This document shows positions 1 to 64,000 of a stretch of DNA of 64,000 bases, one piece after another. The notes beneath the pieces are model-generated. The model was not told the DNA's origin. It ran no database searches and worked only from the letters and a program-made list of their open reading frames with translations. The stretch spans positions 1-64,000 of IMG/VR virus record IMGVR_UViG_3300027754_000055; one strand, given 5' to 3'. Within the stretch, counting starts at the first letter, position 1. Each line of letters opens with the position of its first letter. A program made the position numbers and the translations under genes. The stretch comes from a virus.

Positions 1-121
1 TATTGTACGTTATGCTTGGCATACAGATAAGTATGTATCTTTTTTGAAAAAACTTCAATGTATGAAATTATTGATTCGCATTCCTCCCACACCACGAGGG
101 TGTGGGTTTCCTGCTCATGCA
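1..121 (-). mobile_element. Partial IS200/IS605-family (TnpB-type) element: left end plus start of an internal ORF, running off the window
   Basis: Reverse complement of about 74-121 is TGCATGAGCAGGAAACCCACACCCTCGTGGTGTGGGAGGAATGCGAAT, a variant of the left end at 10805 and 32124. A minus-strand ORF starts at 22 (MPSITYN...). Confidence 0.8.
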
Positions 122-122
122 A

Positions 123-272
123 ATGAAAAAATTCACGTTTGAACAAGAATATTTGTATTTAGAGATTGAATATGTTTCTGGTGCGCCTCCTAAGAAAAAA
201 ATTGAAGACAGCGAAGAAGAAAACAGGGGGGGATTATCATTATCGACTGCCTTAATGGTAATGAGGAAGTAA
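123..272 (+). CDS. Small acidic hypothetical protein (possible frameshift at G7, 226-232)
   Basis: Hand translation MKKFTFEQEYLYLEIEYVSGAPPKKKIEDSEEENRGG...; below the ORF-track cutoff. Confidence 0.45.
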   Translation: MKKFTFEQEYLYLEIEYVSGAPPKKKIEDSEEENRGGLSLSTALMVMRK

Positions 273-298
273 AGCCCTAGAAAACTAATTCAAAACAT

Positions 299-328
299 TT
301 GACACAAAGCTATATCTTATAGTATGCT
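299..328 (+). promoter_or_regulatory. sigma70-type promoter for primase
   Basis: TTGACA-N18-TATGCT, ending 6 nt before ATG 335. Confidence 0.55.
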
Positions 329-334
329 GAATCT

Positions 335-1312
335 ATGCATACACAAGGTCAAGCTATAGATTTTTTAGAGAAGTGTTGGGGACCGGCAAAACTATCAAAT
401 GCTGGTTTAAATGCCAATGTTCTTTGTCCTATTTGCCACGAAAAAACGGGCGAAACTGAAAAAAAGAAATTAGCCATCAGAACCGATAATTGGCTCACCC
501 GATGTTGGGTTTGTAATTATAAATCAAAAACAATCTATGGCCTTCTAAAACGCTATAAGCCCCATCAGGCCGATGAGTTCATTAAAACGTTCAATGCTGC
601 GTCTCTGATATCGGATGCCGAAGAAGCAGCCTTTAAAGCTCAGGAACAGGCAATAGAGTTGCCCAGAGGCTTTCAACTTCTTGCGGAATACTACGATAAC
701 CCAGAGGCCCCATATTATATTCGTCAAGCAGTAAAATATCTAAAGCAAAGGGGTGTTACATATAGAGATTTTTGGTATTTTAAACTTGGCATTACCGCCT
801 TGGATTTAAATTATAAAAATAGAATTCTTATTCCATCACACGATCAAGATGGTAATCTTAATTTTTTCACTTCTAGAACACACAGACCAAGCGTAAAACC
901 AAAGTATTTTAATCCAAGATTTCATAGAGAAACGGTTATTATAAATGAAATCAATATAGATTGGTCAGAAGAATTAACGATCGTCGAAGGTCCATTTGAT
1001 TTATTTAAAGTGAATGATAATGCAACTTGTTTGCTTGGGAAAGAGTTAACAAAAGAGTATGCATTATTCCAGAAGATCGCAACAAATAAAACACCAGTTT
1101 TGCTTTGTCTTGATAGCGATGCAAAACGTGCCAGTCTTGATATAGCTAAATCGCTTTATGATTACGATGTAAATGTTCGTATTTTAATATTGCCAGAAGA
1201 AATAAAAGATCCTGGCGAAATGAAAAGAGATAGATTTATTGATCTAATCAATGATGGAAAACATGTTGTAGAGTTTGATGATCTTTATTATTTGAGAAAC
1301 TTAATGCTCTAA
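335..1312 (+). CDS. DNA primase (zinc finger + TOPRIM)
   Basis: CPICH...CWVC zinc-binding domain; YLKQRG; IVEGPFD and LCLDSD TOPRIM motifs; KDPGE. Confidence 0.9.
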   Translation: MHTQGQAIDFLEKCWGPAKLSNAGLNANVLCPICHEKTGETEKKKLAIRTDNWLTRCWVCNYKSKTIYGLLKRYKPHQADEFIKTFNAASLISDAEEAAFKAQEQAIELPRGFQLLAEYYDNPEAPYYIRQAVKYLKQRGVTYRDFWYFKLGITALDLNYKNRILIPSHDQDGNLNFFTSRTHRPSVKPKYFNPRFHRETVIINEINIDWSEELTIVEGPFDLFKVNDNATCLLGKELTKEYALFQKIATNKTPVLLCLDSDAKRASLDIAKSLYDYDVNVRILILPEEIKDPGEMKRDRFIDLINDGKHVVEFDDLYYLRNLML

Positions 1313-1337
1313 TCTAGAGTAAAACTGGAGAAACTTA

Positions 1338-4300
1338 ATGACAAAAATAGTTCAATTTAGTGATGTTCACTGGCGTGGTATTACACGTCATGAAGAATAT
1401 ACCAATGCATTTAATAACTTTTTTTCACAACTACGTGAAGATGTAAAACCAGATTATATTATTGGCACAGGAGATTTTTTTCACACAAAAACTACTGGCA
1501 TTACACCAGAAGTGATTGATAAAATTACATGGATGTTTCGTGAGTTGGCAGAAATAGCTCCATTGTATTTGATTCTTGGAAATCATGACGGCAATCTTAC
1601 AAATGAAAACCGTCAAGATACTATTTCGCCAATTATCGCAGCCATGAACAATAAAAATATTACGCTCTTCAAGCAAAGCGTAAACCATACCATCCCAAAC
1701 ACAAACATTAATCTTTGCGTTTTGTCTTGTTTTGATAAAGATGGCTGGCAATCCGTCTCGCCAAAACAAGATATGATTAATATCGCCCTATTTCATGGTT
1801 CCGTAACTGGTTGTGAAGTGGATAGTGATTGGGTTATGTCCAATGGCGAGGTAGATCGCTCAATTTTTGAAAAATATCATTTTGCTATGCTTGGAGATAT
1901 TCATAAAGTCCAATTCTTAGGACACCGACCCCATTCTGGCGTTACAAGAGATCTAAAACCCTGGATTGGATACCCAGGATCATTCATACAGCAAAATTAT
2001 GGTGAAATGAAAACAAAAGGATATCTTGTTTGGGATATTCGTTCTGCTAATGATTGGGATGTTTCTTTTAAAGATATTCCTAACGAATATTCTTTTAACA
2101 CAGTCCCATGGATGGGAAGCGTTCAGGAAACGGTAGATAGTGCAATTGATGTTTGCAATGGTAATCTTCTCAACAAAAGAATTCGCATAGCCTCAAGCGA
2201 AAAAATATTTGACGTTCAAATCAAAGAACTACATCAGAAATTAAAAAATTCTCTCAAAGCCTCAGAGGTTGTTATTAAAGCCGATGTAGCAACGAACATT
2301 AGTGAATTAGATATTGCTGGCGGCATACAAAAAATTAGCCTAAGAAATGATCCAAGCACTTTGTTTGATCTTTATGATAATTTCATTGTAAGAGACTATA
2401 AATCCACATTGTCCGAAGATCAAAAAATTAAAGCAAAGGATTATATTAAAGCTTCTTTGGAAAAAGTTCGTTCATCAGAAGAAGACTCTGTGCGGGATGT
2501 GTCTTGGACAATTAAAAAATTAGAATTTAGTAATCTTTATCGTTACGGTGAAAACAATGTAATCGATTTTGAAAAAATTCGTGGTATTACTGGTATTTTT
2601 GGAAATAATAGACTAGGTAAAAGTAGCATTGTTGGCGCACTGATGTTTGGTTTGTATAACACGACAGATCGTGGCCCTGTTAAAAGTGCGTACATTATTA
2701 ATAAAAATAAAACTGCTGGTTCTTCAAGTGTAACCATTGAGGTAAGTGGCGTAGAATATGTCATTGAACGCAAAGTGGAAAAAGCAAAAAAGCGTGGTGG
2801 TATTTTTGACGAAGAAAAAGCTGCAACTACCTTAAAACTTTCAAAGGTTAATAAAGATGGAAGCAGAGAAGAGTTAATTAACGAAAACAGTGATACACGA
2901 ACCGATACAGACAAAGTTATCCGCAAATTAATCGGAAACTCACAAGATTTTCTGCTCACTGCATTCTCTAATCAAGGAGGAATGAATAAATTTATTGATG
3001 AAGGTGCCACACAACGTAAGTCTATCCTTAATCGGTTCTTGGATCTTGATATATTCGAAAAATTAAATAAAATGGCCAGCGAAGAATTATCTGGATATAA
3101 TGCTAAAATTAAGAAATTTCAAAATGTAGACTGGGATCAAGCCGGTAAACTTCTTCAAGAAGCCGTGCAATCAAAACAAGATAATATTACAACTCTAAAA
3201 ACAGAATTAGAAGAAGTTAAAACGTCTAGAGAAAATTTGCTAATGTTTTTGCAGCAGCGAGGAATTGTCAAACTAAACAATATCCAGAAAACATTGGAAA
3301 AATCCAATCGAGCCGTAGAAGACATAGAAAGAAAAATAAGTCTTGCCGCAGCAGAAAAAATTACAGTAGAACAAAAACGTAACATATTTGAAAATAATCT
3401 AAAACAATATCAGGAGCAGATTAAACTTCTATCTGTAGATGATTTAAAAGCTAAAAAAGAGCTACTGCAAACAATTGGTAAGCAATACCATGAAACAAAA
3501 GCAAGACTTGGCGCAGAAAAACAAAAATTAGACAGCCAAGTTAAGTCAATCCGAAAACTTGATTTGGTCCCATGCGGAACATCATTCCAATCATGCCATT
3601 ATATAAAAGATAGCCATGAAGATAAAAACTTACATGAAACACAAAAAGAAGAAGTCCTTAAGCTAATAGCATCCTTCGATGGTGTTCGTGAAGAATATGA
3701 GATATTACAGAACGAGAAAATCGAAGAAGGCATACAAAAGCATAATGAGCTACAATTGACTATTCAGTCAAATTCTATTAAGCTTGAAGCCGCAATCAAG
3801 CAAATTGAGCAAATCAATGGCAACATAGAATCGCTAACTAATACATTGGATGTTTCTAAAAAAGAGCAAGATAAACTAAAAATCGAACTTGAATCATTTG
3901 GTACTAAATCATTTAATGAAAAAATTGAAGAAGAGAAAGAACTAGCCCGCAAAATATCTCAGTTAGAGGGGCAACTACAAACAATATATCAAAATATTGG
4001 AGCAGATAAAAATAAACTAGAGCACCTAAATGCCGAAGCGGCAGAGGCAAAGGAAATAATAGAAGAACAAAGGGTATATGATAGTATCGTTCAAGCTTTT
4101 TCAAAAAATGGAATCCCTGCCTTTATTCTAAAAAGCCAATTACCAGCCATTAACGCTGAGTTAAATAATATCTTGGCCGGAATTGTACCTTTTCGCATCT
4201 TCCTTGAAACAGAAGTCGGATCAAATACTCTAGATGTTTTCATTGAAGATAAGGACTCTAGGAGGGTCATAGAGCTTGCTAGTGGCATGGAGAAGATGAT

Positions 4301-4550
4301 TGCAAGCGTCGCTATTCGGGTGGCTCTAATAAGCCTCTCAAGCCTTCCTAAGCCTGACATCTTTATACAAGATGAAGGCATGGGAGTAATCGACGGCAAC
4401 AATATTTCAAAAGTAATTGAATTGCTGAATACTATCAAAAACCGCTTTAAAGCTATCTTGATTATCACTCATGTCGATGAAATAAAAGAAGCGGCAAGCA
4501 CGATACTCTCCATTCATGACAATGGCTCAGAGTCTTTTATTTCTAACTGA
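1338..4550 (+). CDS. Fused Mre11/SbcD nuclease - Rad50/SbcC ATPase (gp47-gp46-like)
   Basis: N-terminal SDVH, TGDFFH, LGNHD, FHG, LGDIH phosphoesterase motifs. Walker A GNNRLGKSS, coiled coil with central Cys pair, signature ASGME, Walker B FIQDEG, ITH. Confidence 0.92.
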   Translation: MTKIVQFSDVHWRGITRHEEYTNAFNNFFSQLREDVKPDYIIGTGDFFHTKTTGITPEVIDKITWMFRELAEIAPLYLILGNHDGNLTNENRQDTISPIIAAMNNKNITLFKQSVNHTIPNTNINLCVLSCFDKDGWQSVSPKQDMINIALFHGSVTGCEVDSDWVMSNGEVDRSIFEKYHFAMLGDIHKVQFLGHRPHSGVTRDLKPWIGYPGSFIQQNYGEMKTKGYLVWDIRSANDWDVSFKDIPNEYSFNTVPWMGSVQETVDSAIDVCNGNLLNKRIRIASSEKIFDVQIKELHQKLKNSLKASEVVIKADVATNISELDIAGGIQKISLRNDPSTLFDLYDNFIVRDYKSTLSEDQKIKAKDYIKASLEKVRSSEEDSVRDVSWTIKKLEFSNLYRYGENNVIDFEKIRGITGIFGNNRLGKSSIVGALMFGLYNTTDRGPVKSAYIINKNKTAGSSSVTIEVSGVEYVIERKVEKAKKRGGIFDEEKAATTLKLSKVNKDGSREELINENSDTRTDTDKVIRKLIGNSQDFLLTAFSNQGGMNKFIDEGATQRKSILNRFLDLDIFEKLNKMASEELSGYNAKIKKFQNVDWDQAGKLLQEAVQSKQDNITTLKTELEEVKTSRENLLMFLQQRGIVKLNNIQKTLEKSNRAVEDIERKISLAAAEKITVEQKRNIFENNLKQYQEQIKLLSVDDLKAKKELLQTIGKQYHETKARLGAEKQKLDSQVKSIRKLDLVPCGTSFQSCHYIKDSHEDKNLHETQKEEVLKLIASFDGVREEYEILQNEKIEEGIQKHNELQLTIQSNSIKLEAAIKQIEQINGNIESLTNTLDVSKKEQDKLKIELESFGTKSFNEKIEEEKELARKISQLEGQLQTIYQNIGADKNKLEHLNAEAAEAKEIIEEQRVYDSIVQAFSKNGIPAFILKSQLPAINAELNNILAGIVPFRIFLETEVGSNTLDVFIEDKDSRRVIELASGMEKMIASVAIRVALISLSSLPKPDIFIQDEGMGVIDGNNISKVIELLNTIKNRFKAILIITHVDEIKEAASTILSIHDNGSESFISN

Positions 4551-4570
4551 CCATTCTTACAAACAACTAC

Positions 4571-4599
4571 TTGACTCCTTAAAATATCAATGCTAATGT
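4571..4599 (+). promoter_or_regulatory. sigma70-type promoter with extended -10, followed by a 5' hairpin
   Basis: TTGACT-N17-TAATGT with TGn; TATGTGGC...GCCACATA hairpin just downstream. Confidence 0.6.
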
Positions 4600-4662
4600 G
4601 TGTATGTGGCCGCCAAGGTGGTAGCCACATAACTAAAACAGTTAGAAATAATAGGTATCAAA

Positions 4663-4953
4663 ATGGCTAAGACACGTACACGCAAACTATCCGAACAAGA
4701 CCGATCACTCCTTGAGAGCCTTGGCAAATTCTCAATTCGAGCTAGGCATTCTTCTTGGGATAGTGTGAATCATCACAATGATATTGAAGCCGTTGGTCTT
4801 CTACGAGAAATTAGTGGTCAAGTAACTCTTCATGAATATTCCGCTCTGTCTGATGGTTGGAGCGCATACCGACTTCATGGTGATGAAGGGCATCTGAATC
4901 ATGCAGTTGAAATTATTACGCAACGTGTTCAAGAAGGTGTAGAATCATTCTGA
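4663..4953 (+). CDS. Hypothetical early protein
   Basis: 96-aa ORF with upstream AGGT and its own promoter. Confidence 0.7.
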   Translation: MAKTRTRKLSEQDRSLLESLGKFSIRARHSSWDSVNHHNDIEAVGLLREISGQVTLHEYSALSDGWSAYRLHGDEGHLNHAVEIITQRVQEGVESF

Positions 4954-5030
4954 GATCACTATATAGATGATATGGTATAGAAGCTGGAAACAAGCCTTTA
5001 CGCTTCCGAAACAAAGGCTTCTATAACATT

Positions 5031-5102
5031 GGACCGTTAAGTTAGTTGGAAAATAAACTGGCACGCATACAGTTTTCGGCAGTTCGACTCTGCCACGGTC
5101 CA
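5031..5102 (+). ncRNA. Atypical tRNA-like element (pseudo-tRNA)
   Basis: Perfect 7-bp acceptor stem GGACCGT/ACGGTCC, T-arm GGCAG-TTCGACT-CTGCC, D-loop AGTTGG, canonical length. Weak D-stem, no U33, mismatch closing the anticodon stem, no CCA. Confidence 0.7.
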
Positions 5103-5286
5103 CGAATAATTACTGATAACAGTAATTCTGTTAAGTTAACCAAATCGATAATATCGATCGTATCATATGCGCCTAACCATTGACACCTAGCGGGTGTCAA
5201 TATTAGGTACGCTAATATGGCAAATTAAAAATTGCCAAAACAAAGACCAATAATTTAATTGGTCATAAAAAAGAAAGAAAAAAACA

Positions 5287-5760
5287 ATGACAGGACTAGA
5301 ATTAGTCACCGCTTTTATCACTCTATTTCCTCATTCCCCAGCACGAAGTTGCATCATTGAGCGACGAGAATATATCGCACAAACACTAGAAGCATCACGG
5401 GTATCATACCCAGAAATGCCAATTGAGATGATTGCAACTATCGGATTTATGGAAACGCATCTAGGATGTGATCGAGGAGAAGGTGGAAATTGGGGAGCGC
5501 CAATCTCTGCACAGCAGCGGCATGTTGCTGGTACGCCACTGCAAGCCGCAAGAGTTTTATGGCGATCTTACGAAGTTTGTCATACCTGGGAAGGTGCCGC
5601 ACGTCGGTTTCGCACTGGTCTTTGCCATGCAACAGCTACTGGAACTCCATATGCACGAAATGCGATTAGTATTTCAAATCGGATTCAAGTGGAAGTTGAA
5701 CGAAATCGTGAAAATAGCAACAGGGTTTGCAGAGCTTTGCGACCACGTGTTTGCGGATAA
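5287..5760 (+). CDS. Divergent lytic transglycosylase (SLT/lysozyme-like) protein
   Basis: MPIEMIATIGFMET resembles the catalytic-Glu helix; WEGAARRFRTG and PYARNA resemble the distal SLT motifs; hydrophobic N-terminus. Confidence 0.55.
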   Translation: MTGLELVTAFITLFPHSPARSCIIERREYIAQTLEASRVSYPEMPIEMIATIGFMETHLGCDRGEGGNWGAPISAQQRHVAGTPLQAARVLWRSYEVCHTWEGAARRFRTGLCHATATGTPYARNAISISNRIQVEVERNRENSNRVCRALRPRVCG

Positions 5761-5764
5761 TAGG

Positions 5765-6988
5765 CTATCTAATCTTAGATTCTTCTAACAAAGAGCTATA
5801 TATTTCTTTCAATATATCAGCATTATTTAATTTTTGATCGATATCATCAATGTTTTTGCTATTAGTTGCCATTGCCCTTATTTTAGGAGCAATAAAATAT
5901 CGAAGCCCTCCGGTTCCACCGGAGCCAAATCTAGCCATAAGATATGGTTTATAATTCCCTAATTCTTCGCTAGGTAATTCAGAAATGAATATTTTACCAT
6001 CTCCACCAGGAAATAATTCCCAATATTCATCTGTTAAATTATTTTTTTTCAACATGGGTACTTCATTTGAAAACATGACGAAATCATAGTTTTTTTCTCC
6101 ATAGTCATGATAAAGAAAGCTTATGAATTCTTCTTCAATTTCTTTAGTCAAAAAATCTTTATATATTTGAGGTATTTTATCAGGATATATGCTGTCCTGA
6201 TACGATTTAACTTTATTTACAAAATCCTGAAATACGTCAGATAATTTCTTGTACTGTTCAGTTTTTATATAAAACGCTAATTTTTTTATAAAACCTTTAT
6301 ATCTTTCTGCTATACTTTTGCCTTCTTGATGTTTGTAAGAAAACGAACCAATTTCTTTGCCTTTATTATCAATTATTAAAAAGTCAGCCCCACCCTGTAC
6401 AAGATCATGTTTTTTTATTTGCGTTACGTTATAAAAAATTTTAAATTTTTCTTTTTCTACACTTGATCTAACGAGTATATTAATTGGTTTTTCAAATTTA
6501 CCTATTTCGGTATTTAAGCTTTTAAGAAAAAGTATTTCTTTCCTCGTTACATCACTTTCATCCACTACCAACCAATCAACTTTTTTGCCTATATCAAATT
6601 TTTTATCGTTTAATGGAATTATTCGTTTGGACTCGTCTTGATTAGCACCTAAGAATTTTGATAATATTTTTTGTTTATCTGCCAAGTCTTCATCATTAAT
6701 TTCTTTTAGTGTGTTTAAATTATAAGGCTCTTTTAAAACATGAATATTGAAATTTTGCGTGACCCTATTAACTTCTGCGAATATTTTTTCTGGAACGATT
6801 GCAATAAGCTTCTTGTTAGAAATTATTTCTTTCGCTTCCGTTTCTGATAAAGTATCATTGTTTTCCAATAGCCTATTGATGATATACTTTGGAACTCTGG
6901 TTGGGCTTACTCCATAAACTATTCTATAATCTCTAATTGTTGCCATATGATATCTAATTATCATGGCATATTCTTTGTTGTCTATCAA
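5765..6988 (-). CDS. Hypothetical protein, possible PD-(D/E)xK nuclease-like fold
   Basis: 407 aa; ADFLII...SFSYKH resembles a D...SxK restriction-like core; C-terminal ILKEIYSSLLEES tag. Confidence 0.45.
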   Translation of the reverse strand: MIDNKEYAMIIRYHMATIRDYRIVYGVSPTRVPKYIINRLLENNDTLSETEAKEIISNKKLIAIVPEKIFAEVNRVTQNFNIHVLKEPYNLNTLKEINDEDLADKQKILSKFLGANQDESKRIIPLNDKKFDIGKKVDWLVVDESDVTRKEILFLKSLNTEIGKFEKPINILVRSSVEKEKFKIFYNVTQIKKHDLVQGGADFLIIDNKGKEIGSFSYKHQEGKSIAERYKGFIKKLAFYIKTEQYKKLSDVFQDFVNKVKSYQDSIYPDKIPQIYKDFLTKEIEEEFISFLYHDYGEKNYDFVMFSNEVPMLKKNNLTDEYWELFPGGDGKIFISELPSEELGNYKPYLMARFGSGGTGGLRYFIAPKIRAMATNSKNIDDIDQKLNNADILKEIYSSLLEESKIR

Positions 6989-7067
6989 ATTTTACAAATA
7001 CAATCAATATTCATAGCAACTGACGTTATTTCAAACATTAATGGCGATATGTTAAATATTAAAGCAT

Positions 7068-7364
7068 ATGCAACAAAATATTATTGATAACGATAAGAAT
7101 ATAAAAATTCTTCATGGCGGCAAAGTTGTGGTTATATCTCCGCTGAATAACGATAAAATCATCATTCCATTCTTTTGCCCTACATGCGAATATCCAATGA
7201 AGCAAGCAGAAGATGCTGAAAGTTACAGAAACCATACTTGCTGCCATATGTGCGAACTAAATTGGGCCAGTAGCAACGAAACACCAGACAAAAGCAGCGA
7301 ACGATGGAAATTATATATGGAAAGAAGACACTTAGTATTTTTGCCCCAAATAAACTTTAAATGA
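7068..7364 (+). CDS. Zinc-finger protein
   Basis: CPTC...CCHMC. Confidence 0.7.
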   Translation: MQQNIIDNDKNIKILHGGKVVVISPLNNDKIIIPFFCPTCEYPMKQAEDAESYRNHTCCHMCELNWASSNETPDKSSERWKLYMERRHLVFLPQINFK

Positions 7365-7399
7365 ATTCAATACTTATCCAGCAAAAGGATTAAATTATT

Positions 7400-7849
7400 A
7401 TGCCTATTCAACAACGTGCTCGCTATAGAATTCTTTCAGGTCTGCTTGATACAAGTTTCGGTAAATCTTCTGAAAAAGCTTACCCAAACCATTTTGTCAA
7501 AATGACCATGCCGCTTGAAAATACTATTCAAATAAAAGCTCAAATAATTGTTCGCCTCGGTGGTACAAACATGTATCACGAAATGAGACGCAAATATAGA
7601 GAAGAAATGCTGGAAATAATCAAACAAAGACTTGAAAGAATTGCCGATGAATATAAACGTGCAATTGATACAAAATCAAACCTACTTGAACCAAAAGTAG
7701 AAAAACATGAAGAACCAGCACCAAAAACAGTAAAACTAAGCCTAGATTCTTCCACAATCCAAGAAGGCATTGAACATATTGGCATGTCAGCATATAACAC
7801 AGAGAAAACCTGCATTTTCAGATTGGAATGCTTGGCCAATATAAGCTGA
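7400..7849 (+). CDS. Hypothetical protein upstream of terminase
   Basis: 149-aa ORF with TACTTA (7371-7376) and AAGGA upstream. Confidence 0.7.
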   Translation: MPIQQRARYRILSGLLDTSFGKSSEKAYPNHFVKMTMPLENTIQIKAQIIVRLGGTNMYHEMRRKYREEMLEIIKQRLERIADEYKRAIDTKSNLLEPKVEKHEEPAPKTVKLSLDSSTIQEGIEHIGMSAYNTEKTCIFRLECLANIS

Positions 7850-7877
7850 GTTTTGAATAATTAAATTATCGAAAAAT

Positions 7878-10769
7878 ATGGCGTTAAATAAAAAAGAGCA
7901 AGTTGACGAAATAATGAAATGCGGTGAAGAACCAATGTATTTCATTAAAAAATACCTCTATATCCAGCACCCAACAAAAGGACGTTTGCCTTTTGAACTT
8001 TATAAATTTCAAGAGCAATGCATTGATGATTTTTTAAACTATCGATTTAATATAGTAGTAAAAGGTCGTCAGCTTGGTTTATCAACTACCACTTCAGCAT
8101 ATTGCTTGTGGATGGCATTGTTTCGTAGAGATGCCGAAATTTTGATCATGGCTACCAAACTAGAAGTTGGTAAAGCAATGATTCAAAAAATACGCACAGC
8201 ATTCAAAATGTTACCAGCTTGGATGCTCAATATGTTGGACCTCACAGAGCCTGAAGCAGAATCTGTAAAATATATCAAATTCAATAATGGCTCAAGAATA
8301 ACTGCAATCCCAACCTCTGCCGATGCGGGTCGCTCATCAGCGGTTACGCTTCTCGTGATAGACGAATGTGCTCATATTGAAAACTTAGAAGAGTTATGGC
8401 TTGGTTTAAAACCAACGCTTAGCACTGGCGGTCGAGCAATCATGTTCTCATCTCCAAAAGGTAAAAATTTCTTTTATCAATTATGGATGGGCGCAGATAC
8501 CAATGAATATGAAAAAGATAAAATTGGCTTACATTGTACTTCTGTAGGGAAAAATGGATTCCACGGAATAAAATTACCATGGACGGTGCACCCAGAGCGT
8601 GATGATAAATGGTTTGAGGAAGAATCAAGAGCTATGTCTTCCCAGGGAATAGCTCAGGAATTATTATGTGTTGGGCCACAGTCTCGTATTCAGACATTTG
8701 ATGGGTTTAAATTTGCCAGTGATATCTCCATTGGGGACATGGTACTTACTCATAAAGGAAGATTTAAACCAGTAATAAATGTAGGGTCTAGGCTAGTAGA
8801 CCAAGAAGAAAACGTGTATCAAGTCTCAGTGCCATGCAATAGAGAAGAAGACCTTTTGATTACAGGAAATCATCCTTTGTATGGTAAAAAATTTCATTGC
8901 ACTTCTACTGTATCGCCATGGAAAAAGATAATAGACGAAGGTATTAAATCTGATTTTTATTCTCTTGATGAGATTGATAAATTTCAGAAAACATATGCCG
9001 ATAGATTTTTTTCTTCACTTCAGCCAGCAAATTATATTAATAATATCATTGGAAAAATTACGGATAAAATCGATTTATGGTCCTTTGATGTTCAAAAGAA
9101 GAAAATGATGCCAGATGGTAAAATTAGCTACTGGAGGCAACGCTCCGAAACGATAAACCGAATGGTAGATGTTGATTTTGACCTTGGTAGGTATATTGGT
9201 TTGTGTGTAGCTGAAGGATGTGTTAATAAAAATTATTCAAAGGGTCGTGCATTAACAGAAAATCTACAGTTAGCTTTTCATACCAACGAACTAGATACTC
9301 TTGGAAAATTTATAACAGACTTCTATGATAAACTTGGTGTAAAATATTGTGTAAATATTAGATCATATAGTAAGTGTTTTACGGTCCATACCAGCAACAA
9401 ATATATTATTGAGCTTTATAGGAATTTTGTAAACGCAGGAGATGCAACAAAAAAATACCTGAAATTTGACACTTTTTTATCTACAAATATCGATTTCATT
9501 AAGGGTTATTTAGTTGGTCACTTTGATGGTGATGGCGATCATTTGGAGGCTGCTTCATCTAATAATTTTGGTAAAAAAATAAAGGTAGTAACACGATCTC
9601 CGAAGTTGCTTAGCCAAATTAAAATATTATTGGCGGCATTCGGCCATTATGGTAGAATAAATTATAAAACTGGATACTATGAAATAGATGGAGTTGACCT
9701 ATTACCATCTCCTACTATACTTGAGGCATTGCAGACAAATAAAACATCATTAGAGAAATCCGGTAGCCGTACAAAATTAATTAATGATGAAATCATTGGC
9801 AATATACAATACAAACGATTTGATAAGGAAAAATGCCCCATCGTTTACAATATAGAGGTTGAAGAAGACCATTCATATATTGTTAATGGATTGGTCGTTC
9901 ATAATTGTTCCTTCGAAAGTTCGGCGTTAACTTTCTTTTCTCAAGCAGATATTGACTATGTAAGAAACCTATCATATCCTCCAATTGGATATGCTGGTCC
10001 TAATGGCAAAGGCAATGACATGCATATCTGGAAGACTCCAATCCCTGAGCATAAATATGTTATTGCCGCCGATGTCGCTAGAGGAGATGCAGAAGATTAT
10101 TCCACTTTCCATATATTTGATACCAATGAAAGCGAAGTGGTCGCAGAATATATGGGTAAAATTGCACCAGATAGATTTGGTGAATTTTTGATTGAAATTG
10201 GTAAAAAATACAATGATGCACTGATCGTAAATGAAAAAAATACAGTAGGGATCGCCACAGCAATCAAGCTAAGAGACTCAGAATATAAAAACGTATACTA
10301 CGATCCAGATTTGGCAGAGAAGATGGTAGGCATGACGCCGGATGAGAAGAAGGATATTCTACCCGGTTTTACGATCACATCAAAAAACAGAGAGCCTATA
10401 CTTGAGAATCTAGAGCAAGTTATCCGCAATCATCAGATAAAGATTTATTCTCTTAGATTTGTTGAGCAAATGGAAACATTTATCTGGAATGGTAAGCGTG
10501 GGCAGGCATTGAAAAAACGCCATGATGATCTTATTTTGGCAATGGGTGTTGGTTTGCAGATTTTTACACCAAGTGCTGCCCAGCAAGGATATCTTGGGAT
10601 GATGGCTGCGAATCAAACTATGGCTAATTCTTTATTGGCTGGTATGAGCAGGGGCTATAAGGATATAGAAAATAAATTTCAAGGTAAAAAATTGCCTCAT
10701 GGCGTTAATAAAAATGCGGTGAAATTTGATTCAGAATTGAAAAAAGAGTTCTGGTGGATGTTTAGGTAA
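7878..10769 (+). CDS. terL: Terminase large subunit (T4 gp17-like) with intein
   Basis: YIQHPTKG, Walker A KGRQLGLST, Walker B LLVIDE, SSPKG; nuclease ADVARGD...DYS and HDDLILA. Confidence 0.95.
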   Translation: MALNKKEQVDEIMKCGEEPMYFIKKYLYIQHPTKGRLPFELYKFQEQCIDDFLNYRFNIVVKGRQLGLSTTTSAYCLWMALFRRDAEILIMATKLEVGKAMIQKIRTAFKMLPAWMLNMLDLTEPEAESVKYIKFNNGSRITAIPTSADAGRSSAVTLLVIDECAHIENLEELWLGLKPTLSTGGRAIMFSSPKGKNFFYQLWMGADTNEYEKDKIGLHCTSVGKNGFHGIKLPWTVHPERDDKWFEEESRAMSSQGIAQELLCVGPQSRIQTFDGFKFASDISIGDMVLTHKGRFKPVINVGSRLVDQEENVYQVSVPCNREEDLLITGNHPLYGKKFHCTSTVSPWKKIIDEGIKSDFYSLDEIDKFQKTYADRFFSSLQPANYINNIIGKITDKIDLWSFDVQKKKMMPDGKISYWRQRSETINRMVDVDFDLGRYIGLCVAEGCVNKNYSKGRALTENLQLAFHTNELDTLGKFITDFYDKLGVKYCVNIRSYSKCFTVHTSNKYIIELYRNFVNAGDATKKYLKFDTFLSTNIDFIKGYLVGHFDGDGDHLEAASSNNFGKKIKVVTRSPKLLSQIKILLAAFGHYGRINYKTGYYEIDGVDLLPSPTILEALQTNKTSLEKSGSRTKLINDEIIGNIQYKRFDKEKCPIVYNIEVEEDHSYIVNGLVVHNCSFESSALTFFSQADIDYVRNLSYPPIGYAGPNGKGNDMHIWKTPIPEHKYVIAADVARGDAEDYSTFHIFDTNESEVVAEYMGKIAPDRFGEFLIEIGKKYNDALIVNEKNTVGIATAIKLRDSEYKNVYYDPDLAEKMVGMTPDEKKDILPGFTITSKNREPILENLEQVIRNHQIKIYSLRFVEQMETFIWNGKRGQALKKRHDDLILAMGVGLQIFTPSAAQQGYLGMMAANQTMANSLLAGMSRGYKDIENKFQGKKLPHGVNKNAVKFDSELKKEFWWMFR
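8667..9905 (+). mobile_element. Intein (413 aa) with LAGLIDADG homing endonuclease in terL
   Basis: Begins CVGPQSRI after AQELL; block B ITGNHPL; IGLCVAEG and LVGHFDGDG; ends VYNIEVEEDHSYIVNGLVVHN followed by Cys. Confidence 0.93.
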
Positions 10770-11210
10770 TCAATAGAAAAATTCAAAATATCTATTGCAT
10801 TTATTGCATGAGCAGAAAACCCACAGGCTCGTCCTGTGGGATGAATGCGATTCAATTTAAAATAATTTAAACAAAAACATATTTTGCATAATAATTAAAA
10901 TTATCGGAGCAATTAATTTTTCCGATATCGTTTGGAACGAACGATTACGAGCATGGAGAGAATATAAAACCAACTGGCTTGCCAGCGGTAATTTTCGGTG
11001 AAGTGCTTAAAGTTCTAGAGACAAACTCTTTAGAAGCTCATAGGCTTGTCCTGTGAGTAGTTCACCACAAATGGGTCTGTTTTTAACAATGATCATACCA
11101 GTAAATTTAGTTTTTTCTTTGCCACGAAGGATACCAGAAGAAGGCAGGATTATATTTCCTTCTTCTGGTAACTTATTGCAGCAATGGCAATAATCTTTTT
11201 GATCAATCAT
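10770..11210 (-). pseudogene. Small zinc-finger gene interrupted by the 261-bp element
   Basis: Joining 11210-11066 to 10804-10770 gives a 59-aa ORF YCHCC...PICDKCNRYFEFFY*, restoring the second CxxC. Confidence 0.8.
10805..11065 (+). mobile_element. Non-autonomous 261-bp derivative of the TnpB element (left end + omegaRNA scaffold + right end)
   Basis: First ~50 nt match 32124 onward. Last ~140 nt align with 33340-33480 and end GAGTAGTTCAC. Preceded by TTTAT. No tnpB. Confidence 0.92.
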
Positions 11211-11530
11211 ATTAATTTTTTCATTATATCGGATAGTGAATCACTGCGGCATTGCCAAGAACCATTAGTGAACCCAGTATAAATCCAGCCTATTCTTCCT
11301 GTTGCTATTACGCAGATTTTAACATATGATATTGTTCTCGGTAATTTTTCTATAATCATAAAAGTTTCACCGGGGGATACCATAGAGTTTGACCAAGTTG
11401 AAATATATTTTCCCCTTGGTTTCTGCATCATTGGTCTTTGCCATTTACAGACATATTCATATAATTTTCCCACTTCTAATGGGACATTTCTTACGTCTTG
11501 TATTTTTCTTTCTTCTGGTAATTTTATCAT
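11207..11530 (-). CDS. SH3-like paralogue family member
   Basis: LEVGKLYEY...YVKICVIATGRIGWIY. Confidence 0.7.
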   Translation of the reverse strand: MIKLPEERKIQDVRNVPLEVGKLYEYVCKWQRPMMQKPRGKYISTWSNSMVSPGETFMIIEKLPRTISYVKICVIATGRIGWIYTGFTNGSWQCRSDSLSDIMKKLI

Positions 11531-11621
11531 AGTTTATGATATAATAATAGGAAGAAAAATAATATTTGTAAAACACTTGATTTTAAAAAAGAATGTGTTA
11601 TGATTTGTATAAGGAGATTTT

Positions 11622-12368
11622 ATGAAAGAAAAAGAAGCAACGATAGATGATATAGATTTATTTAAATTCTATCAAACAACCAAGGTTCTTAGCGAGGAAG
11701 GTAAACTTATTACTTCTAACCAAAAAATTCGTAATGATTTAGCGCAAAGAAATGCAAAGCTTGTTACATTCGTTATTAATAAATTTTATAGCAAAAAGCC
11801 AAAACACAAGACATTACGCAATGATTTACTGCAAGAAGGCCATCTTGGATTGTTCGATGCTATCGATGGTTATAAACCAGAACTTGGTTTTAAGTTTTCA
11901 ACTTATGCTACTTGGTGGATTCGTCAAAGTGTAAACTCTTATTTATTGGACGAAGAGCCTATCTTTCATATTCCGTCTCATATCCGAACAGCAAGAAATA
12001 AATTAGAAAATTTAGCAAAAGAGAGATCAATCCTAGTTAGAGATATTTCCAAAGAAACTCTCGAAGAAATCGGGATGACAGAAAAAATGTTTGCTTCGAT
12101 CGAAGCTGCAAATAAAACTAAAACCTGGAATCATATTTGTCTAGATATGCCAATTTCTTCATCTGGCGACAGTGCTAATAAATCCCTAAGAGATATTATA
12201 CCAAGCGATACTTCGGATTTTTCACTTGGTTTTGATAAAAAGAAAATAATCTTGGCAAGCGTTAAGGCATTTAAAGAGCTAAGCACAAGAGAAAAACACA
12301 TCTTGTTGCAACGGTATGGCTTCGAAAGTGATAAAATTATAAAAATGGAAAGTGAAACAAGTAAATGA
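11622..12368 (+). CDS. Phage sigma70-family RNA polymerase sigma factor, apparently lacking the region 4.2 HTH
   Basis: Region 2 DLLQEGHLGLFDAIDGYKPELGFKFSTYATWWIRQ, HIPSH, LDMPI, LSTREKHILLQRYG, then ends. Confidence 0.9.
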   Translation: MKEKEATIDDIDLFKFYQTTKVLSEEGKLITSNQKIRNDLAQRNAKLVTFVINKFYSKKPKHKTLRNDLLQEGHLGLFDAIDGYKPELGFKFSTYATWWIRQSVNSYLLDEEPIFHIPSHIRTARNKLENLAKERSILVRDISKETLEEIGMTEKMFASIEAANKTKTWNHICLDMPISSSGDSANKSLRDIIPSDTSDFSLGFDKKKIILASVKAFKELSTREKHILLQRYGFESDKIIKMESETSK

Positions 12369-12673
12369 ATAACAAATATATAACTATAACTGAAGGTGAA
12401 GACTATCGCACAATTGCCGCTAAGATGACTGATTTAGGATATAAAATGAATCACGCAACCGCCAGAAACATTCTTCTATCTGGTATGAAGAAGTTTATTC
12501 GTAGTGTTTCTAGCGAACTTGGTCATCCTATAGACGAAGATGAGGCATTGTCTTTAATTATGCGGCAGGACATTCATGAAGTTATTGGCGATATCCTAAC
12601 TCTTAGCATACAAGAGGAAGATGAAAAATGCCAGCAGGTAAACCAAACAGTAAATCAACCGCACCAAACCTAG
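12365..12673 (+). CDS. HTH protein resembling sigma region 4.2
   Basis: ATGA-type overlap with sigma gene; GEDYRTIAAKM...NHATARNILLSGMKKF. Confidence 0.55.
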   Translation: MNNKYITITEGEDYRTIAAKMTDLGYKMNHATARNILLSGMKKFIRSVSSELGHPIDEDEALSLIMRQDIHEVIGDILTLSIQEEDEKCQQVNQTVNQPHQT

Positions 12674-13188
12674 AATCTTTCCTAATAAGGAAAAAAATAT
12701 CATTACAAAATTGGCTTTCTGTAAATTCAATTACTTCAAAGGAAGCTCTAGAGAATTTACTAGAGAATTCCTCTTGGAGTCTTAATCATTCTATCGCCGC
12801 AGTTCTACAAGAGCTTATAAAAAAAGCTGAGACAGACGTACCAGTTATTTTATTGCCAATAGAATTACCGGTTGAAAAAACCGACATCCCAACAATTCCA
12901 GAATCCGTTCATCAAATACTAGCAATACAACAGCATGAAATAGAAGTGGCTACAGAAGCAACCACTACCGTCAAGCCTATCAGTCAACTTGATACAGCGG
13001 ATTCAGTCGCCGCAACAGAAGCAGTGGCTGAAGGAAATGTAATGAGTGAAGCAGAGGCAGTAGATACAAAAACCAAGCAAGATACACAAGAATCCGGAGA
13101 GGTCATTACATCTTCAGAAGAAACGCCTAATTTCAATACAACGCCTAACATAGTTCTTAACAAAGAAAGGAAAAAGAACAGGTACTAA
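12628..13188 (+). CDS. Hypothetical protein with acidic low-complexity C-terminus
   Basis: 186-aa ORF with GAGG upstream. Confidence 0.65.
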   Translation: MPAGKPNSKSTAPNLESFLIRKKISLQNWLSVNSITSKEALENLLENSSWSLNHSIAAVLQELIKKAETDVPVILLPIELPVEKTDIPTIPESVHQILAIQQHEIEVATEATTTVKPISQLDTADSVAATEAVAEGNVMSEAEAVDTKTKQDTQESGEVITSSEETPNFNTTPNIVLNKERKKNRY

Positions 13189-13390
13189 ATTATATGAGTT
13201 CACGACATGAAAAAGAAAAACGTTTGCGTCCAAAAAATAGCCCATACAAAAGAGATCGCTTCGTACAAGCAGAATATTTACGGATTTATATACCAATCAT
13301 TGAACGTAAAGAAGAAAACTTAAAAGAAGAGCAAACCGAAGAGGACTTTACAAAAGATTACGAGCAAGATGAATAGACGCTACTAATCAA

Positions 13391-13419
13391 TTGACTTATC
13401 ATTAACACTATGGCATACT
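13391..13419 (+). promoter_or_regulatory. sigma70-type promoter
   Basis: TTGACT-N17-CATACT with TGn, followed by hairpin GGGCGC-TACTTCG-GCGTCC. Confidence 0.6.
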
Positions 13420-13468
13420 GTTTATCAGAAAGGGGCGCTACTTCGGCGTCCAAATAAAGGTAAAAAAT

Positions 13469-13777
13469 ATGTCAAAATATGAAACAACAACTACTTCTTA
13501 CGATTCACTAGTTCGCATTGGCACTCGGCCAAACTCAACCTCACATCGCAATCGTATCAATCTTGATGCGTCAAATGCCCGTACAGTTGGTGTATCGATT
13601 GAACAACGTGGAGAGAAAAAGGCCATGCGTATGGAAATGATCGTTCCACTGTCCCGTACTCGTCGTGATAGCCGCCGTACAGCCCGTCTAGAACTGAACG
13701 GCTCACAGGCTCGGCGTCTTTATGAAACACTGGCTCGGTTTTATTCGGAGCGTGATGGCGAACAAGAAACAGAGTGA
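13469..13777 (+). CDS. Arg-rich hypothetical early protein
   Basis: 102 aa; own promoter, AAGGT RBS and downstream terminator. Confidence 0.75.
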   Translation: MSKYETTTTSYDSLVRIGTRPNSTSHRNRINLDASNARTVGVSIEQRGEKKAMRMEMIVPLSRTRRDSRRTARLELNGSQARRLYETLARFYSERDGEQETE

Positions 13778-13838
13778 AGGTAATGGTTAGAAACCATCTA
13801 TAGATTTTAGATGGTTAAAAACTGATTTCAGTTTTTTA

Positions 13839-13868
13839 AAGGCAAGTTATTATAACTTGCCTTTTTTT
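13839..13868 (+). terminator. Rho-independent terminator
   Basis: AAGGCAAGTTA-TTA-TAACTTGCCTT followed by a T run. Confidence 0.75.
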
Positions 13869-13889
13869 ATTTTATGCTACTTATTATTC

Positions 13890-14564
13890 ATGAGCAAAAA
13901 GATAGATTTGAATGATTTCGGTAGGTTAGTAAAACCAAGGATATTAACAGAAGCATTTTTGCTTTGTAATTTTGATCATATCGATCTGCACAGTTGGTGG
14001 AAACAAGTTCTTGTTTTGGACATGTTTTCTAAGTCATATAAAAAAGATACAATTATCAGTAATTATGGTATCAAATTAGATGAATTATTTGAAGATTTAG
14101 ATATTGAAAACTATGTTGCAAAAATAAAATCTTTCATTGTTCTGCATGATGGAAAATATAAACTAATAAGCAACAAACAAGAAGCCGAAGTCCTATTCAC
14201 TTTGAGAAAAAAATTCTATATTCGTGCCGTAGGAATTGAAATATTTAAAAAATATAATCATGATACAAAAGAAACTTATGAACCTTGGGAATCAACTCAA
14301 AAAACAAATATAACTTGGTTTTATAAGCTGAAACATATTATTCCAATCGAAATAGTAGAACAGCATAATGAAATTGAATCTGGTGATTTGATTGTTTTTA
14401 GTAAAACTCAGGCTATTGTGACAAATATAAAAATATTAAAAAGAAAAAAATTTTACAGTACGTGCAGCTGGACGAATAAGAAAATAACAGTTCTGAGCGG
14501 AAACAAGGCTTATCAAGTCAGGCTCGATATCAATAGGCCGTTTGAAATAATAAAATCGAATTAA
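13890..14564 (+). CDS. Hypothetical protein (likely start 13890)
   Basis: The ORF-track start lies in the terminator; ATG 13890 follows TACTTA at 13878-13883. Confidence 0.65.
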   Translation: MSKKIDLNDFGRLVKPRILTEAFLLCNFDHIDLHSWWKQVLVLDMFSKSYKKDTIISNYGIKLDELFEDLDIENYVAKIKSFIVLHDGKYKLISNKQEAEVLFTLRKKFYIRAVGIEIFKKYNHDTKETYEPWESTQKTNITWFYKLKHIIPIEIVEQHNEIESGDLIVFSKTQAIVTNIKILKRKKFYSTCSWTNKKITVLSGNKAYQVRLDINRPFEIIKSN

Positions 14565-14567
14565 AAA

Positions 14568-14747
14568 TTATTTGTAATCGTCATCCTCTTCATCGTTACC
14601 GGATTCCAAATCTGTTTTTATACGATCTATAACAGAAATGGCATCATCAACAGTAGAAGCCTCGTCGGCATCCAATTCTGTCTTATATTCGTCAAGAAAC
14701 TCTTCCATTCTTTCAATTAATCTTTGTAATGCTCTAGTGTTTGTCAT
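14568..14747 (-). CDS. Small acidic hypothetical protein
   Basis: Hand translation MTNTRALQRLIERMEEFLDEYKTELDADEASTVDDAISVIDRIKTDLESGNDEEDDDYK (59 aa), overlapping the upstream gene end. Confidence 0.6.
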   Translation of the reverse strand: MTNTRALQRLIERMEEFLDEYKTELDADEASTVDDAISVIDRIKTDLESGNDEEDDDYK

Positions 14748-15069
14748 CTGATTTCTCTTCTATTGTAAAATTCTTTTTACTTCCAATAATCCAGCCGCAA
14801 CTGTCATTATATAGACAATGATAATAAAAACTTCCATTATCATCTTTTAGTTCTTCAATTAATAAAAATGTTTCCTCTAAAGATTTAAGCAATACTCTTT
14901 GCTTTGTAGGTAAAAATTTCTTTATATTAGCGGAAGTTGTCATGCACGGTAGCCAAGAATTATTTTTATTTCTTTGTTTTAGCACTTCGTCAATATCAGA
15001 ATAAACAACCACATAAGGATTCAATGCATTCTTTTTGTTTTTTATAAAGCATAAACTGCCTTTTTTCAT
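14734..15069 (-). CDS. SH3-like paralogue family member (divergent)
   Basis: MKKGSLCFI...FLLIEE...YYHCLYNDSCGWII. Confidence 0.6.
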   Translation of the reverse strand: MKKGSLCFIKNKKNALNPYVVVYSDIDEVLKQRNKNNSWLPCMTTSANIKKFLPTKQRVLLKSLEETFLLIEELKDDNGSFYYHCLYNDSCGWIIGSKKNFTIEEKSDDKH

Positions 15070-15113
15070 ATTGTACCTTATTTTATTATATATAAAACTA
15101 ACTAGGAGATAAA

Positions 15114-15356
15114 ATGGAAACTACATTTCTAAATCAAGAACGTTACCTATTGCATACTTTTGTAAATTCTTCAAATTTAGCATTTGCGAAATATGACACA
15201 CTGATGAATATTCTAGAGTTAACATTCCAAAACGGAACCCAATATTCATATCACGGAATAAACAAAGAAACATATGACGAATTAGTGACATCCAATTCTG
15301 CTGGAGCTTATTTTAGCACGGTTATAAGGAAAAATAAATATAGTCGTATCAAATAA
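15114..15356 (+). CDS. KTSC-domain protein
   Basis: VNSSNLAFAKYD...LELTFQNGTQYSYHGI...YDELVTSNSAGAYF. Confidence 0.85.
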   Translation: METTFLNQERYLLHTFVNSSNLAFAKYDTLMNILELTFQNGTQYSYHGINKETYDELVTSNSAGAYFSTVIRKNKYSRIK

Positions 15357-15448
15357 TATCATTCTAAATCTAACCATCACAATGTCACTAGTCAATATCC
15401 TTTATGAAGATAGTATGTTCGCAAACATACGAGATTGGTTGTTTCCAA

Positions 15449-15492
15449 GCGAACTACTCACAGGATGAACCCGTGGGTTTTTTGCTCATGTA
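15449..15492 (-). mobile_element. 44-bp minimal left-end/right-end fusion of the TnpB element (PATE-like)
   Basis: Minus strand TTTAT|TACATGAGCAAAAAACCCACGGGTTCATCCTGTGAGTAGTTCGC: left-end start, shared hairpin, right-end tail. Confidence 0.85.
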
Positions 15493-15613
15493 ATAAAATT
15501 TTAGATTTAAACCAATTGGAGAAAATTCTTGAAGAGTCGTCTGTGGCACTGATGATCAAAAAGTTATTGAAATACCAAAAATACCTACCGCATTCAAATA
15601 TAATAAAGTCAAC

Positions 15614-15919
15614 TTATCTATTCCATTTTCGCATTTCCGCTCGTTGAGCATCACTTCTTGCGGCGGGTGGCAATGTTGCGGTTGGTTTATTGGCGTCATC
15701 GACTTTTTTTAGAAGTTCTTCAACAACATCTTTATCTATTAATCCTTTAAGGTTTTTATATTTTTCTGGGTCTGTGGTTTTATACGGTTCAATTGCAGCT
15801 AGCATATTAGCTTGAATATTTTTATCAAAAGCAGAAAGTTGTATCATACCTTGCAAACCTATCTCCAACAAAATTTGTTTGATGATTGTTTTCAAATCTT
15901 TTTTAAAATTAGTTTTCAT
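15614..15919 (-). CDS. Tagged small protein (candidate virion cargo)
   Basis: MKTNFKKDLKTIIKQILLE; TATTTA 9 nt upstream. Confidence 0.7.
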   Translation of the reverse strand: MKTNFKKDLKTIIKQILLEIGLQGMIQLSAFDKNIQANMLAAIEPYKTTDPEKYKNLKGLIDKDVVEELLKKVDDANKPTATLPPAARSDAQRAEMRKWNR

Positions 15920-16167
15920 ATTTTTTTATAAATATAGGATTTTTTTATTTTTATGAGCAGTTCGCTCACGGGAAAAGCCTGCAAGCAATTGACAAGCTAC
16001 TGATCGGATGCAAAATTTCTGCACATGATCTAAGGCCAGATAATTGGGGAGTGAGAAATAGTGGAGAACTAGTAATTTTAGATTTTGGATTTGAACAAGG
16101 TGTTCTTGAAGAAAATTTTAAAATATAAAAACCATTACATTCCTCAACAATTGGCATATTTAAACAT

Positions 16168-17394
16168 ATGTCATTAAAACTTAGCAAATTATTATATAAA
16201 GAAAATTCTGGCGACTTCTCTGGCGCAGGTACGTTCCAAGGTGGCGCTTACGGCTTCGGCAATAGGCATCAGCTGGCAGATTCGGAGATCTGGCCGGGAT
16301 TGGTCGATCCAGAAGAAGACCTCCCTAATGAGCCTTCTATGTGGCCTGCTGTGCGTGCTCAAAAAGGATCGGATCGTGATGAAAATGATTCATTGGAATC
16401 ATCCGAAGTATATGATGATCGTCCTCACCTTTTGCCAGGACAAGACGAAGTTCGTGACCAACTGCTAGATCCAGAAAATGATATAGAACCTTCGTATTAT
16501 TATGTCACTGAGCGTGGACCATCAGATGGAAACTATAGAGATTTACAAGGGTTTCCCGCAATGAATACTTTATCTAATCCAATAGAGCATATACCAGATG
16601 ATGAAGACGAAGATAGAGATCCTGATGCGCCAGAAGAAGAAAGATATAATGTACCACAATTGCTTCCCGGTGGACGTGAAGCCGTGCGTGGAGAGCCTTT
16701 TGGTCATGGGCATTATGACAAACCAGAAGAGCTAAACATGAGCCTAAACTCAAAAGATACCAGCATGTATGATCCAATGGATGATGAAATTACAGATAAC
16801 AATCTGAAACTTACTCAAAAAAGAAATAAAACATTGAACCGCTGGAAAGAAACAACCCCCACAGACAGAGGCCAAACTAACCGTGATGTCGTGTTTAACC
16901 ATTTGGTGAATCCTGTGAATTGGATAAAAAAAGAATTCGGGCAAACAGACTATAAAAAAGAATTAGACGAAGAAGATGATGTACCAACACGTGCCGGATT
17001 TATGGGTACTGTGGCTCATCCAGTAAAACATGTCCCTGGATCAGTCGATATTTATAAAAAAGGTTCAGGCCCCGGCTACTACCGAAACGAATCAAAGGAA
17101 ATTAAAATGTCAAAATCCGATAAAGAATCAACCAAAAGAAAATTAGTGGATTATCTACCAGCAGAATTAGATAAAAAAATGCCTGAAAAACCATATGGAA
17201 CAGGCGGTTTTGCTTCTATTGTTAAGAAATTTGATCATGGCACAGAAGAACGTGATCTAAAAGAAATAGAACCACTTGAGCCAGAAGAAAATTATATCCC
17301 ATATGATAATGGCAAACCACAAAAATTTGATGTTATCATGCAAACTAAACTATTCGATAAATTAGCAAAATTAGCAAAAAAAGATAAAAAATAA
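16168..17394 (+). CDS. Acidic, Pro-rich, probably disordered protein (candidate head/core protein)
   Basis: 408 aa; MSLKLSKLLYKE; TATTTA 5 nt upstream. Confidence 0.75.
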   Translation: MSLKLSKLLYKENSGDFSGAGTFQGGAYGFGNRHQLADSEIWPGLVDPEEDLPNEPSMWPAVRAQKGSDRDENDSLESSEVYDDRPHLLPGQDEVRDQLLDPENDIEPSYYYVTERGPSDGNYRDLQGFPAMNTLSNPIEHIPDDEDEDRDPDAPEEERYNVPQLLPGGREAVRGEPFGHGHYDKPEELNMSLNSKDTSMYDPMDDEITDNNLKLTQKRNKTLNRWKETTPTDRGQTNRDVVFNHLVNPVNWIKKEFGQTDYKKELDEEDDVPTRAGFMGTVAHPVKHVPGSVDIYKKGSGPGYYRNESKEIKMSKSDKESTKRKLVDYLPAELDKKMPEKPYGTGGFASIVKKFDHGTEERDLKEIEPLEPEENYIPYDNGKPQKFDVIMQTKLFDKLAKLAKKDKK

Positions 17395-17628
17395 TTATGT
17401 CAAATATTAAATGGATATTGCTTTCAATCGTGTTAGTTGTGTCCTTTTATTTTTCTCTCGGTAAAGAAAAATGAAGAAATTAAAAGACAAAGATGACCTA
17501 ATACTTCTCTTTGCTCTTTCTCTTCATGTTTTATTAGTCATTGTATATTGTTTTATTTTACTGAAAGAACGATAGGCCATAATATTAATTCCGTCCATCG
17601 TCAATAAATTTAAAAAACAAAGAACAGT

Positions 17629-17657
17629 TTGACATCTGGGTAACTATCAGCTATAGT
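17629..17657 (+). promoter_or_regulatory. sigma70-type promoter for tRNA-Arg
   Basis: TTGACA-N17-TATAGT. Confidence 0.75.
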
Positions 17658-17680
17658 AACTCTTGTCACTGATAGTGATT

Positions 17681-17753
17681 GCGCCCATAGTCTAATGGCT
17701 AAGGCAACTGCCTTCTAAGCAGTATTATGTAGGTTCGACTCCTACTGGGCGTA
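17681..17753 (+). tRNA. tRNA-Arg (anticodon TCT)
   Basis: GCGCCCA/TGGGCGT acceptor; ACTGC-CTTCTAA-GCAGT anticodon arm; GTAGG-TTCGACT-CCTAC T-arm; no encoded CCA. Confidence 0.95.
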
Positions 17754-17793
17754 CAAAAATATCAAAATTATAGATTCGAACCTATATATTAAT

Positions 17794-18354
17794 ATGAAAA
17801 AATATATTTTCGAAGAAACCAAATTACGTGAAGCCGTAGCTTCATCAATTTCTTATATTGATGTTTTAAATAAATTCGGTTATAATAAAACTGCGAGTTC
17901 TGCAAGAAAAAGCTGTACTGAATGTATAAAAAAATTAAATTTAGATACATCTCATTTTATTTCTAGACCTATTTACACAGCCGAAATTAGAGCGATCATA
18001 TCAAATAAAAGAAAAAAATTTCTAAAAGAAAATCCTGATAAACATCCATGGAAATATCATAAGTATAATAAATCTATACCCTGTGAAAAATTAAAACAAA
18101 AACTATTAGAAGAAGGTATTTTCTTCCAAGAAGAAATTCCTAATTTAATTCCTGATAGATTTTTCTCACCAGACATAGTTTTTCCTCAATTTAATCTAAT
18201 AATAGAAGTAAATGGAAACCAACACTATGAATCAGGCACAGAGAATCTAAAACCCTATTGTCTAAAAAGAAGAGAAGAATTTATCAAACAAGGGTGGGAT
18301 GTATTAGAGATAAAATATATTTGGATCTTTAATAAAAAAAAATTACTGAGCTAA
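17794..18354 (+). CDS. Vsr/DUF559-like endonuclease (putative homing endonuclease), N-terminal part
   Basis: S-x-x-E, FSPDIVF, LIIEVNGNQHY, R..FIKQGWDVLEI. Confidence 0.8.
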   Translation: MKKYIFEETKLREAVASSISYIDVLNKFGYNKTASSARKSCTECIKKLNLDTSHFISRPIYTAEIRAIISNKRKKFLKENPDKHPWKYHKYNKSIPCEKLKQKLLEEGIFFQEEIPNLIPDRFFSPDIVFPQFNLIIEVNGNQHYESGTENLKPYCLKRREEFIKQGWDVLEIKYIWIFNKKKLLS

Positions 18355-18446
18355 TTTCCTTTCTAAAAACAAAACCTATTTGCAATAATATAAAATTTAT
18401 AAAATTAGAAAATGAAAAAAACTGTATCATTTGCAATGAAAAATTT

Positions 18447-18839
18447 ATGTTGCTATCATCAGCACATAAATACTGTAAAAAATGTAAGCCATTAAAAAGA
18501 AAAAAGAAAAAAGTATTACTGTTGAATTTAACAGAAAATAATAAAAAAATGATAAAAGAATATTTTTTTACTTGTTTAAAGTGTAATAAACCCTTTGCAA
18601 GAAAAACATTACATGATTATAAATATTGTTCTTATGATTGCTCTCATAACAGCGCAAGAAAAATCGAAAGACCAACAAAGGATCAATTAGAAAAATTAAT
18701 CTGGGAAAAACCAACGATTCAAATCGCAAAGGAATATAATGTATCAGATAAAGCTGTGGAGAAATGGTGTAAAAGTTATAATATATCCAAACCGCCACGG
18801 GGCTACTGGGCAAAAGCACGATCTATAAACAAAGAATAA
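18447..18839 (+). CDS. Zinc-finger/HTH protein, likely C-terminal part of the endonuclease
   Basis: YCKKC, CLKC..YCSYDC, IAKEYNVSDKAVEKWC, PPRGYW; this frame is open back to the A9 run at 18334-18342. Confidence 0.7.
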   Translation: MLLSSAHKYCKKCKPLKRKKKKVLLLNLTENNKKMIKEYFFTCLKCNKPFARKTLHDYKYCSYDCSHNSARKIERPTKDQLEKLIWEKPTIQIAKEYNVSDKAVEKWCKSYNISKPPRGYWAKARSINKE

Positions 18840-18861
18840 AATCAATGAGCACAAAAAATTA

Positions 18862-19248
18862 ATGATAAATCGCATATTGTTGATTTGTTTGATATTATTT
18901 TTTTCTGGATGCTTATTATTTTCTTCTGAGCCGCCATCTTATCGAACCCACATTGAAATTCACAACAGGTCTCAGAATCATATGACCACAAGTATTCGCA
19001 ATCGTCTAATATCCTTGGGATGGAGGATTTTAGAACGGCGTTCTAGAGTTGGTCATATAGTTGCTGCGACCAATGAAACAACTGCAATGCGTGATGTTCT
19101 GCTTATGGATATATCTCAAAGTGGTGAGATCAAACTATGGATTCGGAGTGAGATAATAATGGATGGCCATTGGTTTGCTCCTGATTGTGTATGTCTTGGC
19201 TACACTTATTTTCGTGAGCAAGCTTTACTGCAAGAATTAATTCACTAA
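18862..19248 (+). CDS. Putative lipoprotein
   Basis: MINRILLICLILFFSGC signal peptide with lipobox-like FSGC. Confidence 0.6.
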   Translation: MINRILLICLILFFSGCLLFSSEPPSYRTHIEIHNRSQNHMTTSIRNRLISLGWRILERRSRVGHIVAATNETTAMRDVLLMDISQSGEIKLWIRSEIIMDGHWFAPDCVCLGYTYFREQALLQELIH

Positions 19249-19410
19249 TTTATTGTCTTTACAAATTAAATGCTAACATGTAGGATGTCATCTGTGGCGG
19301 ACAAAAGATAATCTAAAGCGCAGCGACCTCGTTCTTTTGTTTTCGAAGCAAGTTAGCCCCTTGCTTGTGCCTGTATCAAGGGGAGTTTCTATCCATGAAA
19401 GGAATTATCA

Positions 19411-19980
19411 ATGATTATTAAAAATAAAAAATATCGTATATTTCTGGATATTGAGACTACTGGGCTTGATTGCAATCGACATGAAATTCTAGAGATTGCT
19501 GTTATTAAGGAACTTATTGAGGCTCCTTATAATGCTCCTGGTATTATTGTTGAAGAATGGTGTAGGAAGATTATACCAAAAAATATTGTGGAAGCAGACC
19601 CAATCGCTTTGGGAGTTAATGGTTATTTGCAACAAGTATGGGACAAGGAAGCTGTTTCTTTTGTCAGTATTGCTGATGAATTATATTCTTTATTGTCTTT
19701 TGGAAAGATCATTGGCCAGAATCCTAATTTTGATTTAGGTTTTATTGCCGCAGAATATGCAGTGCTTGGCATAAAACCTACCTTTCTAAGATATGCAATT
19801 GACACAACAACTTCTTCGTATTTGGCATGGGGCCTTGATGGTGAGCAAAATCTTTCAATGGATTCAATGCGTGATTATCACGGATTAGATAAGGTCAATG
19901 CTCATTCGGCACTAAAGGATGCATTAGATTGTAGGAAGATATTCTACGAATCATTAGCTAAATTATATGATTTATATTGA
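19411..19980 (+). CDS. DEDDh 3'-5' exonuclease
   Basis: FLDIETTG, GQNPNFD, IDT, HSALKDA. Confidence 0.9.
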   Translation: MIIKNKKYRIFLDIETTGLDCNRHEILEIAVIKELIEAPYNAPGIIVEEWCRKIIPKNIVEADPIALGVNGYLQQVWDKEAVSFVSIADELYSLLSFGKIIGQNPNFDLGFIAAEYAVLGIKPTFLRYAIDTTTSSYLAWGLDGEQNLSMDSMRDYHGLDKVNAHSALKDALDCRKIFYESLAKLYDLY

Positions 19981-20003
19981 TTTGGAAATAATGGAGATTA
20001 AAA

Positions 20004-20840
20004 ATGGAAGAAATTAAAATTATCAGTAAAGATCCTCTTGGTGATGAGGTTAAGAAATGGGAAAAGAGCGCAGAGCATTTATTGGATGCGAAATTGCCCG
20101 TAGTCATTCGTCTTGATGGAAGAGCATTTCATACTTTTACAAAAAATTTTCATCGACCATTTGACACTGTATTGCACAAAGCTTTTATAGACACGACAAA
20201 AGCTCTAATTCAAGAATCTGGCGCATGTTATGGCTATACGCAATCGGATGAGATTACTCTTGTACTACATCCAGATGTAGAAAACGGTGGTCAGCTTATT
20301 TTTGGTGGTCGTGTTCAAAAATTAGTAAGTTGTCTTGCGGCATTTGCTAGTATTACATTTAATAGCTTATTAGAAAAATCTGGTTGTGCTGTTTTCAATG
20401 GTAAAAAGCATGCTACATTTGATTGTCGTGTATTCAATGTTCCTTCTATGGGCGATGCATGTATAGCAGTATCATGGCGTGAACAGGACGCTTCAAAGAA
20501 TTCCGTTCAAGCTTATGCAAGGTCATTTTTTAGTTCAAATGAGTTACATGGAAAGAGTGATTATGAACAGCGTAACATGATCGTTGCCGCAGAAAAACAT
20601 TCTTGGGAATCTCTATCCGAGAATCAAAAATATGGCACGGCTATTCAGCGAAGGCTAGTAAAGAAGCCATTCACCACAGAAGAGTTGGAATTATTACCAG
20701 AAAAACATCAAGCTAGATTTGCTAGTTCCGGTGCTACTTTTGAACGAAATGAATTGTTTGTTCTTAAGTCTGCGACGGTAAGATATTGTAAAAATCCTAT
20801 TGATGTTGTTTTTAACGCAGAAGAACCGGAGTTGCAGTGA
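20004..20840 (+). CDS. Thg1-like tRNA(His) guanylyltransferase / 3'-5' polymerase
   Basis: IRLDGRAFHTFT, YTQSDEITL, FGGRVQKL, FDCRVF, WREQDASKNS. Confidence 0.92.
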   Translation: MEEIKIISKDPLGDEVKKWEKSAEHLLDAKLPVVIRLDGRAFHTFTKNFHRPFDTVLHKAFIDTTKALIQESGACYGYTQSDEITLVLHPDVENGGQLIFGGRVQKLVSCLAAFASITFNSLLEKSGCAVFNGKKHATFDCRVFNVPSMGDACIAVSWREQDASKNSVQAYARSFFSSNELHGKSDYEQRNMIVAAEKHSWESLSENQKYGTAIQRRLVKKPFTTEELELLPEKHQARFASSGATFERNELFVLKSATVRYCKNPIDVVFNAEEPELQ

Positions 20841-20841
20841 A

Positions 20842-21648
20842 ATGGCTAAAATTATATTTTTGCATGATCCATCTATCCTTGATGACGGAGAATTGGAAGC
20901 TGTTAAAAATCATACCTCATGGGTGATTACAGAGTCAATATTGGATATCCAGGATGGCGATTTGGTAATTGCCCGCCATACGATGTGGCCTTGGCCTAAA
21001 CGTGTTCAGCGTGATGTAAAACGTCTTGGTGGAGTCCTATTAAATGGATTGCGTGAATATGTTTATGCAGATAGCTGTCCATCATGGTCATGGGATCTAC
21101 AGGAATTAACTCCTAAAACTTATACAGATTTCTCTACTTTACCAGAAAATACATCCTTTATTCTTAAAGGTTCCAAGGCAGACAAAAGCTGCTGGAAAAA
21201 GATGTTTGCTGAAAACAAGAGGGCAGCAATTGATTTAATGATTTCCATGAATGCGGATTCACGATTTGAGGGTCAAGATATTGTGGCCAGAGAATATGTA
21301 CCGCTTGAGAGGTTATCATGGGACGGTCAATCATGCCCTATTTCAACCGAATATCGTATTTTTGTTTTGGATGGCAAGGTATTATCTACTGGATTTTATT
21401 GGGTGATGGAAGATTGTGATGCGAAACCGACTTCTGCGGATCAAATCCCAAAAGATTTCTTGGAAGAAGCTATTATGCGTATTGGTGATCAAATTAGATT
21501 TTACACACTTGATGTAGCTAAAACGGCAGATGGATCATGGATTGTTATTGAGATATCAGACGGTCAGCGTGCCGGATTATCTAACAATGATCCCACTGTG
21601 CTTTACTCTAAAATGGCAGAGATATTAGAGTCTGCTGGAAACTCGTGA
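20842..21648 (+). CDS. ATP-grasp protein (R2K-clade-like); likely start 20842
   Basis: FILKG, VAREYVPL, EYRIFVLDG, FYTLDVAKTADGSWIVIEISDGQRAG. Confidence 0.8.
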   Translation: MAKIIFLHDPSILDDGELEAVKNHTSWVITESILDIQDGDLVIARHTMWPWPKRVQRDVKRLGGVLLNGLREYVYADSCPSWSWDLQELTPKTYTDFSTLPENTSFILKGSKADKSCWKKMFAENKRAAIDLMISMNADSRFEGQDIVAREYVPLERLSWDGQSCPISTEYRIFVLDGKVLSTGFYWVMEDCDAKPTSADQIPKDFLEEAIMRIGDQIRFYTLDVAKTADGSWIVIEISDGQRAGLSNNDPTVLYSKMAEILESAGNS

Positions 21649-23592
21649 TAGTTTTTGAATTATATTATTTAATATAATTGATTCTGTTATTACAACTTTT
21701 TCTAACTCCTTAATTGTTAATTTTGCTGCATTAGAAGTGATTTTATCAGGGCTAGATGATAACAAATTTAAAATTTCCAGAGGTGTATTAAGATTGCTTG
21801 CAACACCCACTAATACATCTTTATCGCTATCGTCTGATAATTTTTTTAAAATATCTGGCGAGGCTTTTTTGTTATAGGCTACATTAATTCTGACTTCTTC
21901 TTCTGGATGTTCTGAAAGTTCTAATAATGTCTGATATGGTGTTTTGCTATTTCTTGCAACACTCAGCAGCACATCGACAATATTATCTTTAGATAGTCTT
22001 GTTAACGTATTTGGATTAATTAGTTGACTACCGGCTGCTATTTTACGCATTTTCCATTCTTTACTCAGCGCTAATTTTTCCAGTGTATCAAGTGACAAAT
22101 TTTTATTATTTCGTGCTGCTTGAAAAACCATCGAGTGTTTGTCTATTAATAATTTATCCAATGTAATACTATCCGTGTTTGAATTACCTGCAACGGCGGC
22201 ACGCACAAAAGCGTTAGAGCTATTTGATAAAACGGCCAATACATCAGTTGGTGCATTTGGATGAGCAGCCAGTGTTGTTTGCATATCATCAATTCCGTGC
22301 TTGCTTATAATAATCCTTAAAGCTTCAGTGGGCGTATTATTATTAAAAAATAATTGAGTAGAAACAATTTCTCGTGGATCTCTGGCGAGTTCAATTAGAA
22401 TTTGGGACGATGTTTTTATATTGAGGGCTACTCGTGAGCGAACATTGTATTCATCGTCTGTTGAAAGTTGTTGTAGTGTTTTTGTAGATGTATTTTCATT
22501 TGCCGCCACTCGTTCACGTACATAACTATTTTTATTAGATGCTAGCAAAGATAAAACTTCTGGTGTTATTGTTTTAACTGATAATATATTTCGTAAAAAG
22601 TCTTCAAGAAGTTCTGGCTTACGGAAGCTATCCATCTTTTGTTTTAATTTTTCAGGATTTTGCGCCAATACTTCCCATTCTTTGGAAGCAGGATGCTTGC
22701 CAGATATCTGGTTTATCCGTTCTTTCATTTTCTCTAAGAAATTTATTGCTGTCGGCGTTCCTAATAGCTTAAAAAATTTATCTTCGGTCAAACTCTCATT
22801 GGCCGCATTTACAGTTTCTGTTCCAAATCCTCGATCAAAAGCAGGCTCACCATTTATAAACCCAACAGAAAGTTTGCTCCATGGATTTTTGATTGGGTCA
22901 GAATCTGTTTTCAAAACATAAAACAGTACAGTCCTACTGCTTGGCATACCGACATAATTAAGAAATAGATTCTGCTCCCCTTCACCTTTTCTTGCCGTGC
23001 ACCAAGTTGTGCCAGCACCTAAATCACAACTGGCCTCTGTTGTATGGGGCATTGCCAATTCCCAACCGTTTTCACGATAAAAAACATCTTTCTCCTCACT
23101 AGATGCTTCTTTAGTGATTGTTGTCTTTTTACTATCAATATCATAATGTAAATCAGACAATGATTTATATTCTTCTAAAGGCTTCAGCATGGAGGTATTT
23201 TTAATATATAATTTTAGTAACGGTAGATAGTCTTCTTGAATGGATCTCCATGATAGATTTGGTATTTCTTTAATCCGTGTAAGAAACCATTGTATTATAT
23301 GTTTTCCGCTGGTTGCTTTTATCCTAAATTCTTCAAGCATTTCGGCAGATAATACGCTAAATTTCAATTCGGAAAAAGAATACTGTGTCGAATCTAATAT
23401 CGTGAAATATGATTTATATTTTTCAAATTTTTTAAATATAGGCTCAGCTTCCTCTTTGGAAACTGGTGTTGGCTCTTTTTTCGCCTTGTTACGCAACCAC
23501 ACATCAACAGGGGCCTCTGTTAAAAATATTCTAGTTTTAATTATATCTTTAATAGATTTTTTTAATTGTTCCTGTATATTCGATTTTGTCAT
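21625..23592 (-). CDS. Tagged protein with PcfJ-like domain and leucine-rich-variant (HEAT-like) repeats
   Basis: PHTTEASCDLGAGTTWCTA; about 11 repeats of ~24 aa, consensus L..LS.D....VR..VA.N.NT; tags at both ends. Confidence 0.75.
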   Translation of the reverse strand: MTKSNIQEQLKKSIKDIIKTRIFLTEAPVDVWLRNKAKKEPTPVSKEEAEPIFKKFEKYKSYFTILDSTQYSFSELKFSVLSAEMLEEFRIKATSGKHIIQWFLTRIKEIPNLSWRSIQEDYLPLLKLYIKNTSMLKPLEEYKSLSDLHYDIDSKKTTITKEASSEEKDVFYRENGWELAMPHTTEASCDLGAGTTWCTARKGEGEQNLFLNYVGMPSSRTVLFYVLKTDSDPIKNPWSKLSVGFINGEPAFDRGFGTETVNAANESLTEDKFFKLLGTPTAINFLEKMKERINQISGKHPASKEWEVLAQNPEKLKQKMDSFRKPELLEDFLRNILSVKTITPEVLSLLASNKNSYVRERVAANENTSTKTLQQLSTDDEYNVRSRVALNIKTSSQILIELARDPREIVSTQLFFNNNTPTEALRIIISKHGIDDMQTTLAAHPNAPTDVLAVLSNSSNAFVRAAVAGNSNTDSITLDKLLIDKHSMVFQAARNNKNLSLDTLEKLALSKEWKMRKIAAGSQLINPNTLTRLSKDNIVDVLLSVARNSKTPYQTLLELSEHPEEEVRINVAYNKKASPDILKKLSDDSDKDVLVGVASNLNTPLEILNLLSSSPDKITSNAAKLTIKELEKVVITESIILNNIIQKLSRVSSRL

Positions 23593-23822
23593 AAAATTAA
23601 ATATTTGCTAAAATCGCTTTACACAGGAGATACGTCATAACTTTCATGGTATTTTTTTGGCAGTGAATTGTGAAAGCACACGAGGTGCTTCAGAACCGCC
23701 CCAGATATGCCAGGGAAGCTGGCTATACGAAAGATTGATTAGTTATGAGGAAGAGCTAGAAGAGGCCGCTAATGAGCTTTATAGGAGCTTGTTGAAGAAG
23801 CTATCCAGTAGAGCGAGCGATA

Positions 23823-25046
23823 TTATCTACTATCAATCCCTAGCAACATCTCTCTAATTACGGATTTTATTATACCTTTTACGTTTTCTTGTAGGTTTAT
23901 TTGATTTATAAACTGAGAGTCACGAATGTATTTTATATCTGGATTTGCATCTAATATCTTTTCTTTATTGTAGTATCCGAAGACCAATTTAGTTTTTTCC
24001 ACAATGTTTTTTGGCTGCGGCTTAAACATTTTGAAATTGATTTTATCTACATCTTCTTTTGATATCATCTCATAGCTGTTTGTATAATATGTCTTATTAT
24101 CACTTGTTACGAGCACATAATATTCGTCGTAATCGCTTTCAGTAGGGATTTTTTTTAGTGATTTTAATTTGTTTCCCAAGGCATATTTGAGTTTTAGGAA
24201 TTTTGATTTTTCTCTATCATAATCAAGTTCTGCGCCCAATGTTTTTACTAAATCAATTACATAATCCGCATATTCATTTTTTACTGCGGTGCTTGCTTGA
24301 CCTTCTACACCAGATATTCTTTTTTCATTTGGTGAATATGTAGCAACCACATGTGGAATATTTTGTTCATCGAATAATGTTAGCATGGTACGATCTTTAT
24401 CCATGCTCATTATGCCTGTGCTGCCACAATTTTTCATCATTCCACCCACCAAGTCACATTTGGCACCTGCGTCAACCCAGCGCCATCCATTTGGATATTT
24501 TTTTATTGGTGTTTTATCGCTAAAAATTGATTTCTTTTCATATTTTTCGTTTGCTTCTTGAAATGTTAAATTTGCATATGGATGAAGGTCAATGATTTTA
24601 CCTGAGTCGATACCGATGATTAGGTTTCTACTGAAAAATACTTTTTTGAAAAAATCTCTACTTATTTCTTCTCTTAGATCTTGTAATTTTTCTGATTTAT
24701 TAAACTCTTGAGTATCATCTACTTCAAGTTCAAGTTGTTTTTTTATTTTATTATATTCTTCGAATGATATTTTAGCAGCATCATAAAGCATGATTAAATC
24801 AGTTAAGCCAAGTTGTTTTAATGAGTATTCTGTGTTTGCTCTTCTCCACCATGTTTTATTATCCATGGCCTCATAATCGGCTGTAAAATAATCTTTATAC
24901 CATTTTGATACCACGAAAGCATTTTTTCCATATTTTTCATATAGTATGGAAGCAATAACTTCTGGGAATCCTAGATTTACAATTGATTGTTTTGATTCAA
25001 TGAGGAGGGAATTTAGTTTTTTTACCGCAAGATTGATATTGTTCAT
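23823..25046 (-). CDS. Tagged protein with PcfJ-like domain
   Basis: YPNGWRWVD...VGGMMKNCG...LTLFDEQNIPHV; N-terminal KLNSLLIES and C-terminal LQENVKGIIKSVIREML. Confidence 0.65.
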   Translation of the reverse strand: MNNINLAVKKLNSLLIESKQSIVNLGFPEVIASILYEKYGKNAFVVSKWYKDYFTADYEAMDNKTWWRRANTEYSLKQLGLTDLIMLYDAAKISFEEYNKIKKQLELEVDDTQEFNKSEKLQDLREEISRDFFKKVFFSRNLIIGIDSGKIIDLHPYANLTFQEANEKYEKKSIFSDKTPIKKYPNGWRWVDAGAKCDLVGGMMKNCGSTGIMSMDKDRTMLTLFDEQNIPHVVATYSPNEKRISGVEGQASTAVKNEYADYVIDLVKTLGAELDYDREKSKFLKLKYALGNKLKSLKKIPTESDYDEYYVLVTSDNKTYYTNSYEMISKEDVDKINFKMFKPQPKNIVEKTKLVFGYYNKEKILDANPDIKYIRDSQFINQINLQENVKGIIKSVIREMLLGIDSR

Positions 25047-25112
25047 ATCAATTAATTATGGTAATTTTTTATATCATGAACAGAAAAATTAGGTAGATGG
25101 ATGGAATGATGA

Positions 25113-25511
25113 TCAGTGGTAAGTGATTTTGGAGAATCCAGAAGGAGCAAGGCTATTAACCTCTTCTACCGACTCTCGTTTTTCTTCTTCAAGCATTTGC
25201 TTACATACACGACGAAATCCACTAGGTAGTTTGTTTTTTGGATTGGCCGCTGCTTCTAGTACACGTTCTCGGAGTGTGTGTGCAGTATCATTCGCTAGCA
25301 TTGAAACAGAAATAGTATCATTTTTACTTGCACGTCCACAAGCAATCTTACGAGCAGATCTGCGGGAAAAGACATCAATATTATTCCGAGAGCAATAACT
25401 CCAGCCGATCGTAAGCTGCTTACCGTTTGTTGTTTCATTTTGTACCGTTGCAATGCATCCTACAGGACGTTCTGATTTAACTGATCGAATGTACATAATT
25501 TTAATTGTCAT
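25113..25511 (-). CDS. Hypothetical early protein (likely start 25511)
   Basis: IGWSYCSRNNIDVFSRRSARKIACGRA; TTGACT-N17-TACTGT promoter at 25568-25540 and AAGGA RBS. Confidence 0.7.
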   Translation of the reverse strand: MTIKIMYIRSVKSERPVGCIATVQNETTNGKQLTIGWSYCSRNNIDVFSRRSARKIACGRASKNDTISVSMLANDTAHTLRERVLEAAANPKNKLPSGFRRVCKQMLEEEKRESVEEVNSLAPSGFSKITYH

Positions 25512-25630
25512 AATGTATTCCTTTGGTTTGTGATGACTAACAGTAAAAGTTAATATAATAAAAGTCAAGACATTCTTATTGTTAAAGGCTATCGTGGAAG
25601 ATAACCAATAGAAGAGGGCAAAAGACTAAT

Positions 25631-25939
25631 ATGAAAAGAATTAATTTAAAATCTGGTAAACTTTATTGGTGCAGTCGTCATCAAAGCTATCGTATGACAG
25701 ATAAGTTAGAAGTCTGGAAATATGCAATGGATAATGATTTGGAAAAAAACAGCATTATTGATATTGTATATACGAACGATCAAAATATTTTTTGTTTTAT
25801 TGAGACCATTCAGCACGATTTAGATGACAGCCTGTGGTGGCATAAAATAATAACTTCCAGAGGTAATGTTGGATATTTTCTTTTGGGTGATGAAGAATTT
25901 TACTATTTAGGCTTGAACTTTGTTTTGGCCAATCACTGA
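25631..25939 (+). CDS. SH3-like paralogue family member
   Basis: LKSGKLYW...HKIITSRGNVGYF. Confidence 0.7.
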   Translation: MKRINLKSGKLYWCSRHQSYRMTDKLEVWKYAMDNDLEKNSIIDIVYTNDQNIFCFIETIQHDLDDSLWWHKIITSRGNVGYFLLGDEEFYYLGLNFVLANH

Positions 25940-26649
25940 TCTTCTGGCTTATATCTTTTATTAAACCAATCGCTTGCTGCTTTAGCTATTTCTTGATCGG
26001 AAACATTAAACTCATCCATTGCTGATCCAAGTATTTCTTTTATTGGAGTGAATGATGGTGCGCCTTGCATTTGAAAACCTAAATAAAATGGTTTATTTTC
26101 TTGTTTTGATTCTGGGTATTGATTGCTGATTTGTTTTTTGCGAACGAAATATGCGACTCTATTGATATCTTGTATTTGTTTTTTCTCTATGTCAGATCTG
26201 TTCATAAATCTATGATAAACGTCCAGTGCTTTTTGTTCTATTGGAACCGATGGAGTAATATAACCGTTTTCTGCGGAGATAAACTGCATTAATAATTCAT
26301 ATAGCAAAGAGCCGTAACTTTTTATTGCAGCTACAGAATTGACTTTATAGAGCCCATTTGAGATTTTTTTATAATTAAGTTGTCCGATTATACATTGAGC
26401 ATTTACGTCATACGGAGTTGAATCTGTATATTTTTCTGCAACGCCATTTATAAACATTCTCATAAATTGAATTTTACTTTTTGCATTTTTTGTGGCGTCT
26501 GCGATGTTTTTGCTATTTAAAAGTAAAACTCGCTGATCATTTTCAAGATGCACTGGAACAATTCCTTTAGAGCCAACCTCTGAAATTGTTCTACGTGGTT
26601 TTTTTGCACTAATATCATGTTGTTCAAATAATATATCAAATATTCTCAT
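25933..26649 (-). CDS. Tagged GNAT-acetyltransferase-like protein
   Basis: MRIFDILFEQ tag; VNSVAAIKSYGSLLYE...ALDVYHRF resembles GNAT motifs A and B; TACTTA 5 nt upstream. Confidence 0.55.
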   Translation of the reverse strand: MRIFDILFEQHDISAKKPRRTISEVGSKGIVPVHLENDQRVLLLNSKNIADATKNAKSKIQFMRMFINGVAEKYTDSTPYDVNAQCIIGQLNYKKISNGLYKVNSVAAIKSYGSLLYELLMQFISAENGYITPSVPIEQKALDVYHRFMNRSDIEKKQIQDINRVAYFVRKKQISNQYPESKQENKPFYLGFQMQGAPSFTPIKEILGSAMDEFNVSDQEIAKAASDWFNKRYKPEDQ

Positions 26650-26989
26650 AACAATAAGTATAATGGATGTTAGCTAGCTGAAAATATTCTTAGTTTTATG
26701 ATTTATTTATTGTTTTTAAACGGCTACAATCGCATAAGAAAACATGATTAATAATAGATTGAACATGATTGAGTTGATGATTTTACTTTTTTGGTTATCA
26801 AACATGACACCGGGTTTGCTAAAAATAATATTAAATACTGGAGTTTTTTGTTTGATATTCTGGAATATCGGCCTTAGAACAGGAGGTTTTTTGGCAAAGC
26901 TATATTTCGACTCAGAACATTCAAAATAATTGTAGTTGACATTTGCTTTTATATCTATCATGCTCATGCAATAAAGAAATAAAGAAAAA

Positions 26990-27202
26990 ATGGATATTAA
27001 AACCAATGCTATTAACAGAGCATTTATGATTATAAGTCAATATGCTAAAATTACTATGAGCAGTGATGATATTCATGATCAAATTCATGATCTAATGATA
27101 GACCTTTGTCATCTTCTTGATGATAGAAATCATGATCCACAGAAAGTATTTTCAAGTTCATTGTTAGCTTTCGAAGAAGAATCAGAAGAAAGTACACATT
27201 GA
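26990..27202 (+). CDS. Hypothetical protein
   Basis: IHDLMIDLCHLLD; downstream of TTGACA-N17-CATGCT (26936-26964). Confidence 0.7.
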   Translation: MDIKTNAINRAFMIISQYAKITMSSDDIHDQIHDLMIDLCHLLDDRNHDPQKVFSSSLLAFEEESEESTH

Positions 27203-27448
27203 ATGAATAAAAAAGAAATTGAGATTGGTAAGCTCTACAAATATATTGGTATAAGCGGAAAGGCTATATGGCTTCATATGCATTTGGGATATATTTATCC
27301 CAAAGAAATTGGCATGGTTCTTGAAGCAAACTTAACATACTCACCGCAAGATGGGCCAGATGGATATGGCTCCATTAAAATCATAAGCCAAAATGGAATT
27401 GTTGGATATGTATTTTATTCCAAAGAAGAATGGCAAAAAATACAATGA
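27203..27448 (+). CDS. SH3-like paralogue family member
   Basis: IEIGKLYKY...MVLE...IKIISQNGIVGYVF. Confidence 0.75.
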   Translation: MNKKEIEIGKLYKYIGISGKAIWLHMHLGYIYPKEIGMVLEANLTYSPQDGPDGYGSIKIISQNGIVGYVFYSKEEWQKIQ

Positions 27449-27726
27449 TTAAAGTGGGCGATCTTTACAAGATCAATAAGTTAACGGTACTATGGAAAGA
27501 GTCGGGGAAAATAACAGCGACGACAAGCGTCCTAATTCCAGAAGATATAATATTGATTTTAGAGATCAAAGATATTCCGTGGATAGAAATTAAAACTGCT
27601 AAAAAAGAATATAGAGTTTTGACCGCTGATGGAAATATAGGCTGGATTCTTTCGGGTGATGGAAATATTTCAAATATACCAACAAGTAAACGCTCGATTA
27701 AATTAATAAAAAAAATTTCAAAATAA
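27445..27726 (+). CDS. SH3-like paralogue family member
   Basis: MIKVGDLYK...LILE...YRVLTADGNIGWI; ATGA overlap gives start 27445. Confidence 0.75.
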   Translation: MIKVGDLYKINKLTVLWKESGKITATTSVLIPEDIILILEIKDIPWIEIKTAKKEYRVLTADGNIGWILSGDGNISNIPTSKRSIKLIKKISK

Positions 27727-27840
27727 CACAACAAAAATTTCGTAGAACATATCTTTCAATCAATTATAATTGATTGACATAACAAAAACCGGATGCTATC
27801 ATCGCATCATATAAAGGATTGCATTTATAGAAAAATAATT

Positions 27841-28122
27841 ATGAAACATGATCATTGGAATCACGAAGAGTGTCAATGCAGGACGGTAGATCCGCATTCT
27901 GATTTAGCGGAACTAAGTTTGGTTATTGAAGAGTATCTCAAGGCACTGGATGCCCGAAAGCGGCTTGATGATGGTTTCAAGGGAATGGGATATAATATTC
28001 TCGGTGAATCGGCAGCAAGAGCGCCGCAATGCATTCGCAAGATGAAAAAGCTGATTGGGTGGACAGAGGAAGAGAAAACAATATCAAATAATGATGAATA
28101 TATGCCGCTATTCAAAAAATAA
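27841..28122 (+). CDS. Hypothetical protein
   Basis: Likely start 27841 after TTGACA-N17-TATCAT (27774-27802). Confidence 0.6.
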   Translation: MKHDHWNHEECQCRTVDPHSDLAELSLVIEEYLKALDARKRLDDGFKGMGYNILGESAARAPQCIRKMKKLIGWTEEEKTISNNDEYMPLFKK

Positions 28123-28136
28123 AGAACAATGATCTT

Positions 28137-28940
28137 ATGACAACAACAACAATCAACTTTTCTGATCCCAAGTTCGTAACAAACCCAGAAGACCAGATTC
28201 TTCTTTTGCATAAACTTTTTTGGCTTCAAGCCCGAGATGTAGTGTTTTTAGATGATCAGGTAGAACAATCTACATATCATTTTACTTCCCTTACAAAAAA
28301 AGACATTCAGCAAGAAGATTTAGATTTTTTCATTGAACTAACAAGAAACTATCACAGTATTGGAAATATAGCATATCAAACTCTATACCCGAACGATTCA
28401 TACTTTCCAGAAATAAAAAATAAACCTATTGAAGAAAAAAGCAAACATTTCGGCAGTTGGTTTAGCATGGAAAAATATCAAGAAGCTGAAAACTGGATCA
28501 AGGAAAACAAAAACAAAACGTTTGTAAGCCATTTTGATTTTATGCAAGTTTTACCTTATGACGGTAACGCTGCTGAACATTTAAAATATTTGAAAAAGCT
28601 ATGTCAGCTATCACAAGATGAGTATGTGTTCTTTACCACTTATAGCGAATCTGATAAAGATTGGCTGGAAACCAAGGTTTTTCCTACGCTTCTTTGTAGT
28701 GATACGTTTGGTATGGCTTGTGCGGATTCAGAAAATTTCCAACGATCCGATATTGACTTGGTTCTTGACATGAAAGCAAAGTTTGGTTATACAGGTGTTG
28801 TTGCTTGGATTAGCAAACAGCGAAAAGAAAAACCATTGCTTGAATATGCGAGACTAGATCCACAAAAATATACAGAAGCTGTAGCTTACTTGGAAATGGA
28901 AACTCAAAATGAAACTAAAACTACCACTACCGTCATTTGA
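28137..28940 (+). CDS. Hypothetical protein
   Basis: 267 aa; C-terminal CSDTFGMACADSE motif. Confidence 0.7.
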   Translation: MTTTTINFSDPKFVTNPEDQILLLHKLFWLQARDVVFLDDQVEQSTYHFTSLTKKDIQQEDLDFFIELTRNYHSIGNIAYQTLYPNDSYFPEIKNKPIEEKSKHFGSWFSMEKYQEAENWIKENKNKTFVSHFDFMQVLPYDGNAAEHLKYLKKLCQLSQDEYVFFTTYSESDKDWLETKVFPTLLCSDTFGMACADSENFQRSDIDLVLDMKAKFGYTGVVAWISKQRKEKPLLEYARLDPQKYTEAVAYLEMETQNETKTTTTVI

Positions 28941-29238
28941 CCGAACACCTCATCAGCATTCTGATATTCTTCGCAACAGATATGTGATTGATATTGATAC
29001 TAGCGATTATTCTTTTTTCAATATAGTTCATGAAGCGTTGAATCCTAAGATGGAATGGCGTGTTGGTTACTCATGGTGGACTCTTGGAGTAAACACAGCA
29101 AAACGTTCCGAAGTTTGGAAAGATGAGATTCCAGATAAAGTGTTTTTGTTTGGATTATTGAAACGGTATGATGCTTACTACGATGGTCCGATTATCACAT
29201 GGGAACTTGGGCCGTTGTTTGTGAACTATAGGTGGTGA
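28909..29238 (+). CDS. Hypothetical protein
   Basis: 109-aa ORF in operon. Confidence 0.6.
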   Translation: MKLKLPLPSFDRTPHQHSDILRNRYVIDIDTSDYSFFNIVHEALNPKMEWRVGYSWWTLGVNTAKRSEVWKDEIPDKVFLFGLLKRYDAYYDGPIITWELGPLFVNYRW

Positions 29239-29244
29239 TATATT

Positions 29245-29442
29245 ATGGGAATAACTGAAAAAACAAAAGATATTGGTTGGATTCAATGTAGCCAATGCGG
29301 TAATGGGTTTGAGGTTCACCGTTCAGAGGTTGAGGCTGGAGATTATGTAGATCGTCAAGTTTGTGATGAATGTGGAATCGGACCAATGCATATTGATTTT
29401 GATTACCCAGACGGGAGTGGGTGGGTAGCAGAAAAGCTTTGA
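29245..29442 (+). CDS. Zinc-ribbon protein
   Basis: CSQCG...CDECG. Confidence 0.65.
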   Translation: MGITEKTKDIGWIQCSQCGNGFEVHRSEVEAGDYVDRQVCDECGIGPMHIDFDYPDGSGWVAEKL

Positions 29443-29457
29443 ATTGTATTTATCGGT

Positions 29458-30195
29458 ATGATAAAAATATTCCCTATACTGTTCAATGAATCCGTCGAGG
29501 AGCCAATGCAAGTTATTGACAATGCTGGTTATAAAGACATAACAGGAGTTCGCCGCATTCCTGTTGCCAAGATTGTTGACCCAAGAACAAAAGAAGAAAA
29601 GGTTGCTGTTGGCAACGAAGAGATCGACAAAGCAAAAGCTCGCATTCCCGGCAAACCAACAATGACCGATGAAGAGATGGACAGCCTCTTCGATGGCTCA
29701 GAGTTGGTCGTGGAAGAAAAAGTTGACGGACACCCAATGATTATCGTCAAAGGTGGTTTTACCTTTTTCTGCGAATCCCTATCGATCAAACACAGCGTTG
29801 AATATGAGAACGTTCCATACTCCGTTGGTGGTTGGCCGGATATGACTGTTTGCTATGATGTGTTGGATGGAGAGTTTGAGCCTCCATATCAAAAAGGTCA
29901 AGGAACAGGCAAGTGGCTAAACAGAGAAGAAAAGGAAGCGGTGTGCGAAGAAGTGGGAGCGCCTGTTGTTCCTCTTGTTTGGAAGGGCATTGTTTCCCCA
30001 GAAGAGCTTCCAACATTGGCTGACCGTATATCTTCGTTTGGTTCCAAAATAGCCGAAGGCATTGTATTAAAGAACTATAGCTCCGGTGTGTTTGGTAAGT
30101 TCATCAACTTGGAGTTCCAGCAAAAGATATCCGATGAAGCTTTGCAGGGCGGCGTTCATCCAATGCGAGCAGGGATCAGAAACTTTCGCCGCTGA
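29458..30195 (+). CDS. Tagged ATP-dependent RNA ligase-like nucleotidyltransferase
   Basis: Motif I VEEKVDG, FCE, YDV, VVPLVWKG, motif IV AEGIVLKN, motif V GKFINLEF; N-terminal MIKIFPILFNES. Confidence 0.85.
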   Translation: MIKIFPILFNESVEEPMQVIDNAGYKDITGVRRIPVAKIVDPRTKEEKVAVGNEEIDKAKARIPGKPTMTDEEMDSLFDGSELVVEEKVDGHPMIIVKGGFTFFCESLSIKHSVEYENVPYSVGGWPDMTVCYDVLDGEFEPPYQKGQGTGKWLNREEKEAVCEEVGAPVVPLVWKGIVSPEELPTLADRISSFGSKIAEGIVLKNYSSGVFGKFINLEFQQKISDEALQGGVHPMRAGIRNFRR

Positions 30196-30238
30196 CATAT
30201 TGCTTGACTTTATCAATATTCTTTGATATTCTGAATCT

Positions 30239-30778
30239 ATGAGCAAGCGAACAAAGATTCTTCACAACGTTGGATTGGCTCAACAGCCAATCAATCACAA
30301 CATCACATCTACTGGTCCTCAAAGTACATTATATTTTGATCCAGATTCTGTCAAGCAAAAAGAAACTGCCGTACAGTGGGCAGATGTTATATGGACTTAT
30401 GGGCCTCCAAGCTGTTGGGTTCCAAAAGGATATTGGTATCTTATTGCTCCTCCAATATCTAACGGTTCAACAGGATATACACCTATTGTTCTTGCAAATA
30501 AACCAATGACGGGATTGATTCTTACGGATATCGATGTTCGCATGGAAGGCAGCAGAGCTTATAAAGTAATCAATCCAGCAGATAATAGTTTGTTTGATAT
30601 TCGTGAAGATCAGATGTTGCAAGCGATTATCAAATATGGCATTCAAGCTGGTGGATTGATTGGTGGTGAATGGGTTTGGGCCATGAATCACACACAAATC
30701 AAGTGTTATCTTGTTGATGGTAAAGAATATCTGGATATGCTAGCAGAACACAAGCTACCTACACACCCCGCAATCTGA
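30239..30778 (+). CDS. Hypothetical early protein
   Basis: TTGACT-N17-TATTCT (30204-30232) 6 nt upstream. Confidence 0.75.
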   Translation: MSKRTKILHNVGLAQQPINHNITSTGPQSTLYFDPDSVKQKETAVQWADVIWTYGPPSCWVPKGYWYLIAPPISNGSTGYTPIVLANKPMTGLILTDIDVRMEGSRAYKVINPADNSLFDIREDQMLQAIIKYGIQAGGLIGGEWVWAMNHTQIKCYLVDGKEYLDMLAEHKLPTHPAI

Positions 30779-30827
30779 GGAAGAATAAAAGGCTTAAGGA
30801 AGCTATAGAATATAAACGGGTAAACAA

Positions 30828-31088
30828 ATGAAGATCGGTAGCTTGTATCAGTTCAAAAAGTATTTTTGGGTGCTTTATCCTTCAAAAGAAACAATTGTTC
30901 ACCCCAAAGAAATCAAGGTTTCTTATGTCACAGAAAAAAGTCTTTTTGTTCTATTGGAACAGGATAAATTATCCTGTAAGATTCTAACAGCCGATGGAAA
31001 CATTGGGTGGGTCGCCTATTCAGAATCAGAAGACGCTGAATGGTGCAAGGGTTGCATTGAGGAAATTAATCCCTGTAAAGAAGGCTAA
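30828..31088 (+). CDS. SH3-like paralogue family member
   Basis: MKIGSLYQF...FVLLE...CKILTADGNIGWV. Confidence 0.8.
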   Translation: MKIGSLYQFKKYFWVLYPSKETIVHPKEIKVSYVTEKSLFVLLEQDKLSCKILTADGNIGWVAYSESEDAEWCKGCIEEINPCKEG

Positions 31089-31127
31089 CTGCTTTACCTT
31101 ACCAACGCAAACTGATATGATGTATGC

Positions 31128-31529
31128 ATGAATAACACACACCGCATTGATTTGATTCTGGGCGACCCATCTGGTGATGGGCATGGTCAATCTCAAACTG
31201 TTGTCATCAACTCAAGTCTTTCCAATGGTGAGTTGCTGGCGGCATATCAAGTTGGCAGATTTATTGTTGGTTTTGATTTTATTAATGAGGTTTGCGAGCA
31301 ATATGAAGACTGTCGCATGAAGCGAGAATACAAGACGAAGCTTTTGGATCTTGGGTTTCTTGATTTTTATGAGGATGGTCTTGAACAAGATACTTGTTAT
31401 CTTGACCAAGAACTGTTTGCTCAGATCTTCTTGTTTATCTGCAAACTTGGAGACACAATGTTTGAATATCAGATTGTCGAGAGCAACAGCTACATCAATA
31501 TTGGTGGTTATGGATTGTTTGGTAGTTGA
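31128..31529 (+). CDS. Hypothetical early protein
   Basis: LGDPSGDGHG...IGGYGLFG; TTTACC-N17-TATGAT 6 nt upstream. Confidence 0.75.
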   Translation: MNNTHRIDLILGDPSGDGHGQSQTVVINSSLSNGELLAAYQVGRFIVGFDFINEVCEQYEDCRMKREYKTKLLDLGFLDFYEDGLEQDTCYLDQELFAQIFLFICKLGDTMFEYQIVESNSYINIGGYGLFGS

Positions 31530-31835
31530 GGTTGAAACAGTTATGGTTGAAAAATCAATTGTGAAAATAAGTAAATCATGTTAAAACAACTAAACCATTT
31601 ACTTCTGTTGCCCATTCTGATATGATGGAATTATGAATAATAACAACGAGATTCTAGAGGCAGCAGCAGAGTTAATCGTCACTCTTCGTTCATGGGGAAT
31701 GCACCAAAATGGGCCTTTACTCAGTCGAAATGCTGATACAGGTATGCTGGTTGGAGGCTGGGCCGGTGAAGAGCTTGAAAAACTAATTCTAAAATATCGT
31801 AGCGATGCGCTATAATCTTTGAAAGGAAATAATCA

Positions 31836-32186
31836 ATGATCTATTATCATGTTACAAATAACCCCGGTTTATTGCTGACGACAGCTGGCATATATCCACA
31901 AGCTAAACTTACAAACTCTATTGGAGTCGCAATGGAAGAGATATTGGAAGATCCACGGCTAATGGAAAAACATCAGAATCTTTCTATTGTTGTAATAGAC
32001 ATGGAAGGCATCAATATGCAAGAGAAATCAGCAAACCATTTCTTTGTTGCTGATTCTATTCCACGTAAAAGGATCAAGAAAATTATCCAAATAAGTGCAT
32101 TTGTGCCGGATTTCAGTTTTTATTGCATGAGCAGAAAACCCACAGGCTCGTCCTGTGGGATGAATGCGATTCATATAGAAAAATAA
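31836..32186 (+). CDS. KptA/ART-like small protein whose 3' end is interrupted by the TnpB element
   Basis: YYHVT...GIYP...VVID...DSIPRKRI pattern; native C-terminus NTQEEAILGTDK* lies at 33481-33519. Confidence 0.55.
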   Translation: MIYYHVTNNPGLLLTTAGIYPQAKLTNSIGVAMEEILEDPRLMEKHQNLSIVVIDMEGINMQEKSANHFFVADSIPRKRIKKIIQISAFVPDFSFYCMSRKPTGSSCGMNAIHIEK

Positions 32187-33480
32187 ATTTACACCATACT
32201 TAATATTAGGTATAAAGTAAATGGTTCTGCAAAACAAAACATACCAATTTAGAATCTATCCAAACACAGAACAGCAAAATTTGTTTGCTAAAATGTTTGG
32301 ATGTTCTCGTTTTGTTTGGAATTATTTTCTCAATAAAGAAAAAGAACATTTTCTAAAAAATAAAGAAAAAATCGAAGAAGAAAGAACAAAAAATTTTCTT
32401 TCTTATTTTGATAATGCAAAAGCTTTAACTCTTTTAAAGCAAAACCCAGAAACTAAATTTTTAAAAGATGCAAACTCACAAAGCCTTCAAGTAGCACTTA
32501 AAAATCTAGATATTGCTTACAAAAGATTTTTCAAAAAGCAAAGTGGTTTTCCAAATTTCAAAAAGAAATTTGGAAAACAATCTATTTGTATTCCGCAAAG
32601 CCTTTCAATCGAAAATGGAATGCTCCATATTCCAAAGTTTAAAACCGGAATTAAAATTAAACAGCACAGACCAATCAAAGGCAGGATCACAACTTCAACC
32701 ATTACCAAAACACCAACCAACAAGTATTTTGTTTCTATTTCTGTAGAAGAAACCATTCATAACTTACCAAAAATAAACAATGCTGTTGGAGTTGATCTTG
32801 GAATCAAGAGTTTCGCTTTTTTGTCTAATGGAGAAGAGATATCGAATCCAAAATATCTTGTTAAGCATTCAAACCAACTAAAGAAACAACAGCAATATCT
32901 TTCAAGAAAATTGAAAGGTTCAAATAGAAGAAAAAAACAAAAGCTAAAAGTAGCAAAAATTCACGAAAGAATTACCAATCTCCGAAAAGATTTTCAGCAT
33001 AAACTTTCTTCGAAATTAGTTCACGAAAACCAAGTGATTTGTATAGAAGATTTAAGTATTAAAAACATGTTGAAAAACCATAAATTATCAAAAGCCATTC
33101 AAGACAGTTCTTGGAGTAGTTTTGTTAATTTGTTAGAATATAAGTGCAAGTGGTACGGAAGAACATTAATCAAAGTTGATAGATTTTTTCCAAGTTCTAA
33201 AACTTGTTCGGACTGTGGCTACATCAACCAAAATCTAAAACTCAAGGACAGAGAATGGATTTGCAAAGGTTGCGGAGTAGTTCAACAGAGGGATTGGAAT
33301 GCATCAAAAAATATTCTTAAGCAAGGCTTAAACCTTGTTGATAGATCGTTCGGAACGAACGATCACGAGCATGGAGGAAATATAAAACCAAGTGCAAACT
33401 TGGAAATTTCCGATGAAGTGCTTAAAGTTCTAGAGATAAACTCTTTAGAAGCTCACAGGCTTGTCCTGTGAGTAGTTCAC
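32124..33480 (+). mobile_element. IS200/IS605-family (IS1341-type, tnpB-only) element, 1357 bp
   Basis: TTTAT target 5'. Left hairpin CCCACAGG-CTCGT-CCTGTGGG, right hairpin CTCACAGG-CTTGT-CCTGTGAG, ends GTTCAC. No target duplication; excision restores the host ORF. Confidence 0.93.
32221..33471 (+). CDS. tnpB: TnpB RNA-guided endonuclease
   Basis: TYQFRIYPN HTH; RuvC GVDLG, IEDL, RDWNAS; zinc finger CSDCG/CKGCG. All three acidic catalytic residues are present. Confidence 0.96.
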   Translation: MVLQNKTYQFRIYPNTEQQNLFAKMFGCSRFVWNYFLNKEKEHFLKNKEKIEEERTKNFLSYFDNAKALTLLKQNPETKFLKDANSQSLQVALKNLDIAYKRFFKKQSGFPNFKKKFGKQSICIPQSLSIENGMLHIPKFKTGIKIKQHRPIKGRITTSTITKTPTNKYFVSISVEETIHNLPKINNAVGVDLGIKSFAFLSNGEEISNPKYLVKHSNQLKKQQQYLSRKLKGSNRRKKQKLKVAKIHERITNLRKDFQHKLSSKLVHENQVICIEDLSIKNMLKNHKLSKAIQDSSWSSFVNLLEYKCKWYGRTLIKVDRFFPSSKTCSDCGYINQNLKLKDREWICKGCGVVQQRDWNASKNILKQGLNLVDRSFGTNDHEHGGNIKPSANLEISDEVLKVLEINSLEAHRLVL

Positions 33481-33500
33481 AATACTCAAGAAGAAGCAAT
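33340..33500 (+). ncRNA. Predicted TnpB omegaRNA (scaffold overlapping tnpB 3' end plus flanking guide)
   Basis: Segment conserved in the ORF-less copy at about 10925-11065; TnpB guides are known to derive from the right-end flank. 5' boundary approximate. Confidence 0.7.
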
Positions 33501-33697
33501 ACTAGGAACAGATAAATAACATGAAAACTGTTTATGTTGTTGCTAGCCATGAATCATATGGCGGTACAGAAATTGCTCATATCTTTTCTTCAGAATCCGC
33601 AGAAACTGAAACGATAGAACACCACAAAAAACAATCCAGTATATCAATACCATTATATTGATTATTTTGAAAGAAATATAGAAGAAAGTTTTACGTC

Positions 33698-33964
33698 ATG
33701 AATATTGGTAAAATATATGAACTTAAAGCAAAATATTGGTTTATATTTCCATCAAAGGAACTGGCTGCAATAGGCACTGATGAGGGTATAACTTTGCCGC
33801 TACGAGACAATGTTAGTACATTCGGAAAAAATAGTCTTGTTATTTTTTTGGAAGAAGATGGAGATTTAAAAAAGCTACTGACTTCTGATGGAACGATCGG
33901 TTGGGTTATTATATATGACCAGTATCTTGGTTGCTTTGAGGAAGTAAAGATCCACGGCAAATAA
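33698..33964 (+). CDS. SH3-like paralogue family member
   Basis: MNIGKIYEL...IFLEE...KKLLTSDGTIGWV; closest to 30828. Confidence 0.8.
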   Translation: MNIGKIYELKAKYWFIFPSKELAAIGTDEGITLPLRDNVSTFGKNSLVIFLEEDGDLKKLLTSDGTIGWVIIYDQYLGCFEEVKIHGK

Positions 33965-34056
33965 CCAAAAATATCTCTTTACTTCATTTATTTGATGTGC
34001 TATAGTAGTTTTAAATATTCTAAAATTATTTAGGAACGATTGCAAGGATTAAATAC

Positions 34057-34368
34057 ATGAACCAAGTTTTGGAATTCCATTTGGCTGAAGCGTGGCTTAA
34101 ACTAAACAAATCAAAACAGCCATGCATCATGTTTCGTTATTGGGAAGATCATGAAGAAGGAGAAACCTCAATTCGATATTTTCAAAGGATCTTCACAAGA
34201 GCAAAGATTGATGTGCACTTTCCTCGTGATACAAGTTCGGAATATATTGTAGCAGATGTTGATGCTAGTTTAGTGTACAAAATTGTACAAGAAGTGCATA
34301 GCTACGATAAATGGGGAGAAAATCTTTATGGATGGGACGGTACAACCTTTTACTGGTCAAGAGATTGA
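34057..34368 (+). CDS. Hypothetical early protein
   Basis: TTTACT-N17-TATAGT (33978-34006) and AAGGA RBS. Confidence 0.7.
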   Translation: MNQVLEFHLAEAWLKLNKSKQPCIMFRYWEDHEEGETSIRYFQRIFTRAKIDVHFPRDTSSEYIVADVDASLVYKIVQEVHSYDKWGENLYGWDGTTFYWSRD

Positions 34369-34374
34369 AATCAA

Positions 34375-34665
34375 TTAAGTCGAAACTTTAGCTTTTTTTG
34401 TATTTGCTACAAATTGTTTGCGGCCACCTTTTGACTTTGTTTTCTTTTTCTTTGCGGTAGCTGCACGCTGTTTTTTGCTCAATGAATAAGCTTTGGCGGC
34501 AGGAAGACAACGATCTGGATTTGATTTATTCTTGCTTGTCCCACATTCACCAGCAACCTTACCAGAAGAGGTTACACGTTTCCATTTTTGCTTGAACCAT
34601 TTGCGTAAATCTTCTTCAATCATCTCTTTGATGATAGTTTTAATAGATTCTTCTAGTGATTCCAT
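34375..34665 (-). CDS. Tagged basic small protein (DUF5872-like, from memory)
   Basis: EESIKTIIKEMIEEDLRKWFKQKW...CGT...RCLP; Lys-rich. Confidence 0.7.
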   Translation of the reverse strand: MESLEESIKTIIKEMIEEDLRKWFKQKWKRVTSSGKVAGECGTSKNKSNPDRCLPAAKAYSLSKKQRAATAKKKKTKSKGGRKQFVANTKKAKVST

Positions 34666-34898
34666 AATTTCATGATTTCTTCTTTGATAATATCTTTGAG
34701 TTGATCATAAGATTCATTAGCTTTCTTCTTTTTTCTCCAGCCGCCACCTTTGCTTTTATACCATCTTGAAGCCCAAGCCATCTTATAAGCAGAATGTTTT
34801 GTAAATTTTTTACTTGCAGCAGCTTTTGCTCTAGACCACAAGGCAGGATTTGTTGGAGAGTTCTCGCCCTCTTCAAGATATTCTAGTTCGTTTTCCAT
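34653..34898 (-). CDS. Tagged basic small protein
   Basis: PTNPALWSRAK...SAY...WYKSKGGGWR; C-terminal NESYDQLKDIIKEEI; TAATTA 6 nt upstream. Confidence 0.75.
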   Translation of the reverse strand: MENELEYLEEGENSPTNPALWSRAKAAASKKFTKHSAYKMAWASRWYKSKGGGWRKKKKANESYDQLKDIIKEEIMKLWNH

Positions 34899-34997
34899 AA
34901 CACTTAATTAGTTTTATATAAAAAAATAATTGGATTCTAATTAATATGTGTACAAAAAGAAAATAAACTTGTTTAATATACGAAAGGAAGAATAATC

Positions 34998-35504
34998 ATG
35001 CATTTCAACTCATTCGTATATTGGCTAAACGGGTTTTTTGAGCTTTCGGGGGCAACCACACTAGACGAAAAACAGGTTAAAATTATCAAAGAGCATATTG
35101 CTCTGACTTTAACAAAGGTCACTCCGACATCATATGAAAGCCCATTAACTATACCGCCATTTGATGTTGAGCGGACCATTAAAAACATGGGCCGTAACGC
35201 ATATATTCAAGAACAAATAAGATTATTCCCAGGTGTTATTTGTGGAAGTTGTGGAAAAACTTGCTCAGAAGAAGGTGGCACTTGTAAGGTTTGCCAAAAA
35301 AATGAATCCCTTAAAGCAGTACCCGCCGAAAATATATTAAATCTTACTACTCACCTATGCACAGAATGTGTAGTCATCTGTCCAAACTCACGAAAAATTG
35401 AAGATCATATTGGTCGCACTTGCCCATTATGTAAAGTGTATTGCAAAAATTTAGAAGCAAAAGATCTGCCAATCATTAATGTTCCAACGATCCTAACCTG
35501 CTAA
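34998..35504 (+). CDS. Cys-rich hypothetical protein
   Basis: FVYWLNGFFELSG N-domain and four CxxC pairs. Confidence 0.7.
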   Translation: MHFNSFVYWLNGFFELSGATTLDEKQVKIIKEHIALTLTKVTPTSYESPLTIPPFDVERTIKNMGRNAYIQEQIRLFPGVICGSCGKTCSEEGGTCKVCQKNESLKAVPAENILNLTTHLCTECVVICPNSRKIEDHIGRTCPLCKVYCKNLEAKDLPIINVPTILTC

Positions 35505-35547
35505 CAAAACATAAAACCATCTACTTATGCTACATAAGGATGATGCC

Positions 35548-36033
35548 ATGAAACTTAGTGAAAAAAAATTATTAAAACAAATTATTAAAGAATCTATTTT
35601 GGTGAAAATCATTGGTGATGTGAACGAAGGCCATATAAGCAATATGGCAAGAGGCATTAAGGGTTTATTTAGTAAGTCAGAAGATGTACCAAGAAGCGTA
35701 CCAAAAGATGTACCAGAAAAAGTTAAAGATGTTCAAGATATTTCAAAAATTCCCGAAACAAGAAGTCTATGGCTACTTATCGGAAATGAAATAAAAGCAC
35801 AAAATGACGATTCAGAACGCACAGGATCAGTTTACCGTTGGATGGGTTTTTCTGATGAATATATAGAGAAATTTGGTAAAATATTTAAAAATCTTTTACC
35901 GCAACACATGGAACTAGTATTAAATTATTACAAATCTTTTAAAGATTCCGATTATGGGCCAGGATTTGACTCTATGATCGAAAAATTTCAAGAAATATAT
36001 GAGATCAGGTCAGCATCTAAAGGTAGATATTGA
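35548..36033 (+). CDS. Tagged hypothetical protein (likely start 35548)
   Basis: MKLSEKKLLKQIIKESIL; TACTTA at 35522 and AAGGA RBS. Confidence 0.7.
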   Translation: MKLSEKKLLKQIIKESILVKIIGDVNEGHISNMARGIKGLFSKSEDVPRSVPKDVPEKVKDVQDISKIPETRSLWLLIGNEIKAQNDDSERTGSVYRWMGFSDEYIEKFGKIFKNLLPQHMELVLNYYKSFKDSDYGPGFDSMIEKFQEIYEIRSASKGRY

Positions 36034-36043
36034 TAATTTTCCA

Positions 36044-36391
36044 CTAAATCATCTCGCACTCAACCCAAACTCTGATTAAATCAGAGTTTAAAGATGTTTT
36101 TCGATTGTTGTAACTTCCTTTGACTCTAAAGTCTGCAATTTTGCAGTTGATATAATCAAACTTAACTTTTGTTGAACCGTCTTCGTTCAGAAACTTAAGT
36201 TCAGCTTTTCGTGGATTTTTATCTTTTCTCCATTGCTGGAGTTGATTGATTGTTGAAGGAATCTGGCAATCCCACATCACAAGATCTATTTTGGTTGTTG
36301 ATGCCTCAACTGATTCTACCAAAAATGCATCAATTCCTTCAATTGAACATACAAACCGTTGCTCAGCCGTTGTAATAATTTCTTTTTCCAT
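36044..36391 (-). CDS. Shortened tail-tube (gp19)-like protein
   Basis: RFVCSIEGIDAFLV...LVMWDCQIPSTINQLQQW...KAELKFLNEDG resembles large-phage tail tube proteins; AGGAG RBS before ATG 36391. Confidence 0.5.
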   Translation of the reverse strand: MEKEIITTAEQRFVCSIEGIDAFLVESVEASTTKIDLVMWDCQIPSTINQLQQWRKDKNPRKAELKFLNEDGSTKVKFDYINCKIADFRVKGSYNNRKTSLNSDLIRVWVECEMI

Positions 36392-36491
36392 TTTGTCTCC
36401 TAGCTGTGTAACAGATGTTCGTACACAGGCTGTTATGTACTTTACAAATAATATTTCGTCATGTATAGTGATAATCAATTATATTAACGAT

Positions 36492-36752
36492 ATGACAAAC
36501 TACAACCAAAATATTGGTGATTTATTTACAATCACATTTTGTTCTTCTTGGCCAATGTGTAATGCAATAGGACAATTTGTGAGAAATGTAAATAACAATG
36601 AAATTGTTATGATTCTAGAGTACAGGCCACCTCCACATGTTATTCCATCGTATTCCTCAAATTCAGAAGGAATGGCTAAGGTATTATGTGCCGAAGGATG
36701 TGTCGGCTATGTTCCAATTAAGTTCCTTAAAATAATAAGAAAAGAAAAATAA
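36492..36752 (+). CDS. SH3-like paralogue family member (likely start 36492)
   Basis: QNIGDLFTI...VMILE...AKVLCAEGCVGYV; TTTACA-N17-TATAGT at 36441-36469. Confidence 0.7.
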   Translation: MTNYNQNIGDLFTITFCSSWPMCNAIGQFVRNVNNNEIVMILEYRPPPHVIPSYSSNSEGMAKVLCAEGCVGYVPIKFLKIIRKEK

Positions 36753-36753
36753 T

Positions 36754-37050
36754 ATGAAAAAAGTATATGTTTTATTGGAATGGCTTGAAGTTGATGTTTG
36801 TGGAGTACATAGCGTCTATGCAAGTAAAGAACTACTTGTAAAAGCGTTACTTGAAACAAAGAATAGTTCAGTTTACAGCAATGCAATGGCTTATTGGAAA
36901 AAATGTATTTGGGCCAATGGAACAACGGTTGACAAATCCAGATATGATAATTTCGAATCATTCCTGATAGATTATATTGAAAAAGTAATTAGCAAAAACC
37001 CACAGTGTCTGTTTGACTGTGTAGGCGAAGCAGAGGTGATCTGTGAGTGA
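36754..37050 (+). CDS. Hypothetical protein
   Basis: MKKVYVLLE...VHSVYASKE; resembles the ORF at 33521. Confidence 0.65.
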   Translation: MKKVYVLLEWLEVDVCGVHSVYASKELLVKALLETKNSSVYSNAMAYWKKCIWANGTTVDKSRYDNFESFLIDYIEKVISKNPQCLFDCVGEAEVICE

Positions 37051-37309
37051 GTACGAAAACCTAGAAATTGGAGGATTATACCATTATACGGTCGGAAGGC
37101 GCATTATTTTTTATGGGCCGAAAGGTAGTCTTTTAATCTCTAACAAGCAAGACGAACTAATTTCAGCAAACGAACCATTTGTTCTACTGGAAATCGGAAA
37201 GATGCACCTAAACACCTTTAGATGCAAGATATTATCGGCAAAAGGTATTGTCGGTTATATAGATACAAGATCAGAGTGTATTCTGAAGATCCCTGGTGAA
37301 AATCAATGA
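37043..37309 (+). CDS. SH3-like paralogue family member
   Basis: LEIGGLYHY...FVLLE...CKILSAKGIVGYI. Confidence 0.75.
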   Translation: MSEYENLEIGGLYHYTVGRRIIFYGPKGSLLISNKQDELISANEPFVLLEIGKMHLNTFRCKILSAKGIVGYIDTRSECILKIPGENQ

Positions 37310-37851
37310 GTGAACAAGAAAAATTTGAAGAAACAGATGCCATGGAATTGCTTAACCATCCTTATGATGATCCTACCCAAGCAATCATATGTTTCTTTCC
37401 AACCACCAACTTTGCAATGTTGTCAGTAACAGACAACTGGTGTTCACTTGTAGCTCGTACCTGCTTTGTACCAACAAAGGTCGAGAAATCCAAAAAACCA
37501 GATCATCCATGGATGGTATATTTGGACTATTATTTTGGTCAAGCTGTGATGGCACCATACAAAAGCATTTGGACCGACAAAGAACCGCAGTTGATGAAAG
37601 TGCTAAAACTGAAATCCATCAACCTTGAGATTGGGAAACTTTACGACACACACGTAAATGCCATGAATAGGCATTCATGGCCCGTGATGAGTAATTTATG
37701 TGATCATAACTACATCCCGCCACTTGCTAATCTCAAACAAAACGATTGGGTAGTCTTGCTTGAACTCATTCCAGAACACAAAAAAGCAAAAGTGTTAACC
37801 GCAAATGGATTGATTGGCTGGATTCCATCTGTGTTGTTAAAAGATCTGTGA
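37306..37851 (+). CDS. Two-domain protein with C-terminal SH3-like paralogue domain
   Basis: LEIGKLYD...VVLLE...AKVLTANGLIGWI. Confidence 0.75.
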   Translation: MSEQEKFEETDAMELLNHPYDDPTQAIICFFPTTNFAMLSVTDNWCSLVARTCFVPTKVEKSKKPDHPWMVYLDYYFGQAVMAPYKSIWTDKEPQLMKVLKLKSINLEIGKLYDTHVNAMNRHSWPVMSNLCDHNYIPPLANLKQNDWVVLLELIPEHKKAKVLTANGLIGWIPSVLLKDL

Positions 37852-37954
37852 AAAGGAAATCACAGTAGATGTATAGGCTAAACTTTGGTTAGTGACCAAA
37901 GTTCTTCAACCAATATACTTGATAACTTGATTTCTATAGGCTATAACTAAAACC

Positions 37955-38437
37955 ATGAATCATAAAGAACTATATGTGCTACTTGACTCCGATGGCGATA
38001 TCGTTGAAACATTCCCAGAGAACTCCAGCTACGCTCATATGTTCGACATAAGGCAGTCTATATGCCCTTCTGGTGCCATCCATCGTGCAACATTGGTCAT
38101 TGGGCAGGAAGAGCATGAGAGGCTACAGACGGCCCCTTCAAAGCTCGTTGCAGCTGCTCCGGTTAGAAGAAGGCTGGTTGCCCGCTGGAGGAACAGTGCG
38201 GCGGGAGAAGAAGACAAAGACAAAGACCTTGAGCGAGAGCGAGAGATATTGGGAGAAGTTGTAAGAAAACAACTGCAAGAATTTCTGATGGAAGATATCA
38301 GCAAAGAAAACGAACAAGAAGATGTTGCGAATGCGCTGATATCAGCGCAACACCAAACAGATCCATCCACTGCGGTTGATAAAGAAGCTTTCATAAAAGC
38401 GTTTGCTGAGATGACAGAAAGAAGAAGAAAACAATGA
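37955..38437 (+). CDS. Hypothetical early protein
   Basis: TTGATA-N17-TATAAC (37919-37947) 7 nt upstream. Confidence 0.7.
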   Translation: MNHKELYVLLDSDGDIVETFPENSSYAHMFDIRQSICPSGAIHRATLVIGQEEHERLQTAPSKLVAAAPVRRRLVARWRNSAAGEEDKDKDLEREREILGEVVRKQLQEFLMEDISKENEQEDVANALISAQHQTDPSTAVDKEAFIKAFAEMTERRRKQ

Positions 38438-38754
38438 TAACAGACAATACAAAACTATTCGAGTTCGTATATGATGCCGTAATTTCTGAAGGAGGAGACG
38501 GAGACTGTGCGGTAGTCCTTGAGTTGCAAGATCACAAGGCTGTATCTGACCAGTTTGAAATATTTCTCAAAACAAAGCCGTATGGCAACTGGCAGAGAGA
38601 AATTAGAGATAATGGAGATATCGGTTTCTGGGACCAGCAGGAATCCATTGTATTTTCTAATCATGATCACTTCTGTTCTTTTTTGGATGGTGCATCTGGC
38701 AAGGGATATCCAGAAGACAAGATTCCTTGCACGCAAAAAGTTATTACATTATGA
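38434..38754 (+). CDS. Hypothetical protein
   Basis: ATGA overlap; SEGGDGD motif. Confidence 0.65.
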   Translation: MITDNTKLFEFVYDAVISEGGDGDCAVVLELQDHKAVSDQFEIFLKTKPYGNWQREIRDNGDIGFWDQQESIVFSNHDHFCSFLDGASGKGYPEDKIPCTQKVITL

Positions 38755-38791
38755 TAGCAAACATCACATTGCCCGCAAGGAGATAAGAACA

Positions 38792-39148
38792 ATGACACAA
38801 GAAGAAAAAGATGATACGAAGCTTGCAGCGTTCAAAAAACATGCACAATGGATTATCGCCACCAATCCAGAGGATAAAGCGGTTTATCTATTAAAAGATA
38901 AAACAGATTCAAACAACTGGGGATTCCTTGTGGTGAGCATGGAAGGCGAATCACTGGATAATCATTGCGGCGATTGTCAAAGGGAATCAATCGTGTTCTA
39001 TAAGTTCAGAGGAACTCCAGAAATGCCTTGTCCAGCAATGTTTGGTATTGTTGGGCCAACAAAGTTTAAACGGATTCTGGATGGATCAGAAAAAGAATTA
39101 CTAGGAAAGTTCATTTTATGTGAAAAAATAGGTGGTTACAATGGATAA
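38792..39148 (+). CDS. Hypothetical protein (likely start 38792)
   Basis: AAGGAG RBS before MTQEEKDD. Confidence 0.65.
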   Translation: MTQEEKDDTKLAAFKKHAQWIIATNPEDKAVYLLKDKTDSNNWGFLVVSMEGESLDNHCGDCQRESIVFYKFRGTPEMPCPAMFGIVGPTKFKRILDGSEKELLGKFILCEKIGGYNG

Positions 39149-39737
39149 ATCACAAAATTACATGGCTATTGATTTAGAACTAAATACTGATACCGATGGA
39201 CAAACCACTAAGATTATTCAAGTGGGTATTGCGATTGGTAATGCAGAACAACCAGATGACATATTGATAAAAAGCTGGTATATTAATCCAGAAGAGCCAT
39301 TATCACCACATATCCAAGCACTCACTGGGATTACCGAAAACAATGTTAAGCAAGGCTCTACTCCAATCAATCAGATTGCCGATGAAATTGGTAAATTGAT
39401 TCAATCAAAAAAGGTCTTTGTGAATCCCATTCAGTGGGGCGGTGGAGATGCTGATGAATTAAAGAAGTTATTTGAAGATAATCAAATTGAATTTCCTTAC
39501 TTTGGTCATAGAATAATCGATGTAAAAACATTTTTTGTTTTCATCGAACTTGCTAACGATAGATCTCTTGCCGGTGGCTTACGCTCTTGCATGAATAAAT
39601 ATAAATTAGATTTTATTGGCAAACCACACAGGGCTGATGTAGATGCTTTTAATACACTGCGTTTCTATTTCTTTTTAATAGAGCGGCAAAGAAAACTAGA
39701 AGCCATGATGCAAACAATTAAATCAATCAAATATTAA
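39141..39737 (+). CDS. DEDDh 3'-5' exonuclease (second)
   Basis: AIDLELN, LTGIT, WGGGD, IDVK, HRADVDA. Confidence 0.88.
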   Translation: MDKSQNYMAIDLELNTDTDGQTTKIIQVGIAIGNAEQPDDILIKSWYINPEEPLSPHIQALTGITENNVKQGSTPINQIADEIGKLIQSKKVFVNPIQWGGGDADELKKLFEDNQIEFPYFGHRIIDVKTFFVFIELANDRSLAGGLRSCMNKYKLDFIGKPHRADVDAFNTLRFYFFLIERQRKLEAMMQTIKSIKY

Positions 39738-39742
39738 TTGGC

Positions 39743-40207
39743 ATGAAACAGTATATAATCAATTCATTTCTTCACCCGTTCCTATCTGATTATAAAATAT
39801 ATAGAAAATGGATTGGCGGTGAATGGAGTCGTAGATATATTGATTACGCATACAATGACATCTGGTTTTTAAAATCAGATCCTGTACCAATGTGTGCTAG
39901 AGGCATGGCATATTGTGAATACTACCATAAAGAAACAATGCCTTTTAACCAATTAAAAATTGGTAAATTATATCAAATGGTTTCTGGATATGAAACCGTT
40001 GGGATAAGAGACGAAAATGGCGAAGAAGTAGGGCGTGTAAAATTAAAAGATCCTATCGTATATCTTGGGTTTTGTCACAATCCGACAATCGAAAATGATT
40101 GGGGCGAATTAATTAAGCTGGATTATAAGTTTTTAACCTGTGATGGATTAGTCGGTTTTATACCAACCGATAGAGATGTTGGCTTTATTGCCGCCGAAAT
40201 TATCTGA
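39743..40207 (+). CDS. Two-domain protein with C-terminal SH3-like paralogue domain
   Basis: LKIGKLYQM...VYLG...YKFLTCDGLVGFI. Confidence 0.7.
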   Translation: MKQYIINSFLHPFLSDYKIYRKWIGGEWSRRYIDYAYNDIWFLKSDPVPMCARGMAYCEYYHKETMPFNQLKIGKLYQMVSGYETVGIRDENGEEVGRVKLKDPIVYLGFCHNPTIENDWGELIKLDYKFLTCDGLVGFIPTDRDVGFIAAEII

Positions 40208-40247
40208 ACCATCTCATCGCTATCAATTAAAATAATTAATTTGGTGA

Positions 40248-40276
40248 TTGACTGGTTATGTATGTAATGCTATCAT
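40248..40276 (+). promoter_or_regulatory. sigma70-type promoter for the helicase operon
   Basis: TTGACT-N17-TATCAT with TGn; implies a true start at 40291 or later. Confidence 0.65.
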
Positions 40277-43257
40277 CAATCCAAGTACAAATGGAAATTA
40301 AAAATAAAATTGAAGTAATTTATGGTAATGCTATCCAAGATGGCAACTTTATGTTTAAGGTTTCTGAGCCTTCTAGGATCATTCCAAGAGTAAATGATTC
40401 AAAATATCATTCTCTAAAAGAATGGCAAGTAGAAGCCGTCACTCAACTGAATAATGAAAAATATTTCATTATTCAAGCCCCTACAGGGGCAGGGAAAAGC
40501 TATGGGCTTTGCTCGCTAGCATATGAAAAAATTAAAAATGATAGGCAATTAAAAGTTGTATTTGCAGTGCCGCAAACAATTATTGCCAGCGGATTCGTTG
40601 ATAAAACTTTTGTGAGTGCCTTTGGAGATAAAGTAGATTTTAACCCGCACGCAAATCTTTGCAGTGACTATACAAACGAAGGCACTGTCAGAGATTTTCT
40701 TGGGTTTCTCGGCAATACTGCCCCGGTTTCTGTAGGGATGGAAAGCCAAAACGTTGTCATTTGTACGCATGCAACTCTCGTTGCAGCATTCAAGGCAAAT
40801 AGAAGTTTATTCAACAATGTTCTCGTTGTCGTGGATGAAGCGCACCATGTTAGAAACGAAATTGTATACACAGATTTAGAAGACGATGGAGAACTTGAAT
40901 CGGAAAATGAGTGCGATGAAGAGGATGAAAATCAAGAGCTAATTTGGAATGGCCTTGGAGAAATTGTAAGTTACGCACTAGAAGATAATAATCAAGATAA
41001 AAATTTCCAGATTGGATTAACGACGGCAACATTTTTTCGTAGTGATTCCGCATCAGTTGTTCCGGCTGGGACCAAGAATGATAAATTTTCTACATTCTTT
41101 CTACCATTCGATAAATTTTTTAATTCACTGACGCATCTGCGTTCACTTTCATTTAATTCCGTATTCTATTCAAAAGATTACTGGCGGCAAATTGACGAAT
41201 GCATCAAGACACAGGGCGAGTTTAAAAAATCAATATTCTTTATTCCATCAGTAATGTCACATTCTTCGTCTGGTAAGAAAAATGATGTCTTAAATATCAT
41301 TAAAGGCATTTCCGGTAAGCAATTTATTGTTGAGGATATCGATTATCAATTCCTAAATGAATCATTGAAAAAAACGACATATGATAATCATATTTATATT
41401 AGCATTACTAGAAACGGAGAAACACTGCGCTTTGTAGATTTTGTCTCAGAGCCAAATCGCAAGGAAAAAAAGAAAATTATCAATGACTCTCACGATGCCG
41501 ACTTAGAAGAAAATATCCATGGTATTATTGCCCTTGGAGTTTTCAAAGAAGGGGCTTCGTGGAAATGGGCAGAGAACTGCTATATCATTGGAGAGCGTAG
41601 ATCGCTAGTAGAGCTTGTGCAAATTAACGGTAGACTCTATCGTGATGTGGCCGGTAAAGAATCAGTGTCTACATTTTATTTTGTAGATCGATATTTTGAT
41701 CCAACAAGCACTGAAGATGAATTCTTGGAACGTTCAAACACAACGTTTAAAACTGTCTTTGTTTCAATGATGATCGAAGAGATTCTTATGCCGCCTTGTA
41801 AAATCACAAGGCGAATTAATGTAGTAAATAAAATCACTGGTGCGCTAGAGGAAGTTGTCAAAGAGTATCATCCAATCCTTGAACTCGCTGGTAGCCCTGA
41901 TAAGGCCATTACACTTAAGAAAAACATTATTGATACTTTTAATGAATTATCCATAAAGGAGTTAACTTCAGCTGAAATTAATAAAGGTGGAGATGTTGTA
42001 CTTGGTAAAATTCAAAATCTTGTAAAAAAAGCTATTATAATCAATCTTGAAAAAAACAAAACATACGCCGAAGAATCTATTGAGGATGCCGTTAAAGAAA
42101 TCTATGATTTTACGGCAAAAAGAAATAACGCTACTAAAAACACAAAGCCGAAAGAGGCATTAAAAGAGCCAATGTTTGATGTGAATGATATCAATTTTGA
42201 TATTATGGACAAAACACCACTTGGGCTCTGGTTCGCTTGTTCTTCGGGTAATGTGGGAGTTAAAGATTTCGAGAAACTACGTACCGCTTTTTGTTCTGGA
42301 ATTGATGCTCAAATAAATTCAGTAAAAGAAATTATAGATTTTAAGCAGAAAAATGGAAATTTGCCTTCTCAGGGATCTAAAGACCAAACAGAAAAGAAAA
42401 TGGGGAACAAGCTTTCCGATTTAAAAAAAGCTAAGCAAGGAAAGGGTAGAAGTAAGTTTTATGCAGAAACACATGATTATGCAAAAGGTCGTGGTTGTCC
42501 CGATATGTTTGAGGTTGAAACGGAAGAAACAAGAAAAGCAGACCAAATAGAATCAGTAAAAGAAATTATAGATTTTAAGGAAAAAAATGGAAAGTGGCCT
42601 TCTCACGCTTCTAAAGACCAAACAGAAAAGAAAATGGGGAACAAGCTTTCCGATTTAAAAACAGCCAAACAAGGAAGGGGTAACAGTAAGTTTTATGTAG
42701 AGACACAGGAGTATATAAAAGATCGTGGTTATCCTGATATGTTTGAGGTTGAAACAGAAGAAACAAGAAAAGCAGACCAAATAGAATCAGTAAAAGAAAT
42801 TATAGATTTTAAGGAAAAAAATGGAAAATATCCTTCGGAAAAATCTAAAGATCCAACAGAAAAGAAAATGGGGAAAAAGCTTTCCGATTTAAAATCAGCC
42901 AAGCAAGGAAGGGATAGGCGTGGGTGCAAGTTTTACCCAGAGACACAGGATTATGCAAAAGGTCGTGGTTATCCTGATATGTTTGAGATTGAAACGGAAG
43001 AAACAAGAAAAGCAGACCAAATAGAATCAGTAAAAGAAATTATAGATTTTAAGGAAAAAAATGGAAATTTGCCTTCTCAGGGATCTAAAGACCAAACAGA
43101 AAAGAAAATGGGGAAAAAGCTTTCCGATTTAAAAAAAGCTAAGCAAGGAAAGGGTAGAAGTAAGTTTTATGCAGAAACACATGATTATGCAAAAGGTCGT
43201 GGTTATCCTGATATGTTTGAGGTTAGGAAGCAAAAAACAACTGGGTCTATAAAATGA
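40258..43257 (+). CDS. SF2 (DEAH-box) helicase with four C-terminal helicase-associated-like repeats
   Basis: WQ Q-motif, APTGAGKS, VVDEAHH, TTAT, KEG, QINGRLYR; four repeats IIDFK.KNG..PS. Confidence 0.88.
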   Translation: MYVMLSSIQVQMEIKNKIEVIYGNAIQDGNFMFKVSEPSRIIPRVNDSKYHSLKEWQVEAVTQLNNEKYFIIQAPTGAGKSYGLCSLAYEKIKNDRQLKVVFAVPQTIIASGFVDKTFVSAFGDKVDFNPHANLCSDYTNEGTVRDFLGFLGNTAPVSVGMESQNVVICTHATLVAAFKANRSLFNNVLVVVDEAHHVRNEIVYTDLEDDGELESENECDEEDENQELIWNGLGEIVSYALEDNNQDKNFQIGLTTATFFRSDSASVVPAGTKNDKFSTFFLPFDKFFNSLTHLRSLSFNSVFYSKDYWRQIDECIKTQGEFKKSIFFIPSVMSHSSSGKKNDVLNIIKGISGKQFIVEDIDYQFLNESLKKTTYDNHIYISITRNGETLRFVDFVSEPNRKEKKKIINDSHDADLEENIHGIIALGVFKEGASWKWAENCYIIGERRSLVELVQINGRLYRDVAGKESVSTFYFVDRYFDPTSTEDEFLERSNTTFKTVFVSMMIEEILMPPCKITRRINVVNKITGALEEVVKEYHPILELAGSPDKAITLKKNIIDTFNELSIKELTSAEINKGGDVVLGKIQNLVKKAIIINLEKNKTYAEESIEDAVKEIYDFTAKRNNATKNTKPKEALKEPMFDVNDINFDIMDKTPLGLWFACSSGNVGVKDFEKLRTAFCSGIDAQINSVKEIIDFKQKNGNLPSQGSKDQTEKKMGNKLSDLKKAKQGKGRSKFYAETHDYAKGRGCPDMFEVETEETRKADQIESVKEIIDFKEKNGKWPSHASKDQTEKKMGNKLSDLKTAKQGRGNSKFYVETQEYIKDRGYPDMFEVETEETRKADQIESVKEIIDFKEKNGKYPSEKSKDPTEKKMGKKLSDLKSAKQGRDRRGCKFYPETQDYAKGRGYPDMFEIETEETRKADQIESVKEIIDFKEKNGNLPSQGSKDQTEKKMGKKLSDLKKAKQGKGRSKFYAETHDYAKGRGYPDMFEVRKQKTTGSIK
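42310..43225 (+). repeat. Four in-frame tandem repeats (234, 234, 240 bp, last partial)
   Basis: Units start at 42310, 42544, 42778 and 43018 with CAAATA(A/G)A(T/A)TCAGTAAAAGAAATTATAGATTTTAAG. Confidence 0.95.
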
Positions 43258-43925
43258 TAACTAAGCACATGTATAGTGGATGCAATAAAAAAATTACAGC
43301 AAGAGAGATGACGGTCATTGGTCAGTATAGAGAAATATTCAAACAACAATCCTTGCCAATGCAAAAGCAATTTATTTCTCTTTGTGGGCTATGCTGTGAT
43401 GTAGACAAAGGAAATATTTTACTAAAGGACTCAGAATTAGACCATGTTCTTAAATCTCGTTTATTAGAATCACCATCGCAATATCATGGAATCGATGCCA
43501 ATCAAGACACGATAAGTGCGAATAAATTAATTAGCGATTTTGTCGGCTCAGCAAAGCAGCCAAATTGGCATTGTAGATATTTCAAACTTGCAATTGATAG
43601 AATCGCAAGAGAAGAGTGGTTCAATCCAGGGATTATCAATTATGATTGCACGGTAATGCCAGAAAAAGCAATGGGCGATCTCAAACAAATCATTAATCTA
43701 ACCAAAAATAAAAATGACATCCTTGTTGTTTGTAATTTCGTCACAAGAGCAAGACATAAAACTTGCTCGCCAGAAGAATTATTTGAAACCATTAAAACAT
43801 CTGGCCTTTTGGATTTATTAAATAGAGATCAATGGGTTTTGCACGAAGTTATTTATCAATATAATGGAACAGGAAAATCATCGAATACAACAATGTCCAC
43901 GATAGTATTCTATAAAAAACAATAA
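43254..43925 (+). CDS. Putative Rossmann-fold methyltransferase-like protein
   Basis: ATGA overlap with helicase; FISLCG, QYHGID and GIINYD are spaced like motifs I, II and IV. Confidence 0.4.
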   Translation: MITKHMYSGCNKKITAREMTVIGQYREIFKQQSLPMQKQFISLCGLCCDVDKGNILLKDSELDHVLKSRLLESPSQYHGIDANQDTISANKLISDFVGSAKQPNWHCRYFKLAIDRIAREEWFNPGIINYDCTVMPEKAMGDLKQIINLTKNKNDILVVCNFVTRARHKTCSPEELFETIKTSGLLDLLNRDQWVLHEVIYQYNGTGKSSNTTMSTIVFYKKQ

Positions 43926-44000
43926 TTAATACGCTAAATTTCTGATGATTTTATTTTTAATATACTTGACTGGCCGCAATAAAAATGATATCATATCAGA

Positions 44001-44291
44001 ATGATATCAACTGAACTTAAAATTGGCAAATTATACGTGCTACCATTCAAATATTCAATATTCGATATCCAAAATGAACAGCGATACACTGGACATACCA
44101 CACGATATAAAACATATCTCACTGAAGGTACGCCAGTACTTATTCTGAATTTACAAAATATAGCCAGCTATATTAATATATCATTAACAAAATACTTAAT
44201 ATACCGCATTCTGTGCCCAGATGGCAATATAGTCTATATCGAAGTAACAGACAATGCAATCAAGGGTTTCTGGAAAGAAGTTAAAATATAA
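44001..44291 (+). CDS. SH3-like paralogue family member
   Basis: LKIGKLYVL...YRILCPDGNIVYI; TTGACT-N17-TATCAT (43966-43994). Confidence 0.75.
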   Translation: MISTELKIGKLYVLPFKYSIFDIQNEQRYTGHTTRYKTYLTEGTPVLILNLQNIASYINISLTKYLIYRILCPDGNIVYIEVTDNAIKGFWKEVKI

Positions 44292-44575
44292 TGGTTTTAC
44301 TTAAACCAGGGAAATTATATGTTAATAATTTCCTGAAGTACAACACAGATCCTGCATTTAGGAAACTTGGCTTTAATGTTTTTGTCGATGAAAATAATTC
44401 TAAATCTTTTGGCATTAGATCAGATGAGATAATTATGATAATTGAAATGGTTAGGCAAGAGATCAATAGAAAAATAAAATTTACAAAATATAAAATCTTA
44501 ACAAAAGATAAGGTTGGTTTTATCAATATCTATGAAGGATTAGAAAAAGATTGGCAGGAAGTATCCCTTGGCTAA
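44291..44575 (+). CDS. SH3-like paralogue family member
   Basis: LKPGKLYV...MIIE...YKILTKDKVGFI. Confidence 0.75.
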   Translation: MVLLKPGKLYVNNFLKYNTDPAFRKLGFNVFVDENNSKSFGIRSDEIIMIIEMVRQEINRKIKFTKYKILTKDKVGFINIYEGLEKDWQEVSLG

Positions 44576-44867
44576 TTTGTTAAAACCGGGTAAATTTTAT
44601 AAAAATATTGCCAAAATACGTGGGGGTTTTCTTGTCCATAAAAAACACCCAGATTTAAATAAAAAATTTACTTTAGATCAATTGGATCAATATACCACTA
44701 TATTCGATGGTGATCTTGTTTTAATTGTTGAAAATTTAGGAGAGAAAATTTGTACCCCAAGCAAAAACAAATATATCACCTATAAAATATTAACAAAAGA
44801 TTGTGTTGGCTATATTTTTGTATATAATAACGCTTCAAGAAATTGGGTTGAAGTAACGTCATGTTGA
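44568..44867 (+). CDS. SH3-like paralogue family member
   Basis: LKPGKFYK...LIVE...YKILTKDCVGYI. Confidence 0.75.
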   Translation: MANLLKPGKFYKNIAKIRGGFLVHKKHPDLNKKFTLDQLDQYTTIFDGDLVLIVENLGEKICTPSKNKYITYKILTKDCVGYIFVYNNASRNWVEVTSC

Positions 44868-45175
44868 ATCTTAAACCAGGAAAATTATATAAGATATTAT
44901 CTGATCAGAACATAGCAATTTTTAGATATTCAGATGGAAATGTAATAGATATTCTTAAACCAGATAGTAATACTATGTTTTTATATCTGGGAAAATTACC
45001 GTCAGATGTTTTTGATGAAAGAAATAATTTTACAATCAAAAATAATGTTGATTTTATTCGTCATAAATTATTATTGCCTGATGGAACATTGTCATATATC
45101 AATATAGGACGCATAGAAAATCAAAAAGAAATTTACTATGATCCTAATATTAAATGGATGGAAATATTTCCATAA
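44861..45175 (+). CDS. SH3-like paralogue family member
   Basis: LKPGKLYKI...LYLG...HKLLLPDGTLSYI. Confidence 0.75.
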   Translation: MLNLKPGKLYKILSDQNIAIFRYSDGNVIDILKPDSNTMFLYLGKLPSDVFDERNNFTIKNNVDFIRHKLLLPDGTLSYINIGRIENQKEIYYDPNIKWMEIFP

Positions 45176-45183
45176 TTTCAGTA

Positions 45184-45657
45184 TTAATCAATAACCGGAA
45201 AAACTTTGCTTGAATCCCAAATAACCACTTCTCTTAACACGCCATTAAAATATTGAAAAATAGCATCATAGCCTTGCTTCGCAGCAGCACTACTTATTTC
45301 TTTACCAACATATCCTTTTAGTTCTTCTATTTTTTCTACTTTGTTTTGCGCTTTTTCTTCTGGCATTCCTAATTGCACTAATGCCATAACACACGGATGC
45401 TCGTATCTATTTTTACCCATATGGATTTCTAAAGGGTTTTTAATATCCAAGTAAGCTTCTGTAATTTTACCGCCAGATTGGGTAGCGTATTGCTCTGCAA
45501 CTTCTCTGATTGGAGTAAAGTAAGCACCAGATCCTAAAGCTCCCCTTCCAGTTGTTTTAATTGGCGTTTTACCATCCCAGTTTCCACCGTGATATACAGG
45601 ACCAAATTTACTGGTTTTGTCATTGATATTTTCAAAAAGAATAGATAATAATTTCAT
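45184..45657 (-). CDS. Tagged ADP-ribosyltransferase-like protein
   Basis: MKLLSILFEN tag; VYHGG...LGSGAYFT...AEQYA...YLDIKNPL...GYDAI...EVVIWD. Confidence 0.75.
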   Translation of the reverse strand: MKLLSILFENINDKTSKFGPVYHGGNWDGKTPIKTTGRGALGSGAYFTPIREVAEQYATQSGGKITEAYLDIKNPLEIHMGKNRYEHPCVMALVQLGMPEEKAQNKVEKIEELKGYVGKEISSAAAKQGYDAIFQYFNGVLREVVIWDSSKVFPVID

Positions 45658-45749
45658 GATAGCTATAACTAGGTTATTTTTATGATTTACAAATTTTCAA
45701 CATTGTGATATAGTGTTCTATATCTTCTGATGTCAGTAAAAAGGAAATT

Positions 45750-45959
45750 ATGTTCAAAGTAGTAGAAACAAATAATGGAAAAATTAAAATTCTTCTAGAA
45801 AAAGAAGGGAGCTATTCTGAGATTGCAGAACTGCAAAACAGTGAGCATGGGCTATCTGCCGCAGAAGCTTTAATTTTTGATTTACGGAGATGGATTAATA
45901 AAAACGACATAGAGATAGATAAGGGAATGATTTATCATTCCTTGGAACAAGGATGGTAA
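45750..45959 (+). CDS. Hypothetical early protein
   Basis: TTTACA-N17-TATAGT (45686-45714) and AAGGA RBS. Confidence 0.65.
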   Translation: MFKVVETNNGKIKILLEKEGSYSEIAELQNSEHGLSAAEALIFDLRRWINKNDIEIDKGMIYHSLEQGW

Positions 45960-45961
45960 AA

Positions 45962-46507
45962 TCAAACCATTTTTGAAACTGGTGTTTTGCTCCAAAAACG
46001 GCAAGACCAATATTTTGGCGTTGTGCGATCTTTAGCTTGGCTACATTTATGTCTTGCACGGAATGATTTACGACGTTTTGGATCTTGACGCTTGATACGC
46101 ATGTTTGGATCACCAAAATTTACTTTTTTGATGTTTCCTGTTTTGGGATCTTTAACAAACACTTTGTATTTTTTTACATCGCCCTTGGAAGGTTTTCCAA
46201 CGGACACTTCTTTACCTTTATATTTTGCTTCTTGTAAAATACTAACATGCTCATTCATGTAAGCTACAAGACATCCCTCACAAACAGCTTCCCCTGTTTC
46301 ATCAAGGCTGGCTCCAAGCTCTAGAATTTCTGTTTCTTCATTTTCAGGCTCATCTGATCCAAATATTAAATTTTTACCATGAAATTTTTTCTTTGGTTCA
46401 CCGTGAATACTTTTTTCATGCTCATGATCATGTTTTTCACTTGAATATTCTAATTCATGAATGGATTCAAGAATTGCTAGAATCAAATTTTCTTTTGAGT
46501 TTTTCAT
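45962..46507 (-). CDS. Tagged protein with basic C-terminal domain
   Basis: Acidic N-half; after LQE comes AKYKGKEV...KKVNFGDPNM...RRKSFRARHKC...YWSC, a basic domain I recall from other large phages. Confidence 0.75.
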   Translation of the reverse strand: MKNSKENLILAILESIHELEYSSEKHDHEHEKSIHGEPKKKFHGKNLIFGSDEPENEETEILELGASLDETGEAVCEGCLVAYMNEHVSILQEAKYKGKEVSVGKPSKGDVKKYKVFVKDPKTGNIKKVNFGDPNMRIKRQDPKRRKSFRARHKCSQAKDRTTPKYWSCRFWSKTPVSKMV

Positions 46508-46606
46508 ATTTTACCTACTGTTGATTATCAATAAGTACTGAATCGTGTTTTATTTTCATGAGCCAAATTTACGTTTCAATTCATGAATAGCTGATAACCG
46601 ATTAGA

Positions 46607-46957
46607 TTATTTTGAAGATTTTTTTGTTTGTTTTACCGCAACAGAAGGTGCTTCAACTGAGTCAACAACAGGATCAGCCACAGGAGCTTCTAGAACGGGC
46701 TGTGCGGGCTCTGAAATTGTTTCCACAGGGACAATTACATCTGGTGTTTTTGTATCCTCTACAGCAGCCACAGAAGTGCTTTGGGCTAATACCTGTGGAG
46801 CAGCAAGTTTAAGTTCTAATTCAGATACTCTATCAGTTAATGCCTTTATTACTGATAAAAGGTCAACACCTTGTACAGTCATTGGCACCGTGACATCAAG
46901 CGACGGACTACCGTATGGGTAAGTTGCACAGCCATTATGATCTATTAATGTTTTCAT
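46607..46957 (-). CDS. Hypothetical protein with Pro/Ala/Val-rich tail
   Basis: 116 aa; AAGGA RBS. Confidence 0.65.
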   Translation of the reverse strand: MKTLIDHNGCATYPYGSPSLDVTVPMTVQGVDLLSVIKALTDRVSELELKLAAPQVLAQSTSVAAVEDTKTPDVIVPVETISEPAQPVLEAPVADPVVDSVEAPSVAVKQTKKSSK

Positions 46958-47004
46958 TTTATATTTTCCTTTTCTTTATTTAGCAATTTGTATGATATTA
47001 TATA

Positions 47005-48096
47005 TTATGTTGAAGAAATTGTAAATCTTTTTATACCTAGCCCACACTCATAATCTTCTAAAATTTGTCCTGCCGTTAATACTTGATTACAAACTTGAAC
47101 ATCTCTGATAAAACCATTAAATCCTTGAGGAAGGGCTACACCTGTACCTGGAATATTTGCGCCAATGCCCCATGAATTATGGTCCTGATAATTAATGGGA
47201 AAAGCGGCAGCTGCCGAACTAACCAATCTACCGTCGAGATATAATTTTAACCCAGTAGATACACTATGTGTACACGCAACCCTAAACCATTTTCCCACTG
47301 GCACTGCTAGATAGGCAGGCGTTTCAGTGTTTTTAATACTTAAACTGGTATCAAAAATATAGGCACTAAGTGTATTAGATGTCGTTACACGTATAGCAAT
47401 TGCCGCATTGTTAGGTGATGACCCACCCCAAGTGCTTGCTTGTCTTTTTAAGACGATATATGAGTCATAACTTGAACTGCCATAACGACACGCCCAAACT
47501 AAAATAGTAATATCGGCAGGTTCTAGGGTAGATGCACCAATGATAGTAGAGTTTACTGATGTGCTATCATTAAAAACCATACATGTTTTCCATGGAGAAG
47601 ACTGATTTTGAGTGGTTAATGAACCAGCGAAAGATAAATTATATGTACCTAAAGAATCAATGATGGTTGAAGAGTTAGAATCTTCCAGTTTCCATCGTGC
47701 GACACAGTAAGGTGCCAATGGTGCATGATCATATCCAACTAGCTCCCAAGTTCCACTTATAAAACACTGATAGTAATCGCCAATCTTTTCACCCGATGTA
47801 ACAACATATGTATCGCCCACCGAAGGAGAAATGGGTAGGCTGGCAAGCGTTCCACTGCCATGCAATCCTCCTCCCCCTCCCGATGGGCCACTGGCTGTTG
47901 CAATCGGTCGAGTTTCCAACACAGCAACTCTTTGCGAGAGGTTTTCTGAAGTGGAATCTAGACTATCAAGTTTATTTTTTACGTTTGTTGATTGAACAAT
48001 CAACGGAGCATTAATGATGAAATCCTTTATTTTCGGAGGTTCACCGCTAGGATTTATAATTACATCGACTGGCTGTGGGATTGGATTTATTGGCAT
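47005..48096 (-). CDS. LamG/concanavalin-A-like domain virion protein
   Basis: VARWKLED...IIDSLG, ITILVW, GKWFRVACT, LKLYLDG, FNGFIRDVQVCNQVLT. Confidence 0.8.
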   Translation of the reverse strand: MPINPIPQPVDVIINPSGEPPKIKDFIINAPLIVQSTNVKNKLDSLDSTSENLSQRVAVLETRPIATASGPSGGGGGLHGSGTLASLPISPSVGDTYVVTSGEKIGDYYQCFISGTWELVGYDHAPLAPYCVARWKLEDSNSSTIIDSLGTYNLSFAGSLTTQNQSSPWKTCMVFNDSTSVNSTIIGASTLEPADITILVWACRYGSSSYDSYIVLKRQASTWGGSSPNNAAIAIRVTTSNTLSAYIFDTSLSIKNTETPAYLAVPVGKWFRVACTHSVSTGLKLYLDGRLVSSAAAAFPINYQDHNSWGIGANIPGTGVALPQGFNGFIRDVQVCNQVLTAGQILEDYECGLGIKRFTISST

Positions 48097-48132
48097 GCTA
48101 CTATTTTAGTAGCAATATATTGAAAAGTACAA

Positions 48133-48448
48133 TCAGAGTTGAATGCCTTTTAGTGCTAGCTGCTGACGAATCAGTTCCATCTTTTCTGCTTGATTGAGGT
48201 TTTCATACTTTGCACGCAAACCTGGGACGTTATCAATCTGACGCATTAGATTGCTGATAGCATTTGCGACAACATCGCTATGTGATTGCATTGGTGCTGG
48301 TGCTGCCGATTGCTGTTGGCGTTCTGACATATATCCAAGAATCTTTTCAGCAAGTGTAAGACCAATGGCAACCTTTGCTGTCGTTGTCATTTGGTAGCTT
48401 TCCTTAACAAGACCGAAAATTGAAGGCATTGGTGTAATTCTTAGCATA
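48133..48448 (-). CDS. Hypothetical late protein (start uncertain)
   Basis: ORF 48133-48483; TACTTA at 48477-48472 suggests a downstream start. Confidence 0.55.
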
Positions 48449-48529
48449 TTGTTTGATAACCTTTCTGATACTAAGTATGCCACAGGATCTGGTTCAAGTC
48501 AACGAAGAAAAAAATGAGCTTTTACTTTT

Positions 48530-48853
48530 TCAAAGGGGCCAAGGGAATTTAAATGAATCTTGAAACCTTCTTGCATCAATGTTTTTCATGTCCATTGCAC
48601 GAATCACCGAATCAACAGTAGAAGCTGGATTTTTGATTTCATCTTGGAATTTTTTTGTGCTTTGAACAACTTTCATCAATATATCAATTTTATCTTTATC
48701 GCCGCTAACATCAAAAGGAGACTTTCTTCCTGTGGCCATGCTGCTTAATAAACTGGCAAAAAATAATTTTCCAAGAGTTGTCATTTTATAACTTTTACCG
48801 AAAAGGGAATTCAAATCTGGTGTCGCTGGCATATCTAATTGTTCATTGATCAT
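48530..48853 (-). CDS. Hypothetical late protein divergent from tape measure
   Basis: 107 aa ending FPWPL; TAATTA and GAGG upstream. Confidence 0.7.
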   Translation of the reverse strand: MINEQLDMPATPDLNSLFGKSYKMTTLGKLFFASLLSSMATGRKSPFDVSGDKDKIDILMKVVQSTKKFQDEIKNPASTVDSVIRAMDMKNIDARRFQDSFKFPWPL

Positions 48854-48935
48854 TTTTTAATGGCCTCATTTCAATAATTATTCTCATAAAATGATATCGT
48901 TGATAATTAAGTATAAGAATTAGGAGTATCAGATA

Positions 48936-51900
48936 ATGGCAGACCCCATAGGACCGACAGCAGACAATCTCAAGATTGCTCAGCAGCTTTTATCGGCAAT
49001 GTCACAAATCTCCGTTCAGCTTGAAAATCAAACCAAAGCTTATCGAGCGCAAGCAGATTTGGTTGAATCCTTATGCAAAGCACAAGAATGTTTTGGTAAA
49101 GTTGACAGCAATAAAATAAAAGCTGTATCTGATGGCCTAAAAACAGCTCAAGAAAATACAAAATCTTTTAGTGATGAACTTGTAAACACTGAGGCTGAAG
49201 CCGAAAAACTAAGAAGCAAAACCGCAGAGCTAGCTGCTGAAGCTAGAAAAGTATTAATCGCAGATGAATTCAAAGCTGGCTTACAATCTGGCCTAAATTT
49301 AACAAAAGCACTATTTGGAAGTTTGATGCGTATTGGCAGCACAGGACTTAGTGGTATTATGGGTATTGGAAAAGCATTGCTTTCCATCCCAGGAAACATA
49401 TTGAACTTTTTCCAAAGTAATGCCGGTGGAGGAACAGATCCGTGGCGTGAAGCCCTCGAAGAATTGCGTGATAAATTTGGTAGCTTGCAGGTAGGAACAA
49501 GTAAAGCTGTTCTGGGCATGATGAATAATGTGAATCAATTTAATGATTCTGGCCTACGGCTTGGACGTGTATTTGGATATGGTCGTGCTGGTGCGGCAGC
49601 AGCCATGAAAGAGTTCATGAAAGTCGCTGAAGAAATGGGGCCTATGGCCATGCGATTTATGGATGCGACGAAGGGTGTTTCTGGGCAGTTATTAGTTTTA
49701 ACTAAATCAACAGGGCTCACAGGAGATGCTCTCAGGTCATTACAAATCTCAGCGGATAATGGCGGTGAAAGTGTTGCGACTGCTGTACAGAAAATGAGTG
49801 TGGAGCTTGTTAGAGCACAAAGAACTTTTGGTATTTCTGTAAAAGAAATGGGTAGAGACCTGGAAGTCATGATGAAAGATGTCGGCACCTTTGGTGTCAT
49901 GTCCAGAGATACCATGATTAAAACCAGCGTTTATGCTCGTAAGCTTGGTTTATCCATGGAAGCCTTGAAAAAGGTAATGGATAAAACATTAAATTTCGAG
50001 GATACGGCAAACATGGCCGGTGGATTGGCTGAAGCATTCAATATGAATATTGATGCCATGAAAATGATGAAGGCACAAACACCAGCAGAAAAGCTTGATC
50101 AATTAAGGGAAGCCTTCTTCCGAACCGGTAAAAACATTGATCAAATGAGCATTGCTGAGCGTAAGCATCTATCAAATCTTACTGGTTTATCCGAAGAAGA
50201 AACACGCATTGCATTTGCTCAAAAAAACAGGGCACTGACAGGTGCCGCAGTAGATGCACAGATGAAGAAGTCCCAAAAAACGCAGATAACGCAAGAACAG
50301 GCCATGCACGAGTTGGCGGATTCTATTAAAAGATTGACGCAGTCTGGCAGCGGAATGAAGGGTGGATTCTTTGATACTTTTTTCAAGGGATTTGAAGCAG
50401 GTATGTTAAGGACAAGAGAATTTAGGAAAGTCTCCAGAGAAATCCAGCGTGATATGCGTATTGTTTATCGAGCCGGGGTTGATGTAGGAAGAATGTTTGT
50501 TCATTATTTTCCAGGAATAAAACAAGTGCTTGATGCTCTTGGTGATATGTTTGCTCCTGCAAAATTCAGAAGAATGATGAATTCTGTCAAAAATATATTT
50601 GCAATATTCTTTATAGATTTACAACGAGATCCAAAAGCTGGTGTTCAAAATTTCATGAAAAACATGAAGAAAGCCTTCTTTAGTTTTTTTGATTCAAATA
50701 GCGGAGCAGGTAGAAGCTTTCTTGATGGAATGAAAAAATTCTGGAAAGCTTTTGGCGCTATTGCAGTTGAAGGATTGAGGTTTGGGATTGAATCCATTAG
50801 GGATGCTGCTAAAGGCATCACCGGTTTCCTTAAAAACCCAAGATCTTTCATGGAAGGAGCTTCCAAGGCTGGCAGTGGTATATCTGGAGCTATTGCACAG
50901 GCAATTAGTTATGCATACAAAGAACTATGGCCCGTGATGAAAGAAGCTGGTATCGCCGTTGGTGAAATGTTGATGACGGTGCTCACTGATTATGTTGGAC
51001 CATTTTTAAGACGACATGCGGTAGCTATTGGCGCAACATTATTTGGAATGATATTTGGACCAGCATTTATTAGGGCAGGAATTGCTGCCTTACTTGGCGG
51101 CGGTGGGGGTGGTATATTTAGTGCTATTGCCGGTGCCGTTGGAAGAGTATTTAATTTTACAGGAGGTGCAGATGCGGCAGATAAAAAGGCGGATGAACAA
51201 AGAACTGTAGCTCAAAGCTTTCAGAATACATTGAAAAATACTGCTAGGTCTGCATCTGGTATTTTATTAGGAATCACTGCTTTGGCTGGCATTATGTATA
51301 TTCTTATGCCCGCATTCACTGCCCTTCTTTCATTTATAAATAGCAATAATATTACAGCAGCGAACATTGGCGTTGCTTTGTTGGCTGTAGCTGGAATGAC
51401 TGCGCTTATCGTCGGAATTGAAAAAGTAAAATTTTTAGATTCATTAACAAAACTAGGGGATGCCGCTAAAGCAGGGGGCGGTAATTTATTATTAGGTGCG
51501 CTTGCCGCACTTGCCGCACTTGTTTTAGTGGGCGGGGCTGCCATTGTAGTGATAGAAACATTTTCTGTTTACAATGAATCTCAAGTAAAAACTGCAATGA
51601 TTGCCATGTATGCAATGACTGGTTTATTTTTTGTCATGGTTCCATTGATTGGTGCTCTCGCTATTATTGGAGCATTATTGCCAGTTGTAGGTGTGGCTGC
51701 TATTGGTATGCTGGCAATAGCACCGTTAATGACTAAAATAGGAGAAAAAACAATTGAAATCGTAAGATTATTCAACGGTATTCCAACCGAACAAGTATCA
51801 ACTGCTACAAATGCCATAAAAAATATAATAAATGTTTATTCTGTCATTGCAAATTCAATGGTTTCAATGGGCCTTTTAGCTATAATAAGACCTTCTACAA

Positions 51901-54341
51901 TTCTCAGTATTGTTGATAAAATTACTACTCTAGTGCGACAAATCAGTGTATCAGTCGTGGATATGATTCGCTCCATAGATTTAAGTGGTGATGTAAACTT
52001 GTTAAAAGCCAAAGCAGAAGTGTTTTCTGCCGCCTTATTAGGAATCGCAGCAATTGTTACTCCAATAACAAATTTTGGCAAAGCATTAGCCGAAAATGAT
52101 TCAATATTTGATTCTGGGGAAATGGAAAGAATCGTTGTAGAGCTAAGTCATATGATGACTGCAATGTTTTCTGGTATTCAGAATATAGTTAGGGAAATTG
52201 GCGCTCTCAATCTTGGCACAGATCCAGGACTAATGAAATCAAAAGCAGAAGTCTTTTCTGTTGTACTAAATGGAATCGCTGCAATCATTACGCCAATATC
52301 AACATTTGGATCAACTATTGGTACTGCGGCTGGTGGTTTCTTTTCAAACAGCGCCGATGTAACAAGAACTATTACGGAGCTTGGAATATCAATGCCAATT
52401 ATTTTAAGATCAATTGGCACTCTAGCAACAACATTACTAACACAATTAAATGCAATAACGGCTTCAGTAGATCCCGTAAAACTAAAATCCGTAGCAGAAG
52501 TTTTAATGTATACATTAAAATCGGTTATGGATGTGGTTATTACACTGATGAGTGTGTTTAGTGGAGGAAGGATGGCCACAGGAGCAGGAATAGGCGGCGC
52601 AATTGGATCATTTGCGGGACCAGTTGGGGCCGTTGTCGGAACTGTAATTGGTCAAACGATAGCAGCAAGGGCTGATCAACAGGAGTTCCAAAGAAAAATA
52701 AGCGGTATAACAGCAATATTCTCAATGCTGAAAAATAATCTAAAAGACGTTATTGAAGCAGTGACTGTTCCGATGGGAGTGCTTTTAAGTTCGCCCAATA
52801 TTACAGCGGATTCATTAAAAGCAGTTGCGGCCCTTGGAGATATCATGAAAGGTATCGGAAATATTTTAGTCGGAATTGGTGGGGCTGCGGCAGCATTACC
52901 ACGAAATCCAACATCGCCAAGAGACTTAGGGCGAATAACATTGCTGCTAGATGTAATAACTCCATTTATTAAAGGTTTAACAGATAGAGTCATAGAAGTA
53001 ATACAGTCATTTACCGTATTTAATGCTGCACAAATAGACTCGCTCAATTCAGTTACCCCAATACTTTCTGTGTTCTTCGGCTTTATATCTAGCTTTACTG
53101 GTATAATTTACAATGCGATGGAAATGATGAAAGGAAAAAGCCCTGATGAAATGAATAGAATTGCAGGAACGATAGTTCATTTTATCAATACACTTAGTAA
53201 TCAGACACAAAATATGATGCGAGGAATACCCGCTCTCGTACTAGCCATATCATCAATAGATCTGTCCGGTATTGACCCAAACGCCTTGGCGGGAAAAATC
53301 ACGTCAGTTAAGGCTGTGCTAGATCTCGTTGGTAGTATTAGCGCAGCAACAAAAGGCATTCAAGACGTAGCGCAAGCCAAACTCGGCGCTGCGGATATGG
53401 CAGCTAAAATTGTGCAGCCAATTGTTGATTTATTACTTACGATGTTTACTGATATAAATGCAGATGGCGTTATTGGTTTGGGCAATTCCTTGCGGTTTGC
53501 GTTAAACGCCTTATCAGAATTTACATTCCCCCGTGGTTTAACGGCCAAAATTGCTTCAATGAAATCATTATTTGAATTAATAAAAACCATTTCAGATGCC
53601 GCCGCTTCTTTAAATACTCTGGGTGGTGCAGGGGCGCAAACACCAATGCGGGCAGATGTAATGAACATTCCTCTCAGCAATCTTGCTATTATGATAAATA
53701 GCCTTAAGAGTAAATATATATTTTTCGGCGGCACAAAACATTATAATCCCTTGAGTAGCCCAGGAGAATATTTTGGACCATTGGCTGCTATGCTACCAGG
53801 AATTACCGGTAAAGGAGCACTCTTAACGAATATTAAAAACATTGTTACTGAGATGCTTAGTTCTGCAAAATCAATTGCCGAACAGCCCATTGTGCCACCC
53901 AGCCCAAATCTTGGAACAAGTTTAGCAAACATGACCAGTGTGCTTGGAACAATAGATTCTTATTTTGGGCCAGCAGTTCAAGAAGGATCGATCAACAATT
54001 TGCTTGACAATATTCACAGAAATACCAAGGGCAGAGTAAGTCATGATCTTAGCGTAGTCGTGGAACGATACAATTCATTATCCAGAGATTTAGCTCGTAT
54101 GAATGCGATAGACATAGATGCTTCGTTGACAAGACTAAATGATGGCTTGGGTCGGAATCGTGTGGTCCAAATTGAAAATGCTGCGGCAAATATTACAATT
54201 AACCTAGATGTTAAATTGAGAACCGAAGACATAGAAACTGCTCTATTTACCCGAAGCAACAAAGGTGCAGCACCAGGACCGGGCGGCAGCATAGCTAGAG
54301 CTAATTTCGTTCCACAAAGCCATGATACAGCAGGACACTGA
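48936..54341 (+). CDS. Tape measure protein
   Basis: 1801 aa, Ala/Gly-rich and helical, hydrophobic central segments, glycine zipper, upstream of baseplate genes. Confidence 0.85.
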   Translation: MADPIGPTADNLKIAQQLLSAMSQISVQLENQTKAYRAQADLVESLCKAQECFGKVDSNKIKAVSDGLKTAQENTKSFSDELVNTEAEAEKLRSKTAELAAEARKVLIADEFKAGLQSGLNLTKALFGSLMRIGSTGLSGIMGIGKALLSIPGNILNFFQSNAGGGTDPWREALEELRDKFGSLQVGTSKAVLGMMNNVNQFNDSGLRLGRVFGYGRAGAAAAMKEFMKVAEEMGPMAMRFMDATKGVSGQLLVLTKSTGLTGDALRSLQISADNGGESVATAVQKMSVELVRAQRTFGISVKEMGRDLEVMMKDVGTFGVMSRDTMIKTSVYARKLGLSMEALKKVMDKTLNFEDTANMAGGLAEAFNMNIDAMKMMKAQTPAEKLDQLREAFFRTGKNIDQMSIAERKHLSNLTGLSEEETRIAFAQKNRALTGAAVDAQMKKSQKTQITQEQAMHELADSIKRLTQSGSGMKGGFFDTFFKGFEAGMLRTREFRKVSREIQRDMRIVYRAGVDVGRMFVHYFPGIKQVLDALGDMFAPAKFRRMMNSVKNIFAIFFIDLQRDPKAGVQNFMKNMKKAFFSFFDSNSGAGRSFLDGMKKFWKAFGAIAVEGLRFGIESIRDAAKGITGFLKNPRSFMEGASKAGSGISGAIAQAISYAYKELWPVMKEAGIAVGEMLMTVLTDYVGPFLRRHAVAIGATLFGMIFGPAFIRAGIAALLGGGGGGIFSAIAGAVGRVFNFTGGADAADKKADEQRTVAQSFQNTLKNTARSASGILLGITALAGIMYILMPAFTALLSFINSNNITAANIGVALLAVAGMTALIVGIEKVKFLDSLTKLGDAAKAGGGNLLLGALAALAALVLVGGAAIVVIETFSVYNESQVKTAMIAMYAMTGLFFVMVPLIGALAIIGALLPVVGVAAIGMLAIAPLMTKIGEKTIEIVRLFNGIPTEQVSTATNAIKNIINVYSVIANSMVSMGLLAIIRPSTILSIVDKITTLVRQISVSVVDMIRSIDLSGDVNLLKAKAEVFSAALLGIAAIVTPITNFGKALAENDSIFDSGEMERIVVELSHMMTAMFSGIQNIVREIGALNLGTDPGLMKSKAEVFSVVLNGIAAIITPISTFGSTIGTAAGGFFSNSADVTRTITELGISMPIILRSIGTLATTLLTQLNAITASVDPVKLKSVAEVLMYTLKSVMDVVITLMSVFSGGRMATGAGIGGAIGSFAGPVGAVVGTVIGQTIAARADQQEFQRKISGITAIFSMLKNNLKDVIEAVTVPMGVLLSSPNITADSLKAVAALGDIMKGIGNILVGIGGAAAALPRNPTSPRDLGRITLLLDVITPFIKGLTDRVIEVIQSFTVFNAAQIDSLNSVTPILSVFFGFISSFTGIIYNAMEMMKGKSPDEMNRIAGTIVHFINTLSNQTQNMMRGIPALVLAISSIDLSGIDPNALAGKITSVKAVLDLVGSISAATKGIQDVAQAKLGAADMAAKIVQPIVDLLLTMFTDINADGVIGLGNSLRFALNALSEFTFPRGLTAKIASMKSLFELIKTISDAAASLNTLGGAGAQTPMRADVMNIPLSNLAIMINSLKSKYIFFGGTKHYNPLSSPGEYFGPLAAMLPGITGKGALLTNIKNIVTEMLSSAKSIAEQPIVPPSPNLGTSLANMTSVLGTIDSYFGPAVQEGSINNLLDNIHRNTKGRVSHDLSVVVERYNSLSRDLARMNAIDIDASLTRLNDGLGRNRVVQIENAAANITINLDVKLRTEDIETALFTRSNKGAAPGPGGSIARANFVPQSHDTAGH

Positions 54342-54347
54342 TATAAT

Positions 54348-54533
54348 ATGAATAATTTAAAAGAAAAAGTAATGGAAAATAAGTTTTTGCTATCTCTACT
54401 AAATCAAATGAATCCATCAGAAAAGGAAAACACCCTATCTGTTATCAATGGATTGCTTGAAGAAATGCAAGGCAAATCAGAAGGTTTGACCAAAGCAATC
54501 CAAGAGGCTTCTAAAAAACAGCCACCTAAATAG
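54348..54533 (+). CDS. Small hypothetical protein
   Basis: 61-aa ORF filling the gap in the tail module. Confidence 0.55.
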   Translation: MNNLKEKVMENKFLLSLLNQMNPSEKENTLSVINGLLEEMQGKSEGLTKAIQEASKKQPPK

Positions 54534-54553
54534 TTATCGTAAGATAAACTATT

Positions 54554-57500
54554 ATGAGCAAGCCATTACCTCCAACACCAGAACAATTACAAGATCCAGA
54601 TCCATCCATAAGAGGATCACGCCGAAGGATGACAATTTATTATAATGTCAATCAAGAGCCGGACGTTGGTTTGCCATTGGCTCAGCTTGGAACTATTGAT
54701 ATAGCAGATCCTATAAAACAAAGATATGTAGAAGTTTTAAGCCAACAAACTATCAATGCACAAAATTCTATTCCAATTGCACCCAACTCTTCAGTGGGCC
54801 ATTTTTACGAAACACCAGACCCAGAACAGATACAATATATTTCAAATGATGGAAATAATCCAAGCGGCGTACCAAATGCAATCACAAACTTCTTTGTAAC
54901 TCCTAGCCAGTTTAATTTTATAGGAACTGATAGAAAAGGCGTCAGTGAACCAAAAAAAATAACTACTCGTACTTTTAGTATAAACAGATATGTAAAAAAT
55001 ATCAACACAGATGCTATAAAACATGGAGCCCTGATAGATCAACAACTTCTTAGCACCACTGGATTCAATTCACTGGAAAGTAATCAGTTTGTTGTCGTCG
55101 ATGGCACTCAAGAAAAACCCGATGATCGTTTAAAAATTGGTCCAATATATTATAATAAAAAAGGCGCTTATAAAAATACCAGCTTCGTCGGCCAACCAGT
55201 ATTAAATGGTTCAACCGTAACTGCCACAAGTATGTCCTTGGAGCATTTAAAGAAAATTGGTCTAAATATTCTGTATGATGCCGTTCAAGCTGGTGCTGGT
55301 CCTGATATAGATCCAACAAATGGAGATGGCGGTTTTTCTGAAGCTGAAGCTGGGATGGCTGTGCCATCATTGCCTAGAATTGGTAAAAAAGTAAGACTAA
55401 GCAGATTTTCTCCATCATATGAAGCTAAAAAACTTTTCGGCGTAGATAAACCAAATAACCCGTCATTTATTGACAATGAAGTAGGTGAAAATCCTACTAT
55501 GACATATGGCAATTTCTATAACCCATTTTCTCAATTTGATTCACTAGTTTCACTCGGTCAAATTGCCGTTTGTGTTGCGATGGTAATCTCATTTGTTGTC
55601 ATATTGGAATTAACTTCTATTGCAATTCCACATGACAATAGAGAACGTCTAGTGTACGATCCCCAAGCCATAGATTATGCAAATAATAAAATACTTGGAA
55701 CTTCTACCATTCCAAATCTACCTGCATATCCAACCGATGGAATGTCTGGCGGTGAGTTCCTACAACAATTTCTCGGAATCAAGGGACTTTTTACTTACAC
55801 TTTTCATGCATTCGATGACTGTTTGCAGAATGGCTTAGAAGAGTTTTTTGGCGTGCCAGGATTAAGAGATGGAACTGGTACTGCATTGGCGTCTGGTGCT
55901 TTGAGAATATTGTTGGAAAGCGGAAGATTAAATACCGTACTGAGAGATGTTATTCGTAATGGTATAGATATTATTACTAGCTCCGATCTAAATGGAGGTC
56001 CATATAGTATTGAAGCGACTGGTCGAATTATAAGAGATATTAGAGATAGCAAAATTCTTAAATTTGTTAATGTTTTGGCACAAATCGGAGATAAGATTGC
56101 CTGGGAATTAAAACTAAAAGGAACAAATACAAAAATAGGTAGCAATATAAGTGTTGTAGATACACTGCCAGACACAAGGCGTTTTTTAATAGCAAAATCA
56201 AGATTAAGTGATGGAAGATTGGGATGGTCAAATAGCAACTCTCCAATGCTTCATCTCCCATTGACATCGTTATTTGTTACAGGGGCAGATCATAGGCCAA
56301 GGCTGGAAACCGGTATAAGTGATACAACAGGACTTGATTTTCTTATTCTTAATGATAATTTAATGCAAACAGCACTTCATCAAGAAATTATTTCTTCAGC
56401 CTCAACTGATCTTGGAGGTGAAATTGGATCATTTCCAACAAAAAATAGATTATCAAAAGATTTAGTGGAAAAAATGGAGGAACAACTGGAAGCAGATTAT
56501 ATGCCCTTTTATGTTCAAGACTTAAGAACAAATGAGATATTATCTTTTCATGCTTTCCTAGAGGATTCTTCTGAAGATTTCAGCGTCGAATATACGCAGC
56601 AAGATGGCTATGGTCGAATGGATAAAGTGCAAATATACAAAGGCACTACCAGAAAAATAAACGTATCTTTTAAAATGGTTGCGACCAATGAAGAAGATCA
56701 TAATCTTATGTGGTATAAAATTAATCGGCTAGCAATGACAATTTATCCACAATGGACACAGGGCAGAGAAGTGAATGTTGGTGGCATCAAGTTTATTCAA
56801 CCATTTTCACAAATACCCGGTGCTACGCCCGTAGTTCGACTGAGACTTGGCGACTTATGGAGATCCAATTATAGTAAACAATCTATCGCAAGACTTTTCG
56901 GAGCTACAACACGAGAAGATTTTAATATATTCGGAGCCAATGCTAGAACTAGATCTGACGTTAGCGCCAGATCCCAAATCGATGCGGCAAATAAAACAAA
57001 CAGATTAATATGTGCAATGAAACCAGGAGGCGGATTTACAACAAGTGCCACACAGCCCACCACGCAGGCTAATGGTGCTATATTAGTTAATCCTAATGAT
57101 ATTTTTACTGCAAATAGATCTAAAATATATTTAAAAGGTGATTACCCAGGCGTAGAATCTATTTTGGATGAAAATTTTACTCCTCGCCCACCCAACACAA
57201 CATGGGCATTAGGCCAAGGAAAATTAATTGAATGTTCATATGTAGAAACTATTACGACAGGAATAAGATTAAATTTTGAAAGAGTCATGGAAGAACCAAC
57301 GGATATTGCTTCTGGATATAGTTTAGAACCTAAAGATGGCAAGCAAAATATAATAATACTACAAATTCAATACCTTAAATCAAATATTGATATTGATTTT
57401 ACTATGTTTTCATTACGCACCGAATTACAATCGCAACCGGAAAATACCCAAAACACTACTACTGCTGGCGAACAGGGTTTGCAGGATTTAAATCCAACTC

Positions 57501-57868
57501 AATTTTTTGATGATACAAAAAACCCAATTCTCAAATCATTTAGTTCAACATATGGAAAAGGTTTAGCAGGCGTTGTTACTGAATTCAAGGTTGACTACGG
57601 GGAAGCAAAAGGCGCATGGGGAACAAATGGTAATAGTTTTTTAAGAGCACCAAAGTTCGTCACAATTAATTTAGGCATGCAAGTAATTCACGACATACCA
57701 CTTGGCCTTGATGCAAATGGCATCATGAATGCACCAATATGGTCTGTGGGTAATATGTCAAGGCAACTTGGAGGAATAACTGAGCCATTACCTAAACTAC
57801 AAAATAGAAGTTATTTGAACGATGATAATCTTGGCGTTTTCAAAAAACCATTAATTAACAGAAGGTAA
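54554..57868 (+). CDS. Baseplate / tail-tube-initiator-like structural protein
   Basis: PFYVQDLRTNEILSFHAFL...GYGRMDKVQIYKGTTRKINVSF...PVVRLRLGD tube-fold segment; position after tape measure. Confidence 0.65.
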   Translation: MSKPLPPTPEQLQDPDPSIRGSRRRMTIYYNVNQEPDVGLPLAQLGTIDIADPIKQRYVEVLSQQTINAQNSIPIAPNSSVGHFYETPDPEQIQYISNDGNNPSGVPNAITNFFVTPSQFNFIGTDRKGVSEPKKITTRTFSINRYVKNINTDAIKHGALIDQQLLSTTGFNSLESNQFVVVDGTQEKPDDRLKIGPIYYNKKGAYKNTSFVGQPVLNGSTVTATSMSLEHLKKIGLNILYDAVQAGAGPDIDPTNGDGGFSEAEAGMAVPSLPRIGKKVRLSRFSPSYEAKKLFGVDKPNNPSFIDNEVGENPTMTYGNFYNPFSQFDSLVSLGQIAVCVAMVISFVVILELTSIAIPHDNRERLVYDPQAIDYANNKILGTSTIPNLPAYPTDGMSGGEFLQQFLGIKGLFTYTFHAFDDCLQNGLEEFFGVPGLRDGTGTALASGALRILLESGRLNTVLRDVIRNGIDIITSSDLNGGPYSIEATGRIIRDIRDSKILKFVNVLAQIGDKIAWELKLKGTNTKIGSNISVVDTLPDTRRFLIAKSRLSDGRLGWSNSNSPMLHLPLTSLFVTGADHRPRLETGISDTTGLDFLILNDNLMQTALHQEIISSASTDLGGEIGSFPTKNRLSKDLVEKMEEQLEADYMPFYVQDLRTNEILSFHAFLEDSSEDFSVEYTQQDGYGRMDKVQIYKGTTRKINVSFKMVATNEEDHNLMWYKINRLAMTIYPQWTQGREVNVGGIKFIQPFSQIPGATPVVRLRLGDLWRSNYSKQSIARLFGATTREDFNIFGANARTRSDVSARSQIDAANKTNRLICAMKPGGGFTTSATQPTTQANGAILVNPNDIFTANRSKIYLKGDYPGVESILDENFTPRPPNTTWALGQGKLIECSYVETITTGIRLNFERVMEEPTDIASGYSLEPKDGKQNIIILQIQYLKSNIDIDFTMFSLRTELQSQPENTQNTTTAGEQGLQDLNPTQFFDDTKNPILKSFSSTYGKGLAGVVTEFKVDYGEAKGAWGTNGNSFLRAPKFVTINLGMQVIHDIPLGLDANGIMNAPIWSVGNMSRQLGGITEPLPKLQNRSYLNDDNLGVFKKPLINRR

Positions 57869-57873
57869 CGGAA

Positions 57874-58167
57874 ATGGCAATAAGCAGATATAGTTTATCA
57901 CCAAAAATTAATTTTGGTTTTCAATATGGCACCAGTGAAACAATTTCTTTAATAAGAGCAGGAATAGCTTCTGGTGCAATAGCAACACAAGTGATTTTCT
58001 TAAAAGAAATAGTTAGATTGGATGTTCTTGCTGGGCAATATTATGGTGACGGAAGGTACTACTGGCTCCTATGTTGCGGTTCAAACGTGGGCTGGGCACT
58101 TCAAACGCCTCCAAATACACGAATTGTGATACCAAATTTAGAACAATCTTTGAGATATTTAGGTTAA
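57874..58167 (+). CDS. LysM-like baseplate wedge protein (gp53-like)
   Basis: RLDVLAGQYYGDGRYYWLL...RIVIP. Confidence 0.8.
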   Translation: MAISRYSLSPKINFGFQYGTSETISLIRAGIASGAIATQVIFLKEIVRLDVLAGQYYGDGRYYWLLCCGSNVGWALQTPPNTRIVIPNLEQSLRYLG

Positions 58168-58210
58168 AAAATATATCTTATGATTCTTTATGTACTTAAG
58201 ATAAATTACA

Positions 58211-61200
58211 ATGCTTAAATTAGATTTAAAACTCACAAAAGAACAAAAAAGTATTCGTTTAGGAAAAATAAGAGATCGTTTTGCTCCATATTTTGGTTTT
58301 GTTGTGTCAGGAAGTATATCGGAAGCACTCGCACTTAATCAAGCTATTAATTCCCAAAGACAAAATGAAATAAGTGGTGCAGTTAATCCAGCAGGTCGTC
58401 TTGCATTAACTCCTGACCGTAACGCAGCACAGGTTTTTAATATATTTCTTGATGGTGGCTCAGGTGCATTAAAAGCCATAGCTGATCAACAACCAGCTAG
58501 TCCTGGTAGCAGCACGACTACAGATTCATCTATTAAAGGAAGAATTATTAATCTTTTTACAGGTGCCGATACTCATGCTACACAAAATTTTTCAAATTAT
58601 GTTCAAATGCATTATTGCAATAGCCAAAACACCACACAGGCCGGAGAAAAAACATTTTTTCCAAATCTAGATAGAATTGGATTTAATAATAATGATGAAA
58701 GATCAAAACAAAAATTATCTGTTTTTAGGATGATTCATCCACTTTTAGCCCCAGGTGAAAAAAATGCAGATTTATTGACAATATTTTTTAATGCTTTCCC
58801 AACACTAGAATTAGTAAGAGCTACACCAGTACTTGATATTAAAATGTATTCTTCACGACAAGTATTTCAAGATGGTAGACTTGCTGCTATTTCTCTGCAA
58901 AAAACCTTAGAAGGTGCCGTTGAAGCACCTGATGGAACAAATCAAAATTCAGCTTTAAGGGCAATTGGTCTCGCTAACCAAACAACCTCTTCACAATTTG
59001 GAGATAGCTCATTAGATTTTCAAAATTATTCTATTGCCGGTATGGAACTATTCCGTGCTCCACAAACCATGGTAAATCCAGATGCAACAAAAATAAAAAG
59101 CAATTTTCTTGCTCCTGTCATTGACCCATTTCGACCATTGGCATCAATAAAAAGTTTTGATGTGGATGTTAAAAGTGCCGTGGGACTTATTTCAACTAAA
59201 ACAGCAAAACTTGAAATTGTATTACACGATAGATCAAGAATGGGAGAATTTGCGGATATTATTAAACCGGATCGTTACGGCTCTTCTTTTATTGAAGTAG
59301 AATACGGATGGTCGCACCCAGACCAAATGGAACATGACCCAAATAGTTTAAACGGAAATCCTTATGCCGATATATTAAATCTTACTCGTACAAAAGAACA
59401 TTATAATATTACCAATAGTTCCTTTAGCTTTGATGAGGTCGGACAAGTTAATATATCCTTAAATCTAGTTACTCGTGGCGCTTCAGAGATGACAGAATTA
59501 TCAATTACTGGAAACCAGGAATATTTAAAACAACAACTGAGGATTATAGAAAATATATCAAAAACAATAAATCGTTTATCAGCTGTTGCTTTTGGAAATC
59601 AAAGAGAAACTCAGGGTGGTACAAATACGCATCGACAAGAAGTTAGAGGCCATCAAATGCTGGGGGCTGTAGGCGATGCCACAAATATGCTTGTTGTGAA
59701 CGCAGAATTACTGAATTCATTACGCCAATTAAGAGAATCATTAGATTCTCGTATTACAGGGAGAGGAAATGCGGCATCATCGGACAATGTAAGAAGTGCT
59801 TCCGAACAAATGGTGCGTGAAATAAATTCTTTGTTAGGTCCAAGTACTTCTACCAGCACAACTCAAGTAGTTACGGGAGCAATAGGAAATATACAGTCAT
59901 CGGTCAATAGAGATATTTATGAATCTCTAAGAAATATAAATAAAACAGATCCTACTAATATGAATGATTTTGATGCAGATATATTTTTCAATAATATGCC
60001 TGAAAATCAAAAAAATTATTTTAAAAGCAATGCAAACGTATTAACAAGAAGAGATCCTCCAATTAGACGTGGAGCAGAAACAAACGAGAACAATCAATTA
60101 TTAGATGTTGCGGAATTAAATCATAATCTTGGTAACAATAGAAGAAAAGTTGTATCGTTAGGAACTTTATTTACAGCATTTGTGGCTAAACCGTTAGCAA
60201 TGATACAAGACACATCAACAGCACAAGATAAATTTGAAGAAGTGCAAGTTTATTTTTATAATTTCAACAATAAAGCTAGCAGGATGAGTCACTGCAATAT
60301 AAGTCAATTTCCAATAATGATAGATTTTTTTGCACGTGAATATTCACGATTAAGATTAGAGAATTTAAATAGATCAGTAAACATGTCGGTAATAGAATTT
60401 GTCAACTTTCTAGCTAATAAAATGGTCGATGACTCTATGAATCCAGCCTACGGCATAAGTGATTTATATAGATATAATAGTGAAAGTAGAGAATTAGAAA
60501 TTGCTACGAGTGGACGCAATGAAGAAGTTAGACAAGATAATTTTAATCTTAGAATGAGAAATGTTATGGAAAGTAATAACATTGGACATTCGCCAGATTT
60601 CCAGATGCCACAGATAACATTAGACATTGAAGCTGTTCCTTATGCTTATGACGAAAAAAAAACTATATTAAAACTACACATTTATGATAAAGCTTGTTCA
60701 TCTACAGCACCTTTAAGAGAACTATTATCTTTATCAACAGAAAATCTCATGTCAACGCTTTCGTCGTTTCCCGCAAATCAAGAATCCGCAGAGGCGCAAG
60801 AACAAGCAAATGCTGCGGAAAGTAATTCAACACAAGCAAACGCTAGACATCATCATCATGGTCATAGGCAAAATAGAAATCCAGCACCAGCAACAGTAGA
60901 TCCACATCCATTGATGAGTGCATGGAGAAGCTCTTATCGAACTATTTTAGATCATGCAAATGATATTGGAATGATCGTGCCTGTCAATGAGGCCGCTAGA
61001 AATTTATTAAATAATATTAATCAACAAATATCAAACATACCACAAAATCCACAATTTAGGTTTACAGGTGGACCAAAGAGATTAAAGGAAATGGTTATGC
61101 AGTATGTGCCGCATATTATTTATGGGTCCATGTATTCAACAGTTAAATCTGCAAATTTATCGACACAGCAAAATGCACAGCTTGCATCGATTAATATGTT

Positions 61201-61570
61201 AAGAAGCCTTAACGGTGATCCAGTCGCAGCAAACGGCGAACAAGCTGGTGGCGTACCGTTGAGTGTCTATCCATGCGAATTATCTATTACAACTTTGGGA
61301 TGCCCATTTATTCGTTACTCGCAGGAAATATTTGTTGATTTTAATACAAATACTACAGCAGATAACATTTATTATGTAACGGGTTTATCTCATAAAATAG
61401 AGGCTGGTAACTATGAGACCACAATTAAACTTACTCCCAATGATGCTTTTGGTCAATATCGTAACATGATTTCTCAAATTAATTCAGCAGCTGGTTACTT
61501 AAGTGATGCAAATTCTCACGCCACCTCTGCACCTAATTCAACGACTTCACAGCAGCCATCTGGAAGATAA
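58211..61570 (+). CDS. Baseplate hub-like structural protein
   Basis: IEVEYGWSH; C-terminal ELSITTLGCP...YYVTGLSHKIEAGNYETTIKL; module position. Confidence 0.65.
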   Translation: MLKLDLKLTKEQKSIRLGKIRDRFAPYFGFVVSGSISEALALNQAINSQRQNEISGAVNPAGRLALTPDRNAAQVFNIFLDGGSGALKAIADQQPASPGSSTTTDSSIKGRIINLFTGADTHATQNFSNYVQMHYCNSQNTTQAGEKTFFPNLDRIGFNNNDERSKQKLSVFRMIHPLLAPGEKNADLLTIFFNAFPTLELVRATPVLDIKMYSSRQVFQDGRLAAISLQKTLEGAVEAPDGTNQNSALRAIGLANQTTSSQFGDSSLDFQNYSIAGMELFRAPQTMVNPDATKIKSNFLAPVIDPFRPLASIKSFDVDVKSAVGLISTKTAKLEIVLHDRSRMGEFADIIKPDRYGSSFIEVEYGWSHPDQMEHDPNSLNGNPYADILNLTRTKEHYNITNSSFSFDEVGQVNISLNLVTRGASEMTELSITGNQEYLKQQLRIIENISKTINRLSAVAFGNQRETQGGTNTHRQEVRGHQMLGAVGDATNMLVVNAELLNSLRQLRESLDSRITGRGNAASSDNVRSASEQMVREINSLLGPSTSTSTTQVVTGAIGNIQSSVNRDIYESLRNINKTDPTNMNDFDADIFFNNMPENQKNYFKSNANVLTRRDPPIRRGAETNENNQLLDVAELNHNLGNNRRKVVSLGTLFTAFVAKPLAMIQDTSTAQDKFEEVQVYFYNFNNKASRMSHCNISQFPIMIDFFAREYSRLRLENLNRSVNMSVIEFVNFLANKMVDDSMNPAYGISDLYRYNSESRELEIATSGRNEEVRQDNFNLRMRNVMESNNIGHSPDFQMPQITLDIEAVPYAYDEKKTILKLHIYDKACSSTAPLRELLSLSTENLMSTLSSFPANQESAEAQEQANAAESNSTQANARHHHHGHRQNRNPAPATVDPHPLMSAWRSSYRTILDHANDIGMIVPVNEAARNLLNNINQQISNIPQNPQFRFTGGPKRLKEMVMQYVPHIIYGSMYSTVKSANLSTQQNAQLASINMLRSLNGDPVAANGEQAGGVPLSVYPCELSITTLGCPFIRYSQEIFVDFNTNTTADNIYYVTGLSHKIEAGNYETTIKLTPNDAFGQYRNMISQINSAAGYLSDANSHATSAPNSTTSQQPSGR

Positions 61571-61617
61571 TTTTATCTGATTGCTTTTGATAAGGATTGC
61601 TGTATAGTACATCCTAT

Positions 61618-62721
61618 ATGGAAAGTAATATCATTTCTCAACTATATCTTTTACCTTCTCCCCGACTCGCTCCAGAGACGCACCAGAAGGCTTTTAAAGG
61701 GCTCTCAGCAAGGCTCCAAGGCAATGCCGTTCCATGGGAACTAGCGGTTCCTGAGAAGGCTTATAGAGCGATTAAAAAGGATCAAGAAGCGTATGCCGCA
61801 GAACTACAAAACTTGGATCTCAGTTATGTTCACCAAATCTATGAACCAACAAACCAAGTGTTTGATTTCTTGCAGCCAGCAAAAATAAACACAGAAAAAT
61901 ATAACCAGTATATTCAATTGGATACAACCAGCCATACCGAAAGCTTTGCACCCAATGAAGAAGGTTATGCCAGACCCGTAGAATATGATCGGCTATCCAC
62001 TCTAACCGGTAGACTAAAAACAATCTCTGGTCCACGACTATTGCTTCTCCCCAAAATATACCGAGGTTTAATGGAATCCCGCTGGGGAACCAAAGGGAAA
62101 ATAATCTCATTAGATTATAGCTCTCTAGAGCCACGAACTCTTTTAGCTGCTTGTGGAGGACAACCAATAGAGAAGGATGTATATTCAAATATTAAGGATA
62201 ATCTCTTTAAAGATATCAATAATATCAACAGAACTACCGTTAAAAAAGTTGTGTTATCTGAATTGTATGGCGCTGGATTAGATTCCATTAAAGAAAAACT
62301 ACCCGATGTGCAAGACGTAGCATGGGTAGTTAATGAAATCAGAAATTATTTCGGTATTGAAAAGCTAAAACAAAAACTATATTCGGAATGGATCTCTAGC
62401 GGTCAAAGATATATCACTAATTTCTATGGCAGAAGAGTGAAAACAGAAAATACTCATACTTTGATAAACCATTATATTCAATCAACCGCTGTGGATATAT
62501 CTTTGCAAGGATTTTTAAATATCCTACAATTCATCAAAGACATGGATCGTCTTTCAGATATCATTCCATTGTTTATTTTACATGATGCCATTATTTTAGA
62601 CGTAAACGAAAATGCTTTTACAATGTTAAATGCATTATGTAAGGTTGGATCTACAGATATAAAGGATCTAGCAGATACTAAATTCTATATGTCGATTGAT
62701 AAGGAATTCGCACTCACATGA
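61618..62721 (+). CDS. Short family A DNA polymerase-like protein
   Basis: TLTGRL, motif A SLDYSSLEPR, motif B RTTVKKVVLSELYG, NHYIQSTAVD, motif C LHDAIILD; no evident exonuclease domain. Confidence 0.85.
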   Translation: MESNIISQLYLLPSPRLAPETHQKAFKGLSARLQGNAVPWELAVPEKAYRAIKKDQEAYAAELQNLDLSYVHQIYEPTNQVFDFLQPAKINTEKYNQYIQLDTTSHTESFAPNEEGYARPVEYDRLSTLTGRLKTISGPRLLLLPKIYRGLMESRWGTKGKIISLDYSSLEPRTLLAACGGQPIEKDVYSNIKDNLFKDINNINRTTVKKVVLSELYGAGLDSIKEKLPDVQDVAWVVNEIRNYFGIEKLKQKLYSEWISSGQRYITNFYGRRVKTENTHTLINHYIQSTAVDISLQGFLNILQFIKDMDRLSDIIPLFILHDAIILDVNENAFTMLNALCKVGSTDIKDLADTKFYMSIDKEFALT

Positions 62722-63071
62722 ACACCATAGATAAAATTAAGCTTCTAGCATCTGAATATGGGGACGGGAAATGTACGAATGTTTCCGTAATTCACTCAGA
62801 TTATTTGGCAGAAAGACTTGGAAAATATCGTGCTTTTGCCCAACTCGCAATTGAAAAGCACGATTGCCAAAATGAGCATCTCAATGATATTGAGCACGGA
62901 AGAGGAAATACAGAAGAAGAAGCAATTGAGAACTTGTATCTCAGATGTTTAAAAACCATCAACAATGAAAGCTCTATTCTAACTTCGGAAATAGAAAAAC
63001 TTAAAAATCATTTATCTAAAATGACTACCAATTTAGAACATTTAAACAACCTACTGAAAGAAACAAAATGA
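62718..63071 (+). CDS. Hypothetical protein
   Basis: ATGA overlaps on both sides. Confidence 0.65.
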   Translation: MNTIDKIKLLASEYGDGKCTNVSVIHSDYLAERLGKYRAFAQLAIEKHDCQNEHLNDIEHGRGNTEEEAIENLYLRCLKTINNESSILTSEIEKLKNHLSKMTTNLEHLNNLLKETK

Positions 63072-63676
63072 CACCAGAACAAACAGTTATCAAAAATTTT
63101 GAATTATTTAAAACACAAACATCAAAACTTGGTCCAAAGGCCGGAAAACTATTAGAATTTATTGATGCAAACGCAGAGCGTATTATGCTTTCGCCAGCAT
63201 CCTCTAAAGTTGATTATAACTGTTGTCATGTTGGAGGCTTAGTCGAGCATTCATTGCGTGTGCTACAAAACGCAGCAAAGCTACGTCAGGTTTACAATCA
63301 AACAGAAACCATTTCTACTCCTAGCCTAATTCTTTGTTCTTTGTTTCATGATATTGGAAAAATCGGCACAGAAACCAAAGATTATTATATTGAAAACACT
63401 TCTAAATGGCATCGTGAAACTCTAGGCCAACTTTATGTAATTACCGACAAACTTCAACACGTACCTGTATCTCAAATTAGTCTTTGGTGGCTTTCTAAAC
63501 AATCAGTTGACTTAGATCTGGATGAATGGTACAGTATATCTGCGATTGGTAATAAACACCGGCAAGAAGAGTTGCCAACGCAAGGAGAGCCTTGGTTAAC
63601 AGTTATTTTGCAACAAGCAATTAAATCTGCTTGTTTGATGGGTAAAGGTAAAACCAAGGTAAATCCCATACAATAA
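63068..63676 (+). CDS. HD-domain protein
   Basis: SPAS...GGLVEHSLRV...LFHDIGKIG; the distal H/D ligands look degenerate. Confidence 0.8.
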   Translation: MTPEQTVIKNFELFKTQTSKLGPKAGKLLEFIDANAERIMLSPASSKVDYNCCHVGGLVEHSLRVLQNAAKLRQVYNQTETISTPSLILCSLFHDIGKIGTETKDYYIENTSKWHRETLGQLYVITDKLQHVPVSQISLWWLSKQSVDLDLDEWYSISAIGNKHRQEELPTQGEPWLTVILQQAIKSACLMGKGKTKVNPIQ

Positions 63677-63770
63677 TCTCTTTTTGTACTATACTTATTA
63701 GGTAGACCACCCCAATAGAGTATATTGAATACTAAACAAAATAGTGGTAAGAAAAAAGGAAAAAAACATC

Positions 63771-64000
63771 ATGGCATATAATATTGACGCAATCCGTTCC
63801 GCTCTAACCAAAGGCGACAAAACAGCCGCCAAAACAACCACAAGCGATAAACCAAAACAAGCATACTGGAAGCCAACAGTCGGTGAGCATGATCTACGAT
63901 TTTTGCCAATCCAATCATCAACAGGTGAACCCTTTCAAGAAGTACTCTTTTATGACAAAAGGGAGCTATCTGAACGACGTTTTGTAGCACCTTATGCTTT
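63771..64000 (+). CDS. Single-stranded DNA-binding protein (gp32-like), truncated by window end
   Basis: Hand translation MAYNIDAIRSAL...AYWKPTVGEHDLRFLP...GEPFQEVLFY; AAGGA RBS. Confidence 0.75.
   Translation, partial: MAYNIDAIRSALTKGDKTAAKTTTSDKPKQAYWKPTVGEHDLRFLPIQSSTGEPFQEVLFYDKRELSERRFVAPYA

Follow-up and report, generated by a model that had tools for sequence, protein, structure and literature searches.

Terminal peptides on unrelated phage proteins may form an expanded, dispersed propeptide system of the T4 capsid-targeting type

Injected phage proteins act ahead of phage gene expression and are rich in anti-defence and host-takeover functions, and they are normally found only through virion proteomics of cultured phages. 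Small peptides that load cargo are also known from bacterial microcompartments and encapsulins, whose encapsulation and cargo-loading peptides are short amphipathic helices at either terminus, joined by variable linkers, that load unrelated enzymes. The phage peptides described below resemble them by analogy only and homology is not implied, as microcompartments and encapsulins are cellular organelles and their peptides are not cleaved after Glu. Closest among the described phage systems is that of T4, in which the unrelated internal proteins IPI-III and Alt carry a short N-terminal peptide, the CTS, with an M-(K/E) start and a hydrophobic-L/I-x-E end that is processed by gp21 (PMC3012670; PMC9026906). 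Residues 8 and 10 of the CTS control processing, a CTS-type peptide alone suffices for targeting, and Alt undergoes C-terminal processing too (PMC9026906). Read from the T4 genome, the leaders are MELITELFDE for Alt, MKTYQEFIAE for IPII/III, MAKINELLRE for gp24, MLKEQLIAE for gp22 and MNEPQLLIE for gp21. The jumbo phages phiKZ, 201phi2-1 and SPN3US also possess a protease related to gp21 whose cuts fall after Glu, and many of their internal or ejected head proteins carry propeptides at the N-terminus that are believed to direct them to the prohead (PMC5694885; PMC10052503). In phage P1, about 30 residues at the N-terminus of DarB form a signal that suffices to bring a protein into the capsid, and this cargo counters host defence (PMC9024508). 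Finally, the ART-PolyVal domain found in polyvalent proteins (Iyer et al. 2017) is characteristic of proteins whose injection together with the DNA, early in infection, is predicted (PMC5512222).

Here we describe a 64-kb stretch of phage DNA (the window, which is part of a 109.6-kb contig and has a GC content of 35%) in which at least 12 candidate cargo genes are scattered singly, often in antisense orientation. Their products bear leaders of 9-26 aa and are without similarity to each other in pairwise BLASTP. We consider it probable that these terminal peptides constitute a capsid-targeting propeptide system of the T4 type, expanded, dispersed and complemented by C-terminal propeptides. As in T4, short N-terminal peptides with an M-(K/E) start and a hydrophobic-L/I-x-E end stand on unrelated proteins, the candidate cargo includes an ADP-ribosyltransferase and the lineage encodes a gp21-type protease. 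Expression may be tied to that of virion genes, as the upstream motif TANTTA is common to both. In contrast to T4, the candidate cargo genes are more numerous and dispersed and have their own near-leaderless promoters, long amphipathic-helix leaders (15-27 aa) and C-terminal helices are added, the ADP-ribosyltransferase (ART) belongs to the ART-PolyVal clade and not to the Alt family, and the phages of this lineage are uncultured freshwater jumbo phages. Compared with phiKZ and SPN3US, which are likewise jumbo phages, neither the A/S/G-x-E sites nor the propeptides of mostly more than 100 residues (PMC5694885) are seen here. DarB of P1 differs in being a single large cargo that enters stepwise with Dar partners, and no common L/I-x-E leader on many genes has been described for the Dar system. 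If our reading is true, the CTS principle would apply in a distant lineage and would come to include long helical leaders as well as C-terminal propeptides, and natural leader variants would be on offer for engineering protein-delivery phages in laboratory systems.

Every peptide that an earlier, sequence-only reading of this DNA had listed is located where that reading had placed it. It had counted at least 13 peptide-bearing genes of two types, A and B, attached to unrelated domains; we describe type A by the pattern [IL]L[FYI].?E and type B by the core [LIVM]K.IIK. The peptides are present, yet one of the genes is a fragment and one C-terminal case is weak (see below); among the domains, RNA ligase, ART and LRV/HEAT were recovered by Pfam, the GNAT-like assignment is weak, and the kinase-, nuclease- and PcfJ-like assignments were unconfirmed. 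The ART-PolyVal ADP-ribosyltransferase (45184..45657, minus strand; Pfam PF18760, 49.7 bits), a single-domain protein of 157 aa, has the leader MKLLSILFE and TAGTTA at 45666-45671; giant polyvalent homologues of it were retrieved, but whereas polyvalent proteins fuse many effector domains, the effectors here are separate and small, each with its own leader and promoter. The RNA-ligase-like protein (29458..30195, plus strand; Pfam PF09414) has the leader MIKIFPILFNE and TATTTA at 29447-29452. A 655-aa LRV/HEAT-repeat protein (21625..23592, minus strand; Pfam LRV) begins with a 26-aa amphipathic leader that runs up to FLTE, followed by APVD, and has TATTTA at 23598-23603. The 407-aa protein with a GNAT-like core (23823..25046, minus strand; TAATTA at 25053-25058) combines a 17-aa N-terminal leader, ..KLNSLLIE followed by SKQ, with a C-terminal helix of the LK.IIK type that is preceded by LQE. 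Its AF2 model reaches a pLDDT of 93, and residues 177-291 match GNAT folds with Z up to 7 in VIA-align; a PDB sequence search and Foldseek were without match for this family and VIA-align returned GNAT folds only, at Z of 7 or less, so that a GNAT-like fold is weakly supported by the model.

The remaining tagged genes encode less familiar proteins. The 238-aa protein at 25933..26649 (minus strand; leader MRIFDILFE; TACTTA at 26655-26660) gave no family match in Pfam or PHROG, no usable result in the ESM Atlas and no relatives in a scan of viral contigs, and exact pieces of its gene are present in one metatranscriptome run. A 408-aa protein (16168..17394, plus strand; leader MSLKLSKLLYKE; TATTTA at 16157-16162), for which the ESM Atlas gave no usable result and the viral-contig scan no relatives, has a homologue in the related genome G003 with the N-terminus MKPFSFFELIAE and TANTTA 11 nt upstream. 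The 101-aa protein at 15614..15919 (minus strand) has the leader MKTNFKKDLKTIIKQILLE and TATTTA at 15929-15934, and the 181-aa protein at 45962..46507 (minus strand; PHROG 7595) the leader MKNSKENLILAILE and TACTTA at 46532-46537. In the 168-aa protein at 35527..36033 (plus strand; alternative start 35548) the N-terminal motif, ..KKLLKQIIKE followed by S, is kept in 10 close homologues, and TACTTA abuts the ATG at 35527. A DUF5872 gene (34375..34898, minus strand; TAATTA at 34905-34910) is split into two overlapping ORFs, with a Pfam match to the N-terminal half only; ORF 34653-34898 has the C-terminal end ..LKDIIKEEI.. and ORF 34375-34665 the N-terminal start ..SIKTIIKEMIEE, and no DUF5872 was found in the five relatives in which it was sought. 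The fragment mentioned above is the 28-aa ORF at 15382, which belongs to a small gene with the leader MSLVNILYE (15382..15647, plus strand) that is broken at 15449-15492 by a scar of 44 bp derived from an IS; in silico deletion of the scar fuses two ORFs into a single 73-aa frame, and no TANTTA is found upstream of this gene. An unbiased scan of ATG-ORFs with TANTTA 9-16 nt upstream added a candidate that had not been listed before (13890..14564, plus strand; MSKKIDLNDFGRLVKPRILTE followed by A; TANTTA at 13878-13883). The weak C-terminal case is the gene annotated as 5765-6988, which more likely starts at 6946 (5765..6946, minus strand), with TANTTA 14 nt before this ATG and a C-terminal ..ILKEIYSSLLEE.. 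that does not fit the type B core.

The association of tagged genes with TANTTA, a check that had been named beforehand, bears out the proposed co-occurrence. Within 40 nt upstream the motif is present for 10 of the 12 tagged genes and for 11 of the 78 others (Fisher 3e-6), and at 11-15 nt upstream it is found in eight of the 12 and in none of the 78 (6e-9). The 11 untagged genes with TANTTA include the large terminase gene TerL, the gene upstream of TerL (7400-7849), five tail genes and tnpB, and we infer that the motif is a late promoter. It usually sits only 5-9 nt before the ATG, and the mRNAs are therefore probably leaderless or nearly so. The neighbouring genes had been proposed to be driven by sigma70; however, sigma70-like consensus sites in the window number 96 as compared to 85 +/- 10 in shuffles, which is no excess. 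Among the relatives, G001 and G003 each have an ART gene with both TANTTA and a leader. With leaders defined by rule, their generic association with the promoter is only marginal in G003 (p = 0.048) and fails to reach significance in G008 (p = 0.16); a loose N-terminal pattern applied to naively called gene starts showed no link to the promoter in G003 (p = 0.34). Parts of four tagged genes are covered, at low depth, by metatranscriptome contigs, in which RNA and carried-over DNA are not separable and transcript starts not discernible.

How is the leader related to the protein that follows it? In 35 ART orthologues the leader is kept and Glu9 is invariant, followed by a hypervariable linker, and in the AlphaFold model residues 1-14 have a pLDDT below 50, placing a disordered leader outside the fold. 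In the 407-aa family, with 120 homologues, leader length varies from 2 to 27 aa; the P1 Glu is invariant, P2 is free, 99 of 102 sequences have L (91) or I (8) at P3 and P4 is hydrophobic in 98 of 102. Orthologues of the LRV family have a short or a long leader ahead of an invariant E-APID. For the RNA ligase, an orthologue with 76% identity has another leader (MKTFLEWLKE), and one with 70% identity has none and begins directly at the domain. In these four unrelated families (ART, 407-aa, LRV, RNA ligase) the leader thus appears as a separate, interchangeable module. In two of them, the 407-aa and LRV families, conserved residues (SKQ and APID, respectively) follow immediately after the Glu, and the AF2 model of the 407-aa protein shows a single unbroken helix across the leader-Glu site, so that there the Glu could be part of the domain. 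The idea of a modular tag plus promoter holds up well in this comparison, in which leaders are swapped or absent among orthologues, the ART leader is outside the predicted fold and the upstream motif is common to virion genes. The two proposed peptide types are both real but seem not to be separate classes: since orthologues in three unrelated families (ART, the GNAT-like 407-aa protein and the 655-aa LRV-repeat protein) bear A in some cases and B in others at one and the same position, A and B are best taken as length variants of one leader class. The C-terminal helices, before which x-[TS]-E-[SAG] is found, look like C-terminal propeptides with their own preceding x-E site. Raw counts give no significant pairing of short N-terminal leaders with C-terminal helices (p = 0.35), and as near-identical sequences and shared ancestry confound these counts we do not claim one.

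The leader end, hydrophobic-L/I-x-E, reads as the cleavage rule of T4 gp21, and the P3 preference for L/I together with leaders of 9-27 residues follows the pattern of T4 and not that of phiKZ and SPN3US. Primase, SbcCD, TerL and the tail module are common to the window and its relatives, four of which (G001, G002, G003 and G008) have a Peptidase_S77 protein of the gp21 type above the Pfam cut-off; the genomes of 305 and 390 kb, which are complete, code for a protease of the gp21 type. In these relatives the protease, the major capsid protein and scaffold-like neighbours start with peptides resembling the leaders of the window. Cleavage after Glu of a T4-like tag, as the sequence-only reading had modelled it, agrees with the L/I-x-E ends, the invariant Glu, the likeness to T4 leaders and the protease of the relatives, and computationally the interpretation of that reading is supported. 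We propose that each cargo gene is expressed from its own TANTTA promoter; as the motif also precedes terminase and tail genes, cargo synthesis would coincide with prohead assembly. Through its hydrophobic or amphipathic leader of 9-26 residues the cargo would dock on the prohead's scaffolding core; cleavage after the Glu of hydrophobic-L/I-x-E by the prohead protease, a Peptidase S77 of the gp21 type, would follow, and the mature enzyme would be retained in the head and leave together with the DNA at ejection. Candidate cargo would be the ADP-ribosyltransferase as functional counterpart of T4 Alt, the RNA-ligase-like protein, the GNAT-like protein and the LRV-repeat protein. Docking, cleavage, packaging, injection and a role of the tagged proteins in host takeover are what we infer from these features.

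Alternatively, the leaders could be uncleaved docking or oligomerisation helices for another late complex or site (such as a compartment for replication or assembly, the membrane or a partner protein that they share) and have no part in packaging. The peptides are indeed amphipathic or hydrophobic helices and occur at either protein end, as do membrane-targeting and encapsulation peptides in other systems. We nevertheless think uncleaved docking unlikely, as it leaves unexplained the invariant Glu, the L/I at P3 and the free P2, the likeness to the T4 propeptides, the similar peptides on protease, capsid and scaffold-like proteins of the relatives and the co-occurrence with S77 proteases.

A second alternative accepts cleavage and assigns it another purpose: the leaders would be pro-peptides that a phage or host protease removes, timing or activating potentially toxic enzymes late, and packaging would not be involved. 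An L/I-x-E site is present, the relatives encode a protease and an ART, potentially a toxic enzyme, is among the candidates. However, inhibition of the ART domain is improbable for a nine-residue leader that is disordered and set off by a linker of variable sequence. Furthermore, the flavour of the leader is genome-specific across different cargo (2.68 identities within genomes vs 1.74 between genomes, permutation p = 0.0002), and such a flavour on many proteins suggests a common receptor and not a cleavage site alone. As moreover a T4 peptide of the same kind suffices for targeting (PMC9026906), we regard a pure pro-peptide function as quite improbable.

Could the peptides be functionless? 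The type B core has six matches in the coding frames of the window and none outside them in a six-frame translation, as against an average of 0.29, and at most 3, in residue shuffles, and all six are within 20 residues of a protein terminus (four N-terminal, two C-terminal). Type A is enriched at N-termini, as five of the 10 matches to its pattern fall within residues 1-16 (binomial P = 3.5e-4, for a post hoc pattern). That the peptides are a by-product of AT-rich codon usage, 5'-end constraint on leaderless mRNAs and chance accords with the low GC content, with the closeness of TANTTA to the ATG, whereby 5' coding sequence could be constrained, and with the definition of the patterns after the data were seen, but it is already disfavoured and seems to us extremely unlikely in view of the shuffle and six-frame controls, the occurrence of the motif at C-termini as well, the conservation of leaders at the protein level in relatives with 43-45% GC and a Glu that is invariant across 35-103 diverse orthologues.

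Beyond this phage, we suggest tentatively, and with some reserve, that a cargo code, made up of a late promoter and a leader at the N- or C-terminus that has L/I-x-E at its end or ahead of it, might be widespread in phages with a gp21-type protease, the leader flavour co-evolving with the scaffold of each phage, and that it would allow polyvalent effectors to be unbundled into many small injected enzymes, each swappable independently. Were this true, the whole injected arsenal of uncultured phages would be predictable from genomes alone; should the signature of leader plus promoter hold, metagenomic genomes of jumbo phages would permit cargo to be called directly.

Searches of deposited phages with the window (megablast) and with its 1801-aa protein (tblastn) were without match, and head-module proteins of G003 found no counterpart in the window, which is devoid of a head module and of the protease. 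A scan of metagenomes retrieved one 4.9-kb contig that reaches about 3.5 kb beyond the window edge and is without head genes. The virus is an uncultured freshwater jumbo phage; freshwater metagenomes in which it or close kin is present come from at least 17 studies.

Every terminal peptide listed in the sequence-only reading, that is the short type A (M..ILFE-like) and helical type B (LK.IIK-like) peptides ending in Glu, was found at the position claimed, and the observation of tagged peptides in the window is confirmed. In a six-frame translation the only matches to the type B core [LIVM]K.IIK were six in coding frames, as compared to a mean of 0.29 and a maximum of 3 in within-protein shuffles, and all six matches lie at most 20 residues from a protein end, where only 18% of residues are placed; for type A, the post hoc pattern [IL]L[FYI].?E yielded ten matches, five of which fall within the first 16 residues (P = 3.5e-4), both motif definitions having been drawn up after the data were seen. 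BLASTP revealed no pairwise similarity among the tagged proteins. Of the domains assigned to them earlier, the ADP-ribosyltransferase (ART; ART-PolyVal, 45184-45657) and the RNA ligase (29458-30195) were recovered by Pfam, which also assigned LRV/HEAT repeats to 21625-23592 and half of a DUF5872 to 34653-34898, and the remaining tagged proteins of the window matched no family. The DUF5872 is broken into two overlapping ORFs (34375-34898). At the break both retain the LK.IIKE helix, one ORF at its C-terminus and the other at its N-terminus, which looks like a duplication of the junction. A small leader-bearing gene (15382-15647) is split by a 44-bp IS200/IS605-derived scar at 15449-15492, and in silico deletion of the scar restores a single frame of 73 residues.

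How are these dispersed genes expressed? The presumed late-promoter motif TANTTA was said to accompany the tag, and 10 of 12 tagged genes have it in the 40 nt upstream, versus 11 of 78 others (Fisher 3e-6). Its 5' end lies 11-15 nt before the ATG in 8/12 tagged genes and in none of the others (6e-9), and this short spacing suggests that the mRNAs are leaderless or almost so. TANTTA also precedes the untagged large terminase gene (TerL), its upstream neighbour (7400-7849), five tail genes and tnpB; given its presence before TerL and tail genes, the motif would mark a class of virion genes. An unbiased scan for ATG-initiated ORFs behind TANTTA regained nine genes of the earlier reading and added a candidate at 13890-14564. 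The proposed sigma70 control of neighbouring genes found no support in a consensus scan, which gave no more sigma70-like sites there than expected by chance. Pieces of four tagged genes were found in two metatranscriptome runs, indicating presence only and not proving transcription.

Comparison of orthologues separates leader from domain. In 35 ART homologues (48-89% identity) the N-terminal M-x-x-L-x-x-[ILF]-L-[FL]-E is kept with an invariant Glu, followed by a linker variable in length and sequence and then by the domain (GPVYHGG); AlphaFold2 predicts the domain confidently and the conserved leader with a pLDDT below 50. Among 120 homologues of the 407-residue, putatively GNAT-like protein (23823-25046) an invariant Glu opens the domain (E-SKQ..NLGFPEVIA) and is preceded by leaders of 2-27 residues that are either short and type A-like or long amphipathic helices resembling type B, with Leu (91/102) or Ile (8/102) at P3, a hydrophobic residue at P4 (98/102) and P2 free. 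In the LRV-repeat family, likewise, the leader ahead of an invariant E-APID is short or long, and of two orthologues of the RNA-ligase-like protein one (76% identical) bears another 10-residue leader and one (70% identical) begins exactly at the domain. These comparisons argue that types A and B are exchangeable variants of one detachable N-terminal module ending hydrophobic-L/I-x-E. In two families the Glu could serve the domain as well, since it precedes conserved residues within a continuous predicted helix. A subset of the 407-residue family has a C-terminal type B helix, before which x-[T/S]-E-[S/A/G] regularly stands (LQE|N in the protein of the window); this motif looks like a cleavage site opening a C-terminal propeptide.

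In phage T4, propeptides of 10-19 residues direct proteins to the scaffolding core; in IPIII's capsid-targeting sequence (CTS), residues 4 and 7 count for targeting and residues 8 and 10 in processing; processing also takes place at the C-terminus of Alt, and what the T-even internal proteins, a diverse set of anti-restriction proteins, have in common is the CTS alone (PMC9026906, PMC3012670, PMC5694885). Read directly from the T4 genes, the N-termini are MELITELFDE (Alt), MKTYQEFIAE (IPII and IPIII), MKTFKEF...TITE (IPI), MAKINELLRE (gp24), MLKEQLIAE (gp22) and MNEPQLLIE (gp21), and gp67 contains IDLIKEEKIAIARNFLIE. The window leaders resemble the T4 CTS in length, pattern and terminal motif, and the leader-bearing ART may be regarded as a functional counterpart of Alt. 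Its ART clade is another one than that of Alt and is characteristic of polyvalent proteins for which injection is predicted (PMC5512222), and the ART search also retrieved giant polyvalent homologues.

The head module is absent from the 64-kb window, in which no prohead protease was seen either. G003, a relative of 305 kb with terminal repeats, has primase, SbcCD, TerL (66%) and all of the tail module in common with it, and a Peptidase_S77 protease scores above the Pfam cut-off in G003 and in the relative G001 (390 kb). The order in G003 is T4-like: portal, 290-aa ORF, protease, 192-aa ORF, 170-aa ORF, 675-aa ORF, major capsid protein. The protease starts with MSNKKYLLRE, the 192-aa protein with ..FVNIVKQALVQLIAE before a Q/G-rich tail, the 675-aa protein with ..LFKEALIE before a P/A/S-rich region and the capsid protein with ..FTLAQLAE; by their sequences, these four open with the same kind of peptide as the window leaders. 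The ART genes of both relatives encode a leader, with TANTTA 11 nt (G003) and 15 nt (G001) before the ATG. The interpretation offered earlier is still the best supported, and we consider it fairly probable that a distant jumbo-phage lineage possesses a T4-type capsid-targeting propeptide system in which the cargo genes are numerous and dispersed, the leaders come in two lengths and the promoter is dedicated and near-leaderless; C-terminal propeptides are probably also part of it.

Two more distant phage fragments, G004 and G008, carry ART as well, and G008 encodes an S77 protease. Genes starting M(T/N)FK.F..L.LE or MT.NFD.F.. number at least 12 in G004 and at least eight in G008, each with TAAATA or TAAGTA roughly 5 nt ahead of its ATG. 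The association of leader and promoter is significant in G004 (12/30 versus 4/62 controls, p = 1.7e-4); the generic association falls short of significance in G008 and is marginal in G003. Across five genomes leaders share 2.68 identical positions within a genome versus 1.74 between genomes (permutation p = 0.0002), as expected if leaders co-evolve with a common receptor; some of the pairs within a genome could be paralogues. G004 also contains at least 12 tandem paralogues of about 150 aa (43875-46363, 58972-61534 and 64179-64577; loci L040-L041) that all start MKETIAQFLKV.DFPF and end ..IELTLE.IADKLGL.V.NIRIKD, with the same sequence upstream of each.

The window (GC 35%) belongs to an uncultured freshwater phage, and neither a megablast search with its positions 14000-36000 nor tblastn using the 1801-aa protein matched any deposited phage. 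The window encodes a primase, an SbcCD-like nuclease, TerL, TnpB and a tail module that includes proteins with 1801, 1104 and 1119 aa. Its TerL (7878-10769) probably contains an intein, since it has 963 residues versus 600 in G003 and residues 261-341 match a ribonucleotide-reductase stretch in PHROG. All-against-all BLASTP revealed a family of small SH3-like paralogues across 11207-45175 (e.g. 27430-27726, 30828-31088, 37043-37309, 44001-45175), none with a leader. Positions 21000-30500 or close kin are present in freshwater, lake and river metagenomes of at least 17 studies, beyond the probable source sample. A single metagenome scan recovered 3.5 kb past the window end. Just beyond that end (L051 2024-4689, corresponding to about 64.7-67.4 kb of the window's numbering) come a 112-aa ORF that has ..NSLKTMIKEAILE.. 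close to its start and a RecA/UvsX-like gene of 756 aa with a LAGLIDADG-type intein in it.

What the first reader, a model, noticed from the sequence alone, without database searches (positions are those of the whole stretch)
10805..11085. Guide-only cassette: omegaRNA scaffold kept, tnpB deleted, able to reprogram the TnpB at 32221 in trans
Seen: 261 bp with both ends and the ~140-nt right-end scaffold. One internal stem is swapped for a different one (CTGGC-TT-GCCAG versus CCAAGT-GCAA-ACTTGG). A TAATTA at 10892 and a hairpin ATCGGA...TCCGAT precede the scaffold. Predicted guide CACAAATGGGTCTGTTTT with TAM TTTAT matches the reconstructed empty allele (...PICDKC zinc-finger gene) immediately downstream of terL. 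Known: TnpB cuts empty donor-joint sites using the right-flank guide. Inference: one nuclease with several dispersed guides, late-expressed, cutting related co-infecting phages that lack the insertions, i.e. a multi-guide homing or inter-phage competition system.
Basis: partly seen in the sequence, partly recalled or inferred. Interest (0 to 1): 0.75.

Follow-up and report, generated by a model that had tools for sequence, protein, structure and literature searches.

The report
Gene-less TnpB guide-RNA mini-transposon in phage
A 261-base gene-less copy of a small jumping element sits in a lake-phage genome and still carries an intact guide-RNA scaffold for the RNA-guided nuclease TnpB encoded 21 kb away; this kind of element is already described, but here wild relatives with and without the insertion can both be seen.

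Summary
Window 10805-11065 is a 261-bp ORF-less IS200/IS605-type mini-element (a PATE), inserted after TTTAT. Its left end is identical to that of the tnpB-only element at 32124-33480. Its last 139 nt match that element's omegaRNA scaffold at 86-90% identity.

It is not a local deletion of that copy. The same mini-element, 95-96% identical over its whole length, lies at about six other sites in four or five otherwise unrelated lake-phage contigs.

The scaffold fold is supported: 97.9% of cells pair, and 6 pairs changed on both sides. The TnpB looks active, with D-E-D and zinc-finger residues kept and dN/dS about 0.1.

Natural empty alleles exist. A 59-aa protein identical to the reconstructed zinc-ribbon gene is found on many metagenome contigs. 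The interrupted 67-aa form is found on fewer. The tnpB element's own site is polymorphic in the same way.

Trans use of this guide by TnpB is likely but untested. The "multi-guide phage weapon" idea has no direct support: the window holds only two scaffolds, and other minis break genes or lie antisense to their neighbours.

PATEs that encode omegaRNAs for trans use were described by Meers et al. 2023. This scan has already met the type in other phages. Verdict: new member of a known kind.

The parts
10800..10804 (+). TTTAT target / transposon-adjacent motif (TAM) abutting the left end
   Evidence: All 9 mini and full copies compared are preceded by TTTAT, while the bases before it differ. The natural empty allele reads ...GAT AAA... 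across this point.
10805..10860 (+). Left end with subterminal hairpin CCCACAGGCTCGTCCTGTGGG (10820-10840)
   Evidence: 10800-10854 is 100% identical to the left end of the tnpB element, 32119-32173. On the minus strand the hairpin followed by a T run also scores as terminator-like.
10861..10926 (+). Mini-specific spacer: promoter-like TTTAAA-N18-AATAAT (10866-10895), TAATTA (10892-10897) and hairpin ATCGGA..TCCGAT (10903-10926)
   Evidence: The spacer is conserved in all close mini copies, and the hairpin varies only in its loop. The promoter scan gives 9/12, which is weak. TANTTA lies before 22 of 78 ORF starts against 11 +/- 3 in shuffles. A promoter role is inferred, not shown.
10927..11065 (+). 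omegaRNA scaffold / right end (six helices; last hairpin = right-end TnpA hairpin; ends GTAGTTCAC)
   Evidence: It has the same fold as the full copy. 97.9% of cells pair, 6 pairs changed on both sides, and 0 of 500 shuffles reach that. The covariance model scores it 162 bits, E 3e-37.
11066..11085 (+). Predicted guide (right flank) CACAAATGGGTCTGTT...
   Evidence: The copies stop being alike exactly at 11065/11066. TAM plus guide equals the natural empty allele.
11066..11210 (-). 5' part (48 codons plus the first base of the Asp codon) of the interrupted 59-aa zinc-ribbon gene; as it stands the ORF is 11007-11210, 67 aa, with 19 residues read from the right end
   Evidence: The 67-aa form is P0001, P0012, P0018 and P0020. 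The 59-aa form includes P0008 and others.
10770..10804 (-). Displaced 3' part of the zinc-ribbon gene (...DKCNRYFEFFY, stop 10770-10772)
   Evidence: Reconstruction. It is identical to the C-terminus of the natural 59-aa alleles.
32124..33480 (+). Full-length tnpB-only IS200/IS605 element (TAM 32119-32123; tnpB 32221-33471; omegaRNA scaffold 33345-33480; guide from 33481)
   Evidence: Pfam finds OrfB_IS605, Cas12f-like TNB and HTH domains. It matches ISDra2 TnpB 8H1J at E 1e-77 with the D, E, D and CxxC..CxxC residues kept. dN/dS is 0.09-0.13. The natural empty allele P0037, 108 aa, equals the predicted excision product.
1..122 (-). Left end of a third, variant family member that runs off the window start
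   Evidence: It is 87% complementary to the left end, with compensated hairpin changes. The first 127 nt are identical to the start of contig G002, so this looks like an assembly break in a repeat.
15449..15492 (-). 44-bp one-hairpin micro-element (left-end head fused to right-end tail) after TTTAT; no scaffold
   Evidence: A similar copy is in L016. It suggests that family members need no scaffold to persist.

Best explanation
Window 10805-11065 is a non-autonomous, ORF-less member of an IS200/IS605-family transposon group (a PATE-type mini-element). It keeps three things: the two ends that a Y1 TnpA transposase needs, a short AT-rich spacer that probably carries a promoter, and a complete omegaRNA scaffold.

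Shown here:
- It inserted after TTTAT, 11 codons before the stop of a small phage zinc-ribbon gene.
- It belongs to a mini-element family that has landed at about seven sites in at least four phage contigs.
- Alleles with and without the insertion coexist in wild relatives.

Inferred:
- The element is transcribed, from its own promoter or by read-through from terL.
- The RNA is loaded in trans onto TnpB made by the full-length element at 32124-33480, or by a sister copy.
- The complex cuts DNA carrying TTTAT followed by CACAAATGGGTCTGTT. That sequence is the empty allele, which arises after TnpA excision or arrives with a co-infecting relative.
- Recombinational repair from an occupied genome then restores or spreads the insertion.

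The beneficiary is the element itself. Any harm to rival phages is a side effect.
For: Identity as a mini-element:
- The ends match the tnpB element.
- No ORF lies inside it.
- All copies follow TTTAT.
- Other copies are 95-96% identical over all 266 bp, with unrelated flanks.
- Insertion is precise, with no duplication, as shown by natural 59-aa alleles identical to the reconstruction.

The scaffold is under RNA-level constraint:
- The mini and the full copy fold the same way.
- 97.9% of cells pair, 6 pairs changed on both sides, 0 of 500 shuffles reach that, and slid controls give 0-1.
- Synonymous change collapses in the part of tnpB that overlaps the scaffold: dS 0.035 against 0.34.
- A 71%-identical dead copy, L023:2790-3041, shows broken helices by contrast.
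- The 44-bp micro-element suggests the scaffold is not needed just to be a family member.

The nuclease is available and looks active:
- Pfam domains are present.
- Catalytic D, E, D and zinc-finger residues align to ISDra2 TnpB.
- dN/dS is about 0.1.
- A full tnpB element of the same family lies on the window contig and on G001; G002 shows only the first 119 nt of one at its end, so co-occurrence holds for 2 of the 3 large contigs and probably the third.

Targets exist:
- Empty alleles (59 aa) are on more than 50 contigs and occupied alleles (67 aa) on about 9.
- The same holds for the tnpB element's own site.

The published mechanism and the PATE precedent are in PMC10055086.
Against:
- The promoter call is weak: 9/12 in AT-rich DNA.
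- The mini's right end differs from the window's tnpB copy by about 10-14%. The in-frame stem swap points to a sister tnpB lineage as parent, so compatibility is assumed, not shown.
- The copies are young (95-96% identical). Part of the scaffold's conservation may therefore be mere recency.
- Both insertions are minority alleles, roughly 10-15%. That is not what a strong drive at equilibrium would give.
- No tnpA was found in the window ORFs tested or in G001/G002.
Confidence: 0.6

Rival explanations
1. Passive hitch-hiker. The mini-element is moved by TnpA alone. Its omegaRNA is not made or not used, and the scaffold is intact only because the deletion that made the family is recent.
For: - The copies are only 4-5% apart.
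- The promoter evidence is weak.
- Some minis lie antisense to all their neighbours.
- A decayed copy exists, so decay does happen.
- Occupied alleles are a minority.
Against: - The deletion breakpoint keeps exactly the whole scaffold.
- Differences between the mini and full lineages preserve the structure: the pair at columns 33-69 goes G-C to A-U, and the apical stem is replaced by another stem.
- The window copy's two private changes both give G-U wobbles.
- The spacer and upstream hairpin are conserved among copies.
Confidence: 0.25
2. Phage weapon. TnpB plus dispersed guide cassettes has been selected for the phage's benefit, as a multi-guide system that destroys competing co-infecting phages.
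For: - Closely related phages lacking the insertions exist and would be cut.
- Among the 15 distinct empty alleles retrieved (three 90% clusters), the Lys codon that forms the TTT of the TAM is the most variable site, with 5 different residues. That would fit escape from cutting.
- Homing endonucleases are known to act this way in T-even phages (PMC13565253).
Against: - The covariance model finds only two scaffolds in 64 kb.
- Each guide is fixed by where the element landed and matches only its own empty site. No cross-targets were found among the contigs held.
- The insertions truncate or split phage genes.
- The TAM-codon variability was not repeated at the two other sites examined.
Confidence: 0.1
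3. Structural or regulatory by-product. The element matters to the phage as a transcription terminator or RNA stabiliser between the convergent terL and zinc-ribbon genes.
For: The left-end hairpin followed by a T run scores as an intrinsic terminator on the minus strand, as does the swapped stem. The 44-bp micro-element looks terminator-like on the plus strand.
Against: - The empty allele is the common form, and in it the two genes already abut.
- Other copies sit inside genes.
- A terminator role does not explain why 139 nt of scaffold is kept.
Confidence: 0.04

Closest known systems
PATE-like minimal IS200/IS605 elements encoding omegaRNAs (Geobacillus stearothermophilus; Meers et al. 2023, preprint PMC10055086)
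   Same: ORF-less, with both IS ends and an omegaRNA that must be used in trans by a TnpB encoded in another element. Full and mini elements share ends and a family-wide TAM.
   Different: - Carried by large uncultured lake phages rather than a bacterial chromosome.
- The same mini family is spread over unrelated phage genomes.
- Occupied and empty alleles are both visible in natural populations.
- A conserved spacer with a hairpin lies upstream of the scaffold.
ISDra2 TnpB-omegaRNA (Deinococcus radiodurans; PDB 8H1J, 8EXA)
   Same: The TnpB aligns over residues 2-392 at E 1e-77 with the catalytic D, E, D and the zinc finger kept. The guide is the right flank and the TAM is the 5-nt insertion target.
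   Different: - The TAM is TTTAT rather than TTGAT (the ISDra2 TAM is recalled from memory).
- No adjacent tnpA.
- The scaffold sequence is unrelated at the DNA level. Rfam has no family that matches it.
Homing-endonuclease marker exclusion in T-even phages, and the proposed 'transposon non-restorative homing' (review PMC13565253)
   Same: A nuclease carried by one phage cuts the allele lacking the element in a co-infecting relative, and repair copies the element in.
   Different: Here recognition would be by RNA guide. It would extend to a second locus that encodes no nuclease. No cross has been done.
Earlier follow-ups in this scan (e1-5673542, e1-5511973, e1-5841675, e1-5688672)
   Same: Gene-less IS605 mini-elements in phages that keep a promoter remnant and a TnpB guide scaffold, with a full element elsewhere in the genome.
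   Different: This case adds protein-level evidence from metagenomes for empty/occupied polymorphism and for further insertion alleles.

Membership tests
IS200/IS605 non-autonomous mini-element (PATE) | No protein-coding gene inside the element | tested here: met
   No ORF of 40 aa or more lies within 10805-11065. Only flanking ORFs read into it.
IS200/IS605 non-autonomous mini-element (PATE) | Both ends carry the subterminal hairpins of a full-length family member, with no terminal inverted repeats | tested here: met
   The left end is 100% and the right end 86-90% identical to the tnpB element. The hairpins are at 10820-10840 and 11036-11058.
IS200/IS605 non-autonomous mini-element (PATE) | Insertion 3' of a fixed short target, without target-site duplication, and with seamless excision | tested here: met
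   TTTAT precedes all copies. Natural 59-aa and 108-aa alleles equal the seamless excision products.
IS200/IS605 non-autonomous mini-element (PATE) | Several copies at unrelated sites | tested here: met
   About seven distinct insertion sites (counting the window's own) in at least four phage contigs besides the window. Further insertion alleles P0045 and P0026 exist.
IS200/IS605 non-autonomous mini-element (PATE) | A Y1 (HUH) TnpA available in trans | tested here: inconclusive
   PF01797 was not found in contigs G001 or G002, and the positive controls worked. It was not found in the six window ORFs tested. Earlier scan notes place a tnpA about 9.6 kb beyond the window end, where I cannot look.
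TnpB omegaRNA | Lies at the 3' end of tnpB and the right end, with the guide taken from the flank | tested here: met
   The scaffold at 33345-33480 overlaps the last 42 codons of tnpB. The mini keeps the homologous 139 nt, and similarity ends at the flank.
TnpB omegaRNA | Conserved secondary structure with compensatory change | tested here: met
   97.9% of cells paired, 6 pairs changed on both sides, 0 of 500 shuffles reach that, slid controls 0-1. Depressed dS in the overlap region.
TnpB omegaRNA | Transcribed and bound by TnpB; directs TAM-dependent cleavage | not testable with these tools
No biochemical tool is available.
TnpB (IS605 OrfB) nuclease | HTH/WED, RuvC and zinc-finger architecture with an intact catalytic D-E-D | tested here: met
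   Pfam PF12323, PF01385 and PF07282. Alignment to 8H1J keeps gvDlg, iciEdl, qRDwn and CxxC..CxxC. Omega is about 0.1.

The most novel reading that the evidence does not exclude
In wild populations of these large lake phages, TnpB plus gene-less guide cassettes acts as an RNA-guided gene drive during co-infection. It converts empty alleles at several loci, including loci that encode no nuclease, and target genes respond by mutating the TAM. The hint for this last point is that the Lys codon forming the TAM's TTT carries five different residues among the 15 distinct empty zinc-ribbon alleles retrieved (three 90% clusters).
Probability: 0.2. Interest if true: 0.7.

Novelty: new member of a known kind. 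Interest (0 to 1): 0.35.

Why it matters
This locus shows that the trans-acting, guide-only form of the TnpB system travels on phage genomes in nature. It offers a clean natural test bed. Occupied and empty alleles of two loci coexist in related phages: one locus carries the nuclease and the other carries only a guide. RNA-guided homing between co-infecting phages could therefore be tested directly. The mechanism itself is not new, and nothing here shows activity.

Tried and rejected
- **Local deletion of the 32221 copy:** rejected. The mini family exists elsewhere with its own spacer and stem. The 3-nt in-frame stem difference points to a sister tnpB lineage.
- **More scaffolds in the window:** a covariance model run with filters off finds only two.
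- **Rfam:** no family matches the element.
- **Cultured-phage DNA search:** no match. The nearest cultured TerL is a Flavobacterium phage at 35% identity, so the host is unknown. The best cellular-MAG tnpB hit (86%) is a 30-kb contig binned as Saccharibacteria, possibly a phage contig.
- **tnpA:** not found in G001, G002 or the tested window ORFs. It more likely lies beyond the window.
- **Cross-targeting between contigs:** none. One 15-nt look-alike in L023 is a paralogue motif without a TAM.
- **TAM-escape signal:** seen in the zinc-ribbon gene (post-hoc binomial 0.016). It was not repeated in the other two target genes, so I treat it as a hint only.
- **Variant left-end search:** found only G002. 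The pattern CCAACTGGCTTGCCAGCGG returned three loci (L098-L100) that BLAST does not relate to the element.

Full report
**What is there**

The window is a low-GC (35.6%) phage contig. A terL gene with an intein (7878-10769) ends 31 nt before the feature.

- At 10800-10854 the sequence is 55/55 identical to 32119-32173.
- At 10927-11065 it is 86-90% identical to 33345-33480.
- The second locus is a 1357-bp tnpB-only IS200/IS605 element at 32124-33480. Its 416-aa ORF carries the HTH, OrfB_IS605 and Cas12f-like TNB domains.
- The feature is therefore a 261-bp ORF-less derivative (10805-11065) that keeps both ends.
- Similarity between copies starts at TTTAT and stops after GTAGTTCAC. This gives TAM TTTAT and guides CACAAATGGGTCTGTT (mini) and AATACTCAAGAAGAAG (full).

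**It is a family, not a one-off deletion**

Pattern scans of IMG/VR and JGI metagenome contigs, followed by BLAST, recovered the same mini-element. It is 95-96% identical over all 266 bp, including the mini-specific spacer.

- Copies lie at two sites in G001 (65.6 kb), one in G002 (86.5 kb), at least two in a 121-kb contig (L020, L023), and in L005 (the L006 copy shares its left flank with L020, so it is the same insertion).
- A 71%-identical decayed copy (L023:2790-3041) and a 359-bp variant also exist.
- Flanks are unrelated, and every close copy follows TTTAT.
- Outside the elements these contigs share no DNA similarity with the window. The family therefore moved between phages by transposition.
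- The mini's right end stays open in the tnpB frame, and its swapped stem is exactly 3 nt longer. Its parent was therefore probably a sister tnpB lineage, not the window's copy.

**The scaffold**

The mini and the full copy fold into the same six-helix layout. I aligned four full and five mini copies, including an 86%-identical full element from L101.

- 97.9% of cells form pairs.
- Six pairs changed on both sides, in helices 1, 3, 5 and 6. None of 500 shuffles reaches this, and slid controls give 0-1.
- Between the window and G001 tnpB genes, dS is 0.34 over codons 1-373. It drops to 0.035 in the tail that overlaps the scaffold.
- The decayed copy has broken helices.
- A covariance model built from the alignment finds exactly two scaffolds in the window, at 163.7 and 162.1 bits. 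Everything else scores 18 bits or less.

**The nuclease**

- The TnpB aligns to ISDra2 TnpB (8H1J) at E 1e-77. The three RuvC carboxylates and both CxxC pairs are kept.
- dN/dS against two other phage-borne copies is 0.09-0.13.
- A full element of the same family lies on the window contig and on G001. G002 ends 119 nt into one, so co-occurrence there is probable only.

**Empty alleles are real**

- Excising 10805-11065 in silico gives a 59-aa minus-strand zinc-ribbon ORF.
- The protein database holds that exact protein (P0008) and many close 59-aa variants, on more than 50 contigs of up to 158 kb.
- The interrupted 67-aa form (P0001, P0012, P0018, P0020) is on about 9 contigs.
- The occupied form occurs on at least two flanking haplotypes (IIV and IVV, eight codons from the junction).
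- The tnpB element behaves the same way. The predicted 108-aa empty allele exists (P0037 and others, more than 40 contigs), against the 116-aa occupied form on 4 contigs.
- The gene hit by the L020 mini also has abundant intact 115-aa alleles.
- Two further alleles (P0026, P0045) read into right ends at other TTTAT sites. The family has therefore been recently active in these phage populations.

**A hint, not a result**

- Among the 15 distinct empty zinc-ribbon alleles retrieved (drawn from three 90% clusters), the Lys codon that supplies the TTT of the TAM carries K, Q, R, L or I. It is the most variable site.
- Variant states are about 4.6 times denser in the 8 codons of TAM plus guide than elsewhere among the 12 closest alleles (post-hoc binomial 0.016).
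- This would fit escape from insertion or cutting.
- It was not repeated at the other two sites, and I could not see the DNA.

**How it most likely works**

Shown:
- a seamless insertion of a mobile, gene-less element;
- a scaffold under RNA-level constraint;
- an intact, selected TnpB on the same genome;
- natural targets.

Inferred:
- transcription, either from the spacer or by read-through from terL (no plus-strand terminator is predicted between 10769 and 10927);
- loading onto TnpB in trans;
- cutting of TTTAT plus guide in genomes lacking the insert;
- repair from an occupied genome.

Promoter evidence:
- The spacer holds a 9/12 sigma-70-like match.
- It also holds a TANTTA motif, which is enriched before ORF starts (22 of 78 against 11 +/- 3 in shuffles).
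- Minis in G002 and G001 lie antisense to or inside neighbouring genes. If they are expressed they need their own promoter.
- Those minis also break genes, which argues for a selfish element rather than a phage adaptation.

**What moves it**

No Y1 transposase was found in G001, G002 or the window ORFs tested. Earlier first-reader notes on the same 109,652-bp record place a tnpA plus 379-aa tnpB element about 9.6 kb beyond my window. I could not check this. The coordinates in those notes mirror mine exactly, which suggests an inverted duplication or an assembly artefact around the repeated element.

**Comparison with what is known**

- Meers et al. 2023 (PMC10055086) describe PATE-like elements in Geobacillus. 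They state that such elements often encode omegaRNAs that must be used in trans by TnpB from other IS copies.
- A 2026 review (PMC13565253) lists 'transposon non-restorative homing' on co-infecting phages or plasmids as a theoretical mode.
- tnpB is common in cultured phages: 436 records match.
- This scan has already followed up several phage mini-elements of this type.

**Verdict and limits**

The finding is a well-supported new member of a known kind. Its added value is the natural presence/absence polymorphism at both a nuclease-bearing and a guide-only locus.

Empty-allele DNA and expression therefore remain unchecked.

Noticed in passing
window 15449-15492 (minus strand); also L016:589-643: A 44-bp one-hairpin micro-element after TTTAT: a left-end head, a single hairpin and the right-end tail AGTAGTTCGC. 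It has no scaffold. It looks like the product of recombination between the two near-identical end hairpins. On the plus strand it resembles an intrinsic terminator.
   Followed up: partly
window 1-127 and G002:1-127: The window and contig G002 start with the same 127 nt, the left end of a variant family member. G002 ends 119 nt into a copy identical to the window's tnpB element. These look like assembly breaks at k=127 in repeated IS copies.
   Followed up: partly
record beyond window end (notes e1-6025356, e1-6018508, e1-6025355): Earlier notes place the same mini, micro and tnpB elements at coordinates that mirror mine exactly in a 109,652-bp record. They also place a tnpA plus 379-aa tnpB element about 9.6 kb past my window. 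This suggests an inverted duplication or a mis-assembly through the IS. I could not see that DNA.
   Followed up: no
L002:3389-5873 (G001): In G001 the full-length tnpB element sits inside a 368-aa gene whose N-terminal part is a GIY-YIG domain (Pfam E 5e-8). An RNA-guided nuclease element has split a homing-endonuclease-type gene.
   Followed up: partly
proteins P0026 and P0045: These are natural alleles of two target genes that read into right ends at other TTTAT sites (GAT AAA and TAT AAA on the coding strand). They are further independent insertions in the same small genes.
   Followed up: partly
window 11050 (alignment column 115) and 10933 (column 7): The window's mini has two private C-to-T changes, one of them in the right-end hairpin (protein reads GQAYELL, against GQACELL in other occupied alleles). 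Both keep G-U pairing in RNA. In single-stranded DNA they would create G-T mismatches, which may weaken TnpA recognition.
   Followed up: no
G002:16589-16952 (L039, minus strand): A 359-bp ORF-less element with variant ends (86-88% identical) and an unrelated structured interior. It may be the guide cassette of the second TnpB type.
   Followed up: no
window 7878-10769: The large terminase is 963 aa because it carries an intein with a LAGLIDADG domain (Pfam Hint_2, Intein_splicing, LAGLIDADG_3). The nearest cultured TerL is a Flavobacterium phage at 35% identity.
   Followed up: partly
window 15955-15990: TTTTTATGAGCAGTTCGCTCACGGG resembles a left-end head with a degenerate hairpin. The covariance model gives it a weak hit of 7 bits. 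It may be another remnant.
   Followed up: no
window 11622-12368, 17681-17753, 42220-43227: A sigma-70 region-2 protein gene lies just downstream of the feature. There is also a tRNA gene, and four tandem copies of a 234-240-nt unit that is probably an array of small paralogous genes.
   Followed up: no
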